DNA from: an uncultured cyanobacterium | GTDB lineage: Bacteria > Cyanobacteriota > Cyanobacteriia > Phormidesmidales > Phormidesmidaceae | NCBI GenBank assembly: GCA_963793265.1 | Contig: CAWBZI010000002.1 | Location: 32,001-96,000, forward strand | Length of the DNA stretch: 64,000 bases | Direction: 5' to 3' | In this document: piece by piece, positions 1 through 64,000 of the stretch | Numbering within the stretch: the first letter of the stretch is position 1 | How the letters are laid out: every line of letters starts with the position of its first letter | Position numbers and translations under genes: made by a program | Notes under the pieces: model-generated | Databases searched by the model: none | What the model saw: the letters and a program-made list of their open reading frames with translations, nothing else | Told to the model about the DNA's origin: nothing

Positions 1-3000
1 TTCGAGATCGATATTAAAGGCGCAACAAACGTACTGGGCCGAGACTTCGGTGACGAGACACTAGAACAACAGACTACCGAACCACTACTTACGCAAGGCA
101 TTCAGCCAGTAAGTAAGACGAAGATTGCTAATCTGCCTTCGATAGGATATTTACCTTCTGATAAACCAGAGGGTATTGCACTGCTAGATGACGGTCGAAT
201 TGCTGTCCTCAACGACAACGACTTTGGTTTGGTGGCAGGTGCTGAGGCGGTTCAGCTTGGCATTATTGACTTTGCGCAGAGTAATGGATTGGATGCGAGC
301 GATCGCGATAACGGCATCAACATAGATAACGAACCTGTCTTCGGCCTGTACATGCCTGACTCTATCGCCTCCTTTGAAGCGGATGGTCAGACCTACTACA
401 TCATCGCCAACGAAGGCGACGACCGAGGAGACGCCGACGAGGACGAGCGCGGCGATGCCATTCGCCTTAAGGACTTAGCAGAGGTTACCTCTTTTGGCCG
501 CGCGGGTATAGAACTCGATCCGACCTTCGCCGCTTCGCTACCGGCAGATATTGCAGAAGATGAGAACCTGGGTCGGCTAGTTCTCTCTTCCATCGACGGA
601 GATACAGATGGCGATGGAGACATAGACCGCTTAGTTTCCTACGGCGGACGCTCCTTTTCCGTACTGGACGCAAACGGCAACATCGTCTTCGACAGCGGCG
701 ATCAGATTGCTCGCATCACGGCGGAGGCAACACCCGAGCTATTCAACGCAGATGACGGCCTTCCTGAAGAATTTGACAACCGCTCGGACAACAAAGGCGC
801 TGAGCCTGAAGCGATCGCAACTGGTGTTATCAACGGCAAGCCCTACGGCTTTGTGGGTCTAGAACGCGCAGGCGGCGGCGTTTTGGTTTACGACCTCTCG
901 AATCCGATGGCTCCTGAGTTTGTTCAATACATCCGCAGCGACGAGGACATTGCGCCAGAAGGATTACAGTTCATCCCCGCTGCTGATAGTCCAAACAGCC
1001 AACCACTGCTCGCAGTCGCCAACGAAGTTTCTCAAACGCTCGCCGTCTACGCCATCGACGTACCACCCGTCAGCGTTAGCGAGATTCAAGGCGCTGGGCA
1101 GATTTCACCCCTAGCAGGAGAGCTGGTAACAACAGAAGGCATTGTAACCGGCGTTGCGTTCAACGGCTTTTACCTGCAAGGAGAGGGGGATGGTGACGAT
1201 GCCACGTCTGACGGGATCTTTGTCTTTACCGACGACCAGCCGACCGTGAGTGAGGGTGATCGCGCTCAAGTCTCTGCCATAGTCAGCGAATTTATCCCCG
1301 GCGGCGCAGACACCGGCAATCTCTCAATCACGCAGCTCACCGATCCAGACATCACCGTTCTCTCTTCTGACAATCCGCTACCCAAAGCCGTCGTCATCGG
1401 TCTCGGCGGTCGCATTGCACCTACTGAAATTGTCATCTCAGACGACGAACTGCCAACGAATCTACAAGAAACCGCAGGCAACTTCGATCCAGAACAAGAC
1501 GCCATCGACTTTTACGAAAGCTTAGAAGGCATGCGCGTCACGGTAGAAGATGCCGTCGCCGTCTCGCCCACTCGCGTCTTCAATCGTTTCTCGGCAGAAG
1601 CCTTTACCTTGCCAAACCAGGGCGCAACGGCAACACCAGACGGCGTTCTCACGGATAGAGGCGGCATCAACTTACGCTCCGGCCCAGACAACAGAGGCGA
1701 TCAAAATCCCGAGCGCGTACAAATTCAGTTCGATCCAAATCTGTTACCGGAAGGGTTTGAAACCCCTGCGCTAACGGTAGGCGACCAGCTAGGTGATGTC
1801 ACAGGAGTCCTGGGCTACAGCTTTGGTAACTTCGAAGTAAACGTTACCGAGGCTTTTGACATTACGCCGAGCGGACTCACCCAAGAAGTCACAGACCTGA
1901 TGGGAACAGATAGTGACCTGACGGTGGCGAGCTACAATGTACTGAACCTTAGTCCGCTCGAAGAAGACGACGCGCAGCGACAACTTCTAGCGGAGCAGAT
2001 TGTCAACAACTTAAAGGCTCCCGACATTATCGGCCTGCAAGAGATTCAAGATAATGATGGAACAACAGACGGTGCCGATAGCACGGTGACGGATGCCACA
2101 CAGACTTTGCAGGCTTTAGTGGATGCGATCGCCGCAGCAGGCGGCCCCACCTACGCCTTCGCAGACATCGCCCCAGCCGACGACAGCACAGGCGGCGTCC
2201 CCGGCGGCAACATCCGCAACTCATTCCTCTACAATCCAGAGCAAGTTTCACTAGACTCGCTCGAACTCTTAGAAGACCTAGAAGCCTTCGACGGCAGCCG
2301 CGATCCGCTAGTTGGCACATTCACCTTCAACGATGAAACCGTCACCATCGTCAACAACCACTTTTCTTCTCGCTTTGGCTCCACGCCCGTCTTCGGCGGC
2401 CCGCAGCCCTTTGTACAAGCAGGTGAAGAAGCGAGAGAAGCGCAGGCACAAGCCATTAATGATTATGTCGATGGCATCTTAGGGGACGATCCTCATGCCA
2501 ACGTTGTTGTTTTAGGCGACTTAAACACCTTTGAGTTTACCAACGACCTAGCGGAGATTCTACCGGGAACGGGGGACGAGCAAGTGCTGACGAATTTAGT
2601 AGAGCAGGCGATCGCCGACGACGATGCCTACAGCTTTATCTTCGATGGCAACAGTCAGGTACTAGACCATTTATACATTTCCGATTCTCTGCTACCAGGC
2701 GCACAGTTCGACATCGTACATGTCAACAACGACTTCCCTCGCGACGACAATAGGATTCGCTTTGAAGATACCGTTGTCGCTAGTGACCACGAACCGTTAG
2801 TCGCCCAGCTCTCCTTCGCAGACTTTCCTACCAACATTGGCAAAACGCCTGTCTTTGGAAGCCTTGATGACGACCTACTACTTGGCAGTTCCGGCGATGA
2901 GGTTCTGTTTGGAGAAGCCGGTAACGACACGCTTTTGGGCGAAGCGGGCGATGATTTACTGCTAGGTAAAAGCGGTAATGACTATCTGCGCGGTGGCGGC

Positions 3001-3276
3001 GGTATGGACGTGTTGATTGGTGGAGAAGGCGCGGATGTGTTTGCGTTGGCACAGCCTCTCCAGGGGAGAATCGCGCCTAACGAAGGCATCAGCATCATCT
3101 CCGACTTTGAAGCCGGTATAGACCTCATCGGCTTGGCAGAAGGTCTAAGCTTGGGCGAGCTATATCGAGTTCAAGAAGGTTCTAACACTGTCATTGGTAC
3201 CTATGCAGGCGAATTGCTAGCTGTCGTTACAAACGCTGAAGCCAGTCAGTTTGAAGCAGCCTTTCTTTCGGTATAA
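1..3276 (+). CDS. Secreted multi-domain phosphatase/nuclease, 5'-partial: end of a phytase-like propeller, choice-of-anchor-I/alkaline-phosphatase-like segment, OB-fold plus endonuclease/exonuclease/phosphatase domain, RTX Ca-binding tail
   Basis: Frame 1 is open from base 1 (FEIDIKG...KPEGIALLDDGRIAVLNDNDFGL), so the true start lies upstream of the window. Motifs: ANEGD, DNRSDNKGAEPE, GLER, APEGL; GFYLQ...TSDGIFV (OB-fold); YNVLN, LQEIQD, NHF, LGDLN, LDH, SDHEP (EEP); GxGND repeats. Confidence 0.85.
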   Translation, partial: FEIDIKGATNVLGRDFGDETLEQQTTEPLLTQGIQPVSKTKIANLPSIGYLPSDKPEGIALLDDGRIAVLNDNDFGLVAGAEAVQLGIIDFAQSNGLDASDRDNGINIDNEPVFGLYMPDSIASFEADGQTYYIIANEGDDRGDADEDERGDAIRLKDLAEVTSFGRAGIELDPTFAASLPADIAEDENLGRLVLSSIDGDTDGDGDIDRLVSYGGRSFSVLDANGNIVFDSGDQIARITAEATPELFNADDGLPEEFDNRSDNKGAEPEAIATGVINGKPYGFVGLERAGGGVLVYDLSNPMAPEFVQYIRSDEDIAPEGLQFIPAADSPNSQPLLAVANEVSQTLAVYAIDVPPVSVSEIQGAGQISPLAGELVTTEGIVTGVAFNGFYLQGEGDGDDATSDGIFVFTDDQPTVSEGDRAQVSAIVSEFIPGGADTGNLSITQLTDPDITVLSSDNPLPKAVVIGLGGRIAPTEIVISDDELPTNLQETAGNFDPEQDAIDFYESLEGMRVTVEDAVAVSPTRVFNRFSAEAFTLPNQGATATPDGVLTDRGGINLRSGPDNRGDQNPERVQIQFDPNLLPEGFETPALTVGDQLGDVTGVLGYSFGNFEVNVTEAFDITPSGLTQEVTDLMGTDSDLTVASYNVLNLSPLEEDDAQRQLLAEQIVNNLKAPDIIGLQEIQDNDGTTDGADSTVTDATQTLQALVDAIAAAGGPTYAFADIAPADDSTGGVPGGNIRNSFLYNPEQVSLDSLELLEDLEAFDGSRDPLVGTFTFNDETVTIVNNHFSSRFGSTPVFGGPQPFVQAGEEAREAQAQAINDYVDGILGDDPHANVVVLGDLNTFEFTNDLAEILPGTGDEQVLTNLVEQAIADDDAYSFIFDGNSQVLDHLYISDSLLPGAQFDIVHVNNDFPRDDNRIRFEDTVVASDHEPLVAQLSFADFPTNIGKTPVFGSLDDDLLLGSSGDEVLFGEAGNDTLLGEAGDDLLLGKSGNDYLRGGGGMDVLIGGEGADVFALAQPLQGRIAPNEGISIISDFEAGIDLIGLAEGLSLGELYRVQEGSNTVIGTYAGELLAVVTNAEASQFEAAFLSV

Positions 3277-3348
3277 ATTCAGCCATCTAACTTAGTAACA
3301 GTGATTCAACGCATCCAGACGTTTCTATATCTGTTACAGATTTCCAGA

Positions 3349-3378
3349 TTTAACGCAGTGTTCTCTTTCTCTTAACCA
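3349..3378 (+). promoter_or_regulatory. Possible Pho-box (SphR) half-sites
   Basis: TTTAACGC (3349) and CTTAACCA (3371) are 22 bp (2x11) apart and resemble PyTTAAPyPy(T/A), upstream of a phosphodiesterase gene; the middle unit is degenerate. Confidence 0.3.
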
Positions 3379-3422
3379 TACGCTCATAGTCTTTAGAATA
3401 TCTCTTACCTCTTCCTTATTTT

Positions 3423-6400
3423 ATGAACGAAAACACTCTAGTAGGGTTTGCCTCTCTACCCGCCGATACGTTTGCAGAAGGCCCTCCATCAGGAACAGAC
3501 AATGGCCGCATTGATGCGGTAGAGCGCATCCAGCCAATCAGCGCAAACGGTAGAACCGGCCCTTTTGAAGGTCAGCCTGTTCAAGGGTTTAGCGCGGTTC
3601 AGTTCGCGCCCGGAGACGACCCGAGCGTTTTCTGGTTCCTTTCGGACAATGGTTTTGGTGGAGAAGCTAACAGCACTGACTATCTACTGCGCTTGTATCA
3701 GGTAGATCCTAACTTTGTGGGCACAGAAGACGGCGATGCCTCCGTTGAAGTACAGGGATTTGTACAGCTCTCCGATCCCAGCAACCTCATTCCTTTCGAT
3801 ATTATTAACGAAGGTAGTGCCGAGCGAAATCTAACCGGCGGCGACTTCGATATCGAATCATTTGTAATAGCCGAGAATGGCGATATCTGGGTAGGTGAAG
3901 AGTTCGGCCCCTATCTGTTGCATTTTGATAGCACGGGTACGCTACTCGAAGCGCCAATTGCAACGCCAAATCCGGTGAACTTAAACACGCTGAATGGTCA
4001 AGACCCCCTGGTGATTGCGCATAGGGGCGCAAGTGGTGATTTTCCTGAGCATACGTTGGAAGCTTATCGCGCGGCGATCGCAGCCGGTGCAGACTTCATC
4101 GAACCCGATTTAGTCACGACCAGCGATGGCGTTCTCATCGCTCGCCACGAACCCATGCTAGACGACACCACCAACGTCGCAGAGGTGTTCGGCCCCGAGC
4201 GTATGTCTACCAAACTGCTAGACGGCGAAGAAGTCACCGCCTACTTTGCAGAAGATTTTACGCTAGAAGAGATCAAGCAGCTTCGTGCTGTTCAATCTCG
4301 CGACTTTCGAGATCCTAACTTCGATGGTTTGTTCGAGATTCCTACTTTCCAAGAAGTGATTGAGCTAGTCCAAGAAGTCGAAGCGCAAACAGGCGTACAA
4401 GTTGGCATCTACCCAGAAACAAAACACCCTACCTTTTTCGACCAGCAAGGACTCTCCTTAGAAGACCCATTAATTGAGACGCTACAGGCAACCGGCTTCA
4501 CCGATCCAAACCGGATTTTTATTCAATCTTTTGAATTCCAAAACCTCATCGAGCTACAAGTGCAGCTAGACGCCGAAGGACTAGGCGACTTGCCATTGGT
4601 ACAGCTCTACGGCAACACGACCGACAGCGCCGCGCCAACCAGCGGGTTTTCTGTACCTTACGATATTCGCTTCAACGTTCAGCAGGGCAACGATCTGGCC
4701 GCTATTTATGGTCAGGACTTTTTAGATGCCGCTGAAACTGCGCTAAACGAAGATACGATTTACAGCGATCTCGACAGCGCTGAGCTACTTCAGGTCATTA
4801 GCGCTAAGTATGCAGAAGGCGCAGGCCCCTGGAAGAACAACTTTGTACTGCGCGAGCCACTAGAAACTCCCGTAGACGGCAATGGCGACGGCGAGGCTGA
4901 GATTACGACTCAGCTTACCGGCGAGATTGGCCCCTTTGTAGAGGATGCACATGCGGCGGGCTTGCAAGTACATCCTTATACGCTGCGCGATGAAGAGAGA
5001 TTTCTAACGCTTAACGCAGACGGGACGCCGCAAACGCCGGAGCAAGAGTTTCAGCAGCTCGTTGAAATTGGCGTGGATGGGTTCTTTACAGACTTTGCTC
5101 GTACGGGCGATCCGGTCGTGGATAAGCTAACAAGTGATAACGTGCGATCGCCCAACAACCCCGACTTCGACTTCAACACGCTCAATGGCCAAACGCCCCT
5201 CGTCATTGGCCATCGAGGAGCCAGCGGCGACTTCCCCGAACACACCCTCGAAGCCTATCGCCTCGCCATCTATCAGGGTGCAGACTTTGTTGAACCCGAC
5301 CTGGTATCCACTAGCGACGGCATCCTCATCGCTCGTCACGAACCCATGCTAGACGACACTACCAATATCGCAGAGGTGTTCGGCCCCGAGCGCATGTCTA
5401 CAAAACTGCTCGATGGTGAGGAAGTCACCGCGTACTTTGCAGAAGACTTTACGCTAGCAGAAATTAAACAGCTCCGCGCCGTTCAATCTCGCCCTTACCG
5501 CAATCAAGAATACAACGGTGAGTTCGAGATTCCGACCTTCCAAGAAGTCATCGAGCTGGTTCAAGAAGTCAGCACCGAAGTAGGCCGCGATGTCGGCATT
5601 TATCCAGAAACGAAGCACCCCACCTTCTTCGACAAGCAAGGACTTTCTCTAGAAGAACCGCTGGTTCAAACGCTAGTGGAAACTGGATTTACCGATCCAA
5701 ACCGGATTTTCATTCAGTCCTTTGAAATCTCCAATCTGCTGGACTTGCGCAACAATCTTCTACCGGAGGCAGACCTGGATAGCTTAAAGCTCGTACAGCT
5801 TTTTGGCGACACCGAAGGCAGCTTCATCAACGAAGGTGGCGGCGGTTTCTCTGTTCCTTACGATGTTGTCGTAAATGCCTCTCTCTCTGATACAGAGAAA
5901 GCTGCTATCTATGGAAACCTACTGCCATTTCTCGACTTTGAGAACCCCGGATATAGCAACTTGGCAAACGCCGAAGCCATCGTAGAAATCAGCAGCTACG
6001 CTGACGGCCTCGGCCCCTGGAAGAACAACATTCTACTACGCGAACCCATTGAGACACCCGTAGACGGCAACGGCGACGGCGAAGCAGAAATTACCACCCG
6101 GCTAACAGGCGAGGTCTTCCCACTCATTGACTTTGCGCACAACGCAGGCTTGCAAGTACATCCTTACACCTTGCGCGACGAAGAGAGATTTCTCACGCTC
6201 AACGCAGATGGGACGCCTCAGACCACGGGCGAAGAATTCCGTCAGTTGATTGAACTTGGCGCAGATGGCTTCTTCACCGACTTTCCAGAGACAGGCCGAA
6301 TAGTCGTCGAACAGTTTGAGACCGCAGAAGAATTCGCTAACCTACGCGGCTCTCGCGGCTACGAAGGCATGGCCTTCAGTCCAGATCGCCAAACGCTCTA

Positions 6401-7469
6401 TCCAATGCTTGAAGGCACCGTCTTTGGCGATCCGGCTGGCTCGCTACGCATCTACAAATTCGACGTAGCCAGCAGCGCCTTTGAAGGGATTGTCGGCCTC
6501 TATCAAGCGGACGATCCGAGTCATGCCATTGGAGACTTCACGCCTATTAACGATACCGAGTTCCTCGTTATTGAGCGCGACGGCAGACAAGGTGCAGAAG
6601 CTGAGTTCAAGAAGATCTTTAAGGTAGATCTTTCTGAAGTTGATGCAGACGGCTTTGTGGAGAAAACGGAAGTTGTAGACTTGCTCGATATCGCAGATCC
6701 AAACGATCTTAATAACGACGGTGAGACAACTTTTGACTTCCCTTTTGTAACGATTGAGGATGTTCTTGTCCTAGATAAGGACACCATCCTGGTTGCGAAT
6801 GACAACAACTACCCGTTCTCAATTGGTCGCGACTTTAGCGGCACAGAAATTGATAACAACGAGATTATTCAAATCGAGCTAGCCGAACCGCTTAATCTCG
6901 ATTCTCGCCTGGGTGCAGCAGGTCTTAGCACGACTGATTTTCTGATTGAACCGCCTGGTAACAGCAGTCTCTTTTTGGGAACTAGCGAAGCTGATTTTAT
7001 CATCGGCGCAGAGGGGGACAGTCAGCTCTTTGGCCTAGCGGGTGACGATACGCTAAAAGGCGATCTGGATTCGGAGAGCGGCAACGATCGTCTCTTCGGA
7101 GGTGAAGGCGAAGATCTGTTACTGGGCGGCAGCGGCGATGATGTCTTGTTCGGTGGTGCAGATGACGATGTTCTACTGGGCGATCGCGGCAACGATTTTC
7201 TGCATGGCGGCGCAGGTAGCGATATCTATACAGGTGGCGAAGGCGCAGATATCTTTGCCCTGATGATAGGCGATGGCGTCAGCGTCATTAACGACTTTGA
7301 AGCAGGCATCGATCGAATCGGGCTACAAGATGGCTTAAGATTCGGTCAGCTTTATCGCGTTCAGGATGGTGCGAACACCGCAATCGGAACGTTCGAAGGC
7401 GAACTACTAGCCGTTGCGGTGAATGCAGATGCGAGCCAGTTTGGAGCGTATGCCTTCGTTTCAGTTTAA
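3423..7469 (+). CDS. Phytase-like esterase with two inserted glycerophosphodiester phosphodiesterase (GDPD) domains and an RTX tail
   Basis: Two copies of HRGASG...EHTLEAY...E.DLV...ARHE...YPETKHP...GFFTDF; phytase-like motifs SDNGFG, DIES, EEFGP, RGYEGMA, ANDNNYPF; GGxGDD repeats. Confidence 0.9.
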   Translation: MNENTLVGFASLPADTFAEGPPSGTDNGRIDAVERIQPISANGRTGPFEGQPVQGFSAVQFAPGDDPSVFWFLSDNGFGGEANSTDYLLRLYQVDPNFVGTEDGDASVEVQGFVQLSDPSNLIPFDIINEGSAERNLTGGDFDIESFVIAENGDIWVGEEFGPYLLHFDSTGTLLEAPIATPNPVNLNTLNGQDPLVIAHRGASGDFPEHTLEAYRAAIAAGADFIEPDLVTTSDGVLIARHEPMLDDTTNVAEVFGPERMSTKLLDGEEVTAYFAEDFTLEEIKQLRAVQSRDFRDPNFDGLFEIPTFQEVIELVQEVEAQTGVQVGIYPETKHPTFFDQQGLSLEDPLIETLQATGFTDPNRIFIQSFEFQNLIELQVQLDAEGLGDLPLVQLYGNTTDSAAPTSGFSVPYDIRFNVQQGNDLAAIYGQDFLDAAETALNEDTIYSDLDSAELLQVISAKYAEGAGPWKNNFVLREPLETPVDGNGDGEAEITTQLTGEIGPFVEDAHAAGLQVHPYTLRDEERFLTLNADGTPQTPEQEFQQLVEIGVDGFFTDFARTGDPVVDKLTSDNVRSPNNPDFDFNTLNGQTPLVIGHRGASGDFPEHTLEAYRLAIYQGADFVEPDLVSTSDGILIARHEPMLDDTTNIAEVFGPERMSTKLLDGEEVTAYFAEDFTLAEIKQLRAVQSRPYRNQEYNGEFEIPTFQEVIELVQEVSTEVGRDVGIYPETKHPTFFDKQGLSLEEPLVQTLVETGFTDPNRIFIQSFEISNLLDLRNNLLPEADLDSLKLVQLFGDTEGSFINEGGGGFSVPYDVVVNASLSDTEKAAIYGNLLPFLDFENPGYSNLANAEAIVEISSYADGLGPWKNNILLREPIETPVDGNGDGEAEITTRLTGEVFPLIDFAHNAGLQVHPYTLRDEERFLTLNADGTPQTTGEEFRQLIELGADGFFTDFPETGRIVVEQFETAEEFANLRGSRGYEGMAFSPDRQTLYPMLEGTVFGDPAGSLRIYKFDVASSAFEGIVGLYQADDPSHAIGDFTPINDTEFLVIERDGRQGAEAEFKKIFKVDLSEVDADGFVEKTEVVDLLDIADPNDLNNDGETTFDFPFVTIEDVLVLDKDTILVANDNNYPFSIGRDFSGTEIDNNEIIQIELAEPLNLDSRLGAAGLSTTDFLIEPPGNSSLFLGTSEADFIIGAEGDSQLFGLAGDDTLKGDLDSESGNDRLFGGEGEDLLLGGSGDDVLFGGADDDVLLGDRGNDFLHGGAGSDIYTGGEGADIFALMIGDGVSVINDFEAGIDRIGLQDGLRFGQLYRVQDGANTAIGTFEGELLAVAVNADASQFGAYAFVSV

Positions 7470-7570
7470 ACAAGTAAATCGAGCATGGCTGGTTCAAACA
7501 ATAGTTACACTTCCCCAGACTATTGCGCAACAGTGAGGTAGGCAAAGTCGTCTGACAGGGTTCTCGTATA

Positions 7571-7688
7571 CCGGCATCTGGTGCATACTAGACGATTAGT
7601 TCAAGACTGGCCAGCAGCTCACAAGCAGGAGATAGAAGTGTTCTACCTACCGGCTTACTCGCTCGAATTGAATCCAGCCAAGTACCTC
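7571..7688 (+). mobile_element. IS630-family transposase remnant
   Basis: Translates as HLVHTRRLVQDWPAAHKQEIEVFYLPAYSLELNPAKYL, a degenerate LPxYSPELNPxE motif. Confidence 0.7.
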
Positions 7689-7880
7689 TATCAGCGGGTT
7701 GATAGCCTCACCTGGAAGGAGATGGAAGAATAGACTGGCAAACTTGTTAAACTCAGAGGCTTTCCTTCTGGCCACAAGGTGAAACTGTTTCGGGTCGTGG
7801 CGTCTACCTGCCGCACGGACTATATCATCACCAATGACAAGACTCAGGCGTCAACTGGGGCAACCGCAGAAGCTTGTAGC
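7689..7880 (+). mobile_element. IS701-family transposase remnant
   Basis: YQRVDSLTW...*TGKLVKLRGFPSGHKVKLFRVVASTCRTDYIITND, with an internal stop. Confidence 0.65.
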
Positions 7881-7896
7881 CCTTTATGCGATCGCT

Positions 7897-8378
7897 TTAT
7901 GCGGTTTGAGGTAACGTGACCTTCTCTCTGAGATGCTGCTTCATAGCGTGTGCCGCAGCGGATGAAATCGCGTCCCAATCATCTGCTGAGAGTACGGTCT
8001 AAATGGCTTGTCTCAGGCTAGATTGTGCAGCGGGTGATAGCGGTACGTCCTGACCACTGGAGAGATCATCGTCCAGAACCCACATAAGCTGTTGTTGAAT
8101 TTCAACAGTAGGCTGTTGCAACCTTTCATCTAGTAATGGCTTGCCGATAGCATACGCAGCGGGCAACCCTGCCCCTAAATTGCAGTCCATTAGCATCTCG
8201 TGGAGTCCTTGAAACACGATTTTCTCTTCAATCGCTGGTGTTGAGAGAAACCGGTTGGGTCTGTCAGCATCCGTCCTAAACCACTCCCTAGATCAGGGCC
8301 AGCGCTGATATCACAACCGGCTTCTTCTTCTAACTTTGCCGCCGCTTTCACCCACTCTGGGTCGTTGAGCTGAGTCAT
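7897..8378 (-). pseudogene. Hypothetical protein pseudogene (frameshift near 8220, in-frame stop at 7999-8001)
   Basis: ORFs 8190-8378 and 7999-8217 overlap in different frames; reading through the TAG gives TVLSADDWDAISSAAAHAMKQHLREKVTLPQTA*. Confidence 0.55.
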
Positions 8379-8390
8379 GCTGCCGGTTCC

Positions 8391-8644
8391 ATGAGCAAAC
8401 CCCGTCGTCAGTTCCTGCTGACGCTGTTGGCGACTATCTACGTCGCTTGCGGGAAGGTAAACTTCACAAACCTGAGCCGCTATAGCCCTTTGTCAGAGCG
8501 CACCTATCGCCGTCACTTTGCGAAGCCGTACGGGTTCATTAGCCTGAATGCTGAATTGATTGAGGCAGCCGTGGCTAGCGAGCATTTTTAAGTGGCGGTG
8601 ATAGATGCCTCGTTTGTGCCGAAAAGTGGAAAAGCGACCTACGG
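8391..8644 (+). mobile_element. DDE transposase N-terminal remnant (IS701/IS4-like), truncated by the adjacent IS630 piece
   Basis: GKVNFTNLSRYSPLSERTYRRHF...*VAVIDASFVPKSGKATYG; internal stop at 8589-8591. Confidence 0.65.
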
Positions 8645-9390
8645 GAGTCACGAAATTGTTCGGCAGACGCTGAAAAAAACGGTATGACGAATCGCAAGAT
8701 TGAGTACTGGGTGATCCCCCCTGACTCAGATGCTGAGTTTGTTGCTCAGATGGAAGAAGTGTTAGATACCTACGAGCGGCCATACAACCCGGCGTGCCCA
8801 GTTATCTGTATGGATGAGCAGCCCGTGCAACTGCACAAAGAGACGCGGGTGCCGATTGCAGCCACTGACAAGCATCCCAAGCGCGTGGACTATGAATACG
8901 AAAGAGCCGGTACGGCCAGCATCTTTATGTTCACCGAACCGCTGGCTGGTTGGCGAGAGGCCACCGTGCGTGAACGGCGGACTAAAACCGATTGGGCTAA
9001 TGAAGTGGCTCGCTTGATGGAAGGGCGCTATGCCGAGTGCGAGCAGGTTATCGTGACGTGCGACAATCTCAACACCCATACCAAAGGAGCCTTCTACGAA
9101 GCTTTTGAGCCCGAAAGAGCCCGTCAGCTAGTGCGTCGCATTCAGTTTTGTTATACCCCGAAGCATGGCAGCTGGCTGAATGTTGCCGAGAACGAACTGA
9201 GCGCGATGACTCGGCAGTGTGCCAGCGGCAGGCGTTTTGGCGATATTGAAACGCTGCGTGACGAAATTTCTGCTTGGTCAATTGACATCAACAACACTCA
9301 GAGAGGCGTCGATTGGCAGATGAAAGTTGAGGATGCGAGAAGCAAACTCATTTCCGTTTATCCTAAAATTAAGTGCTGACGCTGCACTAG
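8645..9390 (+). mobile_element. IS630-family element, right part (intact DDE ORF-B at 8684-9379; left end missing)
   Basis: MDE, DNLNTH, YTPKHGSWLNVAE motifs; A7 slippery site GAAAAAAAC just before ORF-B; end TGACGCTGCACTAG is an imperfect inverted repeat of the left end at 15353. Confidence 0.9.
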
Positions 9391-9417
9391 ACCGTTTTTA
9401 CATAGGTAACCAATCAG

Positions 9418-10284
9418 CTAAGCAGGAAATGCTTTTGCTAACTCATTTCCAGGAATGATTGTCGAGGTAAAGACGAACTTTTTATCTCGCAGATAGCGCT
9501 GGTCTTGCTTGATAAGAGACATAAACTGCTTGTGTTCGCGGCTCGATCTGCCAATTAAGCAGCCCGCAGAAGCCTTGCCAACATGGTTTATCGGATTATC
9601 GTAACCGTTGTGTTGGTTAATGCCAAAATAACCGGCGTGCAGCTTGTCTCCGGTGCGGATGCCGTTGCGGTCAAAGTCACGATGTACCGTGACTTCACCG
9701 CCTGTTTGCACCAAGGCTTCATGGCTGCTGCTGTCCCGACCATAAATGCCCACCTGCCAAGCGGCATATTGACCAAATTGGATTCGCGCTGCGCCTCTTG
9801 GGTTCATCGGATTGATGACATAATGCCGACCGGGTTCTGTGCTGCCAAGCCAAGGGCCACCAGCAATTTGGGGTTTCCCTTCAACCACCTCAATCACTAA
9901 GCGGATGTCATTGAAGACATTATCTGTATCAGGGTTGAGGCTACCGTCTATATTCATGCCTTCTACGTACACGATGTTATATTGCCGGTGCCCCTCAAAA
10001 ATTTTGTAACCTTTGCTATCCATGTAGTTGAGGATTCGGCTGGCGAGATCTTTTTGGGGGTATGGCGCGGTAGGTACAGTTGAGACTTTACGGATAGGTT
10101 CAACAGCGGTGGGGGTGTGGGCGATCGCAACCACCATCGGCATGTTGTGTCCTTTCCCTTGGAACCAGTCAAACGGAATATCTAAAGCCTGTTCGCCGTT
10201 ATAATCTCGTAGCTCAACCTTTTTTAGGTATTCTCCACCTTCCATTAAGTAGAGGTTTTTTTCAGTCAGTTTTAACCAAGGCAT
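9418..10284 (-). CDS. Cyanobacterial peptidoglycan-associated protein with an L,D-transpeptidase-like His/Cys motif
   Basis: NIVYVEGMN...STEPGRHY...GINQH...SAGCLIGR; the H-x14-SAGC spacing resembles YkuD-type catalytic motifs. Confidence 0.6.
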   Translation of the reverse strand: MPWLKLTEKNLYLMEGGEYLKKVELRDYNGEQALDIPFDWFQGKGHNMPMVVAIAHTPTAVEPIRKVSTVPTAPYPQKDLASRILNYMDSKGYKIFEGHRQYNIVYVEGMNIDGSLNPDTDNVFNDIRLVIEVVEGKPQIAGGPWLGSTEPGRHYVINPMNPRGAARIQFGQYAAWQVGIYGRDSSSHEALVQTGGEVTVHRDFDRNGIRTGDKLHAGYFGINQHNGYDNPINHVGKASAGCLIGRSSREHKQFMSLIKQDQRYLRDKKFVFTSTIIPGNELAKAFPA

Positions 10285-10486
10285 AGTAATTATCTCCTGT
10301 TGTTTTCTCGCAGAACATCAAAGCGTGGCAATGGCAATCACCGTTTTTCTTTTGCTCTATTGCTTCTGTCGAGTGAGTTAGGACATTAGCGGCCGCTAGA
10401 AGCCTCTAGTAACAACAGCTCACTCGACTAGAAAAGTAAGAATGCATCCTTACTTTTCTATATGTGTCTATTACAAAGGTTGCAAG

Positions 10487-10533
10487 GCTACGTTCAGGGG
10501 TAAGGAATGGCTAATTTCGAGCTAACCTATAGC
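10487..10533 (-). promoter_or_regulatory. Conserved upstream element, copy 1 (11-bp periodic TTAGC-like repeats)
   Basis: 36/47 ungapped identity to 14103-14149; both copies lie upstream of minus-strand genes. Confidence 0.6.
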
Positions 10534-10550
10534 GCTTTTCTGAAAACATT

Positions 10551-10578
10551 AAAAAGCCCTCAGCGGTTGCTGAGGGCT
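10551..10578 (-). terminator. Rho-independent terminator
   Basis: AGCCCTCAGC/GCTGAGGGCT 10-bp stem followed by T5 on the minus strand, just after the 10616 stop. Confidence 0.8.
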
Positions 10579-10615
10579 GGAGATATCGAAACCCAGTTCT
10601 GGACGTGGCCAAGGT

Positions 10616-13600
10616 TTAGAGGCAAGGTGCCTGACCTGCTGTTCCTTCTATAAAGGCGTCATTGTCCTCAATGTCAGCGGGGCTAAAGGTGCCAACATTC
10701 CGCCTAGTAACGTTAGCAAGGTCAATTACCTGGAACTGACCGGCTCCATTGCTGAGCAGATTAAAGCCATCGCCACCAGGTGTCGTCACTGTGTTGTTAT
10801 CGAGAGCCAAGCAAATATTGGCATCCTCTGTGTGCTCAATGCTAACACCGTTACCGCCAGGATTCGTAATTGTGTTATCGGTTACCGTGACAGTCGCGTT
10901 GGCATCGTCTTCAATCAGGTCAAACTTGATGCCGTCAGCGCCTACATCTGTGATGGTATTGCCGCTGACGGTAATGCTAGAAGTGGTTGTGTTTTCAATG
11001 TCACCAAAGGCAATACCCTCTTTTTCTGCATTGGAAATTCGATTGTTGAGTATGCGAATAGTGGCATCGGCATTGTTTTCGATGTTGTCGAACTCAATCC
11101 CTTCTTCGCCAGCACCGAGAATAGTATTCTCTTCAATGAGAATATTGGATACGGTATTGTTTTCTAGATCGTTAACAAAGATACCGCCTCTTTTCTCGGA
11201 AGTCAGCGTATTGCCTGCAATAGTGATGGTCGCGTCGGCACGGTTCTCAATATTACCGAGGTCAACGTTTGTTTCGCCACTGGTAATTTGATTATTGGTG
11301 ATTGAAATCGTTGAAATCGTATCATTCTCAATATCGAAGAAATCAATGCCTTCAAAGATGACATCATTAATCTGGTTGTTGCTGATGGTGATTGTTGCAT
11401 CGGCATTATTTTTGATGTCCCTAAATTCTACGCCGTTCTGCCCGCCGTTAATCACATTATCTGTCACGGTAATGGTGGCGATCGCGCTTCCCTGAATATC
11501 CTCAAAGAAAATATTATCGCCTTGTACGTTGCTGAGCTGGTTGCCTGTCACTACAATATCAGCCGTAGAAGCATCCTCAATGAAACCAAACGCAATACCA
11601 TCACCGCCTGTATCGGCAATGGTATTGCTATCTACTGTGATAGCTGCCGTTGCTGTATCTTGAATGTCACCAAAGAGAATGCTTGAGTCGCTCGCATTTG
11701 AGATTTGGTTGTTATTCACGGTAATAGTGGCAGCGGCATTGTCTTCGATGCCTTCAAATTCGATGCCGGAAAAGTTGACATCGGTAATTTGGTTGCCATT
11801 CACGGTAATAGTGGCAGTGGCATCATTTTGAATGTCCTCAAAGAAAATGCCTCCTTCACCCGTATTGAGAAGGGTGTTGTTTTCGATGGTAATGTTGGAA
11901 ACCGTGTCGTTTTCAATACTACTCAAGAAAATGCCTGAGTTGCCTACATTCGAGATTTGGTTGTTACTCACGGTAATGGTGGCGTTGGCATTGTCTTCAA
12001 TACGGTCAAATTCGATACCCTCATCGGCGTTCCCATTCTCTGCATTGATGATGTTTTCTTCAACCGCAATCGTGGCGACAGCGTTTCCTTGAATTTCATC
12101 AAAGAAAATGCCAGCAACCTGAGTATCTGTGATTTGATTATTTGCAACGGTGATGTTGGCGATCGCATTCCCTTCAATGAAGTCAAACGCAATGCCATTA
12201 TTATCAATTGTCTCTAGCGTATTGTCAGCGATTGTTACTGTCGTGTTATCTTCGTCTGCAATGTCACCAAAGGAAATGCCCTCTTCATTCGTATTTGAGA
12301 TTTGATTGCGAACGATAGATATCGTGCCATCAATGTCAGGTAGGTTAATGCCCGTATCAACGTTGGCGATCGCATTATCTTCAAGGGTAACATTCTCACC
12401 ACGAGCCTCAATGCCATTGACGACTAGAGGTTCCAAGGCCGCTGCTAAACCGAAATCAACTTCTGCACCATTCTCAAAACCGTTCTCAAACTTAGTTGGG
12501 TCAATCTCTAGGCCGGAAACCAATGTGTTGTTGCCGATAGTGACTTGACCAGTCACTATCGGCAAATTGCCGCTACCCGAACCTGGCAAAATCACTTCTC
12601 CAAACTGAGTATTCAGCGCTTGAACTGGCCCCACCGAGCGCACCTGCACGCCATCTGGCAGCGTAAAGCCACCGCCTGCATTCCCTTCCTGCACAAAGAT
12701 AATATTGTCAGCATTGGCATCGGTAACATTCGCAGCCTGAGCAATGGTGCTTAGCGGATCTTCAAACGTACCTTCTCTGCGAAGCGCTGCTTCCAGCTCA
12801 CCGTTCGCAACACCATTGGCAATAACAATGGCGCCGACTGAAGGATCGACATGACGAAAGACAAACTCATTGCCTGTCTCTGGATTGATAGCTGCCACGT
12901 CTTCTTGAACAATCTCAACGTCTGTTCCATGCTCCACAAGAACAGTATTGGTACGGTTAATAGGTTCTGCGGCTCTTGCCCAGAGCTGCGATGGCAAGTT
13001 CTCATCGACTGTTGTATTTTCTTCTGCATCATACGAGCGCCGTGATCGCGACCCCAACAGCGCATTCACAGAAAAAGTCATGTTGGTGTCAAATATTCCA
13101 TCATTTTGTACGCCCACGCCAAAGCGTAAGCTGTTGGTAGGGCGATAGTCCAGCGAAGCCCGGAAGCCTAAGCTATCTTCAGAAGCTTCTCCGCCCAAGT
13201 AATACACGCCGCCTCGGCCCCACAGGCTGCTGTCGCCGCCAAAGTCCAGCAGCTCCAGTCCGCCATCGAGAGAAACAGTAGTTAGCGCGGCCTCTACTTG
13301 GTTAATTTGTTGCTCATCTATCAGCAGTTGATTGCCCGTAAACTTAGGGTTTACAGCCTGAATGTCAGAGGAAATTACCTGACGGGCATTGCCCAAAGGA
13401 AGGTTGGCGTTGAGGATTAAGTCCCAATTTTCGCCTAATAGCTCTGCGCCTGCATTGGCTTGGGTAAAGGTGCTGGTATCTGTGCCGCGAGCATCTATTC
13501 CGGCAAAAGCACCCCATATCGTACTGTCGTTTAAGAGCGCCCGATAGCCAGCTTGCAGTCCACCGCCAAAGTTGCCGTCATTATCTATACTCACGCGGCC

Positions 13601-14026
13601 ATCGAGAAAGGTGACATTTTGCCCTGGCGTTTGAAGTAGCGGCAGAAAACCGCCAATGCTTGTAAAGCCTGTAAAGCCTGAGCCTTCGGTATGGCTGAGG
13701 TTAAAGAAGGGCTGCAGACGGAGCGTAGGTATTTCTGGAACAGTTGGACTCGTTTCTGGTAGTTGAGCAATCTGGGATTGAGTCGTTTGGGATTGAGCGG
13801 CTGTTTTTTTAGCCGTCTGCTTTTGAGTTGCTTGAGTTAAAACAGTGTGATTTTGAACAGTCTGATGTTGGGTAATTTCATCGAGAGAAACCGATGTAGC
13901 GATCGCCTCGGCCGAAATAGCTAATATACTCGCTAAAGATAGGCAATAGCTCAAACCCGATCCCAGTCGTTTTAGAATTCGGGATTTTAGAATTTGGGAC
14001 TGAGTACGACGAGAATTAGTTTTCAT
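10616..14026 (-). CDS. Inverse-autotransporter beta-barrel plus right-handed beta-helix surface protein
   Basis: Long signal-like N-terminus; amphipathic strands (FLPLLQTPG, GGGLQAGYR, GAELLG.NWD, GVQNDGIF); many ~29-aa TITVxNNQI...GIxFxxIE repeats; very acidic; start could be 14041. Confidence 0.75.
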   Translation of the reverse strand: MKTNSRRTQSQILKSRILKRLGSGLSYCLSLASILAISAEAIATSVSLDEITQHQTVQNHTVLTQATQKQTAKKTAAQSQTTQSQIAQLPETSPTVPEIPTLRLQPFFNLSHTEGSGFTGFTSIGGFLPLLQTPGQNVTFLDGRVSIDNDGNFGGGLQAGYRALLNDSTIWGAFAGIDARGTDTSTFTQANAGAELLGENWDLILNANLPLGNARQVISSDIQAVNPKFTGNQLLIDEQQINQVEAALTTVSLDGGLELLDFGGDSSLWGRGGVYYLGGEASEDSLGFRASLDYRPTNSLRFGVGVQNDGIFDTNMTFSVNALLGSRSRRSYDAEENTTVDENLPSQLWARAAEPINRTNTVLVEHGTDVEIVQEDVAAINPETGNEFVFRHVDPSVGAIVIANGVANGELEAALRREGTFEDPLSTIAQAANVTDANADNIIFVQEGNAGGGFTLPDGVQVRSVGPVQALNTQFGEVILPGSGSGNLPIVTGQVTIGNNTLVSGLEIDPTKFENGFENGAEVDFGLAAALEPLVVNGIEARGENVTLEDNAIANVDTGINLPDIDGTISIVRNQISNTNEEGISFGDIADEDNTTVTIADNTLETIDNNGIAFDFIEGNAIANITVANNQITDTQVAGIFFDEIQGNAVATIAVEENIINAENGNADEGIEFDRIEDNANATITVSNNQISNVGNSGIFLSSIENDTVSNITIENNTLLNTGEGGIFFEDIQNDATATITVNGNQITDVNFSGIEFEGIEDNAAATITVNNNQISNASDSSILFGDIQDTATAAITVDSNTIADTGGDGIAFGFIEDASTADIVVTGNQLSNVQGDNIFFEDIQGSAIATITVTDNVINGGQNGVEFRDIKNNADATITISNNQINDVIFEGIDFFDIENDTISTISITNNQITSGETNVDLGNIENRADATITIAGNTLTSEKRGGIFVNDLENNTVSNILIEENTILGAGEEGIEFDNIENNADATIRILNNRISNAEKEGIAFGDIENTTTSSITVSGNTITDVGADGIKFDLIEDDANATVTVTDNTITNPGGNGVSIEHTEDANICLALDNNTVTTPGGDGFNLLSNGAGQFQVIDLANVTRRNVGTFSPADIEDNDAFIEGTAGQAPCL

Positions 14027-14102
14027 GTGAATAATATCCAACAGTAATTAACAACAAGGAACGTCTGTGTGTCCTCTATGTCTCCATTAGACGCGGCGCA
14101 AA

Positions 14103-14149
14103 GCTACGTTCAAGGCTAAAGAAAAGCTGACTTATAGCTAACTTATGGC
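14103..14149 (-). promoter_or_regulatory. Conserved upstream element, copy 2
   Basis: GCTACGTTCAAGGCTAAAGAAAAGCTGACTTATAGCTAACTTATGGC matches 10487-10533. Confidence 0.6.
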
Positions 14150-14265
14150 TGAATAGAAGAACAGAAACCATCAGCGCAAAGAGAAACTGCCTAGTCAACA
14201 CTTGTGCAAGCGCTGACATGGTTTTCTAAAATAAGCTACAGAATAAGCTGAACGGAGGTTGCGCT

Positions 14266-14421
14266 ATGAGAATGCAGTACGTCGCTTTGAAAAACAAGCC
14301 CCGTAGGCTGCGTAGCCTAACTGGCTTAAATACAAATGAGTTTGAAACGCTGTTAACCAGCTTCGGTGCCGCCTGGGACAACTTTGTGACAGAAACGTTC
14401 GAGCACGCCAGGAAAATATAG
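14266..14421 (+). mobile_element. IS5-family (ISL2-like HTH) transposase N-terminal remnant
   Basis: MRMQYVALKNKPRRLRSLTGLNTNEFETLLTSF, then an early stop; GGAGG RBS upstream. Confidence 0.55.
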
Positions 14422-14552
14422 GAAAGACTAACGCAACGCGAATCTCAAGAACAGACAAAAGCATCTAAAGTTTGTGTAATACAGTAGTGGGCAGCGATTG
14501 CATAATAGAGTCATCTGCAAGAGATGGCAATTAGGAGGAATTAGGAGGAATT

Positions 14553-15688
14553 ATGACAACTTCAGAAACAGCTACTATTTTCATGCAGCCTTGGACGGCT
14601 CGCTATGCAAAGCTCGTCACATAGTCCACGCGCTTGGGATGCTTGTCAGTGGCTGCAATCGGCACCCGCGTCTCTTTGTGCAGTTGCACGGGCTGCTCAT
14701 CCATACAGATAACTGGGCACGCCGGGTTGTATGGCCGCTCGTAGGTATCTAACACTTCTTCCATCTGAGCAACAAACTCAGCATCTGAGTCAGGGGGGAT
14801 CACCCAGTACTCAATCTTGCGATTCGTCATACCGTTTTTTTCAGCGTCTGCCGAACAGTTTCGTGACTCACGCGCTCTACGATCTCAAGCTCAACGACCT
14901 TGCGCGCTAGTAGCCGCAGTGACCAGTTCGCATAGCCAGTAGGCGGCGTTCCTAACCGCATCGCTATTATCTGAGCCTCTTGCTCGCCATTCAAAAGCTT
15001 CGCAGTCGGGGGCGTCGCACGTTTCGCGCCGTTCAGCGTCTTTTCAAAGCCTTGCGTAACGAAACGTTTGCGGATGTTCTCGATTGTTTTTGTCCGGCAA
15101 TCAAAGGCTTCTGCTATCTGTCCATCTGTCCAGCTTGGCCCCTCGCTATCTGCCTTCAGCAGAATCTGAGCACGTCGCACTTTCTGACTGCTGCCAGAGA
15201 GCCGCTTGACCACTGCACGTAGCTGGCTTTTTTCAGCGGCACTGAGGGTAACGAGATATCTTTTCTGCATAAAGCTCCGGCTTGCTTTATCCTTACTCTC
15301 GACTATTTCAACACTCTTGCCAACCCTAAGTTTTAGGCATGACGATGCACTAGTAGCGATCGCACTCCTCTACGGCGCAACCGTTCACATAGGTAACATC
15401 GCCGGACTTACAGGAACACCGTGGCTGTCCACTCCGCTACTGTGGCGGTGCATGGATATCGCACTTTTGATTTTTGATGTCGTAGCAGCAGTCAGCCTGT
15501 GGAAAGGACTCTCCTGGTCTGTGTGGTTTGTATTCGGCGGTATCATTCTGTTGCAGTTTGTGCCCTATACTTTGTTGCGATCGCACTTTATCCTCAAGCC
15601 CGAAGATGCTCAAACCCTCAACGGCTTGCTAGGGACTGAAGCTATTCTTTTAGCTATTCTCCTAATTTTGCTATGGATGAAGAAATGA
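14553..15688 (+). pseudogene. Small membrane-protein gene interrupted by IS630
   Basis: AGGAGG RBS, then MTTSETATIFMQPWTARYAKL(V) at 14553-14617; removing the IS rejoins it in frame to VAIALLYGATVHIG...WMKK at 15354-15688. Confidence 0.8.
14620..15353 (-). mobile_element. IS630-family element, left part (HTH ORF-A at 14827-15270; ORF-B truncated after KRVDY)
   Basis: VRRAQILL, WSLRLLA, SHETVRQTLKK; about 250 bp nearly identical to 8645-8893; terminal CTAGTGCATCGTCA flanked by a TA target. Confidence 0.9.
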
Positions 15689-15706
15689 TTGCTCGTGTAA
15701 CACGCA

Positions 15707-16291
15707 TTACGTCAAAACCTGCTTAATGTAGTGGCGGATGACCTGCTGCTGCTGCTCAACGCTAAGCCTATTAGCCTGAATAAGAGAATCAAGACTCACG
15801 CCGTTTCCTAGCGCCAAAAGGGCATTAGATTCTATGTCTGGATCGATATCCACACGGATCAATTGGTCGCGCTGCAAGCGCTTTATCTCCTGAATAATGA
15901 CCTCACGCAACTCGGCGGCGCTTTGCCGATGCTCGGCCATGAGTGCGTCTCGCCCTACCGCGTACCCGAGGAAGGCAACCCACACTTTGAGAATTTCTTG
16001 CCGCTGAAGATCGATAGGCAAGAAAGCAGAGAGCATAGCAACCAACCGTTCTGTGCCAGAAACATCTACAAGGGCCTCTTTCATCAACACTTTCAGACGT
16101 TCTGTAACCTGGCCGAGTGCGAACAGAATCAGGGCTTCTTTGTTGCGAAAGTAGTGCGTAACGACGCCCGTGGTGCAGTTCATTTCCTGCGCGATCGCCC
16201 GCATACTCGTACGATCTAACCCCTCACGCACAATCACTCGCCACGCCGCTTCAGAAACCTCTAACCGCCGGTCTTTCTGAGTTCCAGCCAC
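15707..16291 (-). CDS. TetR-family (BetI-like) regulator
   Basis: HTH GLDRTSMRAIAQEMNCTTGVVTHYFRNK. Confidence 0.9.
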   Translation of the reverse strand: MAGTQKDRRLEVSEAAWRVIVREGLDRTSMRAIAQEMNCTTGVVTHYFRNKEALILFALGQVTERLKVLMKEALVDVSGTERLVAMLSAFLPIDLQRQEILKVWVAFLGYAVGRDALMAEHRQSAAELREVIIQEIKRLQRDQLIRVDIDPDIESNALLALGNGVSLDSLIQANRLSVEQQQQVIRHYIKQVLT

Positions 16292-16353
16292 TACCTACTA
16301 CGCTCCTGCTCAAGGCCTTATCAATATTTGCCAGAGCTTTTTGACAAATACTA

Positions 16354-16401
16354 TTGACAATTTATCATAACAGTTGCTATAAAACACATAACAACTGTTA
16401 T
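16354..16401 (+). promoter_or_regulatory. Promoter with tandem TetR-type operators
   Basis: TTGACA (16354) and TATAAA (16378); palindromes ATAACAGTTGCTAT (16367) and ATAACAACTGTTAT (16388). Confidence 0.7.
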
Positions 16402-16414
16402 GAGGTTAGTTGAA

Positions 16415-17032
16415 ATGACTTCAGCAAAAGCTTCAGCGAAGATAGTCAGTAGCGTGCCGACTTTTTTGCCTGTGCCGCGTGCAGGTGTTTTAGGCGTGCT
16501 AGATCGGTTTATTGGGCCGGGAGCAACTTCAGCCGAGATAGTTCTACAGTTAGTGCCTTCTGTCTTGGCTGCGATCGCAGCACCTACCTACGCCCTCAGC
16601 CTTCCTATTACCTGGACACCTTGGCAGCTTGGGCTACTCGCACTATTCGGGTTTGATCTATCAGGCGGTGTGCTTACCAATGCCACAAACGCTGCTAAAC
16701 GCTGGTATCACCGACCGGGGCAAAGCTGGCGGCAGCACCTATTGTTTGTTGCCAGCCATCTTTTCCACATTGGGGCAGTTGCTTTGTTCTTTCGCGGCGG
16801 CGACTGGGCGTTCTTCGGCAGCGTATCTGCTTACTTGCTATTGGCGGCAGGCTTGATTTTGTCTGTGCCGCTGTATTTGCAACGCCCCATTGCCTTTGGT
16901 CTGTACGGGCTGTCGTTAATTGGCAGTTTTTATCTGCTGACACCAATGCCAGGGCTAGAGTGGTTTCTGCCTCTGTTCTTCCTGAAACTTCTGGTAAGTC
17001 ACTTGTTGAACGAAACGGCTTATCGTCCATAG
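16415..17032 (+). CDS. Hypothetical multi-pass membrane protein
   Basis: Several hydrophobic helices; DLSGGVLTNATNAAKRWYH motif; divergent from TetR; start could be 16400. Confidence 0.8.
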   Translation: MTSAKASAKIVSSVPTFLPVPRAGVLGVLDRFIGPGATSAEIVLQLVPSVLAAIAAPTYALSLPITWTPWQLGLLALFGFDLSGGVLTNATNAAKRWYHRPGQSWRQHLLFVASHLFHIGAVALFFRGGDWAFFGSVSAYLLLAAGLILSVPLYLQRPIAFGLYGLSLIGSFYLLTPMPGLEWFLPLFFLKLLVSHLLNETAYRP

Positions 17033-17104
17033 TGCTGTCGATAAGACAGCATTATTTTCTTCAGTTTTGCTTTTCTGTCGTTTTCTATTTTTGAGGTAGA
17101 TATT

Positions 17105-17326
17105 GTGAAAAACGCTGTCAGATATTCAGTATTCTCGCTACTCCTTTTGTCGGCAATCATGCTCACCTCATTGGTTCCGGGTGGCCCGATTGAAACCCGA
17201 GACTTCTCCCATATTAGCCCGCTCGTGTTGGGTAGCTTTAATGTCTTTCTAACAACCCTCAGCATTACGAGTTTTCTAGGGATAGGCATCGTTATTTTTG
17301 CCACTCGTTCTGCGATGGGCTTATAA
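17105..17326 (+). pseudogene. Short, probably truncated membrane protein
   Basis: Two hydrophobic segments around PGGPIETRDFSH; only 73 aa. Confidence 0.4.
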
Positions 17327-17379
17327 ATCGACAGCACAAGAAGATCAAGCTATTTGGCGTATGTTTAATCGCTCTGATG

Positions 17380-17405
17380 GCTCGGCCTGTTTATGCAGGC
17401 CGAGC
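17380..17405. terminator. GC-rich hairpin between convergent genes
   Basis: GCTCGGCCTG/CAGGCCGAGC 10-bp stem. Confidence 0.6.
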
Positions 17406-17411
17406 TTCGGG

Positions 17412-18395
17412 CTACACACTGATAGCCACCTTTCCTTTCACCTGCCTGTCTTCTAAGGTACGAATGGCTGTAGGCACGTCTGCCAGTGAATAAGTTTTCT
17501 CAATAAATGGCTTGAGTTTACCGGATTCAACCCAGTCTTTTAGCACGGTCAAATCAGCTTGGTTAGGGGTTGACTGCAAGCACTTTATGCGGCGACGACT
17601 GGCTTTATCCTGACGCCTGTCAACAAAAGAACCCAGAAACATTGCTCGAAAAAATTCAGCAGTATCACCCCCAACCATGACATACATTCCACCGGGTACG
17701 AGTGCCTCTAAAAAGTCAGAAAAGGGACGATAGGCCGCCGCATCCAAAATCAAATCATAGGGCTGCTTTGATTGTGTTGGATTGCTTTGAGTGTAATCAA
17801 CAATATAGTCCGCGCCCAGTGACTTCACCATCTCTATTTTGCTTGTGCTACAAACCGCACTCACCTCAGCGCCAAACGCTTTTGCTATCTGCACTGCAAA
17901 AGAGCCAACGCCACCAGAGGCCCCATTAATCAGCACTTTCTGGCCTGCCTGAATCTCTCCGAAGTCTCTAAGCCCATGCAGCGCAGCCAACCCAGAGACA
18001 GGAACGGTTGCAGCTTCCTCAAATGTCAAATTAGTGGGCTTTTGCACCAGCGCCGATTCAGGCACAGACACATATTCAGCAAACGCACCAAACCCGCATT
18101 CTGACAAATCGCCAAAGACCTCATCTCCAGGCTGAAACTGTTTCACATCTTTGCCTACAGCTTCTACACGTCCGGCGATATCTGTGCCAATCGTTTGAAG
18201 CTTAGGCGTTAGGATTCCGCCAAGCATGAGACGAATCACAAAAGGCGTGCCGCGCATCAGGTGCCAGTCACCCGCATGCACGCCCGCACCATGAACTCGG
18301 ACTAACACTTCATTATCAGCAGGCATCGGCTTGTCAATCTCTTCTAGCCTTAAAACATCTGCTGAGCCGTACTCAGACTGAACAATCGCTTTCAT
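17412..18395 (-). CDS. MDR-family NAD(P)-dependent alcohol dehydrogenase/quinone oxidoreductase
   Basis: MKAIV...YGS, GTDIAGRVEAVG, NGASGGVG, KGKVAI. Confidence 0.9.
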   Translation of the reverse strand: MKAIVQSEYGSADVLRLEEIDKPMPADNEVLVRVHGAGVHAGDWHLMRGTPFVIRLMLGGILTPKLQTIGTDIAGRVEAVGKDVKQFQPGDEVFGDLSECGFGAFAEYVSVPESALVQKPTNLTFEEAATVPVSGLAALHGLRDFGEIQAGQKVLINGASGGVGSFAVQIAKAFGAEVSAVCSTSKIEMVKSLGADYIVDYTQSNPTQSKQPYDLILDAAAYRPFSDFLEALVPGGMYVMVGGDTAEFFRAMFLGSFVDRRQDKASRRRIKCLQSTPNQADLTVLKDWVESGKLKPFIEKTYSLADVPTAIRTLEDRQVKGKVAISV

Positions 18396-18444
18396 CTGGT
18401 GACCTCTTTGGTATAGTTTTTGTCTCTCTTGCTTAATAGATAGA

Positions 18445-18708
18445 GTGAGTTTTATAGCGGGTCAACCCAGTGCCATCTTTACTTACGCTGTAAGTTTAAC
18501 ATTCGAGGCAGAGGAGTATTCAGCAGCAGCAGAAAACTATCTTCCGCTTATTCCTGCCGATAAGTACCCTTATATCAACGGCATGACACAACGGATCATC
18601 AGCAGGAAATATGACGGCATTCACGATTTTGAGTTTGGCCTCGAACTCATTCTTAACGGGCTCGGTCAGTACGCCTGTTCCGCTGAGCTGGGAATACAAA
18701 CAAACTAG
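18445..18708 (+). pseudogene. TetR C-terminal domain remnant
   Basis: YPYI...DFEFGLELILNGL with no HTH. Confidence 0.55.
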
Positions 18709-18762
18709 AAGAAAAGTAATCTAGAAGATGAGGACTATGTTGAACATAGATCTATCAAACTC

Positions 18763-19230
18763 TTATTTGAGGCGCGGTGTAGATCGTTCTTTGCGAATAG
18801 TCATGAACCAAACCCATCCTAGTAAGAAGATTTGTAGCGGTATGCGAAAGAATAGGTAGCGTGGGCCATGTACATTACCTCCAAACGCTATCGAGTTTAG
18901 GGCAGCGTAAATATTTGCTGGAAAAACGCACAATAGAAATAGACATGCGAGTATCCCGGTCAGTCGTCTTGCCCGTGGCCACAAAAATCCGACGCCAAAC
19001 ATCAGCTCTATCACGCCAGTGACATAGACGATAAGATGGCGGAGCGGAACCCATGCTGGCAGCATTAGCACCATGCTGTTAGCCAGCGTAAAGTGACTCA
19101 CGCCAGTAAAAAAGAACATAGCTGCGATCGCAATACTGCCCGCCACGCGAACATTGATGATGTGTCTGCTGATTGATTGAACAACCAGTACTAGACTAAA
19201 AACAATCAGTAAAACAATTAATACTACCAT
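18763..19230 (-). CDS. DoxX-like membrane protein
   Basis: TGVSHF...MLPAWVP...TGVIE...FPANIYAA...RIPLQ. Confidence 0.8.
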   Translation of the reverse strand: MVVLIVLLIVFSLVLVVQSISRHIINVRVAGSIAIAAMFFFTGVSHFTLANSMVLMLPAWVPLRHLIVYVTGVIELMFGVGFLWPRARRLTGILACLFLLCVFPANIYAALNSIAFGGNVHGPRYLFFRIPLQIFLLGWVWFMTIRKERSTPRLK

Positions 19231-19394
19231 TTGTCTACATAGAAGCGACAGGATTGATTCTTCTATTTCTGTAATGCTCCATACCTAAAAGAGACGGGAC
19301 TGATGCATTTGTCTGTGCGACACACCAGTCCATGTCCCTGATAGATCGTACGATCTTTATATCAGAGGTTTTGAAAATATTCTACTGCAATTGA

Positions 19395-19877
19395 CTATGG
19401 CAAAGAAAACGTAAACATTGCGGCTGCTAAGAAGGCAGCGGTGGTACGAACGTGGTTCCAGAGCGTCCAGTCTGTGAGGTACTTGCGCCATAGCTGGGCA
19501 CTTTCTGTGCTGGTAGGGCGCACAATCGCTAAGGCATCGTTGAGCGGCACATTACCTAACCCCGTGACGCCGATGGTTCCAATCAAGTACAGCAGACTAC
19601 CGACGAGTAAATAGATGGCTCCTGGTTGCCCCCAGTTACGCAGCGCAATAATTGTCAGCATCACACAGGCCACTGCCGGACCAAAAAACGCCGAGTAAAA
19701 CCAAGGATTAAACACTGTAACGTTGATGGACTGCATGGTGGCAATGCCTGAAGCAGCGGGCTGCAGTGCAAGTGCTCGCATGACAAAGGTAGAGAACGCA
19801 AAGAAAATGCCTGCGCTGAGCGCACTGCTGATAACTGCGAAGTAAATGAGAGAGATGCGGAAATTTTGAATAATCAT
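19395..19877 (-). CDS. DUF1772/anthrone oxygenase family membrane protein
   Basis: AGIFFAFSTFVM, MQSIN, NVPLNDAL, WTLWNHVRT. Confidence 0.85.
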   Translation of the reverse strand: MIIQNFRISLIYFAVISSALSAGIFFAFSTFVMRALALQPAASGIATMQSINVTVFNPWFYSAFFGPAVACVMLTIIALRNWGQPGAIYLLVGSLLYLIGTIGVTGLGNVPLNDALAIVRPTSTESAQLWRKYLTDWTLWNHVRTTAAFLAAAMFTFSLP

Positions 19878-19922
19878 AGCCGTATTTCCTTAAGAGTTGT
19901 TGAAGCGCTAGAACGAAAACGA

Positions 19923-20552
19923 CTAATAAGACAAACTCGGCGTCTTACCTAAATATGTATCCGTGGTTAGCTGCTTTAACAGAAAATCAGCAACATCAGC
20001 CCGTGCAATTTTAAGCGTTGAAGTTTTGTCATCGCCTGGAAAGCCATGTCGATACGATCCCGTTCGAGGGCCATCAACAAAGGCGCTAGGGCGCACAATT
20101 GTCCAATCTAAGTTGCTTTGCTTAACGTAGCGCTCTTGCCGCTGATGGTCGGCAAAGACCTTACGCAAGATGAAGCCAAACATCACGTATTTCCAGTAAA
20201 AGTCGAGATTGCCCCAGCTATCGCCTGCGCCGAGTGTAGATTGGCAGATGAACCGTCGAACGCCGGTTTGCTCCATCGCTTTGATAATTTGCTGGGTTCC
20301 TTCTGAACGGACGGTGCTATTGAGGCTTTTTCCAGACCCGAGAACGCATACAACAGCGTCTTGCCCTTGAATCGCTTGTTCTACGAATGAGAGATTCATA
20401 ACATCTCCTTGAAATAGCATCAGGTTAGGATGTTGGATGTCGAGTTTGGCAGGCGTACGGGCAAAGGCAGTGACGAGATGCCCCTGTTCTAGTGCTTGCT
20501 CTACAACTTTTTTCCCAACGGTTCCAGTTGCACCAAAGATAACGAGTTTCAT
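19923..20552 (-). CDS. NAD(P)H-binding flavin reductase (BVR-B-like atypical SDR)
   Basis: IFGATGTVG, LDWTIVRP, IARADVA. Confidence 0.9.
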   Translation of the reverse strand: MKLVIFGATGTVGKKVVEQALEQGHLVTAFARTPAKLDIQHPNLMLFQGDVMNLSFVEQAIQGQDAVVCVLGSGKSLNSTVRSEGTQQIIKAMEQTGVRRFICQSTLGAGDSWGNLDFYWKYVMFGFILRKVFADHQRQERYVKQSNLDWTIVRPSAFVDGPRTGSYRHGFPGDDKTSTLKIARADVADFLLKQLTTDTYLGKTPSLSY

Positions 20553-20735
20553 TGCGGTTGTCTCCAACGTTTTGACGCTTTCAGCTTATGAAGAGAGCAA
20601 CGCTTTAGCTGTCAACTTCTTGCGGAACTATCACGATCTTGCGCTGGCTTAGCAATTTTTGCTTAGAAGTGCCTCTAAATGCTGTCGTAGCGGTAAACAT
20701 CGAATATATTTAGATAGACAGCGTTGGGCTAGCCC

Positions 20736-21572
20736 ATGGAAAATACGGCTACACAGACAGTTCAAGACCAGGCACCCGTTCAAATTGACCTACTGCAAAG
20801 TCCGGCAGGCGAGGGAAGCTGCCACTTTGAAGGCGAGCATACGCTGTTTATGTCGCTAGCCGTCCGCCCAGTACACTACTGGCATACTCAGGACGGAAAA
20901 ACCCATACGGGCCTGTACCGACGAGGGGAGATATTAATTACCCCGGCAAACACGCCGTTATTCGCGCGGTGGGAGGGAGAGGAAAATTGTTTGCAAATTC
21001 GACTGTCATCTGAATTCATGCGAAATGTTGCGAGGGAAACGGTGGTTGGAGATTGTGATCGCATCACCCTAAAGCCCGAATTCCAAACCCACAATCCCCA
21101 ACTCGAATCTATCAGCACAATGCTGCTAAACGAACTGCAACAAGGCTCACTATCCAACCGCCTTTACGTTGATTCTCTCTCTAATATTCTGGCGGTGAAC
21201 TTGCTCAGGCAGCACGCGACAACAAGACCTCGTTTGCCCGTTTATGAAGGGGGTTTGCCCCCTCGTCAACTACGACAGATCTTAGATTACATTGATGCCC
21301 ATATCGATCGCGAGATCAGACTAGCAAGCCTAGCACAGTTGTCGGGCATGAGTCAATTCCACTTCAGCCGTTTATTCAAACAGTCTTTGGGCGTGTCGCC
21401 CTATCAGTACCTGCTTCAGCAGAGAGTAGAGCGTGCCAAGCAATTGCTAAAAAACACAGATCGACTCATCACCGACATTGCCCTATCCTGCGGCTTTAAT
21501 AGTCACAGTCACTTAAGTAAACAGTTCAAACAGCTAACTGGGATAACACCCAAAGCTTACAGATCTAGCTAG
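20736..21572 (+). CDS. AraC-family regulator
   Basis: C-terminal double HTH: MSQFHFSRLFKQS...GFNSHSHLSKQFKQLTGITP. Confidence 0.92.
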   Translation: MENTATQTVQDQAPVQIDLLQSPAGEGSCHFEGEHTLFMSLAVRPVHYWHTQDGKTHTGLYRRGEILITPANTPLFARWEGEENCLQIRLSSEFMRNVARETVVGDCDRITLKPEFQTHNPQLESISTMLLNELQQGSLSNRLYVDSLSNILAVNLLRQHATTRPRLPVYEGGLPPRQLRQILDYIDAHIDREIRLASLAQLSGMSQFHFSRLFKQSLGVSPYQYLLQQRVERAKQLLKNTDRLITDIALSCGFNSHSHLSKQFKQLTGITPKAYRSS

Positions 21573-21630
21573 TCCTGGCTGATACCTATCCGAATGCTCT
21601 CTATCGTTCCTTTTAGAACTCGTAAATCTC

Positions 21631-22314
21631 TCAAGATTTAATCCCGAGCACAGCTAGGCACATCCGTCTCGACCAGCCAGCACCATAGTCAAAGGCGCTG
21701 ACAGCCTCAAGTCCTGCTGCTTGTAGAAAAAAGACTAGCTGGTTAGCGGTATATCCGCGATTGTGCCAACGCAAAGACATGAGAACTTGACCCAAGCCCT
21801 TGCGAGTCACTGACCCAATCAGCGGGGCATCCGGCTTTAACACTCGAACCATCTCACGCAGCGTTTCTATCGGTTCGGCCATGTGCTCTAAGACATGGGC
21901 AAAAATAACCGCATCAAAGGATTCATCGGCAAAGGGTAAACGTCTAATATTCCCGCCTTTCAAATCGAGAGTCGTGCAGCGATTTTTCAAATTCTGTTGC
22001 GCCTGAGTCAACATAGGGTAAGAAATATCGACGCCAGAGACATGGGCAGGCTGCTCGATGCTGTTTAATAGGGCTAGACTGAAAGCACCTGTACCCACCC
22101 CGCAGTCGAGAATCTTCGACGTATGGTTAATATGATTCAAACAACTGCGTACACTTTTGTCTTTGAACAACAGTTGATAACTGTGGATCTGACCTAAGCG
22201 GACTAAATTGTCCTGCCAGTGAGAGGCGGAGGCATCGTAGCGCGATCTCAAGGTATCAATGCTAGGAGCAGTTTTCCAATAGTCCAACGTTGAGCTAGTT
22301 GTGTTTAATAGCAT
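21631..22314 (-). CDS. Class I SAM-dependent methyltransferase
   Basis: ILDCGVGTG, LPFADESFD, RVLKP. Confidence 0.88.
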   Translation of the reverse strand: MLLNTTSSTLDYWKTAPSIDTLRSRYDASASHWQDNLVRLGQIHSYQLLFKDKSVRSCLNHINHTSKILDCGVGTGAFSLALLNSIEQPAHVSGVDISYPMLTQAQQNLKNRCTTLDLKGGNIRRLPFADESFDAVIFAHVLEHMAEPIETLREMVRVLKPDAPLIGSVTRKGLGQVLMSLRWHNRGYTANQLVFFLQAAGLEAVSAFDYGAGWSRRMCLAVLGIKS

Positions 22315-22474
22315 GGCAAAATCGACCCTCCTATTGCAGAGGGCTATACGCTTCGTGAATTCAACTGATAGAAAGCTGTAGCGACCCCAGTACGCAAATT
22401 TGCAAGTTAGCCGCGTAGGGTCAAATGGATCTGATTAAGACTGTTGGGCAGTGAATATCCTGCTGAGAGTGCTG

Positions 22475-23098
22475 CTATGTGGGCTTTTTGGCTACGATGA
22501 ACACTGCCTTGCCCTTACTCGGTTGCCATTGGTAATCCAGTTCAAATCTGGCCTGGGTCAAGCTGTCTGCCAATTCTTGCGCGGTTAAAACTTGAACAAA
22601 CGGAAGCAAGCCGAGGGCTCGCCCGATGTACGCGATGGGTTTAAACCAGCTCATGGTATCTCCCATACAAACGGTGCTAGTGACAAAGAGGCCGCCCGGT
22701 TTAAGCATTCGATACACCTGTGCGATCGCCTCCTCCTTATTGGGCAATAGGTGTAAAATACTAAGTCCCAACACCGCGTCTAGACTCTGACTAGGAACAT
22801 CAAGATCTTCAATGGCGGCCTGTTCAAATGTGACGTTCTGAACGCGATCAGCTTCTGCTTTGGTTTGGGCGATCGCAATCATATTGGCAGAAAAATCGAT
22901 AGCGCGAATGTGCTTTACATAGGGGGCATGGAGGATGGCCGTTGACCCCGTGCCGCAGCCGATTTCCAGCACTTCCATATCAGGGCGAAAGTAGTCGCGG
23001 GTGACCGCTAGTTTTTTCTGATAAGCGGCTTCATCAGCAATCGGCTGCTTAGCGTATTTCTCTGCGATTTTGTCCCAGAATTTGGTCGATGTAGTCAT
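22475..23098 (-). CDS. Class I SAM-dependent methyltransferase
   Basis: VLEIGCGTG, LKPGG. Confidence 0.9.
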   Translation of the reverse strand: MTTSTKFWDKIAEKYAKQPIADEAAYQKKLAVTRDYFRPDMEVLEIGCGTGSTAILHAPYVKHIRAIDFSANMIAIAQTKAEADRVQNVTFEQAAIEDLDVPSQSLDAVLGLSILHLLPNKEEAIAQVYRMLKPGGLFVTSTVCMGDTMSWFKPIAYIGRALGLLPFVQVLTAQELADSLTQARFELDYQWQPSKGKAVFIVAKKPT

Positions 23099-23102
23099 GG
23101 GT

Positions 23103-23663
23103 TTACCTCTTTGGTAACGTCATGTTGGTTTGTGTTGCTATGGTTTGGTAGAACTGGGTGATGTCGTGGCGCGATCGCAGGTGAAAAACCCGCTTCATGG
23201 CCTCAGCCGTTTTCACATAGTCTCGATACCTTGGCGTTAGTTTGGTATGGCATAGCCAGATAGTGGAGTAGCTTTTCAGTGTGCCTTTCCACAGTGGACT
23301 GTTGTCTGGCCAACCAGCGGGGTGTACCCAAGCCCCTTGAAGAAAGCGTTTGGTTGCCCACCAGTAATGCTGCAACACGGGCATATCGAGATAGACCAAA
23401 GTATCGGCCACGGCCAAACGGTTCCATAGGGTATCCATTGAGCCAAAGCCATCTACGATCCACTGATCCTGTTGTAGGAGCGCATCGTGAGCAGCCTTGA
23501 ACTCAACATGGGGGACTTCGCCACCACCGGGCTGGTACTGCAATGAATCTAGCGGCACCCAGGGTAAGCCAGTGATTTCAGCTAGATTTTTACTGAGAGT
23601 CGACTTTCCTGCGCCCGCATTGCCAAATACAGCTACTTTCTTTATCGGTTTTGTCTTACTCAT
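23103..23663 (-). CDS. Adenylate-kinase-like/FlaR-type P-loop protein
   Basis: GNAGAGKST, WIVDG, ADTLVYLD. Confidence 0.85.
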   Translation of the reverse strand: MSKTKPIKKVAVFGNAGAGKSTLSKNLAEITGLPWVPLDSLQYQPGGGEVPHVEFKAAHDALLQQDQWIVDGFGSMDTLWNRLAVADTLVYLDMPVLQHYWWATKRFLQGAWVHPAGWPDNSPLWKGTLKSYSTIWLCHTKLTPRYRDYVKTAEAMKRVFHLRSRHDITQFYQTIATQTNMTLPKR

Positions 23664-23691
23664 GGCACTTAGGTGACGCTTACTTCAGCTT

Positions 23692-24126
23692 TTATGATGA
23701 TACTTCCTGACTTATTGAATGCCTTTTTGAAGATGGATTTCGCCACTGCCATGCCGACCAGATGATAAATAACAAAGCTGCCATTTCTATAACCATATGA
23801 AAGGTATCATCCAAGTCGGTTGTACCATTGTTGATCTCAAACGCGAGGGTAGTCATAGCGGCAATGATGTTAGCCCAACGATTAGAACTGTAGGGTAGCA
23901 GCCGAGAAAGGAGCACCATAGAAATTGGTACTTCGGCAACGAAACCACCCAACAGCAACAGATGCTCTGTAATTTGAATTCCGTTGAATGTTCCGGTCAT
24001 GACCTGTTCAATAAATCCAGGTTCAATAAATTCGTGGATATCTCGAAAGATGACGTTGAATAGATAAAATATCCATAGGGTAGACAGCTTGACTTTCATC
24101 TCTAGCGCTTGCTTGTGTAGATTCAT
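23692..24126 (-). CDS. DUF6326-like small membrane protein
   Basis: KLSTLWIF...RDIHE...PISMVLLSRLL...NRWANI; AGGAGA RBS before the ATG at 24126. Confidence 0.75.
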   Translation of the reverse strand: MNLHKQALEMKVKLSTLWIFYLFNVIFRDIHEFIEPGFIEQVMTGTFNGIQITEHLLLLGGFVAEVPISMVLLSRLLPYSSNRWANIIAAMTTLAFEINNGTTDLDDTFHMVIEMAALLFIIWSAWQWRNPSSKRHSISQEVSS

Positions 24127-24225
24127 CGTTCTCTCCTTCAATTTCGTTAGGATGGCTCCGTCTGACTGATTGCTGGATGCTTGGGTTAACAACTCAAAAG
24201 TACAAATGGAGGTGGGGAGCCGTAG

Positions 24226-24241
24226 TCCCCACATGTGGGGA
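24226..24241. promoter_or_regulatory. Perfect 16-bp palindrome, candidate operator of the MalT-like regulator
   Basis: TCCCCACATGTGGGGA lies between the regulator stop and the downstream operon. Confidence 0.6.
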
Positions 24242-24274
24242 TTGAACCTGGGGATTTGATGTGAGGATAAGCCC

Positions 24275-27055
24275 TCAAATTAGCCCTAGCTCTGCGGCTC
24301 GTTTCACCGCAGCCCGACGATTAGTAACATCGAGTTTGCTGTAAATGCGCTTGGTGTGGGTACGCACGGTACTCAGAGCGACGACCAGTTCACGGGCAAT
24401 CTCCGGGCCAGAAAGTTCGGTGTTGAGTAATTTCAGAACCTCCAGCTCTCGCTGGCTGAGGGGTTCGATCAGCGGTTGGGGCGTCGGCGCGTCGGGCGCT
24501 TTAGGCTGCTGTCCCCAGCTTTCTAATGCAGTTAACAGTCGCTGGGTGTAGGTGGGGGTGATGCCGCGAGTCATCGCCGCTTGCAGCAGTCGCACCATTG
24601 GATGTCCACATTCTGCAAAGATCCGAACATAGCCCTCCGGTTCGGCTAGGGTTAAGGCCCGTTCTATGGATGCGATGGCCGAAGGCTGGTCTTTGACCAT
24701 CGCATCTGGTAAATCCCCACAAGCTTCATAGGCCAGTGCCAGAACCACCAAAATTCTAATAATGCTGCCCGTGCGTTCCTTAGCTTCTGCGGCGGCTAGC
24801 AATCGAGTCAAAAGACCAATGACCCGATGGAGTCTCTCTTCTGGGCCACTTCTATCTAAATTACTTCTATACTGGGCGATCAAGACTCTGGCCAGGGTCA
24901 GGTGTTCATATTCACGTAAATAATCCGGCTCATCGTCTACCGACAAACCGCACCCTTGCATCCAGCCCAGCGCTTCGGTCAATCTTCCCTGCTGCAGCCA
25001 CCATCGCACCTTTAGCGCTTCAACTGGGCGCACGTTTGGAATCGGCGATCGCTGGCGCTTCAACTGTGCAGCCTTATGTAATTGTTCAAGGGCAATGTCT
25101 AAATTTCCTTGGGCCGCTGTTAACTGAGCCTTGACTAGCCACCAAAGATAATCAATTCCCGATACTGATCCCTGCGCTAGCAGGGCCTCACCTTTTTGAA
25201 GCAGTTGACTGGCAGTCGCTAAATCTCCCTGTTCGTAGCGAATTTCACTTAACCCCAAATACAGATCTGCTAGCCCCCGCAGAATCGGCTCAGGCTGTTC
25301 TGCCGCCATTTGTAGAGCCTGCTCACAGGTTTTAACCGTTGCCCGTAGCAATCCCTGAGCCATGCCAATGTTCACAAGACCTAACGTGGCACTCACGACA
25401 ATCTGAATACTGCCCAGCTTTTGAAAGATTTCCAATGCCTCGGCAAAGGATTGGTATGCCGTTGCGACATCGCCGCTAGTCCAGTAGGCTAAACCAAGAA
25501 ATCCTACGGACGCGCCCCGCTCATTATTATCGCCAGGCGGTAACAGCGCCAAGGCTTGCTCGGCGTAGGCGATCGCTCCGGTGAAATCGCCCCGTGCCTG
25601 AGCACAACAGGCACGGGCGTTAGCGATGGCAGCCGATAAAGATCGATACTGCTCTGTTTCTAGGATCGTAACAGGACTCTCGGCCTGGGCTAACGCTTGT
25701 TCGGCGTTCTGCAAGTGGAATTCAACCGCATCGAACTGACCTGTGTTCAATAGCGATAGTGCATAGACCACACTCAAGATGGGCCGAGCCCGAACTAGCG
25801 GATCGGGTAGCACCTTCAGCCAGCCCAGCACCGTGCGCTCCTGCTGGCGATCGCGCATGACAGGCCATACCTGTTCGATCAGACCGGCTGCCCGTTCAAA
25901 TGCTTTAGCCGCCAAGGCGTGACGAATCGCATCAGAGAACAACCCATTCTGTTCGTACCATTTACTGGCCTGTCCGTGCAGGCTAGGCATCTGGTCAGGC
26001 CATTCTTTTAGAGCATAGGCCTGAAGCACATCGGCAAACAGGTGATGATAACGGTACCACTGGCGCTTGTTGTCTAGTGGAATAATGAACAGATTACCCC
26101 GTTCCAGGGTTTCCAGCATGTCCTGACCGTCGTTTTGCCCAATAGTATCGTCACCACAAATAGCCTCACAGAGAGAAGCGCTCAAGCGATCTAAAATAGC
26201 AGTGCGCAACAAAAAGCGACGGACGCGCTTGGGCTGCCGCTGCAAGACTTCTTCTAGCAGGTAGTCCACAATGTAGCGATCGTCTCCCGAAAACGCCGCC
26301 ACAAAATCAGAGATGCTCTCGCGCCCCTGTAGAGATAATGCCGCTAGCTGTAGCCCTGCAATCCAGCCTTCGGTTCGCTGCTCTAGAGCAAGAACGTCTT
26401 TCGCCCTTATCTCTAATCCCATTCCTCGATTTAGAAAAGCAGCGGCTTCATCCGGCGTGAACCGCAGGTCGCTCGCTCTCAGCTCGGTCAACTCTCCGTG
26501 AGATCTTAAGCGCGCCAGAGCTAAGGGCGGGTCAGCGCGGCTAGATATAATCGGATGCACTTGGGGCGGCAAATGGCTGAGCAAAAAGCCGATGCCGTCA
26601 TGAATGGCCTGGGCTTCAATTACATGGTAGTCATCCAAGACCAAGGCAATATCTGCTTCAACGGCCGTCAGCTCGTGGAGCAACAACATCAAGATTGTCT
26701 CAATGTCAGGGGGCTGTGATGATTGTACTAACGAGAGCGATCGCGCACCAAGGCTGGGTTGACTGTTGTTTTGCAGTGCGGTGATTAGATAAGTCCAGAA
26801 AGTAGCCGGAGTGTTGTCACCCCGGTCTAAAGACACCCAGGCAGCGGCCCGTTTAGGAAAGGCTGCAAGCCATTCTGCTAGCAGCGTCGTTTTGCCAAAC
26901 CCCGCTGGGGCCGAGACGAGGGTTAATTTGCGCTGGGCCTGCATACGTTCGATGAGCCGTGGACGCGAGATTCGATCAGCAGACCATTTGGGGAGATAGA
27001 GCTTGGTCTCCAAGAGAGGAAGTTTTGAAGTAATTGGTTTCGCTGAGACGGTCAT
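24275..27055 (-). CDS. MalT-like STAND ATPase/TPR/LuxR regulator
   Basis: APAGFGKTT, LVLDDYH, TEGWIAGLQLAAL, YRYHHLF; C-terminal LSQRELEVL...TVRTHTKRIYSKL. Confidence 0.92.
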   Translation of the reverse strand: MTVSAKPITSKLPLLETKLYLPKWSADRISRPRLIERMQAQRKLTLVSAPAGFGKTTLLAEWLAAFPKRAAAWVSLDRGDNTPATFWTYLITALQNNSQPSLGARSLSLVQSSQPPDIETILMLLLHELTAVEADIALVLDDYHVIEAQAIHDGIGFLLSHLPPQVHPIISSRADPPLALARLRSHGELTELRASDLRFTPDEAAAFLNRGMGLEIRAKDVLALEQRTEGWIAGLQLAALSLQGRESISDFVAAFSGDDRYIVDYLLEEVLQRQPKRVRRFLLRTAILDRLSASLCEAICGDDTIGQNDGQDMLETLERGNLFIIPLDNKRQWYRYHHLFADVLQAYALKEWPDQMPSLHGQASKWYEQNGLFSDAIRHALAAKAFERAAGLIEQVWPVMRDRQQERTVLGWLKVLPDPLVRARPILSVVYALSLLNTGQFDAVEFHLQNAEQALAQAESPVTILETEQYRSLSAAIANARACCAQARGDFTGAIAYAEQALALLPPGDNNERGASVGFLGLAYWTSGDVATAYQSFAEALEIFQKLGSIQIVVSATLGLVNIGMAQGLLRATVKTCEQALQMAAEQPEPILRGLADLYLGLSEIRYEQGDLATASQLLQKGEALLAQGSVSGIDYLWWLVKAQLTAAQGNLDIALEQLHKAAQLKRQRSPIPNVRPVEALKVRWWLQQGRLTEALGWMQGCGLSVDDEPDYLREYEHLTLARVLIAQYRSNLDRSGPEERLHRVIGLLTRLLAAAEAKERTGSIIRILVVLALAYEACGDLPDAMVKDQPSAIASIERALTLAEPEGYVRIFAECGHPMVRLLQAAMTRGITPTYTQRLLTALESWGQQPKAPDAPTPQPLIEPLSQRELEVLKLLNTELSGPEIARELVVALSTVRTHTKRIYSKLDVTNRRAAVKRAAELGLI

Positions 27056-27499
27056 AGATACATTTTGAAGCTTTTTATGGCAGTGATGTCTATTTGTGAA
27101 AGCAAAAAGAGTCTAGAGAAGCCTGAGGGATGGTTGATCGACATCTAGTATCGGCTTTCGCCGCGTTGTACTTAAGACTTTGTTTCAATAATATATCTAG
27201 TCTCAAAAATAGTTGATTGGAGCAGAGTTCATGGGTGCATCACTGACGGGATTTCATACAGTTGAACAAGGCAAGCGAGGAGAGTCTCAACGTCGTTCAG
27301 GCGATCGCTACTTGTATGGTACGAGCGCTGCATCAAATCAGAAAAGTCTAGCGCCTGCGTTTGTCGGGTGAGTTCCTGTAGCCAGTCACCAACCATCACC
27401 GGCCCTTCAGCGTTATGAGCATCTTGCCAGCCCAAAGACTGATTACATTGGCACTCTCCGGCACTTCAGCCGCTTCCTCAAAAGCGACTTCTTATATGA

Positions 27500-27737
27500 A
27501 ATCCGGTTAAATATGACCAGTTAAGCTACCGCATCCGACCACCAGTAGAAATGAGTTAGACCTTGAACAAAGCTAGGTCGGTCAATCAGGATACGGCAAC
27601 GATGAGCTAGCGTGTCTTCTACTTGATCAAGCGACTCAAAGCTCTGGTTGGCAATTGATTCGTTCGCAATTGGCCACAACCGTTCGGCGGGCTGTAGTTC
27701 AGGTGATTTTGGCGGCAAGAACAGGAAGTCGATTGAT
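27500..27737 (-). mobile_element. IS630-family transposase C-terminal remnant
   Basis: FLFLPPKSPELQPAERLW...FYWW. Confidence 0.75.
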
Positions 27738-28415
27738 CTAATAGTGACCGCGTTCTACGACCTCTCTCGCGTGTCGGTAGCGATCGCCTAGTTCTTCTGT
27801 AGATAGGTGGTCTTCTGAGTCATCTAATATCAAAATGTTATCGCAGAGCCTTTCTAGCAAGGGCCAGTCGTGACTAATAACAACCAGGCCAACCTGCCGT
27901 TTCTTAACAAAGTCGAGCACGATTTGCCAGATTAGCGCTTGCGTATTGGCATCGAGCATGGCAGTCATTTCATCGGCAATGATGTACTTTGTGGCGGCAT
28001 TGAGAATGCGGGCGATCGCAACTCGCTGTAGTTCGCCGCCGCTTAGCTCGTGAGGGTAGCGATTCATCCAGTCAGAGTGAATGCCAAAAGCCTCTAGCTG
28101 CACTCGGCTCGGCGAGTAGCCCTCTTTCAAAATTTGACGAATGCGCCAGCGCGGATTCACCGCTAGTTCGGGATGCTGAAATAAAAGCTGCACTGGACAA
28201 TACCCCTTTTTAGGCAGCGATCGCCCATCTATGCTGACCGAGCCTTTACTGGCAGGCAAATAGCCCGCCAGCACCTTACCCAAAGTTGTCTTACCATAGC
28301 CAGAAGGTGCCATCAGGCCCAGAACTTCTCCAGGGGCGATCGCCAAACTTCTATTTTGAACAATCCAGGGGAGTTGCTTGCCATAGCGAAACCATAAGTT
28401 ATTACCCTTCAGCAT
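27738..28415 (-). CDS. Opp/Dpp/Nik-type ABC ATPase
   Basis: APSGYGKTT, LSGGELQR, IIADE. Confidence 0.9.
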   Translation of the reverse strand: MLKGNNLWFRYGKQLPWIVQNRSLAIAPGEVLGLMAPSGYGKTTLGKVLAGYLPASKGSVSIDGRSLPKKGYCPVQLLFQHPELAVNPRWRIRQILKEGYSPSRVQLEAFGIHSDWMNRYPHELSGGELQRVAIARILNAATKYIIADEMTAMLDANTQALIWQIVLDFVKKRQVGLVVISHDWPLLERLCDNILILDDSEDHLSTEELGDRYRHAREVVERGHY

Positions 28416-29331
28416 GAACGCACCTCACCCAGCCATCTCTTAGTTTTCTCAGTGCAGGTCTTTTTTCTGTACACAAATCGCTTACCCAGGCACAGCGATC
28501 GCTAAACAAGCAGCCCTGCGGTAGCTGTTCTGGACTGGGTTGATTTCCTGGTACAGGCACAAACTCATTTTGAGGCAGCGATCGCCAAAGTGCCTGGGTA
28601 TAAGGATGGCGCAAGTTTCCAGCGGAAAAGTCTTGTACCGCTGCAATTTCTACCGTCGTACCGGCATAAAATACCGCAACCCGATCGGCAACGCTTAAGG
28701 CAGCAGCGATGTCGTGCGTAATCAAGATTACACCGCGCCCTTCATCAGCAAGTTCTCTGAGATGAGCGAGCGTTTCTGCTACAACATCAGGATGGAGTCC
28801 AGGCGTGGGTTCGTCGGCAATGACTAATTGGGCAGGTGTCACGACGGCAGTTGAAACCAGCACTCGTCTGGCCATGCCGCCTGACAGCTGAAAAGGGTAG
28901 AGACCAGATGTTTTAGACGACAATCCATAGCGAGTAAATGTTCTTTCTGTCGTTACGCCTGCCTCTGTTTTTGTTTGACCTGCGAGCTGTGCGACTCTTT
29001 GAACCTGTGTCCCTACACTCATCAGCGGATCTAGATAGCCCACCGACTGCGGAATTAGGACAATGGATTTACCGCGTAGCGCTCTGCATCGGCCTGGCGT
29101 TAGCGGCTCTTTTTGAAAGTGCATAGTGCCGCATAGCGTCGCATTCTCGGGTAAAATGCCGAGCAGCGCATGGGCCAGAAGACTTTTTCCCGATCCGCTC
29201 GCGCCGACCACTGCCACAATTTCGCCAGCGGCCACATCTAAGTTTAAATCGGTGATGACCGCAAGCTGCTTGCGCCGCAGTCCCTGGTCATATTGCGTGA
29301 AGGTCACGCTAAGGTTACCAATAGAGAGCAT
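28402..29331 (-). CDS. Opp/Dpp/Nik-type ABC ATPase (DppD-like)
   Basis: GASGSGKS, LSGGMARR, ADEPT, HPYT, GCLFSDRC tail. Confidence 0.92.
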   Translation of the reverse strand: MLSIGNLSVTFTQYDQGLRRKQLAVITDLNLDVAAGEIVAVVGASGSGKSLLAHALLGILPENATLCGTMHFQKEPLTPGRCRALRGKSIVLIPQSVGYLDPLMSVGTQVQRVAQLAGQTKTEAGVTTERTFTRYGLSSKTSGLYPFQLSGGMARRVLVSTAVVTPAQLVIADEPTPGLHPDVVAETLAHLRELADEGRGVILITHDIAAALSVADRVAVFYAGTTVEIAAVQDFSAGNLRHPYTQALWRSLPQNEFVPVPGNQPSPEQLPQGCLFSDRCAWVSDLCTEKRPALRKLRDGWVRCVHAEG

Positions 29332-29332
29332 G

Positions 29333-30217
29333 TTATCCCTGGCTGGTTTTAGGATTGAGGAGCGATCGCAAATTCTCACCCACCCAGTCGAACGTCTTGA
29401 CCGATAGCAGCAACAACACCCCAGGCATCACGCCTAGCCACCAATAGCCGGTTGAGAGATGGCGCATCGATTCGGCCAGGATAATGCCAATGGCAGGCAA
29501 ATGAGGCGATAGGCCAATCCCAATAAAAGAGAGCGCCGCTTCGTGCAAAATAGCATGGGGAAACAACAGAATCAGACCCACCATGAGCTGAGGCAAGATA
29601 TGAGGCACCATATGATGGCGAGCAATCCAAATAGAAGACTTGCCCAATCGACGGGAGAGGTGAATGTAATCAGCGCTGTTTACCTGTAAGACTTCTGCGC
29701 GAATGACACGCGCTAAATTTGTCCAGTGGGTGAGCGCAACAGCTACAATCACACCTTTTGTTCCGCCGCCAACTGCAAACGCAATCAAGATCAGCAAAAC
29801 TAAGTGCGGCAGGCTAAAGAAGACATCTACAATCCAGATAATGACGGCATCTACCCAGCCGCCAAACGTGCCAGCTGCTAAGCCTAGACTGGTGCCAATG
29901 AGGGCGCTAATGCTGGCAGCTAGCAAGCCAACTCTGAGGCTGAGCGAGAGGCCGTAGAGCGATCGCACCAGCATATCGCGCCCCAACCAGTCTGTTCCAA
30001 AAGGATGGCTCCAGGTAGGCGGTTGATTGCGCTGCGTCAGCGCCGTACTGAGTCCTGCATCGCCCAAAAGCCAGGGACTTAGGCTGATAGCAAGAAGGAA
30101 AATTGTGCCTAAAACAATCGCCGCTAGCGTTCGCTGTCGCCTGCTGTTGGGTCGCTGATTCTGGTGTTTTTTCAGTTCGTCTAGCGTATTTGCACTCGCT
30201 TGGGTAGATAGCGTCAT
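29333..30217 (-). CDS. ABC permease (DppC-like)
   Basis: HPFGTDWLGRD, ARVIRAE, HEAALSFIG. Confidence 0.92.
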   Translation of the reverse strand: MTLSTQASANTLDELKKHQNQRPNSRRQRTLAAIVLGTIFLLAISLSPWLLGDAGLSTALTQRNQPPTWSHPFGTDWLGRDMLVRSLYGLSLSLRVGLLAASISALIGTSLGLAAGTFGGWVDAVIIWIVDVFFSLPHLVLLILIAFAVGGGTKGVIVAVALTHWTNLARVIRAEVLQVNSADYIHLSRRLGKSSIWIARHHMVPHILPQLMVGLILLFPHAILHEAALSFIGIGLSPHLPAIGIILAESMRHLSTGYWWLGVMPGVLLLLSVKTFDWVGENLRSLLNPKTSQG

Positions 30218-31260
30218 ACGTTAATTCGACCTCCAAGCTGGTGGCTCAGACGAATACGCGGGTCAATCATCGGATAGGCCAAATCTGCAAGAGTGTTGCC
30301 GGTATAAACAAACAACGCGCTAAAGAAGACAATGCCCACCAGCAAGGGAATATCGCTGCGCAGCGCGGCTTGAACGGTCGCTTCGCCTAGTCCCGGATAG
30401 GCAAACACCTGCTCGACCAGTACCGAACCGCCAAAAAGCTCGCTCAAGGAGGCAAATTGAAGGGTAATTGCGGGCAAAAGAATATTGCGAAAGCCGTGAT
30501 AGCGAACAATGTTCCACAGGTTCTCTCCTTGCGCTAAGGCAAACAGCACGTAGTCGCTCTGGAGTACTTCAATTAGTTTTTGGCGAGTGTGCAGCGCGAT
30601 ATTGGCAATACCAATAATGCTGAGCGTTATTGCAGGTAAAAGCAGATGATGGAGATGCTGCCAGAAGGTGACGTCTTGAGATCGCACCCCCGGCGGCACC
30701 GCGCAGCAAATCGGAGCCACTTTCCAAGTAACTGCAAATACAATCAACAACAGCAGCGCCACCCAGAATGTAGGGGCAGACGCCAGCGTATAAGCATAGA
30801 GTCGAATCAATCGATCTATCCAACTGCCTGCCATAGCGCCTGCTAAAACACCTAGCGCTAAACCTAAAATGCCGGAGAGTAACCAGGCGATCGCCAGCAT
30901 TTGCAAAGATGCCTGAAACCGAGACACAATCACTTCACCTACTGGCCGATTAAACACTAACGACTGGCCTAAATTTCCCTGTAAAAGCTGACCTAGCCAG
31001 TCTACAAAACGACTCCACAGCGGCTGGTCGAGTCCCCAACGCTCAGCAATTAACACCTGCTGGTCGGCGCTAATTTGCATCATATCCGCGCCAATATACG
31101 CCTGCACCGGGTCGATTGGCGAAAAGCTCAGCAGTACGAAGGTGAAAATCGCAACCGCTACCAACAACAGTCCTAATCGCAGCAGTTTTTGCGCTATGAA
31201 TAACAACAGAGTGCTGAAGGATATCCTACTTACGCTTCTTAAGCATTCTCCTATGAGCAT
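30214..31260 (-). CDS. ABC permease (DppB-like)
   Basis: GNLGQS, LLLPAITL, GSVLVEQVFAYPGLG, DPRI. Confidence 0.92.
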   Translation of the reverse strand: MLIGECLRSVSRISFSTLLLFIAQKLLRLGLLLVAVAIFTFVLLSFSPIDPVQAYIGADMMQISADQQVLIAERWGLDQPLWSRFVDWLGQLLQGNLGQSLVFNRPVGEVIVSRFQASLQMLAIAWLLSGILGLALGVLAGAMAGSWIDRLIRLYAYTLASAPTFWVALLLLIVFAVTWKVAPICCAVPPGVRSQDVTFWQHLHHLLLPAITLSIIGIANIALHTRQKLIEVLQSDYVLFALAQGENLWNIVRYHGFRNILLPAITLQFASLSELFGGSVLVEQVFAYPGLGEATVQAALRSDIPLLVGIVFFSALFVYTGNTLADLAYPMIDPRIRLSHQLGGRINV

Positions 31261-32897
31261 GTCCACTTCCAATCAGCAATATTTGCTGTGATGGGCCAAC
31301 CGTGACCGTGAGGTTCCACTTGAGACTGGCCGATATCCAGGCAATCATCTACAAAATAAGTGTGGTCTAAATTCACCAGCCAGGCCCAGGCCGCATCTCC
31401 TTTAGTCGTCACGCCTTGGGTGCCATCCCACTGAGCTGCCTTCCAGTAGGCGATCGCCTCTGCCTCTGAAGGTGCGCCCATCGCTAAGTCTAGCTTGCTG
31501 TCAATGGCTTGGTTTGCATAGTAACCTGCATTGTAATAATCACCTTGTGCCGCTTGAGAATGGTACAAGTTGTACATTTCCGTTTGGTCGTGACTGCCCC
31601 AGCCAAACACCACTACGCTGCTGTGCATCAGCGGCTCAATATCGTCCCAGCTTTTTCCTTCTACATTTGCCTGAATGCCAATAGGTTCTAACATTTCAGC
31701 GGTCGCTAGGGCTAGCGACTGTCGAATGCTATCGTCAGCTTTATAGAGAATCGTAAATTCAGCCTTTCGTCCATCTTTTTCAACAATCCCATCGCCGTTG
31801 CGGTCAGTCCATCCGCCCTCAGCTAAAATCTCTTTAGCTTTCTCAAGCTGAGCATCTTCAATACTGGCCTGAGGCTCTTCCCAAGCTAGGCCACTGACTG
31901 GCCCGTAGGCAGGCGAACCATAGCCTTCTAAAATGCCATCCACCAGTGCCTGACGATCGACCGCGTAGTTAATGGCCTGCCGAATGGCTAAATCGGCTGT
32001 CACATCATTGCCTACAGGATCGCCATCTGGTGTTGTCTGGCCGCTAGCGCTTGGAAAGGGAAAGAGCAGTCCCCGATTGTCTACGCTGACTACATCTCGC
32101 AGCGTCATGCCTTCGATAGTTTGTACCGCCAATGACTGGGGGACAGCCGCGATCTGTGCTTGGCCTGCTTTAGCTGCTGCAAAAGCGCTATCGTCATCTA
32201 CAAACAGAAACACCAGTCTTTGAATACCTGGCGTTTCGCCATAGTAATTCGGATTAGCTTCTACAATTAACTGCTGGCCTTCGTCCCACTGCACCATTTG
32301 GTAAGGGCCAGAGCCGATCGGATTGCGAGCATAGTCTTCTCCATGCGCATGTTCTGGCACAATTCCCAGCGTAATCAATCGGTTTACAAAGGTACTTTGA
32401 GGCTGTTTTAGCGTCAGCTCCACTGTCTTATCGTCTACAGCTATTGCTTGCTCTAGCTGTGTAACATCAGTGAGTCCGCCGCTTTGAGCAGCCTGGTTAA
32501 AGGTATAGGCAACATCTGTTGCCGTTACGGGTTCTCCATCGGAAAAGAGAGCATCTTCTCGCAGGGTCACTGTCCAAGTTTTACCGTCTTCGCTAACGGT
32601 GTAATCAGTTGCTAAGTCGTTGATAATGTTTAGATTTTCATCACGCTTCAATAAAGTGCTTTGAAACAGCGCAGACCCATAGCGACCCCAGCCCGAGGTT
32701 GGATCGTAGCCTTCCTCACTTTCTCCACCAATTGCCAACACGATTTGCTCGGCAGAACCCAATGGCGATGAATCTTGAGAATTGGTGCTGTCACCCGTAC
32801 GCGTCGTTGTTGTCGTAGCGGTGCAGCTTGCAATGGCCCAGCTAGCTAGTAAAACGCTCAATCCTTCGACCAGACGCTTTCGTTTGAGTCTGTGCAT
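31251..32897 (-). CDS. NikA/DppA-family lipoprotein binding protein, probably for a metal (Co/Ni) chelate
   Basis: Lipobox IASC; FSDGEPVTA.DV, PIGSGPY, RQAINYAVDR; C-terminal PHGHGWP. Metal substrate inferred from context. Confidence 0.85.
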   Translation of the reverse strand: MHRLKRKRLVEGLSVLLASWAIASCTATTTTTRTGDSTNSQDSSPLGSAEQIVLAIGGESEEGYDPTSGWGRYGSALFQSTLLKRDENLNIINDLATDYTVSEDGKTWTVTLREDALFSDGEPVTATDVAYTFNQAAQSGGLTDVTQLEQAIAVDDKTVELTLKQPQSTFVNRLITLGIVPEHAHGEDYARNPIGSGPYQMVQWDEGQQLIVEANPNYYGETPGIQRLVFLFVDDDSAFAAAKAGQAQIAAVPQSLAVQTIEGMTLRDVVSVDNRGLLFPFPSASGQTTPDGDPVGNDVTADLAIRQAINYAVDRQALVDGILEGYGSPAYGPVSGLAWEEPQASIEDAQLEKAKEILAEGGWTDRNGDGIVEKDGRKAEFTILYKADDSIRQSLALATAEMLEPIGIQANVEGKSWDDIEPLMHSSVVVFGWGSHDQTEMYNLYHSQAAQGDYYNAGYYANQAIDSKLDLAMGAPSEAEAIAYWKAAQWDGTQGVTTKGDAAWAWLVNLDHTYFVDDCLDIGQSQVEPHGHGWPITANIADWKWTCS

Positions 32898-33012
32898 ATT
32901 AACAGTTAGAACCTATAAGTATGATTAACGCTTAGCCAAAACTAAGCCTATCGCCTTCAATCACTCGCAGCAATCCGGGGGAGGGGGATACGTATCAAGC
33001 CACCCACTAGAT

Positions 33013-33072
33013 TAAAAAAATAAGGATACTTAGAAGCCGATAGAGAACTATCTTGCGGCTCTAAATATCCTT
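33013..33072 (-). terminator. Long hairpin plus T-run in the leader of the ABC operon
   Basis: Arms AAGGATACTTAGAAGCCG (33022-33039) and CGGCTCTAAATATCCTT (33056-33072), followed by ATTTTTTT on the minus strand. Confidence 0.65.
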
Positions 33073-33204
33073 TAAGAAAAGTGCTAGCTAATCTCTACAC
33101 AGCAACAGCTTCTGAACGATCTGTCCTGGAAGCCGACGGCTGATATGCCTTAGGATGAACAACCGTGTACTAGCGCTATAAGAACCCAGATGTATACATG
33201 TATT

Positions 33205-33769
33205 GAATTTTGTATAAGCGATCTAGAATCCAATCAACTCACAGGACAATCGCACAATGGCCCGAAAGAAAAAAGAACCGAACCGCGTCGATGATCTGCT
33301 TGACGAACTGCTAGAAGACTGCCATAGCCCAGAGGATATCTTGGGCGAAGGTGGGCTGATGAAGCAGCTCAAGAAGCGCTTGGTCGAACGCGCACTGGCT
33401 GGAGAAGTCAACAGACAGAAAGGCCGTTTGCGCTGACCTCAAACCCATCTACCAAGCGGCAACGCTGGCAGAGTCAGAAGCTGCCTTGGATGCGTTTGCT
33501 GAAAAGTGGGACGAGACTTATCCAGCGGTCTCTCAGGTCTAGATTCGCAACTGGGAGAACGTTATCCCGATATTCGACTACCCGATGGAGATTCGTCGTG
33601 TGATCTACACCACGAACATTAAAAATTGCGGTGCGACCCCGCGTCGCTTTGCGGCGCTAGGGAACGCGCACCAAGACAGACGTGCAGCATTGTCACATTT
33701 TGCTATCCTGTTCCCAGAACGCTTTTCCGCTTAAGTTAAAAGCGCTTACACAAAAATTAGATCGCTCTC
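33205..33769 (+). mobile_element. IS256-family remnant with internal deletion
   Basis: ATG at 33257: MARKKKEPNRVDDLLDELL...GLMKQLKKRLVERAL, joined to ADLKPIYQA...KWDETYP...IRRVIYTTN; ends ATTTTGTATAAG and CTTACACAAAAAT are inverted repeats. Confidence 0.85.
33628..33678. repeat. Short GC-rich dispersed-repeat-like hairpin inside the IS256 remnant
   Basis: GGTGCGACCCCGCGTCGC-TTT-GCGGCGCTAGGGAACGCGCACC; interrupts the transposase frame right after TTN. Confidence 0.4.
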
Positions 33770-34002
33770 CTGCTCTTGTCCGGTCAGCCTACAGTCACAA
33801 TCAACGCGCAAAACGATTCATCCTGTGCCCTTTTCGTTATTTACTTTTGCTGTCGTTGCTGGTTTAGCGATCACCATCCTACCCCTTATGCAGTCTGTCG
33901 GTATCTCACGCTCAGCCTGGTCATTGCTGTTTTGTCGATAAAGCGAGAGTAATCCCAGTAAGAGATATGTGAATATACAGCAGGCTCGTCGTCGAAAGAA
34001 TA

Positions 34003-34677
34003 TTAAGTTGCAAGAAACACACCGCCCGCGCCGCAGGCAATCAGTCCGGCGGCGCGAACCCAAGCTAGCTTTTTAATTGAGGTTGACCGTTCGCGAGCTA
34101 TCCAAAAGGCACCAGCCATGATAGCCCCTTGCGCGGCGGTAAAGCCGATTAGATAAGAGAACAGTGGCGTCATTTCAGCGCCGACAATGGCCTCGCCGTA
34201 AGCATAGCCATGAAATACGCCAGTTGCTGCGCTGAGTAAAACAGCAGTGCCCGCAGTCAGCTTCCTGCTGTAAGCGGTCAAGATGCCAATAAGAACAACC
34301 GATAGAGAGATGAAAAATTCAGATGCGGGCAGATTTAATCCTATGAGGTGAAGACCCGCGCCTACCAGGCTAGTAGCCAAGAAAGCAGCAGGAACTGTCC
34401 AGCCCAGTTTAACTCTGGTAGCTAAAAGACCAGTGACGATTATAAAAACAAGATGATCTATGCCAATAACCGGATGGCCTACGCCCGAGAGAAAGCCTTG
34501 CCCCCACGTGCTGGGTGTGGTGCCGCCGAATGGATGATGGGCTAAGGCGGGCGCGGCTAGTGAGAGTGTTAAAATGCTGGTAACAAGAGGAATCGCAATC
34601 CGTATTCTCTGATTGCAAGCGCTGTCGATCTTCAGCGAAGAGAACGTCATCATGGCTGGAGCATTTCTTGTTTTCAT
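34003..34677 (-). CDS. HupE/UreJ-family Ni/Co permease
   Basis: ALAHHP, GVGHPVIGIDHL, FHGYAYG. Confidence 0.92.
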   Translation of the reverse strand: MKTRNAPAMMTFSSLKIDSACNQRIRIAIPLVTSILTLSLAAPALAHHPFGGTTPSTWGQGFLSGVGHPVIGIDHLVFIIVTGLLATRVKLGWTVPAAFLATSLVGAGLHLIGLNLPASEFFISLSVVLIGILTAYSRKLTAGTAVLLSAATGVFHGYAYGEAIVGAEMTPLFSYLIGFTAAQGAIMAGAFWIARERSTSIKKLAWVRAAGLIACGAGGVFLAT

Positions 34678-34722
34678 GGCTTTAGATGGTTTCTAAATAC
34701 TGTTGGTTTTGAGCCTGTGCTG

Positions 34723-35079
34723 CTACGCGGCGGCTGATTTGCAGTCCAGAATCTGAGCAAGCTGCGTTTCTAACTCGCCCGATTCGATCACGCCGGAGGC
34801 GACGACAATTCTCTCTAAAGCCGTTAGCCAGCACTGATAATAGTCCCATTCCGGGTCATTTAATTCGTGCGTATCTTCCCACTCTTTGATAGTGGCCATT
34901 AGAGTTTGGCGAAAGTCTTCCCATTCGTAATAGCCTTGTTTAGAGAGCGAGATCGCCACTCCAAAGGCCATTTTTTCCCACGCTCTGTCAAACTGCAAGT
35001 GACCGTCCTGACGCGGCGGCGCTTCTTCAGGTGAGCCCATCAAGCTAGTTGCGGCAAAGTGCTCGAACTTAGTAAACAT
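34723..35079 (-). CDS. Nitrile hydratase accessory (activator) protein
   Basis: PPR..G.L.F...WE..AFG.A, WEDFRQ.L, YYQCWLTALER; follows nthA. Confidence 0.9.
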   Translation of the reverse strand: MFTKFEHFAATSLMGSPEEAPPRQDGHLQFDRAWEKMAFGVAISLSKQGYYEWEDFRQTLMATIKEWEDTHELNDPEWDYYQCWLTALERIVVASGVIESGELETQLAQILDCKSAAA

Positions 35080-35108
35080 ATTCTTAAAAAAACCTACTTC
35101 AGGATGTC

Positions 35109-35735
35109 CTATACTTTTACGACAGCTACGCCCATCATGGCCTCGGGCGTTATCAGCGCTGCTAAGTCTGCTTCACTCATGCCATCTGTTCCTTCTGGGC
35201 GCATCGGCAGCACCCACCAGCGAATCTGAGCGCTGGTATCCCAAATCCGAATTTCAACAGAATCGTCTAGCTTTACGCCAAATTCCGAGAGCACCACGCG
35301 CGGTTCTCTGGCAACCCGCGCCCTAAACGTCGGATCTTTAAACCAGTAGGGTGGCAGTCCTAGCGTAGGCCAAGGGTAGCAAGAACACAGGGTACATACA
35401 ATTACGTTGTGCACCGCTGGCGTGTTTTCAGCAATCCGCATGTGCTCGCCTTCTGCCCCTGACATGCCGTTTGGAAAGCCCAATTCCTCGCAGGCCGCAT
35501 TGCAGTCGGCAAGCAAACGCGCCTTAAAATCAGGATCTACCCAGGCTTTAGCGACGAGCTTAGCACCGTTAAATGGCCCCATTTTGGTTTCAAAGTGGCT
35601 CAGCACGGTGTCAACCGTCTTGCCTGTAAGAATGCCTTTTTCAATTAGCAAAGACTCTAGAGCTTTTACCTTTGCCTCGCTGGTTTTCTCGCGGTCTGCT
35701 GCTGGATACTTAAATCCAGGATAGTTACTGGGCAT
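35109..35735 (-). CDS. nthA: Nitrile hydratase alpha subunit, cobalt type
   Basis: VCTLCSCYPW metal motif (Thr/Tyr indicates Co-type), GAKLVAKAWVDP, LGLPP.W.K. Confidence 0.95.
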   Translation of the reverse strand: MPSNYPGFKYPAADREKTSEAKVKALESLLIEKGILTGKTVDTVLSHFETKMGPFNGAKLVAKAWVDPDFKARLLADCNAACEELGFPNGMSGAEGEHMRIAENTPAVHNVIVCTLCSCYPWPTLGLPPYWFKDPTFRARVAREPRVVLSEFGVKLDDSVEIRIWDTSAQIRWWVLPMRPEGTDGMSEADLAALITPEAMMGVAVVKV

Positions 35736-35748
35736 AAGATTCTCTCTC

Positions 35749-36483
35749 CTAAAGCGCTTCTATGTACACTTCAAAAATGTCGTTGTAATAGACCATGTTC
35801 GAATCGGTCACTGTTTCCTCCCAAATATCTGTCGCCTTAATTGCGACGCTGTAAACGGGCATTGGCTCGCCCAAGCCATCTGTTGTGGGAAAAAAGTACG
35901 TGAATGCACCGTCGTATACTTTGACAATTTCGGCAACTTTGCCTCTGATGTGTCCGGGCAATCGGGTGTGTTCGCCTGAAGCGACGTTTTTGATTCTGAC
36001 GCGATCGCCTACTCCAAACTTAGGCTCACTATCCAAAGGCCGCTGCGGCGAATCCCCTTTCTCTAGGTACTTCACAATCTGCTCGTCGATAGCGCTCGCT
36101 TCTTTGTCTACTTGAACCTCGCTGCCCGAGAGATACGCCGCAGTCCTCTCATCTAGCTCAGCCTGCGTCATATAGCCTTCTCCGACAAAAAAGCCAGAAA
36201 TACCGCCCAGCCACTTTTCATAGTAGCGCAGCCGAAAGTACTCAAAAGGGTGCATTCCCTCAGCGCCCATGCGCAAGTGCCCCCAAGTCCAGAAGCTTTT
36301 GAACTCAGTAGGCACCTCATCAATTTTGTAGTCAGGAATGGAGTTGTCGAGATGGTTGCTGAGCGCCATCATCGCCGTATGAATGCCGAAAATGCGCTCT
36401 TCCCAAGGCTCAACAAACACTCTAGTTTCAAAGTTAACAGGATCGAGATTTTCTATACCCCCGATGTTGTGCTGTATTTTCAT
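35749..36483 (-). CDS. nthB: Nitrile hydratase beta subunit
   Basis: F.EPWE.R.F, R.GAE, YYEKWL, F.VGDRVR, HTRLPG.IRGK. Confidence 0.93.
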   Translation of the reverse strand: MKIQHNIGGIENLDPVNFETRVFVEPWEERIFGIHTAMMALSNHLDNSIPDYKIDEVPTEFKSFWTWGHLRMGAEGMHPFEYFRLRYYEKWLGGISGFFVGEGYMTQAELDERTAAYLSGSEVQVDKEASAIDEQIVKYLEKGDSPQRPLDSEPKFGVGDRVRIKNVASGEHTRLPGHIRGKVAEIVKVYDGAFTYFFPTTDGLGEPMPVYSVAIKATDIWEETVTDSNMVYYNDIFEVYIEAL

Positions 36484-36519
36484 AGTTCTTTTGGTATTGA
36501 AAGAGAGAATTGATTTTTT

Positions 36520-36549
36520 GTAGGGTGCATAGCAGTGCTATGCCCCTAC
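36520..36549. repeat. GTAG-type REP-like palindrome
   Basis: GTAGGGTGCATAGCAGTGCTATGCCCCTAC; same family as 63694-63774. Confidence 0.7.
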
Positions 36550-36592
36550 TCCGATATATTCTAGGTAAGGTTGTTCATTGTTGTTAGAATCT

Positions 36593-37573
36593 CTAAGCGT
36601 ATTCCAAAGCCTTTGCAAAGCAGCTCTGGAAACCTCTACGTAGCTCTGTTTCATCCAGATTTCGGCCAATAAATATCAGCTCATTCTGCCGAGCCTCACC
36701 TACTTTCCAAGGTTTTCCAGGCCGACCGTCTAGGGTCATATGCACCCCTTGAAACACAAATCGCCGGGGTTCATTGTCAGCATCTACGATGCCTTTCATT
36801 CGGAATATATCAGCGCCTTTTGCCTGCACTAGCTGGTAGAGCCAGCGGTTGAGCCGATCGCTATCTACCGAGCCCGCTTCTGTGATGGCAACAGAATGAA
36901 TAGTGCTGTCGTGGTCGTGCGCGTCTTCGTTGAGCAGCTCTGGATCGATGCTAAGCGCCTGCTGTAGATCGAAGGCTCCAACGCCGAGGATCTTATCTAA
37001 CGCAATGTTGCAGTTTTGCGTAGGGTGAATGGTAGAGATCGCATTCAGTCCTCTTACTTTCAAAGCCAGCGCCGCCAGCCGATCCGAGGAAATTAAATCT
37101 ATCTTGTTTAACAAAACAACATCGGCAAAAGCAATCTGCTCCTGCGCCTCACTGCTTCCCCAATGCGCGTCAATGTATTTAGCATCTATCACCGTAACCA
37201 CCGCATCTAGCTGCGTTTGCTTGGCCATTACCTCATCGACAAAAAATGACTGAATCACCGGAGCCGGATCGGCGAGGCCCGTCGTTTCAATCACGAGATG
37301 ATCGAAGCGATCGCCTCTGGCTATTAAATCGCTAATAATCCGAATCAGATCGCCCCTCACGGTACAGCAAATGCAGCCATTGTTCATTTCAAAAATCTCT
37401 TCATCGGCATCAATCACCAGTTGATGGTCGATGCCTACTTCTCCAAATTCATTGACAATCACCGCAATCTTTTTACCGTGTTCTTCAGTTAAGATGCGAT
37501 TTAATAGTGTTGTTTTGCCTGCTCCTAAGTATCCGGTGAGCACTGTAACCGGAATCTTTTGAGTCAATGCCAT
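36593..37573 (-). CDS. COG0523/CobW-family metallochaperone GTPase
   Basis: [37 protein letters not shown]...FQGVH. Confidence 0.93.
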
Positions 37574-37628
37574 AGTAATACCCTTCTTTATTCGTAACAG
37601 ATTTTAAAGCGACAGTTTATAGCCCCTG

Positions 37629-38138
37629 TTAAACGCCGGGCGAAACTGACGTAGTGGTCATGGCCTTTCCCCAGGCTTCTGAGAGGTAGCCAAAAATAGC
37701 GCCCAGGATCATAGCTGCGATCGCAATCAAAATAGGATTATTCGGCAGCGCTGCGGTCACCGGCAAACCCGTCACCGCGACCGTTCCAACCGTCTGCGAA
37801 AACCCCCACACAATTGCAGGCGTAATACCATGAGTGAAAGGCAGCTTTGAGGCCTGAACCATCGCTGCGCTGCCGATGCCAACGCAAATAGCTGCAACTA
37901 TCGGACTGCTGCCAATTAAATCTATTGCCAGTAAAGATAGCGCGGCGATGACGATGCCTGTAATATTGCAGGCAACCGACTTGACGAAGCCTCGCTTACC
38001 CCCACCCACAACAAAGAAAGAAGCCCAAGCGGTAAACGTCACCCAGACCGGGACAAGAATAACGGTGGCCGTTAGCAAAACATCGACGCCACCTAGCACA
38101 CCAATACTAACGGTTAGAGCCTCAGATTGTTTCATCAC
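37629..38138 (-). CDS. DUF1097-like membrane protein
   Basis: PVWVTFTAWASFFVVGG, TPAIVWGF, GAIFGYLSE; all hydrophobic. Confidence 0.75.
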   Translation of the reverse strand: MMKQSEALTVSIGVLGGVDVLLTATVILVPVWVTFTAWASFFVVGGGKRGFVKSVACNITGIVIAALSLLAIDLIGSSPIVAAICVGIGSAAMVQASKLPFTHGITPAIVWGFSQTVGTVAVTGLPVTAALPNNPILIAIAAMILGAIFGYLSEAWGKAMTTTSVSPGV

Positions 38139-38394
38139 ACAGTTCCTTTTGTAGTTCCCTTTAATAGTCTCTTCGGAATTTTACTGGAAAGTTTTGCCTG
38201 AGAATAAAGACTTTCCTTACTGTTATGCACGACTTTATCACTCTTTCAAACAGAAAACAGTCTCTTTCAACACATTCTGTTTACTCAAGCCGTTACTCGG
38301 CTAGGGTTCAATACTATCTCTACAAAGTCCGATAAAAGAAATATATGAGTCAAATTAAAATCGCTATCTGTGAAACCACCTTAAGATAGATATC

Positions 38395-38410
38395 TGTATA
38401 TCTACTTACA
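38395..38410. promoter_or_regulatory. NtcA-binding site (perfect consensus)
   Basis: TGTA-TATCTACT-TACA = GTA-N8-TAC, in the divergent intergenic region. Confidence 0.75.
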
Positions 38411-38467
38411 GTTACAGCGTGGGTGGCGTGGATTAAATAGGGCAAATCGAAAGGAGTTCTCTCAGTT

Positions 38468-40069
38468 ATGAAACCAATTGTGATATCGCGTTATTCCTGG
38501 CTAAGAAGAGTTTCTATTGCCTGCGCGCTAACGCTTTCTACTACATTTGTTGCCAGTTGCTCTGGGCCGTCTTCAGTCTCAGAAGTCAGTACGACATCGG
38601 GCGAGACTGCTAGCGCTGAGTCTTTAGATGGCGAAACTATTCGTATCTCTATCGGAACTCAAGACCAAGTTATCAATACCGCTGTAGGCGGTGCCACTGT
38701 TAGAGAGTTAGATTTGTTAGAAAAGTATCTGCCTACAACCGGCAAATATGAGGGCGTGAAGTACGATATTGAGTGGTCTAGCTATACGTCCGGGCCACCT
38801 ATTACTAATAAAATGCTGGCCAACCAGATTGATATTGGCTTGATGGGAGACTTTCCTGCCGTTATCAATCTAATCAAGTTTCAAGAGGAAGTAGAAGGCG
38901 TCACCTCAACTTTTATTGGCACGCTAGCCTACAGTCCTAACGGTGCTGGGAACGCGGTAGTCGTTCCGAAAGATAGCGAAGTCACTTCTTTAGCCGATTT
39001 GAAAGGGGGGGCGGTATCAGTTCCCTTTGGTTCTGCCGCGCACGGCATGGTGCTAAAGGCGCTTACTGACGCAGGGATTGATCCAGAAACCGATGTAGAG
39101 CTAATTAGCCAAGCCCCAGAAGTAGGCGGCACTAGCCTTCGCACGGGGCAAATCGATGCCCATGCCGATTTTGTTCCCTTTGGCGAACTATTTCCATATA
39201 GAGGCTTTGCTAAAAAGATTTTTGACGGTGCACAAACTGGCGTGCCTACTCTACACGGAATTGTTGTTCGCTCCGACTTTAGCGAGAAATATCCAGAGAT
39301 TGTAGAAGCTTATCTCCAGGCGATGCTTGAAGCCAATCAGATGTTTCGAGATAATCCAGAAGAGATCTCTGCCCAAATTGAGGAGTGGTCTGGGATTGAG
39401 AAAGAAGTGGTGTACATGTTTTTAGGCCCTTCTGGTTTGCAGCCAATTAACCCTAGCATTGAGGAGGTTCAACTGTCGGCTCTAAAAAACAGTATTGCTA
39501 CGCTTATTAGCCTTGGGAAAATTGAATCGCCTGTCGATCCAGAGGATGTTACAGGATGGGTAGATGACGGCTTCTTAAAAGCTGCGATGGAAAACTCGGG
39601 GTTAGACTACGATGCAGTCATTGAAGAAGGTGAAAGCTATTTCATTACCGGACAAGATGCGCTGACAGGAGATGACATTGCAGAACCCAAGATGGCCGCT
39701 CAGCTATGGATTCAAGAAGAACCTACGGTGAGTAATTTTGCCTCTGTCCCTAACATGGTGACAAAGCTGAATGAGCTACAGGATGAGGGCAAAGCCGCCG
39801 ACGTGATTTTTGTACATGATCGTAACAAAGGATGGAAGCTGTTTGCGGAAAACGCTTACTATGTCACCAGCGGCGATGAGGTTTCTGCCTTTTTGCTAGA
39901 AGCTGACGCTACCGCGTTTGCATCTGAGTCTGGCGGGCAAGTTGTCTCTTTTAAGGATTTGCTCAAAACATACTCTGTTAGCGGCCCTCAGCCATCGCGC
40001 GTTAGTCGCATTACAGCAGATAACTTGCGACAGGCACTAAAGAAGGTCGTTCCTGCGCTGGCAGGATAG
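38468..40069 (+). CDS. NitT/TauT (SsuA-like) ABC substrate-binding lipoprotein with a C-terminal extension
   Basis: Lipobox VASC; TSGPP, DIGLMGDFP, VPFGSAAH. Confidence 0.88.
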   Translation: MKPIVISRYSWLRRVSIACALTLSTTFVASCSGPSSVSEVSTTSGETASAESLDGETIRISIGTQDQVINTAVGGATVRELDLLEKYLPTTGKYEGVKYDIEWSSYTSGPPITNKMLANQIDIGLMGDFPAVINLIKFQEEVEGVTSTFIGTLAYSPNGAGNAVVVPKDSEVTSLADLKGGAVSVPFGSAAHGMVLKALTDAGIDPETDVELISQAPEVGGTSLRTGQIDAHADFVPFGELFPYRGFAKKIFDGAQTGVPTLHGIVVRSDFSEKYPEIVEAYLQAMLEANQMFRDNPEEISAQIEEWSGIEKEVVYMFLGPSGLQPINPSIEEVQLSALKNSIATLISLGKIESPVDPEDVTGWVDDGFLKAAMENSGLDYDAVIEEGESYFITGQDALTGDDIAEPKMAAQLWIQEEPTVSNFASVPNMVTKLNELQDEGKAADVIFVHDRNKGWKLFAENAYYVTSGDEVSAFLLEADATAFASESGGQVVSFKDLLKTYSVSGPQPSRVSRITADNLRQALKKVVPALAG

Positions 40070-40248
40070 ATAGAAGAGATCTTGTTTGATACGCTTTGAT
40101 GAATACTTTTGCTACTTAGTCAGCACAACCTATCAAGCTTTTCTATTCGAGCCACAAAGCAATCTAAACTTAAGGACTGCTGTTTGAATAGATAAGCGCT
40201 TCGCACTTTTCCACCTTTTCCACGGATTCTTTTTCAAAGGTTTCTTCA

Positions 40249-41133
40249 ATGACAAACATCATCCCTACCAGCGGCGATGGCGAAATTACTCCCGTAGACT
40301 ATCGCGCGACTACCCAAAAACCCTCTAGGCTACTTCGCTTTCTACCAGCCAACTTATCTTCAAACCGCCCTGCCATGCGGCTATTGTCATTGGTTCTCTT
40401 TTTTGGCATCTGGCAATTTTTGTGCGTTATTGGCTTCGATTTCTTTATAAACTTTCAGCTAGTTCCCTCTCCAATGGAAGTTTCTAAAGCTACAGTTGAT
40501 TTTTTTCTAGACGCTCCGGGCGTACACATTCGCTCTAGTATTGTTCGGGTGCTAGCAGGTTTTGTCTTTGCCTCGGCCTTTGGTATTGTGATGGGAATGT
40601 TTATCGGCTGGTTTCAGCTAGCTGAAGACCTGATGATGCCTTGGCTAGAGCTGCTAAGACCGATTCCAGCAGTCGCGTGGATTCCGCTGGCAATTTTAAT
40701 CTTTCCAACTGCTGAAACGGGGATGATTTATATCACTTTTATCGGCGCGTTTTTTCCAGTTTTAATTAGCACCATTCGCGCGGTTGAAAACATCCTGCAT
40801 GACGTTGTGTTAATTCGCGTAGGCCAGTGCTTAGGTGCTAAACAATGGCATATATTTAAAGACATCGTGATACCGGGTTCGTTACCAGGTATTGCAGGCG
40901 GCTTAACTATTGGCATGGGAAATGCCTGGTTTTGCCTAGTTACCGCTGAGATTTTGGCAGGGCGATATGGCGTGGGCTACATCACTTGGGAGTCGTATGT
41001 AACCTCTAACTATCCGCCGATTGTGATGGGCATGTTATTGATTGGTCTGATGGGCGCGTTTAGCGCATGGGCAGTTGAGCGCGGAATGCAGGCCCTGATG
41101 CCTTGGCGAGTGATTAAAAAACAGAATGCGTAG
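40249..41133 (+). CDS. NitT/TauT ABC permease
   Basis: LRPIPAVAWIPLAI, LVTAE, GVGY. Confidence 0.92.
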   Translation: MTNIIPTSGDGEITPVDYRATTQKPSRLLRFLPANLSSNRPAMRLLSLVLFFGIWQFLCVIGFDFFINFQLVPSPMEVSKATVDFFLDAPGVHIRSSIVRVLAGFVFASAFGIVMGMFIGWFQLAEDLMMPWLELLRPIPAVAWIPLAILIFPTAETGMIYITFIGAFFPVLISTIRAVENILHDVVLIRVGQCLGAKQWHIFKDIVIPGSLPGIAGGLTIGMGNAWFCLVTAEILAGRYGVGYITWESYVTSNYPPIVMGMLLIGLMGAFSAWAVERGMQALMPWRVIKKQNA

Positions 41134-41226
41134 GTTAGGTTGAGCCCCAACCATCAACAGCCGTGCCCCGCCATCCCACCCGCGCGAAACCTAACATCTA
41201 TCAACACAACCGCAGGAGCGATCGCA

Positions 41227-42051
41227 ATGATTCAAAAAACACCTCCTAAGTTAAAAGCACCTGTAGAGCCAACTAAAGGCTCTGTGCAGGTAGAAGGGGT
41301 TTCGATGATCTTTGGGAAAAAAGGCCGAACAGCTCAGGTGCTAGACTCCGTTAATTTTCAAGTGAAGCCGGGTGAGTTTGTTTGTCTTTTGGGGCCTTCA
41401 GGCTGCGGAAAATCGACGCTGCTCAATATTATCGCTGGCTTTATCAAACCCTCAGCGGGCTATGTAATGGTAGATCGAAATCAGGTAGTCAAGCCAGGTG
41501 CGGATAGAGGTTTCGTTTTTCAGCAATACTCACTGCTGCCTTGGAAAACAACGTTTCAAAATGTGGAACTAGGTCTTAGAATCAAAGGAATGCCGAAGGC
41601 TGAACGAGAGGATATAGTCGGCGAATATTTAAACCTAGTTGGGCTAGGCAAGCATCGCGATGCGTATCCAGCGCAGCTCTCTGGCGGGATGAAACAGCGG
41701 GCAAGTATTGTTCGCGCATTGGTTAATTCGCCATCGGTGTTGCTGATGGATGAACCGTTTGCCGCGCTAGACGCGCAGACCCGACAGATGATGCAAGAAC
41801 TGCTGTTAAATATCTGGGAAACGCTGAAGACGACGATTGTATTTGTTACTCACGATATTGAAGAAGCGGTGTTTTTAGGCGATCGCATCTTCGTTATGGG
41901 CGTACAGCCAGGGCGCATCAAAGCCGAGATACCCATCTCTTTGAAACGGCCTCGCCATGTTGATGATATGCTTGCGCCAGAATTTACTCAGCTAAATCGG
42001 CAGGTCTTCAGTCTGATTCGAGAAGAAACGCTCAAAAGCATGGAGATATAA
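41227..42051 (+). CDS. NitT/TauT ABC ATPase
   Basis: GPSGCGKST, LSGGMKQR, LMDEPFAALD, VTHD; GCAGGAG RBS before 41227. Confidence 0.93.
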   Translation: MIQKTPPKLKAPVEPTKGSVQVEGVSMIFGKKGRTAQVLDSVNFQVKPGEFVCLLGPSGCGKSTLLNIIAGFIKPSAGYVMVDRNQVVKPGADRGFVFQQYSLLPWKTTFQNVELGLRIKGMPKAEREDIVGEYLNLVGLGKHRDAYPAQLSGGMKQRASIVRALVNSPSVLLMDEPFAALDAQTRQMMQELLLNIWETLKTTIVFVTHDIEEAVFLGDRIFVMGVQPGRIKAEIPISLKRPRHVDDMLAPEFTQLNRQVFSLIREETLKSMEI

Positions 42052-42133
42052 AAGGTTCTGTTACTTGTTCGCGAGAGAAGCAACCGGCTGCGAGCTTGAG
42101 ATCACTCAATGAGAGCAGCTTTAATACATTCTT

Positions 42134-44242
42134 CTACAGCGCAGACAAAGCCCTTTCCAAAAGCTCCGGCTGTATCCAGGTATCTAAGTTCAATTCACCT
42201 AACGCCTCGTTGCCTGCAATGGCTGAAAGCTGCTCGATATGCTCTGCAACCCAGTCCGTACGGATTTGGGTATCTGGGAAAAATAAACCTGTGCTATCCG
42301 AGCGCTGATGCGCCAGAGTTTTTATAACAATCTCGGGAGCGATTCCTGCCCAAGTACTCACCAAAGAAAGCGCGCTTGGCGTTGTCTCGTACCAATACTG
42401 TGCCGCTATGAGCGCCTTTAGGTAGGCAGTTACTAGCTCAGGGTGTTCCTCAGCTAGCGCTTCTCTGACCACAACGCCGTGGAACGTCGGCAGTCTATCG
42501 GCGTCACCCTCTAGCAAGCGCCGAAACTGTCCCTTATGGCTAGCGATATCGTGCAGCGGTGCAAAATATGCATAGCCATCGGCTTGTGGGTTGCGTGGCG
42601 TTAGCCGATGAATACTCAGATTATCAATAGAGGTAAGTGTCACCTCTGGCAGTAGATCTGCCCGCGCTAGCGATCGCATAATCATGCCGTGAGCCGCAGA
42701 GGCGAAAGGCACAGCGATTATCCGGTCGCGCAGGTCATCCCAACTCACCAGTGAAGAGCGATTGGGCACAATCACCGTATTCCCGGCACCGTCGGGGTTA
42801 CTAGCAATAAAGCTAACTAGCCGAGTTTTGGTCAGGTGCGTTTTTGACTGAGACAATTCTGTAGAGAAACTTTGTGAGTCTGTTGCTGAAGGCAGACCGC
42901 TGAGTAGTAGAGGATAGTCTCCCAATATGCCAATATCTAGCTGGTCAGACTGTAGCCCAGCGACAATGGGTGCTCCCGATGTAAAGTCGCGCCACTGAAC
43001 CTGATATTCAGCGCCCTGATATCGCCCACACCGAGGTAGAAAGTGTTCGAGCAGCCCTAAATGTTGAATGATTAAGCCTGCCGTTACCGTTTGAATGGTT
43101 CTATTTTGGGTGCCGATTGCGATCCTTAGCGTTTCAGATTTACGCTCGTCAGATCCGATATGCCTATGGTATGAGGTCTTAGAATGTACGGATGTCTGCC
43201 AGCGAACAGGTAGCTTAGGCGCTATCTGGGGGATCAAACCAGATTTTTTACCCTTGGTTGGAGAAGTTAATTTTTGACGGCGGCTGTATCCTGTTCTCTC
43301 GTAGACGAGCTGAACGAACTGCTGTAATGGTTTTTGAAAGCTACGCGTTTGAGACTGATAGTCGCGTTTGCCCTGTTGCTGGGGGTGCAGCATAAACAGC
43401 TCAAAATTCAGCGGGAATTCTTGTAGCGAAATTGCGGTGAGTATTTTGGCTTTTCGCTCCATCTGAAACTGGAAGCTAGATGCAAATCCCAGATAGTGCC
43501 CCTGACTGAGGAAGGTACTCATCAAACTAGGAGATTGTACAATCTCGCGGTTGGGAAAATCGGATAGCTGCAAACCCAGTTCGCTGAGCCGACTGGCTAG
43601 CACCATCGAGTCCGGCGTGGAAGCTTCTGGCAGTGCCCAAACTTCCTCAGTCAGTTCTCGCAGGCTTAACCACTCGCGAGTAGCCAACCGATGATCGGCT
43701 GCTACTACTAAAGAGTACTGAAAGCTATCAACCGGAATAGCCTCTATTGCTTCAAAGTCTTTTGTGTTATCCGAAAAGATATTTTCTGTAGCAAGCGATT
43801 CAGAGAAAGCAGCGTCAATATCGCCTGCTGCAACTGCCTGATAGATGTCTTGCACTGTTCTAAATGACACGCATTGCAAATTAACCTCAGGATACTTCTG
43901 CCGGTAGGCAAATACAATTTTGGGCAACCATCCGCTGGCAATATTTGGCGTACAGCCAATCTTTAGCTGGTTAAACTTCCTTTGTTTTATGGCTTCAATT
44001 TCTTTAGTTAGACGGCATTCTAAATCAATCAAACTAGGCCCAGCATTTAGCAAATAGTTTCCTGCTGCCGTAAGCTCTATTTTGCGACCAAGGCGGTTAA
44101 ACAAATCGGTTGATAGGCTTACCTCTAAAGACTTTATCTTAGCGCTGACTGCGGGCTGAGTCAGGCTGAGTTCGTCAGCAGCTTCTGTAAAGCTAAGCCG
44201 ACGAGCTACTGCTAAAAAAACCCTGAGCTGGTAGATTTCCAT
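42134..44242 (-). CDS. LysR-family regulator fused to a C-terminal SsuA-like binding domain
   Basis: N-terminal LysR HTH (SFTEAADELSLTQPAVS) and effector domain, then ~330 aa paralogous to the 38468 binding protein. Confidence 0.88.
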   Translation of the reverse strand: MEIYQLRVFLAVARRLSFTEAADELSLTQPAVSAKIKSLEVSLSTDLFNRLGRKIELTAAGNYLLNAGPSLIDLECRLTKEIEAIKQRKFNQLKIGCTPNIASGWLPKIVFAYRQKYPEVNLQCVSFRTVQDIYQAVAAGDIDAAFSESLATENIFSDNTKDFEAIEAIPVDSFQYSLVVAADHRLATREWLSLRELTEEVWALPEASTPDSMVLASRLSELGLQLSDFPNREIVQSPSLMSTFLSQGHYLGFASSFQFQMERKAKILTAISLQEFPLNFELFMLHPQQQGKRDYQSQTRSFQKPLQQFVQLVYERTGYSRRQKLTSPTKGKKSGLIPQIAPKLPVRWQTSVHSKTSYHRHIGSDERKSETLRIAIGTQNRTIQTVTAGLIIQHLGLLEHFLPRCGRYQGAEYQVQWRDFTSGAPIVAGLQSDQLDIGILGDYPLLLSGLPSATDSQSFSTELSQSKTHLTKTRLVSFIASNPDGAGNTVIVPNRSSLVSWDDLRDRIIAVPFASAAHGMIMRSLARADLLPEVTLTSIDNLSIHRLTPRNPQADGYAYFAPLHDIASHKGQFRRLLEGDADRLPTFHGVVVREALAEEHPELVTAYLKALIAAQYWYETTPSALSLVSTWAGIAPEIVIKTLAHQRSDSTGLFFPDTQIRTDWVAEHIEQLSAIAGNEALGELNLDTWIQPELLERALSAL

Positions 44243-44488
44243 GGCGTGATCGCGAGCATTACAGCAACGCTTTAAGGGAACCTAAACAAACTGTAAACTG
44301 GCTTGAGATTGACTCACAAATAAGCCTCTACTTTGTCGGGAAAACAAAGCTTTTACTTATCAACATGCTTTGATAAAAATGGCTTGCCAATGATAGTCAC
44401 TTCAGCAGCCTATAGCTTCCACTGCTGTAAAAACTAGACTTGCTATTATCTGTTTTTATGAGTGTATAAGATAGATTGATTGCTAAAC

Positions 44489-44504
44489 TGTGCGTTTTGA
44501 TACA
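44489..44504. promoter_or_regulatory. NtcA-like site (GTG variant)
   Basis: TGTG-CGTTTTGA-TACA = GTG-N8-TAC, between the LysR and flavoprotein genes. Confidence 0.5.
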
Positions 44505-44774
44505 CATCGTATAGGGTTTATTGCTGAGTCTATTAACATAGTCACATAAGAAATAAATCAGATTTGTTGTTCCAAGATTCCCTTGTCATCTATATCCAAT
44601 GCGTAGCTTCGCAAGCAACCTTTGTGTTTTTCGCTTCGATCCTTTGAAGAATTTGGAACTACAGAGATCGAGATTGTGTAGATCGAAATAGTCAAGAATC
44701 TGAGTTCTACAGTCGAGCTAAGCACTTCGTTTTGTTAAGGCCCGTATAGCCACCCTTACAACTGAGGATTTTGT

Positions 44775-46478
44775 GTGAATATTCAGCATCTACAAACAGA
44801 TTTTTTGGTGATTGGCGGCGGTACCGCAGGTACGATGGCTGGCATTAAAGCCAAGCAGGCTAATCCCGAGGCAGACGTGCTGATTCTAGAGAAAGCGAAC
44901 ATTCGCCGGAGTGGCGCGATCGCAATGGGTATGGACGGGGTTAACACCGCTGTTATTCCTGGTAACTCTACTCCTGAGCAGTACGTTCGAGAAATTACCA
45001 TCGCCAATGACGGCATTCTCAATCAAAAGTCGGTTTATCAAACCGGACGCTGGGGCTTTGAGGTGATTCAAGAGCTAGAAAGCTGGGGCGTAAAGTTTCA
45101 AAAAGACCGCGAAGGTAATTACGATCTTAAGCAGGTACACCGCGTAGGTAAGTATGTGCTTCCTATGCCCGAAGGCAAGGATCTCAAAAAGATTCTTGCT
45201 CGCCAGGTAAAACGCCATAAAGTGAGCGTTACCAACCGCGTTATGGCCACTCGCGTCATGGTAAAAGAGGGTCGCGCTATTGGAGCTGTCGGCTTTGACA
45301 CGCGCAAAGGAGACTTTGTGGTGATTCAAGCTAAGGCGGTAGTGCTCTGCACCGGAGCCTGTGGAAGACTGGGCCTACCCGCTTCAGGCTATCTGTATGG
45401 CACCTATGAGAACCCTACCAACGCGGGCGATGGCTACTCTATGGCTTACCACGCAGGAGCCGAACTCACAAATATTGAATGCTTCCAAATTAACCCCTTA
45501 ATTAAAGACTACAACGGCCCAGCCTGCGCCTACGTTGCTAGCCCCTTTGGAGCCTACACCGCTAATGCCGAGGGCAACCGCTTCATTAACTGCGACTATT
45601 GGAGCGGTCAAATGATGCTGGAAACCTGGAAAGAATTAAACTCAGGCAAAGGGCCGGTACACCTCAAGATGTATCATCTAGACGACGATACCATCTCAGA
45701 GATTGAGCGGGTATTGTGGGCTAACGAACGGCCTAGCCGCGAGCGGTTCCACGAAGGCCGAAAGCAGGACTATCGAAAACATGGCGTCGAGATGAATATC
45801 TCGGAGATCGGGCTTTGCAGCGGTCATAGTGCCTCCGGGGTTTGGGTAAATGAGAGGGCAGAAACAACAATACCCGGTCTGTATGCCGCTGGCGATATGG
45901 CCAGCGTACCGCATAACTATATGATTGGAGCCTTTGTCTCTGGGCGACTTTCAGGCATCAACGCCATGGACTACATTCAGACACTAGAGCATGTAGAGCC
46001 CGATGAGGATTTCCTTGCTGCGGAGAAAGCTCGCATTTACGCACCGCTGAGTCGCCCGGACGGGGTTCCACACACTCAGGTGGAATATAAGCTGCGTCGC
46101 TATGTGAATGACTATCTTCAGCCGCCAAAGTCTCCTACCAATATGGATATTGGTCTGGCTGCTTTTGAGAACTATCATGAAAGCTTAGACATGATGGGTG
46201 CAACAGACCCGCACGAGCTGATGCGCTGCATGGAAGTTCACTTTATTCGTGACTGCGCGGAGATGGCTGCTAGGGCTTCTCTTTACCGAAAAGAGAGCAG
46301 ATGGGGCCTGTATCACTATCGACTAGACTATCCTGAAAAGAATGATGAGGAGTGGTTTTGTCATGCGAACTTGAAGAAGAGCGCAACAGGCAATATGGAA
46401 ATGTTTAAGCGGGCAGTGGAGCCTTATATTGTGGACGTAAATATGGAGCAGGAGGTTTACGATGTGGCGGTAAGGTAA
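44775..46478 (+). CDS. Fumarate reductase/SDH-superfamily flavoprotein, AprA-like
   Basis: GGGTAG FAD motif, RSGAIAMG..VN, TNAGDG, GLYAAGD, RKESRWGLYHYRLDYP. Confidence 0.88.
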   Translation: MNIQHLQTDFLVIGGGTAGTMAGIKAKQANPEADVLILEKANIRRSGAIAMGMDGVNTAVIPGNSTPEQYVREITIANDGILNQKSVYQTGRWGFEVIQELESWGVKFQKDREGNYDLKQVHRVGKYVLPMPEGKDLKKILARQVKRHKVSVTNRVMATRVMVKEGRAIGAVGFDTRKGDFVVIQAKAVVLCTGACGRLGLPASGYLYGTYENPTNAGDGYSMAYHAGAELTNIECFQINPLIKDYNGPACAYVASPFGAYTANAEGNRFINCDYWSGQMMLETWKELNSGKGPVHLKMYHLDDDTISEIERVLWANERPSRERFHEGRKQDYRKHGVEMNISEIGLCSGHSASGVWVNERAETTIPGLYAAGDMASVPHNYMIGAFVSGRLSGINAMDYIQTLEHVEPDEDFLAAEKARIYAPLSRPDGVPHTQVEYKLRRYVNDYLQPPKSPTNMDIGLAAFENYHESLDMMGATDPHELMRCMEVHFIRDCAEMAARASLYRKESRWGLYHYRLDYPEKNDEEWFCHANLKKSATGNMEMFKRAVEPYIVDVNMEQEVYDVAVR

Positions 46479-46575
46479 TCGCCCGCTCTACGAAGAAATG
46501 CCAGTGCTCTTCATTCTCTGACTCACGCCCCTAGCTCGCACCCAAGCCTCTTAACCTTCATTCAAAACTCTCCTT

Positions 46576-46803
46576 ATGGCCTTAGCAACTCAGCGCGTCG
46601 ATGTTCCCGTTATTGTAGACGAATCTAAATGTCTTGAAAAATGCGTTGCCTGCATTGAGGTATGCCCGCTTGACGTCTTAGTGAAGAATCCAGAAACCGG
46701 CAAAGCCTACATGAAATACGACGAATGTTGGTTCTGCCTTCCTTGCGAAAAAGAATGTCCTACCAATGCCATCACCGTTCAAATTCCGTTTCTGTTGCGC
46801 TAA
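46576..46803 (+). CDS. 2x[4Fe-4S] ferredoxin, AprB-like
   Basis: CLEKCVACIEVCP and CWFCLPCEKECP. Confidence 0.92.
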   Translation: MALATQRVDVPVIVDESKCLEKCVACIEVCPLDVLVKNPETGKAYMKYDECWFCLPCEKECPTNAITVQIPFLLR

Positions 46804-46818
46804 GGAAAAGCTTCGACC

Positions 46819-47808
46819 ATGACTACAGATATCACTACCAGTCTCGATCCTGAAGTCGCGCAGTGGGTAGATATGTTGAGATCACAAGACCTCAGCGATC
46901 GCCTCGTTGCTGCTAAAGCGCTTCAGCACATGGGTGACGAGGACACCATTAACGCTCTTATTGATGTTCTTGATGATGAGAGCCCTGCGGTACAAGAAAT
47001 TGCTATTACAGCTCTATGGGAGATGGCAAACCCAGTTGTGGTCAAACCTTTGCTGAAATGCCTGGGCTCGGATCGCGAAGAAGCCGTCAGAGGAGAAGCA
47101 CTCTCTGCGCTAAAAGAGATTATCTCCCCAGACGATCTGCTCACGCTACTAGACGCAATTCATATAGACGATGAACAGATGCAGCTTAATGTGCTGATTC
47201 TACTACGAAAAATTCACGACGCCCAAGCACTTGCCTATGTTCTACCGTTCTTTAAGTCGGATAGTTCCGCCCTCAGAGAAGCGTCAATAGTCACCCTACG
47301 CTATCTTAATCAGGTCGTGCGCTGCGAGCCTGCTCTAGCGCTGACCAAAGACCCAGTTGAACAGGTTCGTCGTTCGGCAATGCTGACACTTGGCCACTTA
47401 ACCGACGATGCGGTAGTGCCTCTACTTTGCGAAGCGGCAACTGCTGATTTTGACTGGCAAGTGCGCCGTAACGCGGCCCAAGCTTTGGATCTTCACCACA
47501 CAACAGCCGCCCTGCCCGCGCTTATTAAGGCTATGGGAGACGAACATTGGCAGGTTCGTAAGTTTGCGGCTCGCGCCTTGCAAGCTGTTGCGAACCAGAC
47601 TGCCATACCCTGCATGATTAAAGCCCTTTCAGATGAATATTCTGATGTTCGGAAAGAAGCTGCGATCGCACTCGGAAAAATCGGCCATTCTGACGCCCTA
47701 CCCGCCCTACAGCAAACGCTAGACGACCCTGATAGGGACGTGCAAATCTTCTCTGGGCGCGCCATCCAATCTATTCAGAAGCAGCTAGCGGAAGTGCCCA
47801 ATGCCTAA
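46819..47808 (+). CDS. HEAT/PBS-lyase repeat protein
   Basis: Repeated D...VR..AA.ALG.I units. Confidence 0.9.
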   Translation: MTTDITTSLDPEVAQWVDMLRSQDLSDRLVAAKALQHMGDEDTINALIDVLDDESPAVQEIAITALWEMANPVVVKPLLKCLGSDREEAVRGEALSALKEIISPDDLLTLLDAIHIDDEQMQLNVLILLRKIHDAQALAYVLPFFKSDSSALREASIVTLRYLNQVVRCEPALALTKDPVEQVRRSAMLTLGHLTDDAVVPLLCEAATADFDWQVRRNAAQALDLHHTTAALPALIKAMGDEHWQVRKFAARALQAVANQTAIPCMIKALSDEYSDVRKEAAIALGKIGHSDALPALQQTLDDPDRDVQIFSGRAIQSIQKQLAEVPNA

Positions 47809-48904
47809 TCATCCCTCTCCTTTGGTTTCTAACACCTATTCAGTGCCCGACGCTGCACCTGAAAATCTTGCTATAGAAGCCAGAAAACAACAGGTGACGG
47901 CGTACCTTAGAAAAGTCATTGAACCCACGCTTAACAACAATATTGTCGAACTGGGTATGGTTCGCAATCTACGCGTGACTGATGACTACGTTTATCTGAA
48001 ATTATATATTGGGGCTCATCAACACTTTCTTCAAGATGAAGCCCAGCGGGTTTTAGACAATCTGAGCTGGTGTAAGAAAGCCTATATTCAGCTTTGCACA
48101 ATTCCGGGCGTGCGCACAACGCTGGCCATTTCTAGCGGTAAAGGCGGCGTAGGCAAATCTACAACGGCGGTGAACCTGGCCGCTGCACTGACTAAAGCCG
48201 GAGCAAAAGTGGGCGTTCTAGATGCGGATATCTATGGCCCTAATGTCCCTCAGATGCTGGGATTAGGCCATGCCGAGGTAGAAGTTGTAGAGACAGCCCA
48301 AGGAAAAAGGTTTAAGCCGTTGGAGGCTCATGGTATCAAGGTGATGTCGGTGGGTTTGCTAGCCGGGCCTGACCACCCGCTGGCTTGGCGAGGGCCTGTG
48401 TTGCATAAAATTATCACACAGTTTATTCAAGAGGTGGATTGGGGGGAGCTAGATTATCTTTTAATTGATCTGCCGCCAGGGACAGGCGATGCTCAAATCA
48501 CAATTATTCAAGAGAGTCCTATATGCGGGGTGGTGATGGTGACAACGCCGCAGCAGGTTGCGGTATCTGACGTGCGGCGCAGCATTTATATGTTCCATCA
48601 GGTAGGGGTACCCGTGTTAGGAATGGTAGAGAATATGAGCTATTTAATCTGTGAATGCTGTGGCGATCGCACGTCTATTTTTGGCGAGGGCGGCGGCGAG
48701 CAGATAGCCAAAGAGCTGTCTGTTCCACTCTTGGGAAAAGTGCCAATCGACTCCAAAATTTGTCAGGGCGGTGATGATGGAAAACCGCTTCCGCTAGTAG
48801 ACGAAGCGGCACCGCTTTCCGTTGTCTTTGGCGCGATCGCCGCAGGCATCAATCAAACCTTTACGCCTAGCCTATTAAACCTGTCGTCTACGGCATCAGG
48901 CTAG
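47801..48904 (+). CDS. Mrp/ApbC Fe-S cluster carrier ATPase with N-terminal DUF59-like domain
   Basis: SGKGGVGKST, DADIYGP, WRGP, DLPPGTGD, ENMS..CECC. Confidence 0.92.
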   Translation: MPNHPSPLVSNTYSVPDAAPENLAIEARKQQVTAYLRKVIEPTLNNNIVELGMVRNLRVTDDYVYLKLYIGAHQHFLQDEAQRVLDNLSWCKKAYIQLCTIPGVRTTLAISSGKGGVGKSTTAVNLAAALTKAGAKVGVLDADIYGPNVPQMLGLGHAEVEVVETAQGKRFKPLEAHGIKVMSVGLLAGPDHPLAWRGPVLHKIITQFIQEVDWGELDYLLIDLPPGTGDAQITIIQESPICGVVMVTTPQQVAVSDVRRSIYMFHQVGVPVLGMVENMSYLICECCGDRTSIFGEGGGEQIAKELSVPLLGKVPIDSKICQGGDDGKPLPLVDEAAPLSVVFGAIAAGINQTFTPSLLNLSSTASG

Positions 48905-48946
48905 GCTTCGTTCGGCTAAAGCTTGAAGTGAGATCAACCATTTGTA

Positions 48947-49963
48947 GTGCTACAGAGAATGAAGTCTTCAGGAGAATCTGAATTTAATTTAGCGATTCAA
49001 AAAGCGTTGCATCGTTCGGTAACAATACACTTCACGCTCCAACAAGTGCTATTTTTGAGCATTGCAAGCTGCTCCCTAACGCCTTGGGTTTCACCGCCCA
49101 TCGCTCTAACATCAGGAATGGGAGTGGCCTTGACCATTCAGAATCCTTTCCTGCACACCAGCCGATGGCTCGCTCGCCAGCTTTTACAGCTCTGCGTTAT
49201 CCTGCTCGGCTTTGGCATGGATTTAGCGATTGTGCTGCAAGCAGGTCAAACGGGCGCTACATTTGCGGCAATCAGTATTGGCATGACGTTAGCAATAGGG
49301 TACTGGCTTGGAGCGTGGCTCAAAATCCCAGTGAAGATTTCTATCTTAATTTCGGCAGGCACAGCAATCTGTGGCGGTTCTGCGATCGCAGCAGTCGCGA
49401 CCGTCGTTGGTGCGGCAGAGCAAGAGATTTCGATCGCAATAGGCACCGTTTTCTTACTCAATGCCGCAGCGCTCTACATTTTTCCGCTGCTGGGGCACGG
49501 TTTGCATCTATCTCCAGACCAGTTTGGTATTTGGGCAGGCATTGCTATTCACGATATTTCTAGCGTTGTCGGTGCTGCGTCGTATTTTGATACAGCGTCG
49601 TTGGATATCGCAACGGCGGTTAAACTCTCTCGGACGCTCTGGATTGTTCCTATCTCGCTCATTTTTTCATTTCTGTTTCAGCGCCAGCAGACTCGACGCA
49701 CAAGAGTACGTATCCCCTGGTTTATTGGTTTATTTCTATTGGCATCGCTCGCAAGGACGTTTGTGCCGAACGTCGTAAACTGGTCGCCTGCGCTAACGCA
49801 ATTTTCAGAAGCTGGATTGAAGCTGACATTATTTTTGATTGGAACAGGACTATCGCTACAGGCACTAAAGGCAGTGGGTTGGCGGCCCATTGCTCAAGGA
49901 ATAGTGCTATGGGTTGTTATCAGTATTAGCTCTCTTGGCACGATTTTGCAGTTAGTCCGCTGA
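48947..49963 (+). CDS. YeiH/putative sulfate exporter (PSE) family
   Basis: GTAICGGSAIAA, WAGIAIHDISSVVGA, VKLSRTLWIVP. Confidence 0.9.
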   Translation: MLQRMKSSGESEFNLAIQKALHRSVTIHFTLQQVLFLSIASCSLTPWVSPPIALTSGMGVALTIQNPFLHTSRWLARQLLQLCVILLGFGMDLAIVLQAGQTGATFAAISIGMTLAIGYWLGAWLKIPVKISILISAGTAICGGSAIAAVATVVGAAEQEISIAIGTVFLLNAAALYIFPLLGHGLHLSPDQFGIWAGIAIHDISSVVGAASYFDTASLDIATAVKLSRTLWIVPISLIFSFLFQRQQTRRTRVRIPWFIGLFLLASLARTFVPNVVNWSPALTQFSEAGLKLTLFLIGTGLSLQALKAVGWRPIAQGIVLWVVISISSLGTILQLVR

Positions 49964-50123
49964 GCAGTATGGGTAACAATGCTGCTTGAGTTATTCGCGC
50001 TTGAACTGAGCTTCAAATTCTCGATAGCTCTCTACTTTGCTATCCTACTCTTGAAACGCTTCTTTCACTATTGAGCAAAGTTAAGCAAAAAAGCGCTCAC
50101 ATAAATTTTGACCCCTTCTACTT

Positions 50124-50849
50124 ATGTCCACAGAATTAATTATTGTTTTGACCGTGGGCGTCGCTTCTTTTGTTCGAGGCGTTACTGGCTTCGGAGCCGC
50201 GCTAATTGCTATGCCGATTGTCTCTGGACTTACCGGCGTTTACACGGCGGCTCCTCTTATGGCAATCATTGGCCTGACTAACGATACGTTGCTATGTCTT
50301 TACTACCGACGTTCTTTTAACTGGGGCATCGTCGCCCATCTATGGATAGGGTCAGCTTTAGGTATCCCTGTTGGTTTTTTGATATTACGGGTTTTCCCAG
50401 GCGACTCTATGCTTTCAGCACTAGGTATTGTGATAGCGGCCTATGCTATCTATGCTTTGTTTGATCCGGTAATGCCTATTTTGAAGTCACGTCAGTGGGT
50501 ATATGCCACTGGTTTTTTGTGCGGTGCTTTGGGCAGCAGCTATAACTTACCAGGGCCACCGGTTATTTTGTATGGCAACAGCCAGCGATGGAGCCAGGAC
50601 AAGTTTAAAAGCAATCTTAGTATTTTCTTTTTGGGAAATGCTGTTTTGGTCGTGTTGGGCCATGTTGCTCAAGATAGGTTTTCTAGCGCTATTTTGCACC
50701 AATATATTATTGCAGTCCCCAGCATAGCGATTGGGCTATTTTCAGGTATTGTCCTCTCAAAATTTTTTAATCCGGTGCTATTTAGGAAAGTTGTCTTAGT
50801 GCTTCTAGTTGCAATCGGCATTCAACTGTTTCTTATAGAGCCCATTTAG
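50124..50849 (+). CDS. TauE/SafE sulfite/sulfonate exporter family
   Basis: FVRGVTGFGAALIAMP, GIPVG, PGPPV; about 8 TM segments. Confidence 0.88.
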   Translation: MSTELIIVLTVGVASFVRGVTGFGAALIAMPIVSGLTGVYTAAPLMAIIGLTNDTLLCLYYRRSFNWGIVAHLWIGSALGIPVGFLILRVFPGDSMLSALGIVIAAYAIYALFDPVMPILKSRQWVYATGFLCGALGSSYNLPGPPVILYGNSQRWSQDKFKSNLSIFFLGNAVLVVLGHVAQDRFSSAILHQYIIAVPSIAIGLFSGIVLSKFFNPVLFRKVVLVLLVAIGIQLFLIEPI

Positions 50850-50856
50850 TGTCTTT

Positions 50857-50892
50857 AAAAAAAGCGATAGACTATGAATTATCGTCTATCGC
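50857..50892 (-). terminator. Possible terminator
   Basis: GCGATAGAC/GTCTATCGC stem with T7 on the minus strand, between convergent units. Confidence 0.45.
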
Positions 50893-50899
50893 AGTGCTT

Positions 50900-51090
50900 A
50901 TGGCCTATTCGAGCAGTCTGCCAGATTTGGAGTGGGAAGTTCTAGAACCGCTGCTGCCAAGCGTGTTGCCTCAGAAGAAGGTTACCGCCCCGACGAAGTA
51001 GAGTAAGCGCGACATCATAGATGGCTCTTCTACTAGCTGAAGAACGGCTGCAATTGGGAAGACCTGCCGGAAGACTTGCCACCGTATTCA
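50900..51090 (+). mobile_element. IS5-family transposase N-terminal remnant
   Basis: MAYSSSLPDLEWEVLEPLLP...*SKRDIIDG, then a frameshift to LKNGCNWEDLPEDLPPYS. Confidence 0.8.
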
Positions 51091-51113
51091 GAGGCGAACG
51101 AGTTGATCCAAAT

Positions 51114-52013
51114 CTACGCTGCCGATGACTGGGCGGCTGATGACTGGGACAACCGCTGACTAATTTCGTTGATGCGAATTGTTTGCTGAAAGATCAGCGG
51201 CAGAGCATATATTCCTTCAGCGAATTCAAAAACGTAGGACAGCACAGCAAAGATGCCACCGGGTGTAGCGTTTTTGCCAGAGGCTGAGACAAACAAAGAG
51301 AACATTACCAACGCAAACAATAGCAGCTCGCTGAGTCCGAAGTTAACCGCTTCTAAGTTTGACAATTGAATACGGTGACCGGCTAGTCGCTGGAAATGAT
51401 TGAGAATCGTAGCGCTGGAGCCGGTTTCTATTACGCTAATCTGTTGCTCTAGCTCGTCATTGAGGTCGCGATTGAAGCGAAACGTCAGACGCTCGCTTTT
51501 TTGAAAGATGAAATAGACGCAGATCGCTGCTGATAAGCAGCCTGCGAATAAATAGCCGTTGTAAACCAACAGCATCAGTACCGCACCGATAACGCTAACA
51601 AACGCAGTAAAGCCTTGAGTGAGATGAACTTCAAAGAAGTCTATGAGTTCTTTGACGAGGCTGCTGCGCACGGAGATCGCAGATATCGGCGCGTTCAAAG
51701 CCGTCTGACGTTGAATCATATCAACCGCTGTCGCACTGTAGATTTTTGAATAGATACGGGTGTCGTATAGCCGTCGTCCAAATGATAGCAACAGCTTGGA
51801 GACATATAAAACAACTATCCAAATAGTCCCCCGCAGCGACTGCTCCAATAGATCGTTGATTGCCAAACCAAACGCGAACGGCTGCAAAACATTGAGCGCA
51901 TTTTCAATGAGTAATAGCCAAAAGGTTAACAGGAGTTGGCCTCGGAACCGTCGGAACATCTGTGCGAGGGAAAAAGGTGAGTTTTGAGAGGAACGGCTGC
52001 GGTCATTGAGCAT
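51114..52013 (-). CDS. Stand-alone ABC six-transmembrane-domain protein
   Basis: PFAFGLAINDLL, RRLYDTRIY, ELIDFFE; the ATG at 52013 overlaps the devA stop. Confidence 0.8.
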   Translation of the reverse strand: MLNDRSRSSQNSPFSLAQMFRRFRGQLLLTFWLLLIENALNVLQPFAFGLAINDLLEQSLRGTIWIVVLYVSKLLLSFGRRLYDTRIYSKIYSATAVDMIQRQTALNAPISAISVRSSLVKELIDFFEVHLTQGFTAFVSVIGAVLMLLVYNGYLFAGCLSAAICVYFIFQKSERLTFRFNRDLNDELEQQISVIETGSSATILNHFQRLAGHRIQLSNLEAVNFGLSELLLFALVMFSLFVSASGKNATPGGIFAVLSYVFEFAEGIYALPLIFQQTIRINEISQRLSQSSAAQSSAA

Positions 52014-52752
52014 GAACTGGGCCTCCGGGCTGTGGCGGCTGAGTGAGGCGACCATCTTCCAAATAGACAATACGATCGGCGATATCAAGAATACGGTTGT
52101 CGTGGGTGACCAAGAGAATGGTGCAGTGCTGTTCTCTAGCAAGTTTTTGCATCAGTTCAACAACATCTCGGCCTGATTTTTTGTCCAGCGCGGCAGTGGG
52201 TTCGTCGGCGAGAAGGATTTTTGGATTGCTGACTAGGGCGCGAGCGATCGCAACCCGCTGCTTTTGTCCACCAGACAAACTCTCAGGATAGTAGTCAATC
52301 CGTTCGCCCAGTCCAACCTGATGGAGAATTGAGATCGCTCGTTGATCTAGATCTTCTGCAGTCACCTCGTCATGAAGCTCTAACGACATTCGCACATTCT
52401 GCTTTGCCGTTAGAAAGCTCATCAGGTTATGCGCCTGAAAAATATAGCCGATTTGCTTACGTAGTGCAGTCAGCTGCGGCTTCGTGGCACCTAGAATTTC
52501 TTTGTTCAAAATTTTTAAGCTGCCTTCTTGAGCTGAGCGCAAGCCGCCCATCAGCGTCAGCAGAGTTGTCTTACCCGAGCCAGAGGGCCCCGTCATAATC
52601 ACAATTTCCCCGGCTTCAATAGTCAGCGTGATGTTATGCAGAACCTGCTTTTTAAGTTCACCACTGCCAAAGCTATGGCTAAGCTGCGCGATAGAAATAA
52701 CTGACTGAGAGAGAGATTGAGGACTTTTGTGAGTAAGCGTAGTCGCGTTCAT
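52003..52752 (-). CDS. devA: DevA-family ABC ATPase
   Basis: GPSGSGKTT, FQAHNL, LSGGQKQR, ADEPTAALD, VTHDNRI. Confidence 0.88.
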   Translation of the reverse strand: MNATTLTHKSPQSLSQSVISIAQLSHSFGSGELKKQVLHNITLTIEAGEIVIMTGPSGSGKTTLLTLMGGLRSAQEGSLKILNKEILGATKPQLTALRKQIGYIFQAHNLMSFLTAKQNVRMSLELHDEVTAEDLDQRAISILHQVGLGERIDYYPESLSGGQKQRVAIARALVSNPKILLADEPTAALDKKSGRDVVELMQKLAREQHCTILLVTHDNRILDIADRIVYLEDGRLTQPPQPGGPVHAQ

Positions 52753-52789
52753 AGTAAATTCAATCTGGAGTGTAGATTAGATTGATTCA

Positions 52790-53962
52790 TTAAAAAATGT
52801 CGGCAGGATCTGCCGAACGCAGTTTCCCCAGCGCAATCAAACCCGAACCGCTGCACATAACAAGTGTCAGAGAAAAAACAAAGACAGCTCTACCCGTTTT
52901 CATAACCACTGGTAGCGAGGTAGCCGCATAGGTGATTTGGTAGAGCCCAAGCGAGAGAACAAACCCTGGAATAAATCCTAAAACCGCGAGTACGAGAATT
53001 TCTTGAGCTAGAACGCTGGTGAGATAGCGATCGCTATAGCCCATCGCCTTGAGCGTTGCGTACTCAGGGAGATGATCGGAAACATCGGTATACAAGATCT
53101 GATAAACAATCACCGTACCGACAATAAAGCCGACCACAGCCCCTAAATTGAAGATGAATCCTGTACCGCCTTCTCCCCAGAACTTGCGTTCTAACGCAAT
53201 AAACTCAGCCTTAGTCAGCACTTTGACATCTGTGGTCAATCCTGTCTGAAGTTGGGCTTGAACTTCATGGACATCAACGCCAGAATTAAGTTGAATAATA
53301 CCGATATCTACTTGATTGGGCAAACGATCTGGGAAAAGAGTTAGAAAGCTAGAAACGCTAGTAATCAGATTGCCCTCTGCGCCAAACGATGCGCCTAGAG
53401 AGAACACGCCAACTGCCTCGAACTGTTTTCCGTCCACCTCTGTAGCAACTTTTCCCTGCTCTTTAATGAGGTTTGGAATCGGGCCAAATTTTTCATTCGA
53501 TAGCTGATCAAACAGTCCTCTGTTGAGAAGCTTGAGCTGTTTAAGCTGGTCTGAGTCCTGCAAAAAGGCAAAGGGTGGATGGCTCGGATCGATACCAAAA
53601 ATCTGAATCTCTCGGCTCAGGCGATTTTCTGGATTTCGCCATGCTCCCGTTCCGCTATACAACGCGCTGACAGTCGCAACCCCTTCGTACCCACTAGCCT
53701 GATAGAGCCGCTGGCGCGGGAAGCTGGGCATACCCAGGATGGATTTTGTCTGCGGATTTAGCAACACTAAATCCGTTTGGAGCAGACGATGGGGTTGCGT
53801 GGCACTGTCATAGAGGGCTTCGAGCATACCCATTTGAATGAACATTAAAATATCGGCGAAGGCAATGCCCGCTAGCGCTACGGCTAAGCGTGTCTTTTGC
53901 TTCATGATTTGGTGCCAGGCCAGCGGCGTCTTACGTCGAAAGCGCCTTAATATCGGGAGCAT
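52790..53962 (-). CDS. devC: DevC-family ABC permease
   Basis: PLAW.Q, AGIAFADILMF.QMG, VYQILYTDV..HL.EYATLKAMGY, ADPADIF. Confidence 0.9.
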   Translation of the reverse strand: MLPILRRFRRKTPLAWHQIMKQKTRLAVALAGIAFADILMFIQMGMLEALYDSATQPHRLLQTDLVLLNPQTKSILGMPSFPRQRLYQASGYEGVATVSALYSGTGAWRNPENRLSREIQIFGIDPSHPPFAFLQDSDQLKQLKLLNRGLFDQLSNEKFGPIPNLIKEQGKVATEVDGKQFEAVGVFSLGASFGAEGNLITSVSSFLTLFPDRLPNQVDIGIIQLNSGVDVHEVQAQLQTGLTTDVKVLTKAEFIALERKFWGEGGTGFIFNLGAVVGFIVGTVIVYQILYTDVSDHLPEYATLKAMGYSDRYLTSVLAQEILVLAVLGFIPGFVLSLGLYQITYAATSLPVVMKTGRAVFVFSLTLVMCSGSGLIALGKLRSADPADIF

Positions 53963-55140
53963 TACGGCACCTCAGTCACTTCTATTGCAGCTTCAACCTG
54001 AAGATTGCTAAGTTTAGCGACCTTTTGACTATCTTCCGCACTCAGCGCGATCCGAACTTCCACTACCCTGCTGTCTAGGTTGCTCCCTGGCTGATTGCTA
54101 AATACCGACTGCTTGCTGACTATCTGACCAATTTGTTCTACTGTACCTATCAGCTCGCTAGCAAAGGCATTGCCTGTAATAACAGCACTTTGACCTGTCT
54201 GAACCTGTTGAATATCTGATCCATCCACTTCTGCAACCACAACCATGCGCTGCGTTTGACCTAGTTCGGCAATGCCTTGACTGTCTACAGTCTCGCCGGG
54301 ATAGCTGTGAATTTTGAGTATCTGTCCAGCTATAGGGGCGCGAATCTGAGACTTTGATAGCTCGGTTCTGGCTACGGCTAACGCCTCTGCGGCGCTGTCA
54401 ACGTCCGCTTGAGCAACCGCAACATCTTCAGGGCGAATTTCTCTGAGCTGGTTCAAATTAGCTTGAGCAGAGGTAATCTGTGCCTGAAGGGCCTGTTGCG
54501 ATCTTCCTAACTCAGATGCAGCTTCTTCAACCTGAGCTTGCGCCGCGATCAGTGTCGTTTGTTTTTCATCGCGAGCAGAGGCTGAAACAGCACCTCGCTG
54601 ATATAGCTGCTCAAAGCGATCGAATTCTACCTGAGCGTTTTGCAGCTCGGCGCGAAGTCGAGTGAGTGTGGCGGACTGGGCCGAAACCGTGCCAGCCAAA
54701 TTAGCTTCTAGCTGCGTAATATCAGCTTCTTGAGCTGCAATAATTCCTTGCTTTTCGCCAGCTTGTACCAGTGCCAGCTTTTGTTGAGCGGCTCGCATCT
54801 GAGCTTCAGCTTGAGCAGCTAGCTGTTGCAGGCGAGTGCCGGAGTCCATGACTGCGATCACCTGCCCAGCGTCAACAGTCTCTCCTTCTGCAACTAAAAG
54901 TTCAGCAACGCGATCGCCATCCAGCGCTAGTGGCAAAGACAGGTTTACCACCCTTGAAGCAGGCTCTAGCCGACCTAGTGCGACAATCGTAGGCGGCAAC
55001 GTTTGAACAGCCATAGGCTTTGTCACTGAAGTCTCACGCAGCATCGGCACGACTGTGTACGTCGCAAGGCCACCTAAGACGGTGACAAGCAGTCCAAATC
55101 CTATTAACCATTCAGGTTTTGACCAGACTTTAATGGCCAT
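53962..55140 (-). CDS. devB: DevB-family membrane fusion protein
   Basis: ALGRLEP, coiled coil, IRAPIAGQIL, D.RVVEVRI. Confidence 0.88.
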   Translation of the reverse strand: MAIKVWSKPEWLIGFGLLVTVLGGLATYTVVPMLRETSVTKPMAVQTLPPTIVALGRLEPASRVVNLSLPLALDGDRVAELLVAEGETVDAGQVIAVMDSGTRLQQLAAQAEAQMRAAQQKLALVQAGEKQGIIAAQEADITQLEANLAGTVSAQSATLTRLRAELQNAQVEFDRFEQLYQRGAVSASARDEKQTTLIAAQAQVEEAASELGRSQQALQAQITSAQANLNQLREIRPEDVAVAQADVDSAAEALAVARTELSKSQIRAPIAGQILKIHSYPGETVDSQGIAELGQTQRMVVVAEVDGSDIQQVQTGQSAVITGNAFASELIGTVEQIGQIVSKQSVFSNQPGSNLDSRVVEVRIALSAEDSQKVAKLSNLQVEAAIEVTEVP

Positions 55141-55150
55141 ACATACAAAG

Positions 55151-55195
55151 TGCGAACGTTCGTTCTCATAATAACATAAGGAGATGGATTGTCAA
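55151..55195 (-). promoter_or_regulatory. devBCA promoter with TetR-type operator
   Basis: Minus-strand TTGACA-N16-TATTAT adjoining the palindrome TGCGAACG-TT-CGTTCTCA. Confidence 0.6.
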
Positions 55196-55231
55196 GCGCT
55201 ATGTTAGATTTACTCCCTGCCCAAGTGTTTT

Positions 55232-55831
55232 ATGTCTAGAACCCGAGACGAAGATAGTTTTCAGAAAAAACGCCAGGAAATTCTAGAGGTCGCCTCTCGG
55301 TGCTTCATCGAGTCTGGATTTCATGGCACTGGCATGGCCAAGATTTGTAAGGCGGCTGGGATGAGTCCTGGGGCGCTGTATCGCTACTTTCCTTCTAAAG
55401 AATCAATGATTGAAGCAGTTGTAGAGAAGGATCGCGCGGATGCGGCTTTATTCATAACAGAGTTAATGCAGGCCGAAAATAAAGCATTGGCCTTGGCTTC
55501 GCTGATGGCAAAGGTCATTTTATTTCTCTCTAAAGATCGCAGCTACTGCCAGCTTGCGGTAGAAATTTCAGCGGAGGTAGCGCGGAATGAGGCGATCGCA
55601 AAGTTGTATGCAGGAACCGACGCCGCACTTATTGCTGCACTGATCACAGCGGTGAAGCAGGGTCAGACGGCAGGGCAAATCGACAAAAAACTAAAGCCTG
55701 AAGTAACGGCACAGCTTTTTATAGTGATGATAGATGGTTTTATTGGGCGGCTGGCTATTGAAGCGGGCTGGGATGTAGAGGCGATCTCGAAACAAGCAGA
55801 AGCGGCTGTCTTCAAGCTGTTATCTCCATAA
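55232..55831 (+). CDS. TetR-family regulator
   Basis: GFHGTGMAKICKAAGMSPGALYRYFPSK. Confidence 0.92.
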   Translation: MSRTRDEDSFQKKRQEILEVASRCFIESGFHGTGMAKICKAAGMSPGALYRYFPSKESMIEAVVEKDRADAALFITELMQAENKALALASLMAKVILFLSKDRSYCQLAVEISAEVARNEAIAKLYAGTDAALIAALITAVKQGQTAGQIDKKLKPEVTAQLFIVMIDGFIGRLAIEAGWDVEAISKQAEAAVFKLLSP

Positions 55832-56019
55832 AGTAGTCATTCGACTGCTGTTCCATATGTCTCAAATTTCAGACTTTTTGAACCATAGAAAAGTAGTGTT
55901 TCTTTTGATGTCTCAAACTAACGTTCTCAAAGACCCTAGAGCATATGAGATAGTGCGCTTCTCTCAAAATGACCGTTAGCTATCTACGGATTGGCTATGA
56001 ACACGAGTAGCGAGGAGCT

Positions 56020-57501
56020 TTATATTGAAGGACGATAAGAGCCTTTCACCACGTCATCTATCTGCTGAGCGATCGCAATCAGCTCTATCTCTTTCCACCG
56101 CTTCCCTACGATCTGTAACCCCATCGGTAGTCCCTCAGCCGTTAGTCCTGCCGGAATGACAACCGCTGGGTGCCCACTCAAGTTGAAAGGCATTGCATAC
56201 GCGCCATTCGCGACTGCATAGGGATAGTCCGCCCCATCAATATTAATAGCTGTCCAGGAAGGACGATGCTTGAAGGCAGCGGTTGCAGCGACAGGCATGA
56301 TCCAAACATCCCAGGGGGCGAGAGCTTCGTCCATATAAGCGGTGAACTGATCGCGCTCTGTGAGTGCTTCAAAGTATCCTCTTAGGCTTGGACGTAGAAG
56401 CTCAGGTAGTACCTGACTGAAGTCGCCAAGCTGCCGTAATGCTTTGTCTCCCTGCGTAGCCGTTCTGAAGATCTGTGCGAGGCCAGTTTTAATAGTGTGC
56501 TTGTTTCTTGGCAGCGAACAGGTGCTGACGTACGCGGCTATGCGCATGTACAGGTTCAAGACCTTAGAAATATCAAACCCTTCTGGGCTCCATCTTTCAA
56601 GTTGAACATCGTAGCTAGAAAGCTGGTGCACGATAGCTTGAATCCGTTCGCGCAGAGGTGATGCAACTGGGACTTGCGGCCACTCATCTATCCAAGCGAT
56701 GTTCAGCGCTGATAAAGGCTTACCTGATGGCGTATCTAACGGAACAGGTGGCACGTCGGGCCTACGAGGGTCTGCGCCTGCGATCACAGAAAAAGATAGC
56801 TGAATATCTTCTAACGAGCTTGCTAAGCAGCCGACTGTCATCATCTGCCTTAAGCAAGTTGGCATCCCAGGCACCTCTGGGATGGTGCCTGCTAGCGAGA
56901 TTCTTCGGTCTGTAGGCTTCAAACCATAGACGCCACAGAAATGCGCAGGCTGTCGAATAGAGCCTGCAAAATCGTTACCGAAGTCTAACGGAGATAGCCC
57001 TGCGCTGACCGCCGCTGCGCTACCGCCAGAACTTCCACCAGGCGTATAGTCACCGTTCCAAGGATTGTTCACCGTTGGAAAAAGAGAATTACTACTTTGA
57101 TAGTCGCCTGCTAGCTCTGCCATATTAGACTTACCCAGCACGATTGCGCCTGCACTGCGCAATCTCGAAACAACCGTAGCGTCTTGCTTCGGCACATAGT
57201 CTTTCAACGGTATGTATCCCGCAGTTGTCCTAAGACCGGCTGTCTCAAACATATCTTTGAGCGTGATAGGGACACCATGTAGCACGCCCCAGCTCTCTCC
57301 TTTGCCGGTCGCCACGTCAGCTTCTTTTGCTTTCTCCAACGCACCTTCTGAATCTAGAGTGCAGATTGCATTCAGCGCAGGGTTATGTTTTTCAATCTTG
57401 TTTAGGTAAGCCGTGACGACCTCCGTAGAATCAAGCTCGCGATCTCGTATTTTCCTCGCCAGTTCGGACGCAGATAGAAAAGTGATATCAGCCATACGCA
57501 A
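56020..57501 (-). CDS. Amidase-signature family amidase
   Basis: GVPITLKD, GGSSGGS, DFAGSIRQPA (Ser-cisSer-Lys triad). Confidence 0.93.
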   Translation of the reverse strand: MRMADITFLSASELARKIRDRELDSTEVVTAYLNKIEKHNPALNAICTLDSEGALEKAKEADVATGKGESWGVLHGVPITLKDMFETAGLRTTAGYIPLKDYVPKQDATVVSRLRSAGAIVLGKSNMAELAGDYQSSNSLFPTVNNPWNGDYTPGGSSGGSAAAVSAGLSPLDFGNDFAGSIRQPAHFCGVYGLKPTDRRISLAGTIPEVPGMPTCLRQMMTVGCLASSLEDIQLSFSVIAGADPRRPDVPPVPLDTPSGKPLSALNIAWIDEWPQVPVASPLRERIQAIVHQLSSYDVQLERWSPEGFDISKVLNLYMRIAAYVSTCSLPRNKHTIKTGLAQIFRTATQGDKALRQLGDFSQVLPELLRPSLRGYFEALTERDQFTAYMDEALAPWDVWIMPVAATAAFKHRPSWTAINIDGADYPYAVANGAYAMPFNLSGHPAVVIPAGLTAEGLPMGLQIVGKRWKEIELIAIAQQIDDVVKGSYRPSI

Positions 57502-57551
57502 CTACCTCTAAGAGTAGGCTCGTAAGTTGTTAAGCTCAATCATAAGCGCTT

Positions 57552-57572
57552 TTAGTTAATAGTGTTAACTAA
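57552..57572. promoter_or_regulatory. Candidate TetR operator
   Basis: TTAGTTAA-TAGTG-TTAACTAA, perfect 8-bp arms between the divergent amidase and TetR genes. Confidence 0.7.
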
Positions 57573-57578
57573 CTTGAT

Positions 57579-58175
57579 ATGGGCCGACCTAAGAAGGAAA
57601 ATTCGCTGACGCCGCAAGCTGTTGTGATAGCTGCGATCGCCTGCATTGATAAAGAAGGCGTAGGTGCGCTAGGCGTGAACCGAGTCGCCCGCGAGCTGGG
57701 CATCAAGCCCCCGGCTATCTATAAGCATGTGAAAGGAAATGCAGGACTAAAAAGAGCGGTGGCGATCGCTATTTGGAAAGACTATCTTGACTACTTCGAC
57801 GACCAAACCGCAGCCGTTACCGATCTCAGCTCGATGATGTTTTTAGGCGCACAGGCGACACGTCGCTATGCCAAGCAGCACTTTGCTCGCTACAGCGTCA
57901 TGATGGGCTATCGGATGAAACCAACCGACTCTGAAGAAGCCACTATTATTGAGCGATCGCTACAGCCCTTTCGCGTCTGCCTCAGTTCTGAAGACTACGC
58001 TGAAAGTACGCTGATCGACATTATGCGTATGGTCAACGCAGCTATCTATGGTTTCATTATGAGAGAGCAAATGGACTTGATGACGCTGAAGCGGTCTGCC
58101 GATGAGAGCTATGACGTGATGTTGAAGTTGTTGCTTATAGCCATTCAACATATAGATAATCTAAAGGAAGACTAG
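57579..58175 (+). CDS. TetR-family regulator
   Basis: LGVNRVARELGIKPPAIYKH. Confidence 0.9.
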   Translation: MGRPKKENSLTPQAVVIAAIACIDKEGVGALGVNRVARELGIKPPAIYKHVKGNAGLKRAVAIAIWKDYLDYFDDQTAAVTDLSSMMFLGAQATRRYAKQHFARYSVMMGYRMKPTDSEEATIIERSLQPFRVCLSSEDYAESTLIDIMRMVNAAIYGFIMREQMDLMTLKRSADESYDVMLKLLLIAIQHIDNLKED

Positions 58176-58318
58176 CCGTAGGTGTCCTATTCTATTTTGG
58201 TGCAGCCTAGTTGCCCAGGGGCACAACCATTCAAAGATAGCCCTATAGCCCTAATGCTACTAACCCTATACTCAAACAAGCTGCTTCAACCTTAACTGTC
58301 TGGTGGAGAACCCTCCTT

Positions 58319-58651
58319 ATGCCCGAAGAACTTGTTCCGGTCTTTCGCGTTGCGAATGCACATGAAACTGCAAAATGGTACGCTCGGCTTGGGTTTATCA
58401 TTGAGGGTGAACACCGATTCGCTTCGGAGCTGCCGCTATATCTGCTGCTTCGTCGTGGTTCAAATGCACTTCATCTGTCTGAACATGAAGGCGACGCTCG
58501 ACCCAACACGCTCGTATATCTATACGTCAATAATATTGATGAAATTGCTGCCGAGTTCAGCGTTGAAATTAAGGATCAACCGTGGGCACGCGAAGTGTCG
58601 CTGACCGATCCTGATGGCAATCGATTGCGCATTGGACAGTTGAAGGACTGA
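58319..58651 (+). CDS. VOC/glyoxalase-bleomycin-resistance family protein
   Basis: WYARLGF, LHLSEH.GD, DPDGNRLR. Confidence 0.88.
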   Translation: MPEELVPVFRVANAHETAKWYARLGFIIEGEHRFASELPLYLLLRRGSNALHLSEHEGDARPNTLVYLYVNNIDEIAAEFSVEIKDQPWAREVSLTDPDGNRLRIGQLKD

Positions 58652-58816
58652 CTAATTGCTGGATATGCATCGGGGGTTTTATCTACTCTTATTGTCCCAA
58701 TGCATAAGGCAACGATTTAAGGTGATGACTTCAGCATGTGACAGTTGCTTTACCTGAACCAAACTTGGCTGCTACACCAGCACCAAAGCTGACAGCTCAC
58801 ATACAATGCAGCCATA

Positions 58817-59221
58817 ATGATTGGAGAAAAACCGATGCCCTTAACCTCTATCAGGCGCAGCCTTGGCTTTGGTTGGTTCTGTCTACTCTCAATGCTGATA
58901 GCAGGTGTCATCGTCTCAATGGACTACGAAATTGGAAGCTTGAAAAGCGCTCTAACCACTCACTTTGGGTCTACGGTCATGGTAGCGACTGCTATCGCGC
59001 TGATAGCAGTATGGCCGCTTATGGTATTCAAGAGAAAGCGGTGGATGCGTGGACTGCTTACTGCTTTCGGGATGGGAATCATTTCTCATATGGTGCTACA
59101 GATATGGGCCGCCTCATCATCATTACCAACTATCCAAGAGTCTCTATTATTTGTCGTCGTAGCAGGTACCTGTTGGATTCTGATCGCTCTACCGTCAGCA
59201 CTATTTCTCAGTAGACCCTAA
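58817..59221 (+). CDS. Hypothetical membrane protein
   Basis: Four hydrophobic segments. Confidence 0.55.
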   Translation: MIGEKPMPLTSIRRSLGFGWFCLLSMLIAGVIVSMDYEIGSLKSALTTHFGSTVMVATAIALIAVWPLMVFKRKRWMRGLLTAFGMGIISHMVLQIWAASSSLPTIQESLLFVVVAGTCWILIALPSALFLSRP

Positions 59222-59284
59222 TGCAGTCTCACCAGACTCAAAATGTTGACTTGTTTCTCTTTATTCTAAGGAAAAATAGCGCCG

Positions 59285-59557
59285 ATGATAGTACGACCTT
59301 CTGCTACGACGAAATCGTTCATGCTTAGTGCTGCTAGTCTAACCGTTGCGGTGTTCTCGGTGCTGATAGGTCAGCAAGTAGATTACTTGAGCTACCTAGC
59401 ACTGTTTAATAGTATGGCTCTATTGATGCTGTCGTTTGCAATCGCAGCACTTCTGCTGAGCATTATCGGTATATGGCGACAGCCAGAAAACAACCTATGG
59501 GGCTGGTCAGCTAGCGGGTTAGCGCTCTGCGTACTGCTTCTGTATGTATTCGACTAA
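59285..59557 (+). CDS. Hypothetical small membrane protein
   Basis: Three hydrophobic segments; AAGGA upstream. Confidence 0.55.
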   Translation: MIVRPSATTKSFMLSAASLTVAVFSVLIGQQVDYLSYLALFNSMALLMLSFAIAALLLSIIGIWRQPENNLWGWSASGLALCVLLLYVFD

Positions 59558-59988
59558 GCTGCAATAACTCAATCAGCCTGTTAGCGAGGATGACTTAGCC
59601 TTTAGCTGTGAAGCCACCTGCTAATAGTAAATAGAGCGCTCATAAGCTTCTTGGTAAAGGTGCGAAACTGGCGCACTAGCTCTTCAGGTTTCTCAGGTTT
59701 CTGTTGCGAGGAGAACTAGCCAGGGCGAGGTCGCTATCGATGTACGACGCTAAACAAGTCCCTTCTATCTCAGAACTGTTGATGCCTTGGCCGCTATCAA
59801 TGTATTGCTGCACCGTATTGCTGCACCAAAAAGGGAGGCAGCTCAGTCACGCAGGCACCTGCTAAAGCAAGGTCTAATAGCTAACATATTGGAACCTATT
59901 CCTCCACAAACAAATCCGACTTTTGCCTCATTTCATAGCCATTGCCGTCAGAATAGGTAAACAAGCCGACCTATAAGGACAAACCAGA

Positions 59989-61416
59989 ATGACGCTAGAA
60001 CCTGCTGAGATAGCTGCTCAAAACAATGCTTTATCTGGGAAGCTGAGCGATCGCACCATCGACGGCCCTAAAGCGAAAGGACTGCGCCGCTTGCTGCGAG
60101 TGCTCTACCTTATTTTGCAGCCGACAAACTACATGGACGACAACGTTCGGCGGTATGGCCCAACGTTCCAAATTGGCGCTGATAGCGAGTCGCCGCTGGT
60201 GTATGTGGGCGATCCAGAGATGGTACGAGAGATTTTTACGCTAGATGCTAGCACCGCTGAAACGGGAAGTCGCAACCGGGTGCTTCAGCCGATGGTAGGC
60301 GATCGCTCTATTCTGCTGCTAGATGGCGATCCTCACCGCAAGCAGCGTAAGCTGCTAATGCCCCCTTTTCATGGCGATCGCCTGCGCGCTTATGGCGAGC
60401 TAATTTGTGAGATCACTCGCCAGGTGAGCGCCGATTGGCGAGTAGGGCAATCAGTTGTAGCGCGGCCTCCAATCCAGTCGTTGACGCTGGGCGTGATATT
60501 ACAGGCTGTTTTCGGCTTAAGAGAAGGGCCAAGGCTTTCTAAACTACAGCAGCAAATGGGTACTTTGCTAGACTTCTTTTCATATCCGATTAGCGCTAGC
60601 TTCTTGTTCTTCCCAGCGCTACAAAAAGATTGGAGACTTTGGAGCCCGTGGACAAAGTTCACTCATCTACGAGAAGAGGTGCGTACGCTACTCTACGCCG
60701 AGATTCGAGAGCGACGTCTGTCTCTTCAAAGCGCAGATGGCACTCAAACAAAAAGGACTGACATTCTCACGCTCTTGCTTCAATCAAGAGATGAACATGG
60801 CGAAGCGATGAGTGATGAAGAACTTCATGATGAGCTGGTCACGCTACTGCTAGCTGGGCATGAAACTACCGCATCTGCCATCGTTTGGGCGCTCTATTGG
60901 ATTCACTACCTGCCAGAGGTTCACAGTAAGCTACGCGCTGAACTAACCGCGCTTGGCCCTAATTCTGAACCGGTAGCGATTCTCCAGCTTCCCTACCTGA
61001 ATGCGCTATGCCTGGAAACCCTACGCATATATCCAATTACGCCAACGACATTTGTGCGGGTGTTGCGATCGCCGCGTACCATTGCCGGTCATCACTTCAA
61101 AGCTGGGACGGCCTTAATGCCTGCAACCTACATTATTCATCAACGCCCAGACATCTACCCAGCACCTAAACAATTTCGCCCCGAGCGGTTTCTAGAACGC
61201 CAGTTTGCCCCTCATGAGTTCCTGCCTTTTGGCGGCGGTCATCGCCGCTGTATCGGCTCGGCCCTAGCGATGATGGAACTCAAGCTCAGCGTCGCTACGC
61301 TGCTACAGGACTTCGAGTTAGCGCTCGTACGACCTCGCTCGCTACGGCCTGCTCGCCGAGGACTGACCATGGCCCCACCTGCTGCTATGACGTTCAAAGT
61401 GCGAAGGCACAAGTGA
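59989..61416 (+). CDS. Cytochrome P450 (CYP110-like)
   Basis: AGHETTA, ETLR, PERF, FGGGHRRCIG. Confidence 0.95.
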   Translation: MTLEPAEIAAQNNALSGKLSDRTIDGPKAKGLRRLLRVLYLILQPTNYMDDNVRRYGPTFQIGADSESPLVYVGDPEMVREIFTLDASTAETGSRNRVLQPMVGDRSILLLDGDPHRKQRKLLMPPFHGDRLRAYGELICEITRQVSADWRVGQSVVARPPIQSLTLGVILQAVFGLREGPRLSKLQQQMGTLLDFFSYPISASFLFFPALQKDWRLWSPWTKFTHLREEVRTLLYAEIRERRLSLQSADGTQTKRTDILTLLLQSRDEHGEAMSDEELHDELVTLLLAGHETTASAIVWALYWIHYLPEVHSKLRAELTALGPNSEPVAILQLPYLNALCLETLRIYPITPTTFVRVLRSPRTIAGHHFKAGTALMPATYIIHQRPDIYPAPKQFRPERFLERQFAPHEFLPFGGGHRRCIGSALAMMELKLSVATLLQDFELALVRPRSLRPARRGLTMAPPAAMTFKVRRHK

Positions 61417-61488
61417 ATGACAGCGCTCGACTAATACCGGAAGATAATTAGGCGGCTAAGCCTTAATATTTCTTATTGACTGAAAGGG

Positions 61489-61519
61489 TTGACCTTCAAG
61501 TGGCTTAAAACTTTAGAGT
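61489..61519 (+). promoter_or_regulatory. MerR-type promoter with 19-bp spacer
   Basis: TTGACC-N19-TAGAGT with the imperfect dyad TTCAAG-TGG-CTTAAA in the spacer. Confidence 0.6.
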
Positions 61520-61547
61520 TGCAAAGTGTCAAGTCAAAGGCAAATGC

Positions 61548-62387
61548 ATGTTTCGGATTGGTGAGTTTTCTAAAATTGCGCAGGTGCCTGCTAGCGTGCT
61601 GCGCTACTACAACGATATCGGATTATTTGTGCCAGTTCAGAGTGATCGCAACACAGGCTATCGATATTACAGCGTAGAGCAGCTCAGTCAGCTTAACCGG
61701 ATACTGGCGCTTAAAGAGCTAGGGCTAACGCTTGACCAAATCAAGCAGCTGATCAAAGAAGACGTTTCTACTGAAGAAATTCGGGGAATGCTCTTTCTTC
61801 GTAAAGCTCAAATAGAGCAAACACTTCAGGCGGAAGCCGTTCGCCTACGCGCTGTAGAATCGCGTCTGCAACAGCTAGAGAAAGCGGGCGGCTTTCAGGA
61901 CGACGACGTGGTGTTGAAAGCCTTATCTGCCCAGCCGTTTCTTTCGCTGCGATGTCAGTGCGAGGGGCTCGCACAAACGCTAGCCCTTATCGGCCAAATC
62001 AACACAGCGGTGGCTAAACAGGTCAGCGCTAAAGCACTAGGGCGCTTTACGGCAGTCATTCATAGCGAGCTGTACGAAGACAGTAACTGGGATTTGGAGT
62101 TTGGCTTTTGTCTTAGCCAGTCTCTTAATCCGGCTGTCTTGCTAGATAACAGTTTGATAATGAATGTCCGGGAGCTAGAGCCGGTTGATATGGCGGTCAC
62201 GGCAGTACGCTTTGGCGGGCCAGAAAACGGCCATCTTTCCTACAGTGCCATTGGCACCTGGGCCGAGAGGCACCAATATGAGCTAGTTGGGCCAGGACGG
62301 GAGGTCTTTATTGTGCCACCGAAACCTGGACACGAAGCTGAGATGGTCGTTGAGATTCAGTTTCCGGTTAAAGCCTCTCCCTTTTAG
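61548..62387 (+). CDS. MerR-family regulator with GyrI-like effector domain
   Basis: FRIGEFS, LRYY..IGL, TGYRYY; C-terminal GPGREVF...EIQFPV. Confidence 0.92.
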   Translation: MFRIGEFSKIAQVPASVLRYYNDIGLFVPVQSDRNTGYRYYSVEQLSQLNRILALKELGLTLDQIKQLIKEDVSTEEIRGMLFLRKAQIEQTLQAEAVRLRAVESRLQQLEKAGGFQDDDVVLKALSAQPFLSLRCQCEGLAQTLALIGQINTAVAKQVSAKALGRFTAVIHSELYEDSNWDLEFGFCLSQSLNPAVLLDNSLIMNVRELEPVDMAVTAVRFGGPENGHLSYSAIGTWAERHQYELVGPGREVFIVPPKPGHEAEMVVEIQFPVKASPF

Positions 62388-62510
62388 TTAGCCGCCAAAA
62401 CAAAATCACGCCTTGCCTGTGACTTAGGAAATAGGCATTCCAATCACCCTGGCTATCTAGCGAAAGCTAGCATCGCAATATTTCTGACGAACCTCAAAAG
62501 AGAGAACATT

Positions 62511-62915
62511 ATGACAATTGAACTTTGGACTTTACTGGGCGCAACTTTACTTTTGTGGATTGCTATTTTTGCTCAACAGATTGCGCTTGATAAGGCGGTT
62601 GGCGCTAAGTACGCCCTGTCCAACCGGGAGCAGGATCATAGTTTTGAGGGGGCAACCCTTCTACATGGTCGTTTAACACGTACGGTTCGCAACCATGTAG
62701 AAGGACTGTCGTTATTTACACCACTTATCCTCATAGCTTCAATCGCAGGCATATCAAATGTATGGACGCAATATGCAGCGATCGCATTCTTCATCACTCG
62801 GCTGCTTCACTTTGCATTTTACGCCGCTGGAATCATACCCTTCCGCAGCTTTGCTTGGGGCATCGGATTCTTCTTTGCGCTAGGTAGCTTTGTCTTTGGC
62901 TTGGTGACAGGATAA
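62511..62915 (+). CDS. MAPEG-family membrane protein
   Basis: GR..R...NHVE.L..F, RLLH..FY..G...RS. Confidence 0.85.
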   Translation: MTIELWTLLGATLLLWIAIFAQQIALDKAVGAKYALSNREQDHSFEGATLLHGRLTRTVRNHVEGLSLFTPLILIASIAGISNVWTQYAAIAFFITRLLHFAFYAAGIIPFRSFAWGIGFFFALGSFVFGLVTG

Positions 62916-62926
62916 TAGATTCCACC

Positions 62927-63260
62927 CTACTTACGCATTGCCTCAATAGCCTCTGCACTGGCGTTTTCCGCAGACTGGAGCGCACCTTCTATGTAGCTTT
63001 GCCATACCGTCGCGGTTTTGGTACCTGCTATGTGAATAGGTGAGCTGAAGTTGGTCAGCAGGCTTTTGCTTTCTATTTGCAGATGTTGCCAAGGTGCGTC
63101 AACAAAAATCTGTTTGGCTAAACGCTTGATTCGCCAGCTTAGCTGCCAAACGTCAAACAATCCAAACCAGGACAGCGGCGGCACGTTTTCAGACATTTTC
63201 TGCAACTGCCCGCGCACCTGGACAACTGGTTTTCTGCTTTCCCCGAAGTATTTATCTCAA
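62927..63260 (-). pseudogene. Flavin monoamine oxidase remnant
   Basis: C-terminal IHIAGTKTATVWQSYIEGALQSAE matches the amine-oxidase tail; most of the gene is absent. Confidence 0.6.
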
Positions 63261-63693
63261 CCTTTTTAAGCCTCAATTCTTCTGTCAAAGCCCAGATGCG
63301 ATCGCTTTCGTTTTAGTCAAAGCAATCGGCACAGTACTATGGTTGTCTTTAAGAGAACAACCGCTTTTCGGCAGCGCTGAGTTGTAGAAACTAAGCGGTT
63401 GGCATCGACTTACCTAAACAGCTATCACAGACAAGACGAATAGTCATCCAGACGATTGCATCGCGTTTACGAAGCATGAGTGAAGCTCATTAATTCAAAG
63501 CTCTGTTGATTGAAGTTTATGTGAAGTCTGTTCATAACGTATGCAAAGCCACATTTTTGATTGCGAGGGCGATCGCAGTATGTTCATAAGTACCCTAGTG
63601 ACTATACGCAGTACAAATTACGCAATCTAGATTCTAGCAATTAAGTATTTAAGGGACATGCGTCTAAATAAAGTACCGCTGATAGCGCTGTTC

Positions 63694-63774
63694 ATTGCCT
63701 CGGGCATAGCAGTGCTAAGCCCCTACAGAAATTGACGGTGACGTAGGGGCATAGCACGCTATGCCCAGGGCAAT
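63694..63774. repeat. Inverted REP doublet (REPIN-like)
   Basis: ATTGCCTCGGGCATAGCAGTGCTAAGCCCCTAC...GTAGGGGCATAGCACGCTATGCCCAGGGCAAT. Confidence 0.7.
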
Positions 63775-63888
63775 ATTTGTCGGTTTGCCGGTACTTTTTT
63801 TGAGCGCAGCTCCCTAAGCCCGTATAAAACATCGTTTTTCGACTAAATCGGCCTTATCGATCAAGACTTCCTCGAGAAGTTTCTACTC

Positions 63889-64000
63889 ATGCTGAACTTT
63901 GCTAAAAAGATTGCTTTCTACACAGCGCTGCCCACGGCAACACTCTTTTGCGCAGCTGATGCAGCGCTATCTGCTGGTTTCAATTTTAATGAGGCTACAG
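63889..64000 (+). CDS. Secreted protein, 3'-partial
   Basis: MLNFAKKIAFYTALPTATLFCAADAALSAGFNFNEAT...; signal-peptide-like; runs off the window. Confidence 0.55.
   Translation, partial: MLNFAKKIAFYTALPTATLFCAADAALSAGFNFNEAT

Follow-up and report, generated by a model that had tools for sequence, protein, structure and literature searches.

Flavoenzymes of the AprAB type pair an FAD protein with a 2x[4Fe-4S] partner, as in 1jnr, 2fja and 8a8o; the last of these, the PAPS reductase of Methanothermococcus thermolithotrophicus, is described as releasing sulfite (PMC10322725). In the arylsulfonate system AsfAB (asfRABC) of Pseudomonas putida S-313 a flavoprotein, a ferredoxin and a binding protein act on sulfonates; it is described as sulfur-controlled and working with SsuD (PMC4267179, PMC2864759). 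When taurine or cysteate serves as nitrogen or carbon source, surplus sulfur oxyanion is reported to leave the cell via YeiH/Pse and TauE (PMC10413263, PMC6370202). The Co-nitrile hydratases of Geobacillus/Aeribacillus (2dpp) and Pseudonocardia (1ire) have two subunits, the motif VCTLCSCY, an accessory protein and a cobalt transporter. Thiocyanate hydrolase ScnABC (2dd4) shares superfamily and cobalt motif with the NthA protein described below.

Layout of the locus

The window, the whole analysed stretch of 64,000 nucleotides from an uncultured cyanobacterium, carries 16 intact and uninterrupted ORFs in 34003..50849. Coordinates and strands agreed with an earlier note on this DNA, which had reported sixteen contiguous intact genes. 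Gene families were assigned by Pfam and NCBIfam profiles with curated cut-offs.

33257..33740 (ends approximate), +, IS256-like transposase remnant, internally deleted and interrupted (from translation)
34003..34677, -, HupE/UreJ Ni/Co transporter of the nitrile hydratase module (PF04955)
34723..35079, -, nitrile hydratase accessory protein (TIGR03889, 76 bits against a cut-off of 46)
35109..35735, -, NthA, predicted Co-type nitrile hydratase alpha subunit, VCTLCSCYPW (TIGR01323 passed, TIGR03887 failed, PDB comparison)
35749..36483, -, NthB, beta subunit, divergent; no structure solved in its clade (best PDB E 1e-22)
36593..37573, -, CobW/COG0523 metallochaperone GTPase (PF02492, PF07683)
37629..38138, -, DUF1097 membrane protein, a usual member of the nitrile hydratase module (PF06496)
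38396..38409, perfect NtcA box GTA-N8-TAC in the divergent spacer, 72 bases ahead of the importer start
38468..40069, +, TauA/SsuA-type binding protein with C-terminal NosL-like domain, flavoenzyme module
40249..41133, +, ABC permease (Pfam)
41140..42051, +, ABC ATPase (Pfam)
42134..44242, -, LysR regulator carrying a fused copy of the binding-protein domain (34 % identity with the 38468 protein)
44490..44503, NtcA-like site with one mismatch (GTG-N8-TAC), between the LysR and flavoprotein genes
44775..46478, +, flavoprotein of the PRK08275 family, related to PAPS/APS reductase alpha, active site remodelled
46576..46803, +, 75-residue 2x[4Fe-4S] ferredoxin, a short AprB-like partner
46819..47808, +, HEAT-repeat protein matching the fused flavoprotein family PRK13800 over the C-terminal portion of the latter
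47801..48904, +, Mrp/ApbC iron-sulfur cluster carrier (PF10609)
48947..49963, +, YeiH/PSE putative sulfur-oxyanion exporter (PF03601)
50124..50849, +, TauE/SafE exporter (PF01925)
50900..51090 (ends approximate), +, IS5-like transposase remnant, frameshifted (from translation)

The bracketing by IS256 and IS5 remnants was recovered in the translations, IS256-like on the left and IS5-like on the right; these family names were assigned by reading the translations. A composite transposon around the block was rejected, since the two broken remnants are not of one IS family and the genome contains no complete second copy of either (a single 52-base match). The sequence composition of the region was unremarkable.

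Two separable modules

As judged from its sequence, the left module (34003-38138) is a two-subunit Co-nitrile hydratase: NthA scored 290 on TIGR01323 (cut-off 250) and carries VCTLCSCY, the intact NthB scored 200 on TIGR03888 (cut-off 152), and the accessory protein is present. It differs from the 2dpp and 1ire enzymes in its divergent beta subunit, in the addition of CobW and DUF1097 and in the lack of an amidase gene, which is absent from the operon and from the block. DUF1097 adjoins nthB in 51 of the 80 metagenome loci among the matches listed (80 of 353), and a DUF1097 query of the ESM Atlas returned DUF1097 clusters only. An identity of NthAB with thiocyanate hydrolase was rejected on comparison with ScnABC: NthA scored 194 against a cut-off of 291 on TIGR03887, NthB is a single, unsplit chain of 244 residues, and CSCYP is followed by Trp. 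An Arg at this place, gamma Arg136, is characteristic of thiocyanate hydrolase. For the window NthA the variant 3vyg gave a better score than wild-type 2dd4; with an Arg-bearing paralogue in L021 the order was reversed.

The earlier note had coupled this hydratase to the flavoenzyme to its right and had proposed a gene-neighbourhood survey as a check. In the survey linkage of the two modules was mostly absent: 0 of 23 GTDB loci, reached with a single query protein that retrieved close relatives only, and 2 of the 80 metagenome loci among the matches of an alignment query (80 of 353). Both modules occurred together in 44 of 150 genomes of the window's family, adjacent in only 3 of those 44, and in none of 250 genomes of the phylum, which include carriers of complete nitrogen-type cassettes; the genomes are related, so such counts overstate independence, and the loci span only 12-26 kb. 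The right module (38468-50849, module B) is coherent in itself, as 69 of the 70 genomes with the binding protein also hold the flavoprotein. The 16 genes are thus two separable modules and not one obligatory pathway.

Some observations still speak for the coupling. Both modules of the window face one NtcA box, the flavoprotein is present in 44 of the 58 family genomes with this NthB, which is above random, and a different NthB lineage lies within the cassette and in the orientation of the importer in three loci (G120, G062, L142) and just after it in a fourth (G103), so that the junction formed at least twice within one genus. These observations favour the scheme of the earlier note, in which one compound with a nitrile and a sulfur group, e.g., a cyano-sulfonate, would enter the cell, lose its sulfur through the flavoenzyme and be hydrated by the nitrile hydratase of the window. 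Against it, this NthB is missing from 38 of the 82 genomes with the flavoprotein, 14 of the 58 genomes with this NthB have no flavoprotein, the NthB clade was found in none of 10 tested proteobacterial cassette genomes, and the block has no amidase. Elsewhere the partners of the nitrile hydratase module are more often cyanate operons and a second NHase/biuret-hydrolase-like cluster than they are module B, and cyanase is associated with the two modules to about the same degree. We regard a nitrile hydratase step in the same pathway as very improbable.

Promoters, exporters and sulfur-context copies

The earlier note had listed neither of the two NtcA-type sites. The box at 38396-38409 is the only perfect GTA-N8-TAC in the 329-base divergent spacer. 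This sequence is given as the NtcA consensus (PMC3898017), and a perfect copy lies upstream of the importer in all 18 cyanobacterial loci, window included. In the other cyanobacterial loci it lies 40-82 bases before the predicted importer start (17 of 17, 2.1 expected from shuffles). Only one of the 18 importer promoters has a canonical TAN3T -10 box at the expected distance of about 22 bases from the NtcA box; the rest have a TAAAT-like element there, and its spacing to the NtcA box is conserved. A strict sigma-54 motif matched nine times in 400 kb from 20 proteobacterial loci, seven times directly before a cassette gene, so that 7 of the 20 proteobacterial copies are preceded by such a motif. 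Sigma-54 is not specific to nitrogen, and a full NtrC site before the motif was missing in 6 of these 7 loci, with one loose match. Taken together, the NtcA boxes and sigma-54 motifs support a nitrogen control of module B, a new element here, and lend weight to the nitrogen-scavenging role assumed earlier. For nitrile hydratase modules in general, perfect NtcA-like boxes (6 of 26 modules, 2.3 expected, many others with one mismatch) hint weakly at the same control.

Sulfur export, also predicted in the earlier note, appears tied to the nitrogen-controlled versions. Of 24 cyanobacterial loci that have this importer or the LysR fusion, 15 carry YeiH or TauE and the other 9 of these nitrogen-type loci show no exporter nearby; of 13 loci whose binding protein is SsuA-type, none carries either exporter. 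MetX, MetY or TauD showed the opposite distribution (0 of 24 versus 9 of 13). Among the proteobacterial loci YeiH accompanied 5 of the 7 sigma-54 copies and none of the 13 others. The window YeiH shares 30-39 % identity with most of the YeiH proteins encoded next to other cassettes and the window TauE 22-30 % with the corresponding TauE copies, hence the exporters were recruited more than once. In contrast to the taurine and cysteate pathways, the cassette has no transaminase, dehydrogenase or sulfo-lyase, and its binding protein lacks the taurine amine ligands.

Sulfur-starvation neighbours (SsuA, TauD, MetX/MetY, flavin monooxygenases) surround the flavoprotein in 13 cyanobacterial loci and in Cupriavidus. 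Two sulfur-context flavoproteins fall within the branch of the nitrogen-context copies, and the alignment columns that separate the two groups include no mapped catalytic position, which indicates that the enzyme is the same in both settings. With their different binding protein, the sulfur-context loci could take a different substrate. These neighbours, together with the sulfonate-type binding site, would suit a nitrogen-free sulfur compound, either an alkanesulfonate or sulfite oxidised in the reverse direction, with NtcA and sigma-54 serving redox or sulfite handling. Such a substrate gives no reason for combining import under nitrogen control with sulfur export, a pairing seen in two phyla, and carbon-catabolic genes do not travel with the cassette; we consider it unlikely.

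Flavoprotein, importer and candidate substrate

The binding protein is SsuA/TauA-like and stays below every curated cut-off (TIGR01729, 78 versus 304). Its similarity to TauA/SsuA (E 1e-16) is far greater than that to nitrate/bicarbonate proteins (E 1e-4). The sulfonate site described for TauA, Gln30, Gly61, Gly79 and the Thr132 loop (PMC6906117), maps to Q65, G109, G127 and S189/A190, whereas the amine ligands Glu106 and Asp205 correspond to Asn162 and His263, invariant in 34 of 34 proteins. By this alignment the sulfonate site is kept and the amine ligands are lost, which disfavours taurine as ligand. The LysR fusion is probably a cytoplasmic ligand sensor.

The flavoprotein scored 999 on PRK08275/NF006131 (cut-off 587) and failed the AprA models (TIGR02061, 184 versus 642; PRK06854, 318 versus 557). 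By sequence (E 3.5e-71) and fold (Foldseek rank 1, 28 % identity) its best match and closest solved relative was 8a8o, and it shares the AprAB-type layout of FAD subunit, 2x[4Fe-4S] partner and common fold. Its profile scores and matches identify it as an uncharacterised relative of PAPS/APS reductase. Its predicted structure had a mean pLDDT of 60.7 with residues 195-354 below 50; because of this low confidence only the fold ranking was used, and no active-site geometry. The catalytic set of AprA comprises Asn74, Arg265, His398, Trp234 and Glu141 (A. fulgidus numbering). Counted on alignments to solved relatives, Asn74 and His398 are retained (N57, H351), Trp234 is replaced by Y211 and Glu141 by V124, Gln145 is also Val, Gly274 is Cys, and the Arg265 position is Leu (L242) in 43 of 43 homologues. 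Two cysteines in pocket-forming segments, C251 and C348, are invariant. With this Leu and these cysteines, sulfite-adduct chemistry is not assured, and the N5-sulfite mechanism invoked in the earlier note does not simply carry over. Further differences from AprAB are the 75-residue partner, the own ABC importer, the HEAT protein, the regulator, the nitrogen-type promoters and the aerobic hosts.

Identity with AsfAB was rejected: a flavoprotein-ferredoxin pair on the megaplasmid of C. metallidurans CH34, unannotated in its record, which we infer to be the AsfAB of PMC2864759 and which was compared in place of the P. putida protein, is only 27 % identical (E 5e-9) to the window flavoprotein. Ferredoxin, HEAT and importer genes lie near PRK08275 members, with the HEAT gene beside the flavoprotein in both phyla. 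The family comprises at least 6,576 sequence clusters, annotated as fumarate/succinate dehydrogenase subunit, and occurs in 82 of the 150 genomes of the window's family. PA2296-PA2299 is presumably the Pseudomonas copy of the cassette. Our literature search, mainly in the main texts of open-access papers, found no paper describing the enzyme or pathway and no enzyme for N-S bond reduction of sulfamate or N-sulfonates.

We propose, with a probability of roughly 0.6, that the locus unites two independent nitrogen-scavenging modules at one NtcA-controlled divergent promoter region, and that module B handles a small anion with both nitrogen and sulfur; the earlier note was probably right on such a substrate. 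Module A (34003-38138) would be a mobile gene set for a Co-nitrile hydratase that brings along its cobalt supply and acts on a small nitrile or cyano compound. Under nitrogen limitation NtcA would turn on the importer and the LysR fusion would sense the imported ligand inside the cell. The flavoprotein, receiving electrons via the 2x[4Fe-4S] ferredoxin, would cleave the bond to sulfur in one step, with Mrp supplying the ferredoxin clusters and the HEAT protein as partner. The nitrogen product would be assimilated and surplus sulfur oxyanion would exit via YeiH/TauE; other organisms would use the same enzyme under sulfur control, have no exporters and keep the sulfur.

The likeliest substrate, named tentatively, is an N-sulfonate, sulfamate first (H2N-SO3- + 2 electrons -> ammonia + sulfite). 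The PRK08275 flavoprotein with ferredoxin and HEAT protein may then be a ferredoxin-dependent N-S bond reductase, releasing ammonia or an amine and sulfite from sulfamate or an N-sulfonate, a possibility we hold with reserve. Sulfamate is described as persistent and has been proposed as conservative wastewater tracer (PMC5292994), and acesulfame degraders are reported not to use it (PMC10413263). Natural sulfamate may be too scarce for a family of this size. It also gives no explanation for the cyanase, which tracks the nitrogen-type proteobacterial copies (10/10 versus 4/10).

This distribution fits thiocyanate, split by the flavoenzyme into cyanate and reduced sulfur. The nitrogen would be gained via cyanase and not via the nitrile hydratase, the two pocket cysteines would take up sulfane sulfur, and the sulfur would be exported after oxidation (nitrogen-type) or fixed by MetY (sulfur-type). 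Cyanase is present in all 7 sigma-54-type genomes and in all 3 additional genomes of the Crp type or the alphaproteobacterial branch, and is rarer in GntR-only genomes (4 of 10) and the background (64 of 401). Its operon adjoins the cassette in G003, is 15 kb away in G012 and lies about 24 kb beyond the cassette in the window. The loss of Arg265, the invariant C251 and C348 and MetY beside many sulfur-type copies agree with this substrate. Ralstonia and Methylobacterium, named as users of thiocyanate nitrogen (PMC5328954), carry the flavoenzyme on plasmids. However, a tetrahedral sulfonate site is preserved in the binding protein, and cyanase is near-universal in the cyanobacterial family (119/150), is tied no more closely to the importer (63/70) than to NthB (52/58) and is therefore uninformative there, was not found in G097 (96 % complete), which holds the closest cassette, and is described as an unreliable marker (PMC6504805). 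A low-potential ferredoxin with ferredoxin-NADP reductase suits reduction, while the known cyanate-forming cleavage is described as needing high-potential acceptors. Thiocyanate is thus a rather doubtful substrate.

Returning to module B as a route for a nitrogen- and sulfur-containing anion, the pattern of promoters and exporters limits the substrate to small compounds in which both elements occur. Sulfamate would mean new flavin chemistry and would bear on a compound treated as conservative wastewater tracer; thiocyanate would fill a gap in heterotrophic thiocyanate use. Should the N-S reductase prove true, bacteria of at least two phyla wire one enzyme either to nitrogen control and exporters or to sulfur control without them, which would hint at an overlooked natural nutrient of nitrogen and sulfur. 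Either substrate would give many filamentous cyanobacteria a nitrogen source that has so far gone unrecognised.

Two modules of intact genes

All sixteen open reading frames, described as intact and contiguous by the earlier note, were uninterrupted in the window, and family models confirmed their assignments. The region consists of real genes in two modules, listed here with the features around them.

229–7469: two large proteins with RTX repeats, whose nuclease/phosphatase and glycerophosphodiesterase/phytase-like domains hint at phosphorus scavenging
34003–38138: module A, a cobalt nitrile hydratase (NHase) kit of HupE, accessory protein, NthA, NthB, CobW and DUF1097
38396: single perfect NtcA box in the intergenic region that separates the importer from DUF1097
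38468–50849: module B, a cassette of binding protein, permease, ATPase, LysR fusion, flavoprotein, ferredoxin, HEAT, Mrp, YeiH and TauE
56020–57501: gene with an amidase signature, 5 kb from the end of the block and on the far side of the IS5 remnant and a DevBCA-type exporter; it might process the NHase product, though it is unlinked
G000:C2:106300–110200 (beyond the window, which is G000:C2:32001–96000): operon for a cyanate importer and cyanase, about 24 kb further along than module B and accompanied by two NtcA-like sites of one mismatch each

The IS256-like and IS5-like elements said to bracket the block were found, both as broken remnants. A composite transposon was rejected, since the remnants do not form one. 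From its nearest named relatives, the host was judged to be a filamentous cyanobacterium.

Nitrile hydratases and their linkage to the cassette

Family models and a motif identified NthAB as a cobalt nitrile hydratase with a divergent beta subunit (1,442 clusters); thiocyanate hydrolase was rejected by family-model and sequence-comparison tests. The earlier note had proposed a single pathway, in which a substrate containing nitrogen and sulfur is imported and processed by flavoenzyme and nitrile hydratase while the sulfur is exported. A gene-neighbourhood survey of the NthAB clade spoke against this. An NthB orthologue (63–78 % identical) was present in 23 GTDB loci, 17 of them with at least 8 kb upstream; cassette genes were absent from all 23. 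The metagenome sample comprised 80 NthB loci among the matches listed (80 of 353), 32 of at least 8 kb; among these matches, two of the 80 contained cassette genes and three of the inspected loci a cyanate operon. Of 150 family genomes, 82 encode the flavoprotein and 58 the NthB orthologue, the latter count leaving out three with weak NHase matches only; 44 genomes had both, 38 the flavoprotein alone and 14 NthB alone. In G103, G120 and G062 less than 10 kb separates the two genes; in five further family genomes they share a contig at a distance of 41 kb to 4.8 Mb; in the remaining genomes with both they lay on separate contigs, which has no bearing on linkage. Across the phylum (250 genomes), 14 genomes held the flavoprotein, three the NthB clade and none both. 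Proteobacteria had the flavoprotein in 20 of 401 genomes; none of these 20 loci contained nth genes, and the NthB clade of module A was absent from the ten cassette genomes tested. Named plasmids carried module A or module B, each without the other; on pAQ4 of PCC 7002, for instance, the nitrile hydratase occurs without the flavoprotein cassette. In contrast, importer and flavoprotein are inseparable (flavoprotein present in 69 of the 70 family genomes with the binding protein). Nitrile hydratase and flavoenzyme are separable modules, mostly unlinked in other genomes, and a single NHase-coupled pathway is very improbable.

Some coupling is nevertheless favoured by the adjacent cases, which, among named groups, were all within the window's genus. 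Their NHase genes, within or directly after the cassette, belonged to a different NthB clade and had an FGE-family gene at the place of DUF1097, thus the junction arose at least twice. Such an FGE-sulfatase-family gene, mostly replacing DUF1097, preceded the NHase genes at L064:8314–9237, L066:11125–12159, L069:5633–6577, L071:3643–4644 and in loci L145 and L156; a role in oxidation of the NHase-site cysteines is conceivable. A repeated gathering of NtcA-controlled modules is the simplest account of the junctions; allophanate-hydrolase-like, formamidase, biuret-hydrolase-like and cyanase genes, too, are recurrent neighbours of the cassette.

Judging by its junctions with cyanate operons, module A may act on a small cyano compound; in Proteobacteria it adjoins a DJ-1/AraC regulator. 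In 11 of the 23 GTDB loci module A stood beside a second nitrile hydratase, a biuret-hydrolase-like gene and another importer. This second cobalt enzyme (loci L006–L015 and L021, e.g., L012:1050–7040) has a split beta subunit and lies divergent from the biuret-hydrolase-like gene, an SsuA-family importer and an AsnC regulator; a cyanamide- or dicyanamide-type substrate would be our guess. A third NHase-family enzyme (L021:12572–16902), below both NCBIfam cut-offs, has a fused divergent beta chain, its own importer and an arginine after CSCYP, a thiocyanate hydrolase feature.

Probable nitrogen control and sulfur export

Cyanobacterial flavoenzymes occurred in two settings, with the importer and LysR fusion or with an SsuA-type binding protein. 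The non-diazotrophic Pseudanabaena galeata CCNP1313 is one carrier of the nitrogen-type cassette. In the former, a perfect NtcA box was present in 17 of 17 other importer promoters versus 2.1 expected from shuffles (genome-wide rate 0.15 per kb); a looser NtcA-like site, counted without a shuffle baseline, preceded the flavoprotein in 20 of 23 loci. The SsuA-type setting had sulfur-starvation genes as neighbours, and 4 of 18 SsuA-type genes had perfect boxes, at scattered positions. Exporters accompanied 15 of 24 importer/LysR-fusion loci versus none of 13 SsuA-type loci, while MetX, MetY or TauD were found in 0/24 versus 9/13; the groups were drawn by binding protein, regulator or promoter, the exporter not being a criterion, and two cyanobacterial loci were placed in neither. 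In Proteobacteria, a strict sigma-54 motif had nine matches in 400 kb, seven directly before a cassette gene (L223–L229). YeiH was present in five of these seven loci versus none of 13 others. Promoter motifs and gene neighbours thus support the nitrogen control and sulfur export implied by the earlier note. Two sulfur-setting enzymes fall within the nitrogen-setting branch, hence the setting switches with the enzyme unchanged. A substrate holding both elements would predict either pairing, import under nitrogen control with sulfur export or sulfur control with sulfur retention.

The cassettes of L221–L229 mostly add ferredoxin-NADP reductase, a Crp/Fnr regulator and DUF971 (GBBH-like N-terminal), where cyanobacterial ones have Mrp and the LysR fusion. 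Sulfotransferase-family genes were observed within the importer operon at L064:7105–8133, L070:4857–5903 and L142:6619–7689.

Flavoenzyme, ligand site and candidate substrates

The flavoprotein is a PRK08275 member; AsfA was rejected by sequence comparison. The proposed AprAB-like nature held in part: PAPS reductase 8a8o was nearest, but Arg265 is replaced. Pairwise alignments, with catalytic positions in A. fulgidus numbering, revealed retained Asn74 and His398 positions and the replacements Arg265→Leu242, Glu141→Val124, Gln145→Val128, Trp234→Tyr211 and Gly274→Cys251. Leu242, Cys251, Cys348, His122, Arg319 and Arg322 were unchanged across 43 homologues. With these replacements the nucleotide pocket is remodelled, and just part of the sulfite-binding set remains. 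Gln145 is named in PMC10322725. Our literature search found no paper describing the enzyme of this cassette.

The binding protein is nearest to TauA and SsuA. Relative to TauA (PMC6906117), the sulfonate-group residues are retained, whereas the two acids holding taurine's amine are replaced by invariant Asn and His; the LysR sensor domain has the same replacement. These residues would suit a small anion that bears a sulfonyl and a neutral polar group. Residues 407–500 of the binding protein (38468–40069) form a C-terminal NosL-like domain (PF05573, E 8.5e-7) that seems to lack the Cys/Met which would bind copper.

As the cassette has a single catalytic enzyme, usable nitrogen would have to be freed in one step, by cleavage of an N–S bond, which points to sulfamate. 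The loss of Arg265 counts against sulfamate, as does its persistence reported in PMC5292994. Thiocyanate is the rival substrate: cyanase was present in 7/7 sigma-54-type genomes and 3/3 further Crp-type or alphaproteobacterial-branch genomes, compared with 4/10 GntR-only genomes and 64/401 Proteobacteria overall, a pattern confounded by lineage, and the cyanobacterial cyanase data do not discriminate. Judged from gene content and promoters, a large uncharacterised APS-reductase-like family appears tied to nitrogen control and sulfur export in two phyla, and this wiring makes its substrate testable.

Follow-up and report, generated by a model that had tools for sequence, protein, structure and literature searches.

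Known and proposed cytoplasmic sensors derived from binding proteins

NasS is a separate cytoplasmic NrtA-like sensor that acts on gene expression via an RNA antiterminator (NasS/NasT). In NrtC and CmpC (PDB entries 9uai and 8wm7), the ABC ATPase carries a fused regulatory domain, a cytoplasmic paralogue of the periplasmic binding protein of the same system and about 30% identical to it, which controls transport via PII; in the available excerpts of PMC10945777 the C-terminal domain of NrtC binds nitrate, yet the site mutant K484A shows unchanged uptake and the domain works via PII contacts. The LysR-type regulator NtcB acts with NtcA at the nirA promoter of Anabaena, where an operon for nutrient uptake and reduction is preceded by an NtcA box and, further upstream, by two AT-N11-AT half-boxes in tandem; two LysR half-boxes upstream of the NtcA box are also the layout of the NtcA–NtcB complex (bioRxiv 2022.10.10.511513, accessible part). 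The asfRABC genes of Pseudomonas putida S-313 serve the use of aryl-sulfonate sulfur and are activated under sulfate limitation (PMC4267179 and PMC2864759, in part).

In the window (the whole stretch of 64,000 nucleotides that was analysed), the gene of a LysR-type regulator with an appended binding domain lies near those of an ABC importer and head-to-head with an AprAB-like flavoprotein–ferredoxin–HEAT–Mrp operon:

38468..40069, forward strand: lipoprotein substrate-binding protein, SsuA/TauA-like with a NosL-like C-terminal domain (lipobox at C31)
40249..41133, forward strand: NitT/TauT-type ABC permease
41140..42051, forward strand: ABC ATPase of 303 residues, separate and without a C-terminal regulatory domain
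42134..44242, reverse strand: fused regulator gene, 702 residues
44775..46478, forward strand: AprA-like flavoprotein, family PRK08275 (NF006131, 999 bits against a cut-off of 587)
46576..46803, forward strand: ferredoxin of 75 residues with two Cys clusters, probably AprB-like
46819..47808, forward strand: HEAT-repeat protein
47801..48904, forward strand: Mrp/ApbC Fe–S carrier ATPase
48947..49963, forward strand: YeiH-family putative sulfate exporter (PF03601; TIGR00698 below cut-off)
50124..50849, forward strand: member of the TauE/SafE sulfite exporter family (PF01925)

Positions 28000–56000 gave no Rfam match at the gathering score. While the sensor of NasS/NasT is a separate protein and that of NrtC/CmpC belongs to an ATPase, the sensor-like domain is here covalently joined to a DNA-binding LysR, and its 702 residues set the regulator apart from NtcB. 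The parts list resembles, by description, that of AsfRABC (a LysR, a flavoprotein reductase, a ferredoxin and a binding protein), for which a fusion is not reported in the portions of PMC4267179 and PMC2864759 available. The promoters of the present locus carry NtcA boxes. The reading favoured here, with a probability of about 0.55, is that this LysR with a fused sensor binds the substrate of the importer and, as an NtcB-like co-activator together with NtcA, switches on the importer and the flavoprotein operon.

Architecture and conservation of the fused regulator

A preliminary description of the locus had claimed a complete LysR joined to a binding domain without a signal peptide, and the 702-residue open reading frame bears this out, running from a helix-turn-helix (HTH) through a LysR effector domain and a variable linker to an SsuA/TauA-fold domain:

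44060..44230, reverse strand: LysR helix-turn-helix, residues 5–61 (Pfam HTH_1; 73.1 bits against a cut-off of 26.6, E = 1.8e-20)
43373..43972, reverse strand: LysR effector-binding/oligomerisation domain, residues 91–290 (Pfam LysR_substrate; 84.9 bits against a cut-off of 28, E = 6.7e-24)
43139..43291, reverse strand: variable linker, predicted disordered, residues 318–368
42137..43138, reverse strand: appended SsuA/TauA-fold binding domain, residues 369–702 (Pfam NMT1_2 above cut-off at 506–623, E = 3.3e-6)

The protein is of LysR type by its HTH, its substrate domain and its LTTR fold (the full-length model matches CcmR, BenM, TsaR and other LTTRs), not by the two-domain size of about 300 residues, and 83 of the 84 extracted fusions are 637–702 residues long. 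Mean identity of the HTH is 80% across 79 fusions. The linker varies from 16 to 57 residues among homologues, has a dN/dS of 0.27 and shows pLDDT values below 50 at residues 323–366 of the full-length model, the pTM of which, 0.43, means that the relative placement of the two halves is not confident. No signal peptide is present: the protein starts with the HTH, its highest 19-residue hydropathy is 1.36, and neither a hydropathy above 1.9 nor a lipobox in the linker was found in any of the 84 fusions.

The low-complexity, variable linker between the halves would suit a pair of neighbouring genes joined through loss of a stop codon or through an assembly error, but a single open reading frame is found in 79 of the best 80 of 187 loci (GTDB; the 80th ends at a contig edge), a selection that favours full-length fusions and includes related, non-independent loci, as well as in four of five marine loci. 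Furthermore, none of the 16 short matches to the appended domain was established as a stand-alone gene, all being partial or on short contigs, and the linker contains no remnant of a signal or lipobox. Conservation as a single frame rules out such an artefact, the probability of which is negligible; judged from these sequences, this is a genuine fusion of long standing rather than the result of a lost stop codon, and the regulator is a conserved cyanobacterial protein. Its gene and that of the flavoprotein are arranged head-to-head in 74 of the same best 80 of 187 loci, and the regulator and the cognate binding protein occur in identical sets of genomes, 12 of 41 relatives and 5 of 401 in the phylum. 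The cluster is also carried by Leptolyngbya sp. BL0902, on a plasmid, and by Synechococcus sp. PCC 7335. No published description of the fused regulator, or of a sulfamate reductase, was found in a search of mostly open-access literature, and the cluster is not described in the accessible parts of Dore et al. 2023 (PMC10119275), including eight supplements searched by term.

The appended domain had been regarded as a cytoplasmic copy of the binding domain of the neighbouring transporter. All six motif pairs cited for this are present in both translations, and residues 369–639 align with residues 55–315 of the lipoprotein at 34% identity (BLASTP, E = 3e-59); membership of the same family and the cytoplasmic location stand, while the 'copy' is an old paralogue lacking the NosL-like domain of the lipoprotein. 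All fused domains form one clade (support 100/100) nested in the family of cognate binding proteins as sister to the cyanobacterial ones (88/82); a quick tree placed the clade beside, not inside, that family. A recent duplication of the neighbour is ruled out by the 34% identity and the long stem branch, and on these grounds the domain is taken to be an old paralogue within the importer's binding-protein family.

The folded domain (residues 369–702; pLDDT 89, pTM 0.90) is predicted to adopt a class II binding-protein fold. Its top structural matches are SsuA (3KSJ/3KSX) and TauA (6SSY) (Foldseek E = 2e-19, TM 0.70; VIA Z 27.9, rmsd 3.0, 281 residues aligned), and the NrtC/CmpC regulatory domain has the same fold (VIA Z 25.7). 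Unlike the exported SsuA and TauA, it has no signal peptide, and its score for the SsuA family TIGR01728 is below cut-off (62.9 against 163.5 bits). The predicted pocket comprises Q379, G423, G441, D442, N488, S515, H518, F560 and H588, and appears SsuA-type, in contrast to the nitrate-type pocket of NrtC/CmpC: G423, G441 and F560, equivalent to G68, G86 and W185 of SsuA, are kept in 79 of 79 fusions, as is Q379, the probable counterpart of SsuA Q36, so that the sulfonate-binding Gln/Gly/Gly set appears to be retained. At the site of SsuA S141, 43 of the 79 fusions have Ala and 36 have Ser, and all but one of the 50 lipoproteins have Ala; where Ala is present, a hydrogen bond to the sulfonate is lost. 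TauA E106 and D205 bind the amine (SsuA and TauA sites after PMC3839906 and PMC6906117, excerpts) and are replaced here by N488 (77 of 79 fusions) and by His or Tyr at position 588; taurine is therefore an unlikely ligand. The lipoprotein and the fused domain carry the same or a similar residue at all mapped pocket sites, among them the Asn and His at the positions of TauA E106 and D205.

True binding proteins conserve 56 columns, and the fused domain keeps only 29 of them, the losses being concentrated in QAPEVG (215–224), D253–G254 and E313–G323, patches that may correspond to the permease-docking surface of true binding proteins. The appended domain is under purifying selection (dN/dS 0.077, 26 disjoint pairs), and the native effector domain is conserved yet drifts faster: mean identity is 52% against 61% for the appended domain, and identity to marine picocyanobacterial copies is 18% against 27–30%. 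The earlier suggestion that one protein integrates two signals found no direct support in this pattern, and that of a recruited binding domain is supported: almost every homologue seen carries the fusion, the domain is conserved, and its pocket residues are intact. The condition named for refuting it, homologues that are normally two separate genes, does not apply.

The appended domain might instead serve docking or structure, with PII, the transporter ATPase or the enzyme as conceivable partners, while the effector binds in the native LysR pocket. The NrtC domain, which acts via PII with a dispensable nitrate site (PMC10945777, in part), offers a precedent; purifying selection on the LysR effector domain (dN/dS 0.086) and conserved residues that the last third of the fused domain does not share with the lipoprotein (D663, W664, H668, W689 and Q691) point the same way. 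However, all 79 fusions keep the cleft residues unchanged, and Q379, G441, D442, S515 and F560 are present in four of four picocyanobacterial copies despite the 18%-identical effector domain, which makes a docking role alone quite unlikely. Three docking runs of the appended domain on the effector-domain dimer scored 0.60, 0.18 and 0.57 (0.57 against 0.00 for the best control; 27% or more of the contacts shared, and a partner pLDDT of 81 or higher), on a scale on which only 18 of 157 solved complexes score 0.60 or less and both of the mismatches that passed, out of 215, also lie there; these models weakly suggest that the appended domain docks on this dimer.

Tandem LysR-type and NtcA boxes

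The promoters of the transporter and of the enzyme operon carry the following elements:

38332..38367, forward strand: tandem AT-N11-AT LysR-type box, predicted operator, upstream of the transporter operon
38396..38409, forward strand: GTA-N8-TAC, a perfect NtcA box lying 64 nt past the start of the LysR box
44445..44480, forward strand: tandem AT-N11-AT LysR-type box, predicted operator, between the regulator and flavoprotein genes
44490..44503, forward strand: GTG-N8-TAC, an NtcA-type box that has one mismatch and lies 45 nt past the start of the LysR box

This arrangement is new: by sequence, both promoters carry a tandem LysR-type box followed at a fixed distance by an NtcA box. NtcA at these target promoters is the second input that can be read from the DNA. 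At fixed spacing, its box occurs in 44 of 45 promoters of the transporter (mean of 6.4 after shuffling, maximum 14) and in 32 of 62 of the enzyme (mean 7.2, maximum 16), and a conserved AT-rich −10-like hexamer lies 22–24 nt downstream of it in the transporter promoter. Two LysR-box matrices, each derived from one promoter set alone, match in the same register (16.0, reached by none of 2000 column shuffles), and seven of seven held-out promoters of regulator-bearing loci score 18–33. The 44 of 62 enzyme promoters matched by a regular expression are not an independent test, since the expression was written after seeing those data. The divergent target with T-N11-A type sites would be typical of LysR regulators. 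No LysR box was detected in eight picocyanobacterial promoters (best score 7.2), and no further regulon member is clear in the genome, where the two training sites score 29.0 and 28.8 and the next site 19.9. A scan for sigma-70 promoters and terminators returned fewer than chance, and no sigma-54/NtrC motif was found in eight short upstream stretches of four proteobacterial clusters.

With at least five further LysR HTH matches in the genome, the boxes might be bound by another LysR (NtcB, CmpR or CcmR), or the fused regulator might act there only as a repressor. This is highly improbable, as the box tracks the presence of the fused regulator gene: 13 related clusters that lack the regulator gave neither this box (scores up to 2.3) nor a strict NtcA box, though these control promoters come from few families and have starts placed by hand. 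NtcB itself, a candidate for which a separate NtcB-like LysR is encoded near nirA, is not supported as the binder, because the box differs and the nirA promoter, with its published NtcB box, scores only 5.8 for the LysR-box matrix. Compared with the available description of NtcB, the half-boxes are ATA/ATT-N9-TAT with a 6-bp gap rather than ATGC-N7-GCAT with a 7-bp gap, and the spacers to the NtcA box are 9 and 27–28 bp rather than 15 bp.

In the favoured reading, the fused regulator would bind the tandem boxes in both promoters, the appended domain would bind a small sulfonate- or sulfamate-type anion brought in by the ABC importer and relay the signal by docking on the effector domains of the LysR part, and NtcA would contribute the low-nitrogen condition; together, the regulator and NtcA would switch on the importer and the AprAB-like flavoprotein operon.

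The regulated flavoenzyme and its possible substrate

The Arg of the R-x-KD motif is catalytic in AprA, and is replaced by Leu in the flavoprotein. The latter passes the PRK08275 cut-off and falls below those for aprA (TIGR02061, 183.8 against 641.75; PRK06854, 318 against 557). Its best solved relative is the PAPS reductase alpha subunit 8A8O (E = 3.5e-71), with the APS reductase AprAB also among the closest, and the RefSeq entry at the position of the ferredoxin in another locus (L124) reads 'ferredoxin family protein'. Nitrile hydratase was rejected as a core part, adjoining in only 3 of the best 80 of 187 loci.

A regulator that senses a sulfur compound for scavenging or detoxification, in the manner of AsfR, or the product sulfite, with NtcA only coupling to C/N status, would suit the sulfonate-type pocket predicted from the sequence, the similar parts list of asfRABC for aryl-sulfonate sulfur (PMC4267179, in part) and the occurrence of a 79–85% identical enzyme among ssu genes in other cyanobacteria; indeed, the 13 clusters without the regulator mostly lie beside ssuA, and some beside ssuD or metY, which are sulfur-scavenging genes. 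On the other hand, the sulfite/sulfate exporters go with the regulator-bearing form (YeiH/TauE in 40 of the best 80 of 187 regulator loci, including 26 of the 35 of at least 19 kb, and in none of the 13 clusters), marine picocyanobacteria, for which sulfate is presumably plentiful, have this form too, and canonical NtcA boxes stand at 44 of 45 transporter promoters; sulfur sensing is accordingly rated unlikely. An NtcA box is no proof of a nitrogen source, since NtcA binds 2,424 regions in Anabaena, of which only a small share are nitrogen-metabolism genes (PMC3898017, abstract).

It is tentatively proposed that the substrate contains both nitrogen and sulfur and is cleaved reductively by the flavoprotein at FAD N5, the ammonium being kept and the sulfite or sulfate exported via TauE/YeiH; the attack of FAD N5 on sulfur in APS and PAPS reductases (PMC10322725, in part) would be the model, and sulfamate, a guess, the simplest candidate. 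More doubtful is the wider view that a LysR with a captured sensor runs an undescribed nitrogen route, in which the AprAB-like flavoenzyme splits an N–S compound such as sulfamate, with ammonium kept and sulfur exported, and which reaches marine Synechococcus and probably Prochlorococcus, other cyanobacteria reusing the enzyme for sulfur.

If true, the favoured reading would reveal a direct route by which a transcription factor can take on precisely the specificity of its importer, and would provide a three-domain LysR in which to study how an appended clamp drives the LTTR tetramer. The two soluble proteins with matching pockets are usable for ligand screening, and the regulator offers a way into an orphan enzyme module that is widespread and composed of the PRK08275 flavoprotein, the ferredoxin and the HEAT-repeat protein. 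The NtcA boxes predict that the substrate would be a nitrogen source, possibly for marine picocyanobacteria.

Architecture and conservation of the fused regulator

The regulator gene lies head-to-head with that of a PRK08275 flavoprotein, and its product comprises the following parts:

42134-44242 (-): fused regulator, 702 aa, ORF translation
aa 5-61 of the fused regulator: HTH_1 (Pfam)
aa 91-290 of the fused regulator: LysR_substrate (Pfam)
C-terminal half of the fused regulator: NMT1-like domain (Pfam)

The preliminary description held that a LysR is followed by a part matching the lipoprotein encoded at 38468-40069 (+), and residues 369-639 indeed align with the latter at 34% identity (E 3e-59). 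Modelled alone with a 106-row alignment (pLDDT 89, pTM 0.90), the appended domain has SsuA and TauA as its best solved matches (Foldseek E 2e-19; VIA Z 27.9, rmsd 3.0, 281 residues), with the regulatory domains of CmpC and NrtC ranking just below. In the full-length model the N-terminal half adopts the LTTR fold and the linker (323-366) is disordered, the two halves lacking a confident relative placement (pTM 0.43). The lack of a signal peptide, also claimed earlier, extends to all 84 fusions, among which neither a membrane helix nor a lipobox remnant was found.

A search restricted to proteins of 386-1229 aa returned 376 matches; the 120 listed among them all contain HTH_1 and LysR_substrate (query coverage 87-100%). 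From 187 related stretches in a GTDB scan, the best 80 were retained, titled as cyanobacteria (77) or uncultured bacteria (three). The possibility that homologues are normally two genes is contradicted by these loci: the HTH and the appended domain share a single stop-free frame in 79, the remaining one beginning at a contig edge; one fusion is shortened to 566 aa. Since choosing the best 80 favours full-length forms, whole-genome searches carry more weight. The carriers of the fused regulator are also the carriers of the cognate binding protein: 12 of 41 relatives (split across two contig ends in one) and 5 of 401 phylum genomes (at most five candidates scored per genome). No stand-alone gene for the appended domain was demonstrated among the 16 matches below 386 aa, all of which are partial or on short contigs. 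The union of LysR and binding domain is a conserved fusion.

A diverged branch includes proteins assigned by name to Synechococcus sp. BIOS-E4-1 and to Cyanobium sp. NAT70, and the same cluster occurs in five metagenome loci of 30-45% GC, one with frameshifts in several genes; the 30% GC locus probably belongs to Prochlorococcus. A low-GC member of this marine branch, P0304, is labelled Candidatus Pelagibacter sp. TMED64, and its contig is probably mis-binned. Two cyanobacterial clusters in the Atlas show the fused architecture, under automatic names.

Origin and pocket of the appended domain

The fused domains form a single clade with support of 100 in both trees. In a quick tree (75 rows), which carries a long-branch warning, this clade stands beside the cognate binding-protein family; in a careful tree (39 rows; most near-duplicates removed, together with five long rows of the outgroup and a single long far row) it nests inside that family, as sister to the cyanobacterial lipoproteins and three others (88/82, not starred). 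The appended domain is thus an old paralogue from the cognate transporter family. Pooled dN/dS (26 disjoint pairs) is 0.031 for the HTH, 0.086 for the effector domain, 0.274 for the linker and 0.077 for the appended domain. Conservation is higher in the appended than in the effector domain: columns conserved at 95% or more make up 28% versus 12%, and identity to the marine branch is 27-30% versus 18%.

In X. citri SsuA, Gln36, Gly68, Gly86 and Ser141 hold the sulfonate and W185 faces the pocket (PMC3839906); in TauA, Gln30, Gly61, Gly79 and Thr132 bind the sulfonate, while Glu106 and Asp205 contact the amine (PMC6906117). HMMER alignments map these pocket positions to G423, G441, A516, F560, N488 and H588 of the regulator, and Q379 was assigned to the sulfonate Gln by motif. 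Residues Q379, G423, G441, D442, S515, H518 and F560 occur without exception in all 79 fusions, and the lipoproteins carry the same residues at these sites. In both groups the TauA acids Glu106 and Asp205 are replaced by N and H (Y), and the Ser141 site of SsuA is frequently Ala. The appended domain keeps only 29 of the 56 columns conserved among near and far true binding proteins, the losses concentrating at lipoprotein positions 215-224, 253-254 and 313-323, patches that may form the permease-contact surface. The lipoprotein ends in a NosL-like domain (39686-39967, +; aa 407-500), which is also found in distant homologues and is absent from the fused regulator.

Promoter elements and gene neighbourhood

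Footprinting used non-redundant sets of 62 regulator-flavoprotein spacers and 45 lipoprotein upstream regions. The spacers yielded a predicted LysR box, AT-N11-AT repeated in tandem after a 6-bp gap, and the upstream regions a similar tandem element; the two matrices match in register (16.0 versus a shuffled mean of 0.6 and maximum of 11.0; 0/2000). The highest scores genome-wide are the two window sites (29.0 and 28.8, both training sites), followed by 19.9. Seven held-out promoters, one sharing sequence with the training set, scored 18-33, and six flavoprotein-upstream stretches without LysR scored -2 to 12; first-gene promoters of 13 regulator-less clusters reached at most 2.3 and had no strict NtcA box. 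The NtcA consensus, GTA-N8-TAC (PMC3898017), occurs in 44 of the 45 lipoprotein promoters, 63-64 nt past the LysR box (shuffle mean 6.4), and in 32 of the 62 enzyme promoters, mostly 45 nt past it (shuffle mean 7.2). As a control, the genome's nirA promoter, where the published NtcB box and an NtcA box are both present, has a LysR-box score of 5.8. In the marine branch an NtcA box lies 62 nt ahead of the lipoprotein start in two of three loci, and the LysR box was undetected in the eight picocyanobacterial promoters scored.

The head-to-head arrangement recurs in 74 of the 80 loci, the downstream order being ferredoxin (71), HEAT (66) and Mrp (65). Many of the loci are truncated, and the cognate lipoprotein could be reached in 48. 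The nearest solved relatives of the flavoprotein are PAPS and APS reductases, in which FAD N5 attacks sulfur (PMC10322725). Proteobacteria carry the same binding-protein, flavoprotein, ferredoxin and HEAT genes, beside regulators of the GntR (two) or Crp/Fnr (one) type or none listed (one) on the four plasmids viewed. The flavoprotein was found in 24 of 401 phylum-sample genomes; 14 of these loci were retrieved, 13 of them without the fused regulator. An ssuA-like gene lies directly upstream in 11 of the 13, and all five that were tested exceed the SsuA cut-off; in the loci checked, ssuD, NtaA/DmoA monooxygenases or metY lie close by. The flavoproteins of the 13 nest among the regulator-associated ones. 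YeiH or TauE is present in 40 of the 80 loci with the regulator, among them 26 of the 35 long loci, and in none of the 13.

In loci L110-L121 and L123 the regulator-less flavoprotein-ferredoxin-HEAT-Mrp module adjoins ssuA, ssuD and metY/metX, inserted genes often separating flavoprotein and ferredoxin. The 75-aa ferredoxin (46576-46803) is the most conserved cluster gene (88-100% identity across all cyanobacterial loci). One predicted protein, P0141 (779 aa), combines HEAT repeats with the cognate binding protein and may reflect read-through across two genes of the cluster.

Divergent from the transporter operon, across a common 330-nt upstream region, lies a cobalt-type nitrile hydratase cluster (34003-38138, -; HupE/UreJ, activator, alpha, beta, CobW, DUF1097), which adjoins in 3 of the 80 loci. 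Translations indicate an Opp/Nik-type ABC importer upstream of it (29333-32897, -) and, downstream in the window, a DevBCA-type exporter accompanied by a TetR regulator (52003-55831, -). The whole cluster is plasmid-borne, with IS1 adjacent, in Leptolyngbya sp. BL0902 and Pseudanabaena (L124, NZ_CP046158.1:60891-73508; L075; L081), a location that fits its patchy distribution. On two marine Synechococcus-like contigs (L094:544-5190 and L095), the flanks of the cluster contain a TauA-like ABC system, an M20 hydrolase and an allophanate hydrolase behind its own NtcA box, with the start of a urease-like gene upstream; flanks and cluster constitute a nitrogen-scavenging island.

Proposed mechanism and substrate

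Binding-protein folds are reused as internal sensors in NrtC/CmpC, a precedent for the appended domain, and in NasS. The observed architecture, ancestry, pocket conservation, gene order and promoter boxes are the starting points of a model in which, at low nitrogen, NtcA would prime both promoters. Imported substrate would close the appended clamp and bring it into contact with the LysR effector domains, so that the regulator tetramer bound at the tandem box would act as a co-activator, in the manner of NtcB at nirA (bioRxiv 2022.10.10.511513). Against this mechanism, the nitrate site of NrtC is dispensable (PMC10945777). Complex prediction for the appended domain with two effector domains scored 0.57 versus 0.00 for the best control (runs 0.60, 0.18 and 0.57; shared contacts at least 27%; partner pLDDT at least 81). 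In the docking benchmark, scores of 0.60 or less were obtained for only 18 of the 157 solved complexes, and for both mismatches (of 215) that passed, so that a pass at this level is wrong in most cases if the complex is not already likely beforehand; the prediction weakly supports docking on the effector-domain pair.

Since one enzyme serves NtcA-controlled, exporter-linked clusters in some cyanobacteria and ssu-linked clusters in others, the substrate is suggested to hold both nitrogen and sulfur. PA2298 is the P. aeruginosa homologue. The very wide NtcA regulon (PMC3898017) and the asf precedent under sulfur control (PMC4267179) speak against such a substrate. Our guess is sulfamate, cleaved reductively at N-S, which would fit the flavoprotein chemistry and a pocket free of amine-binding acids; sulfamate groups occur naturally (PMC5534208).

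LTTRs, sensor reuse of binding-protein folds and NtcA-LysR co-activation each have precedent. The literature searched yielded no description of an LTTR whose third domain derives by capture from its own importer, and databases annotate the fused architecture automatically; the fused regulator is real and conserved.
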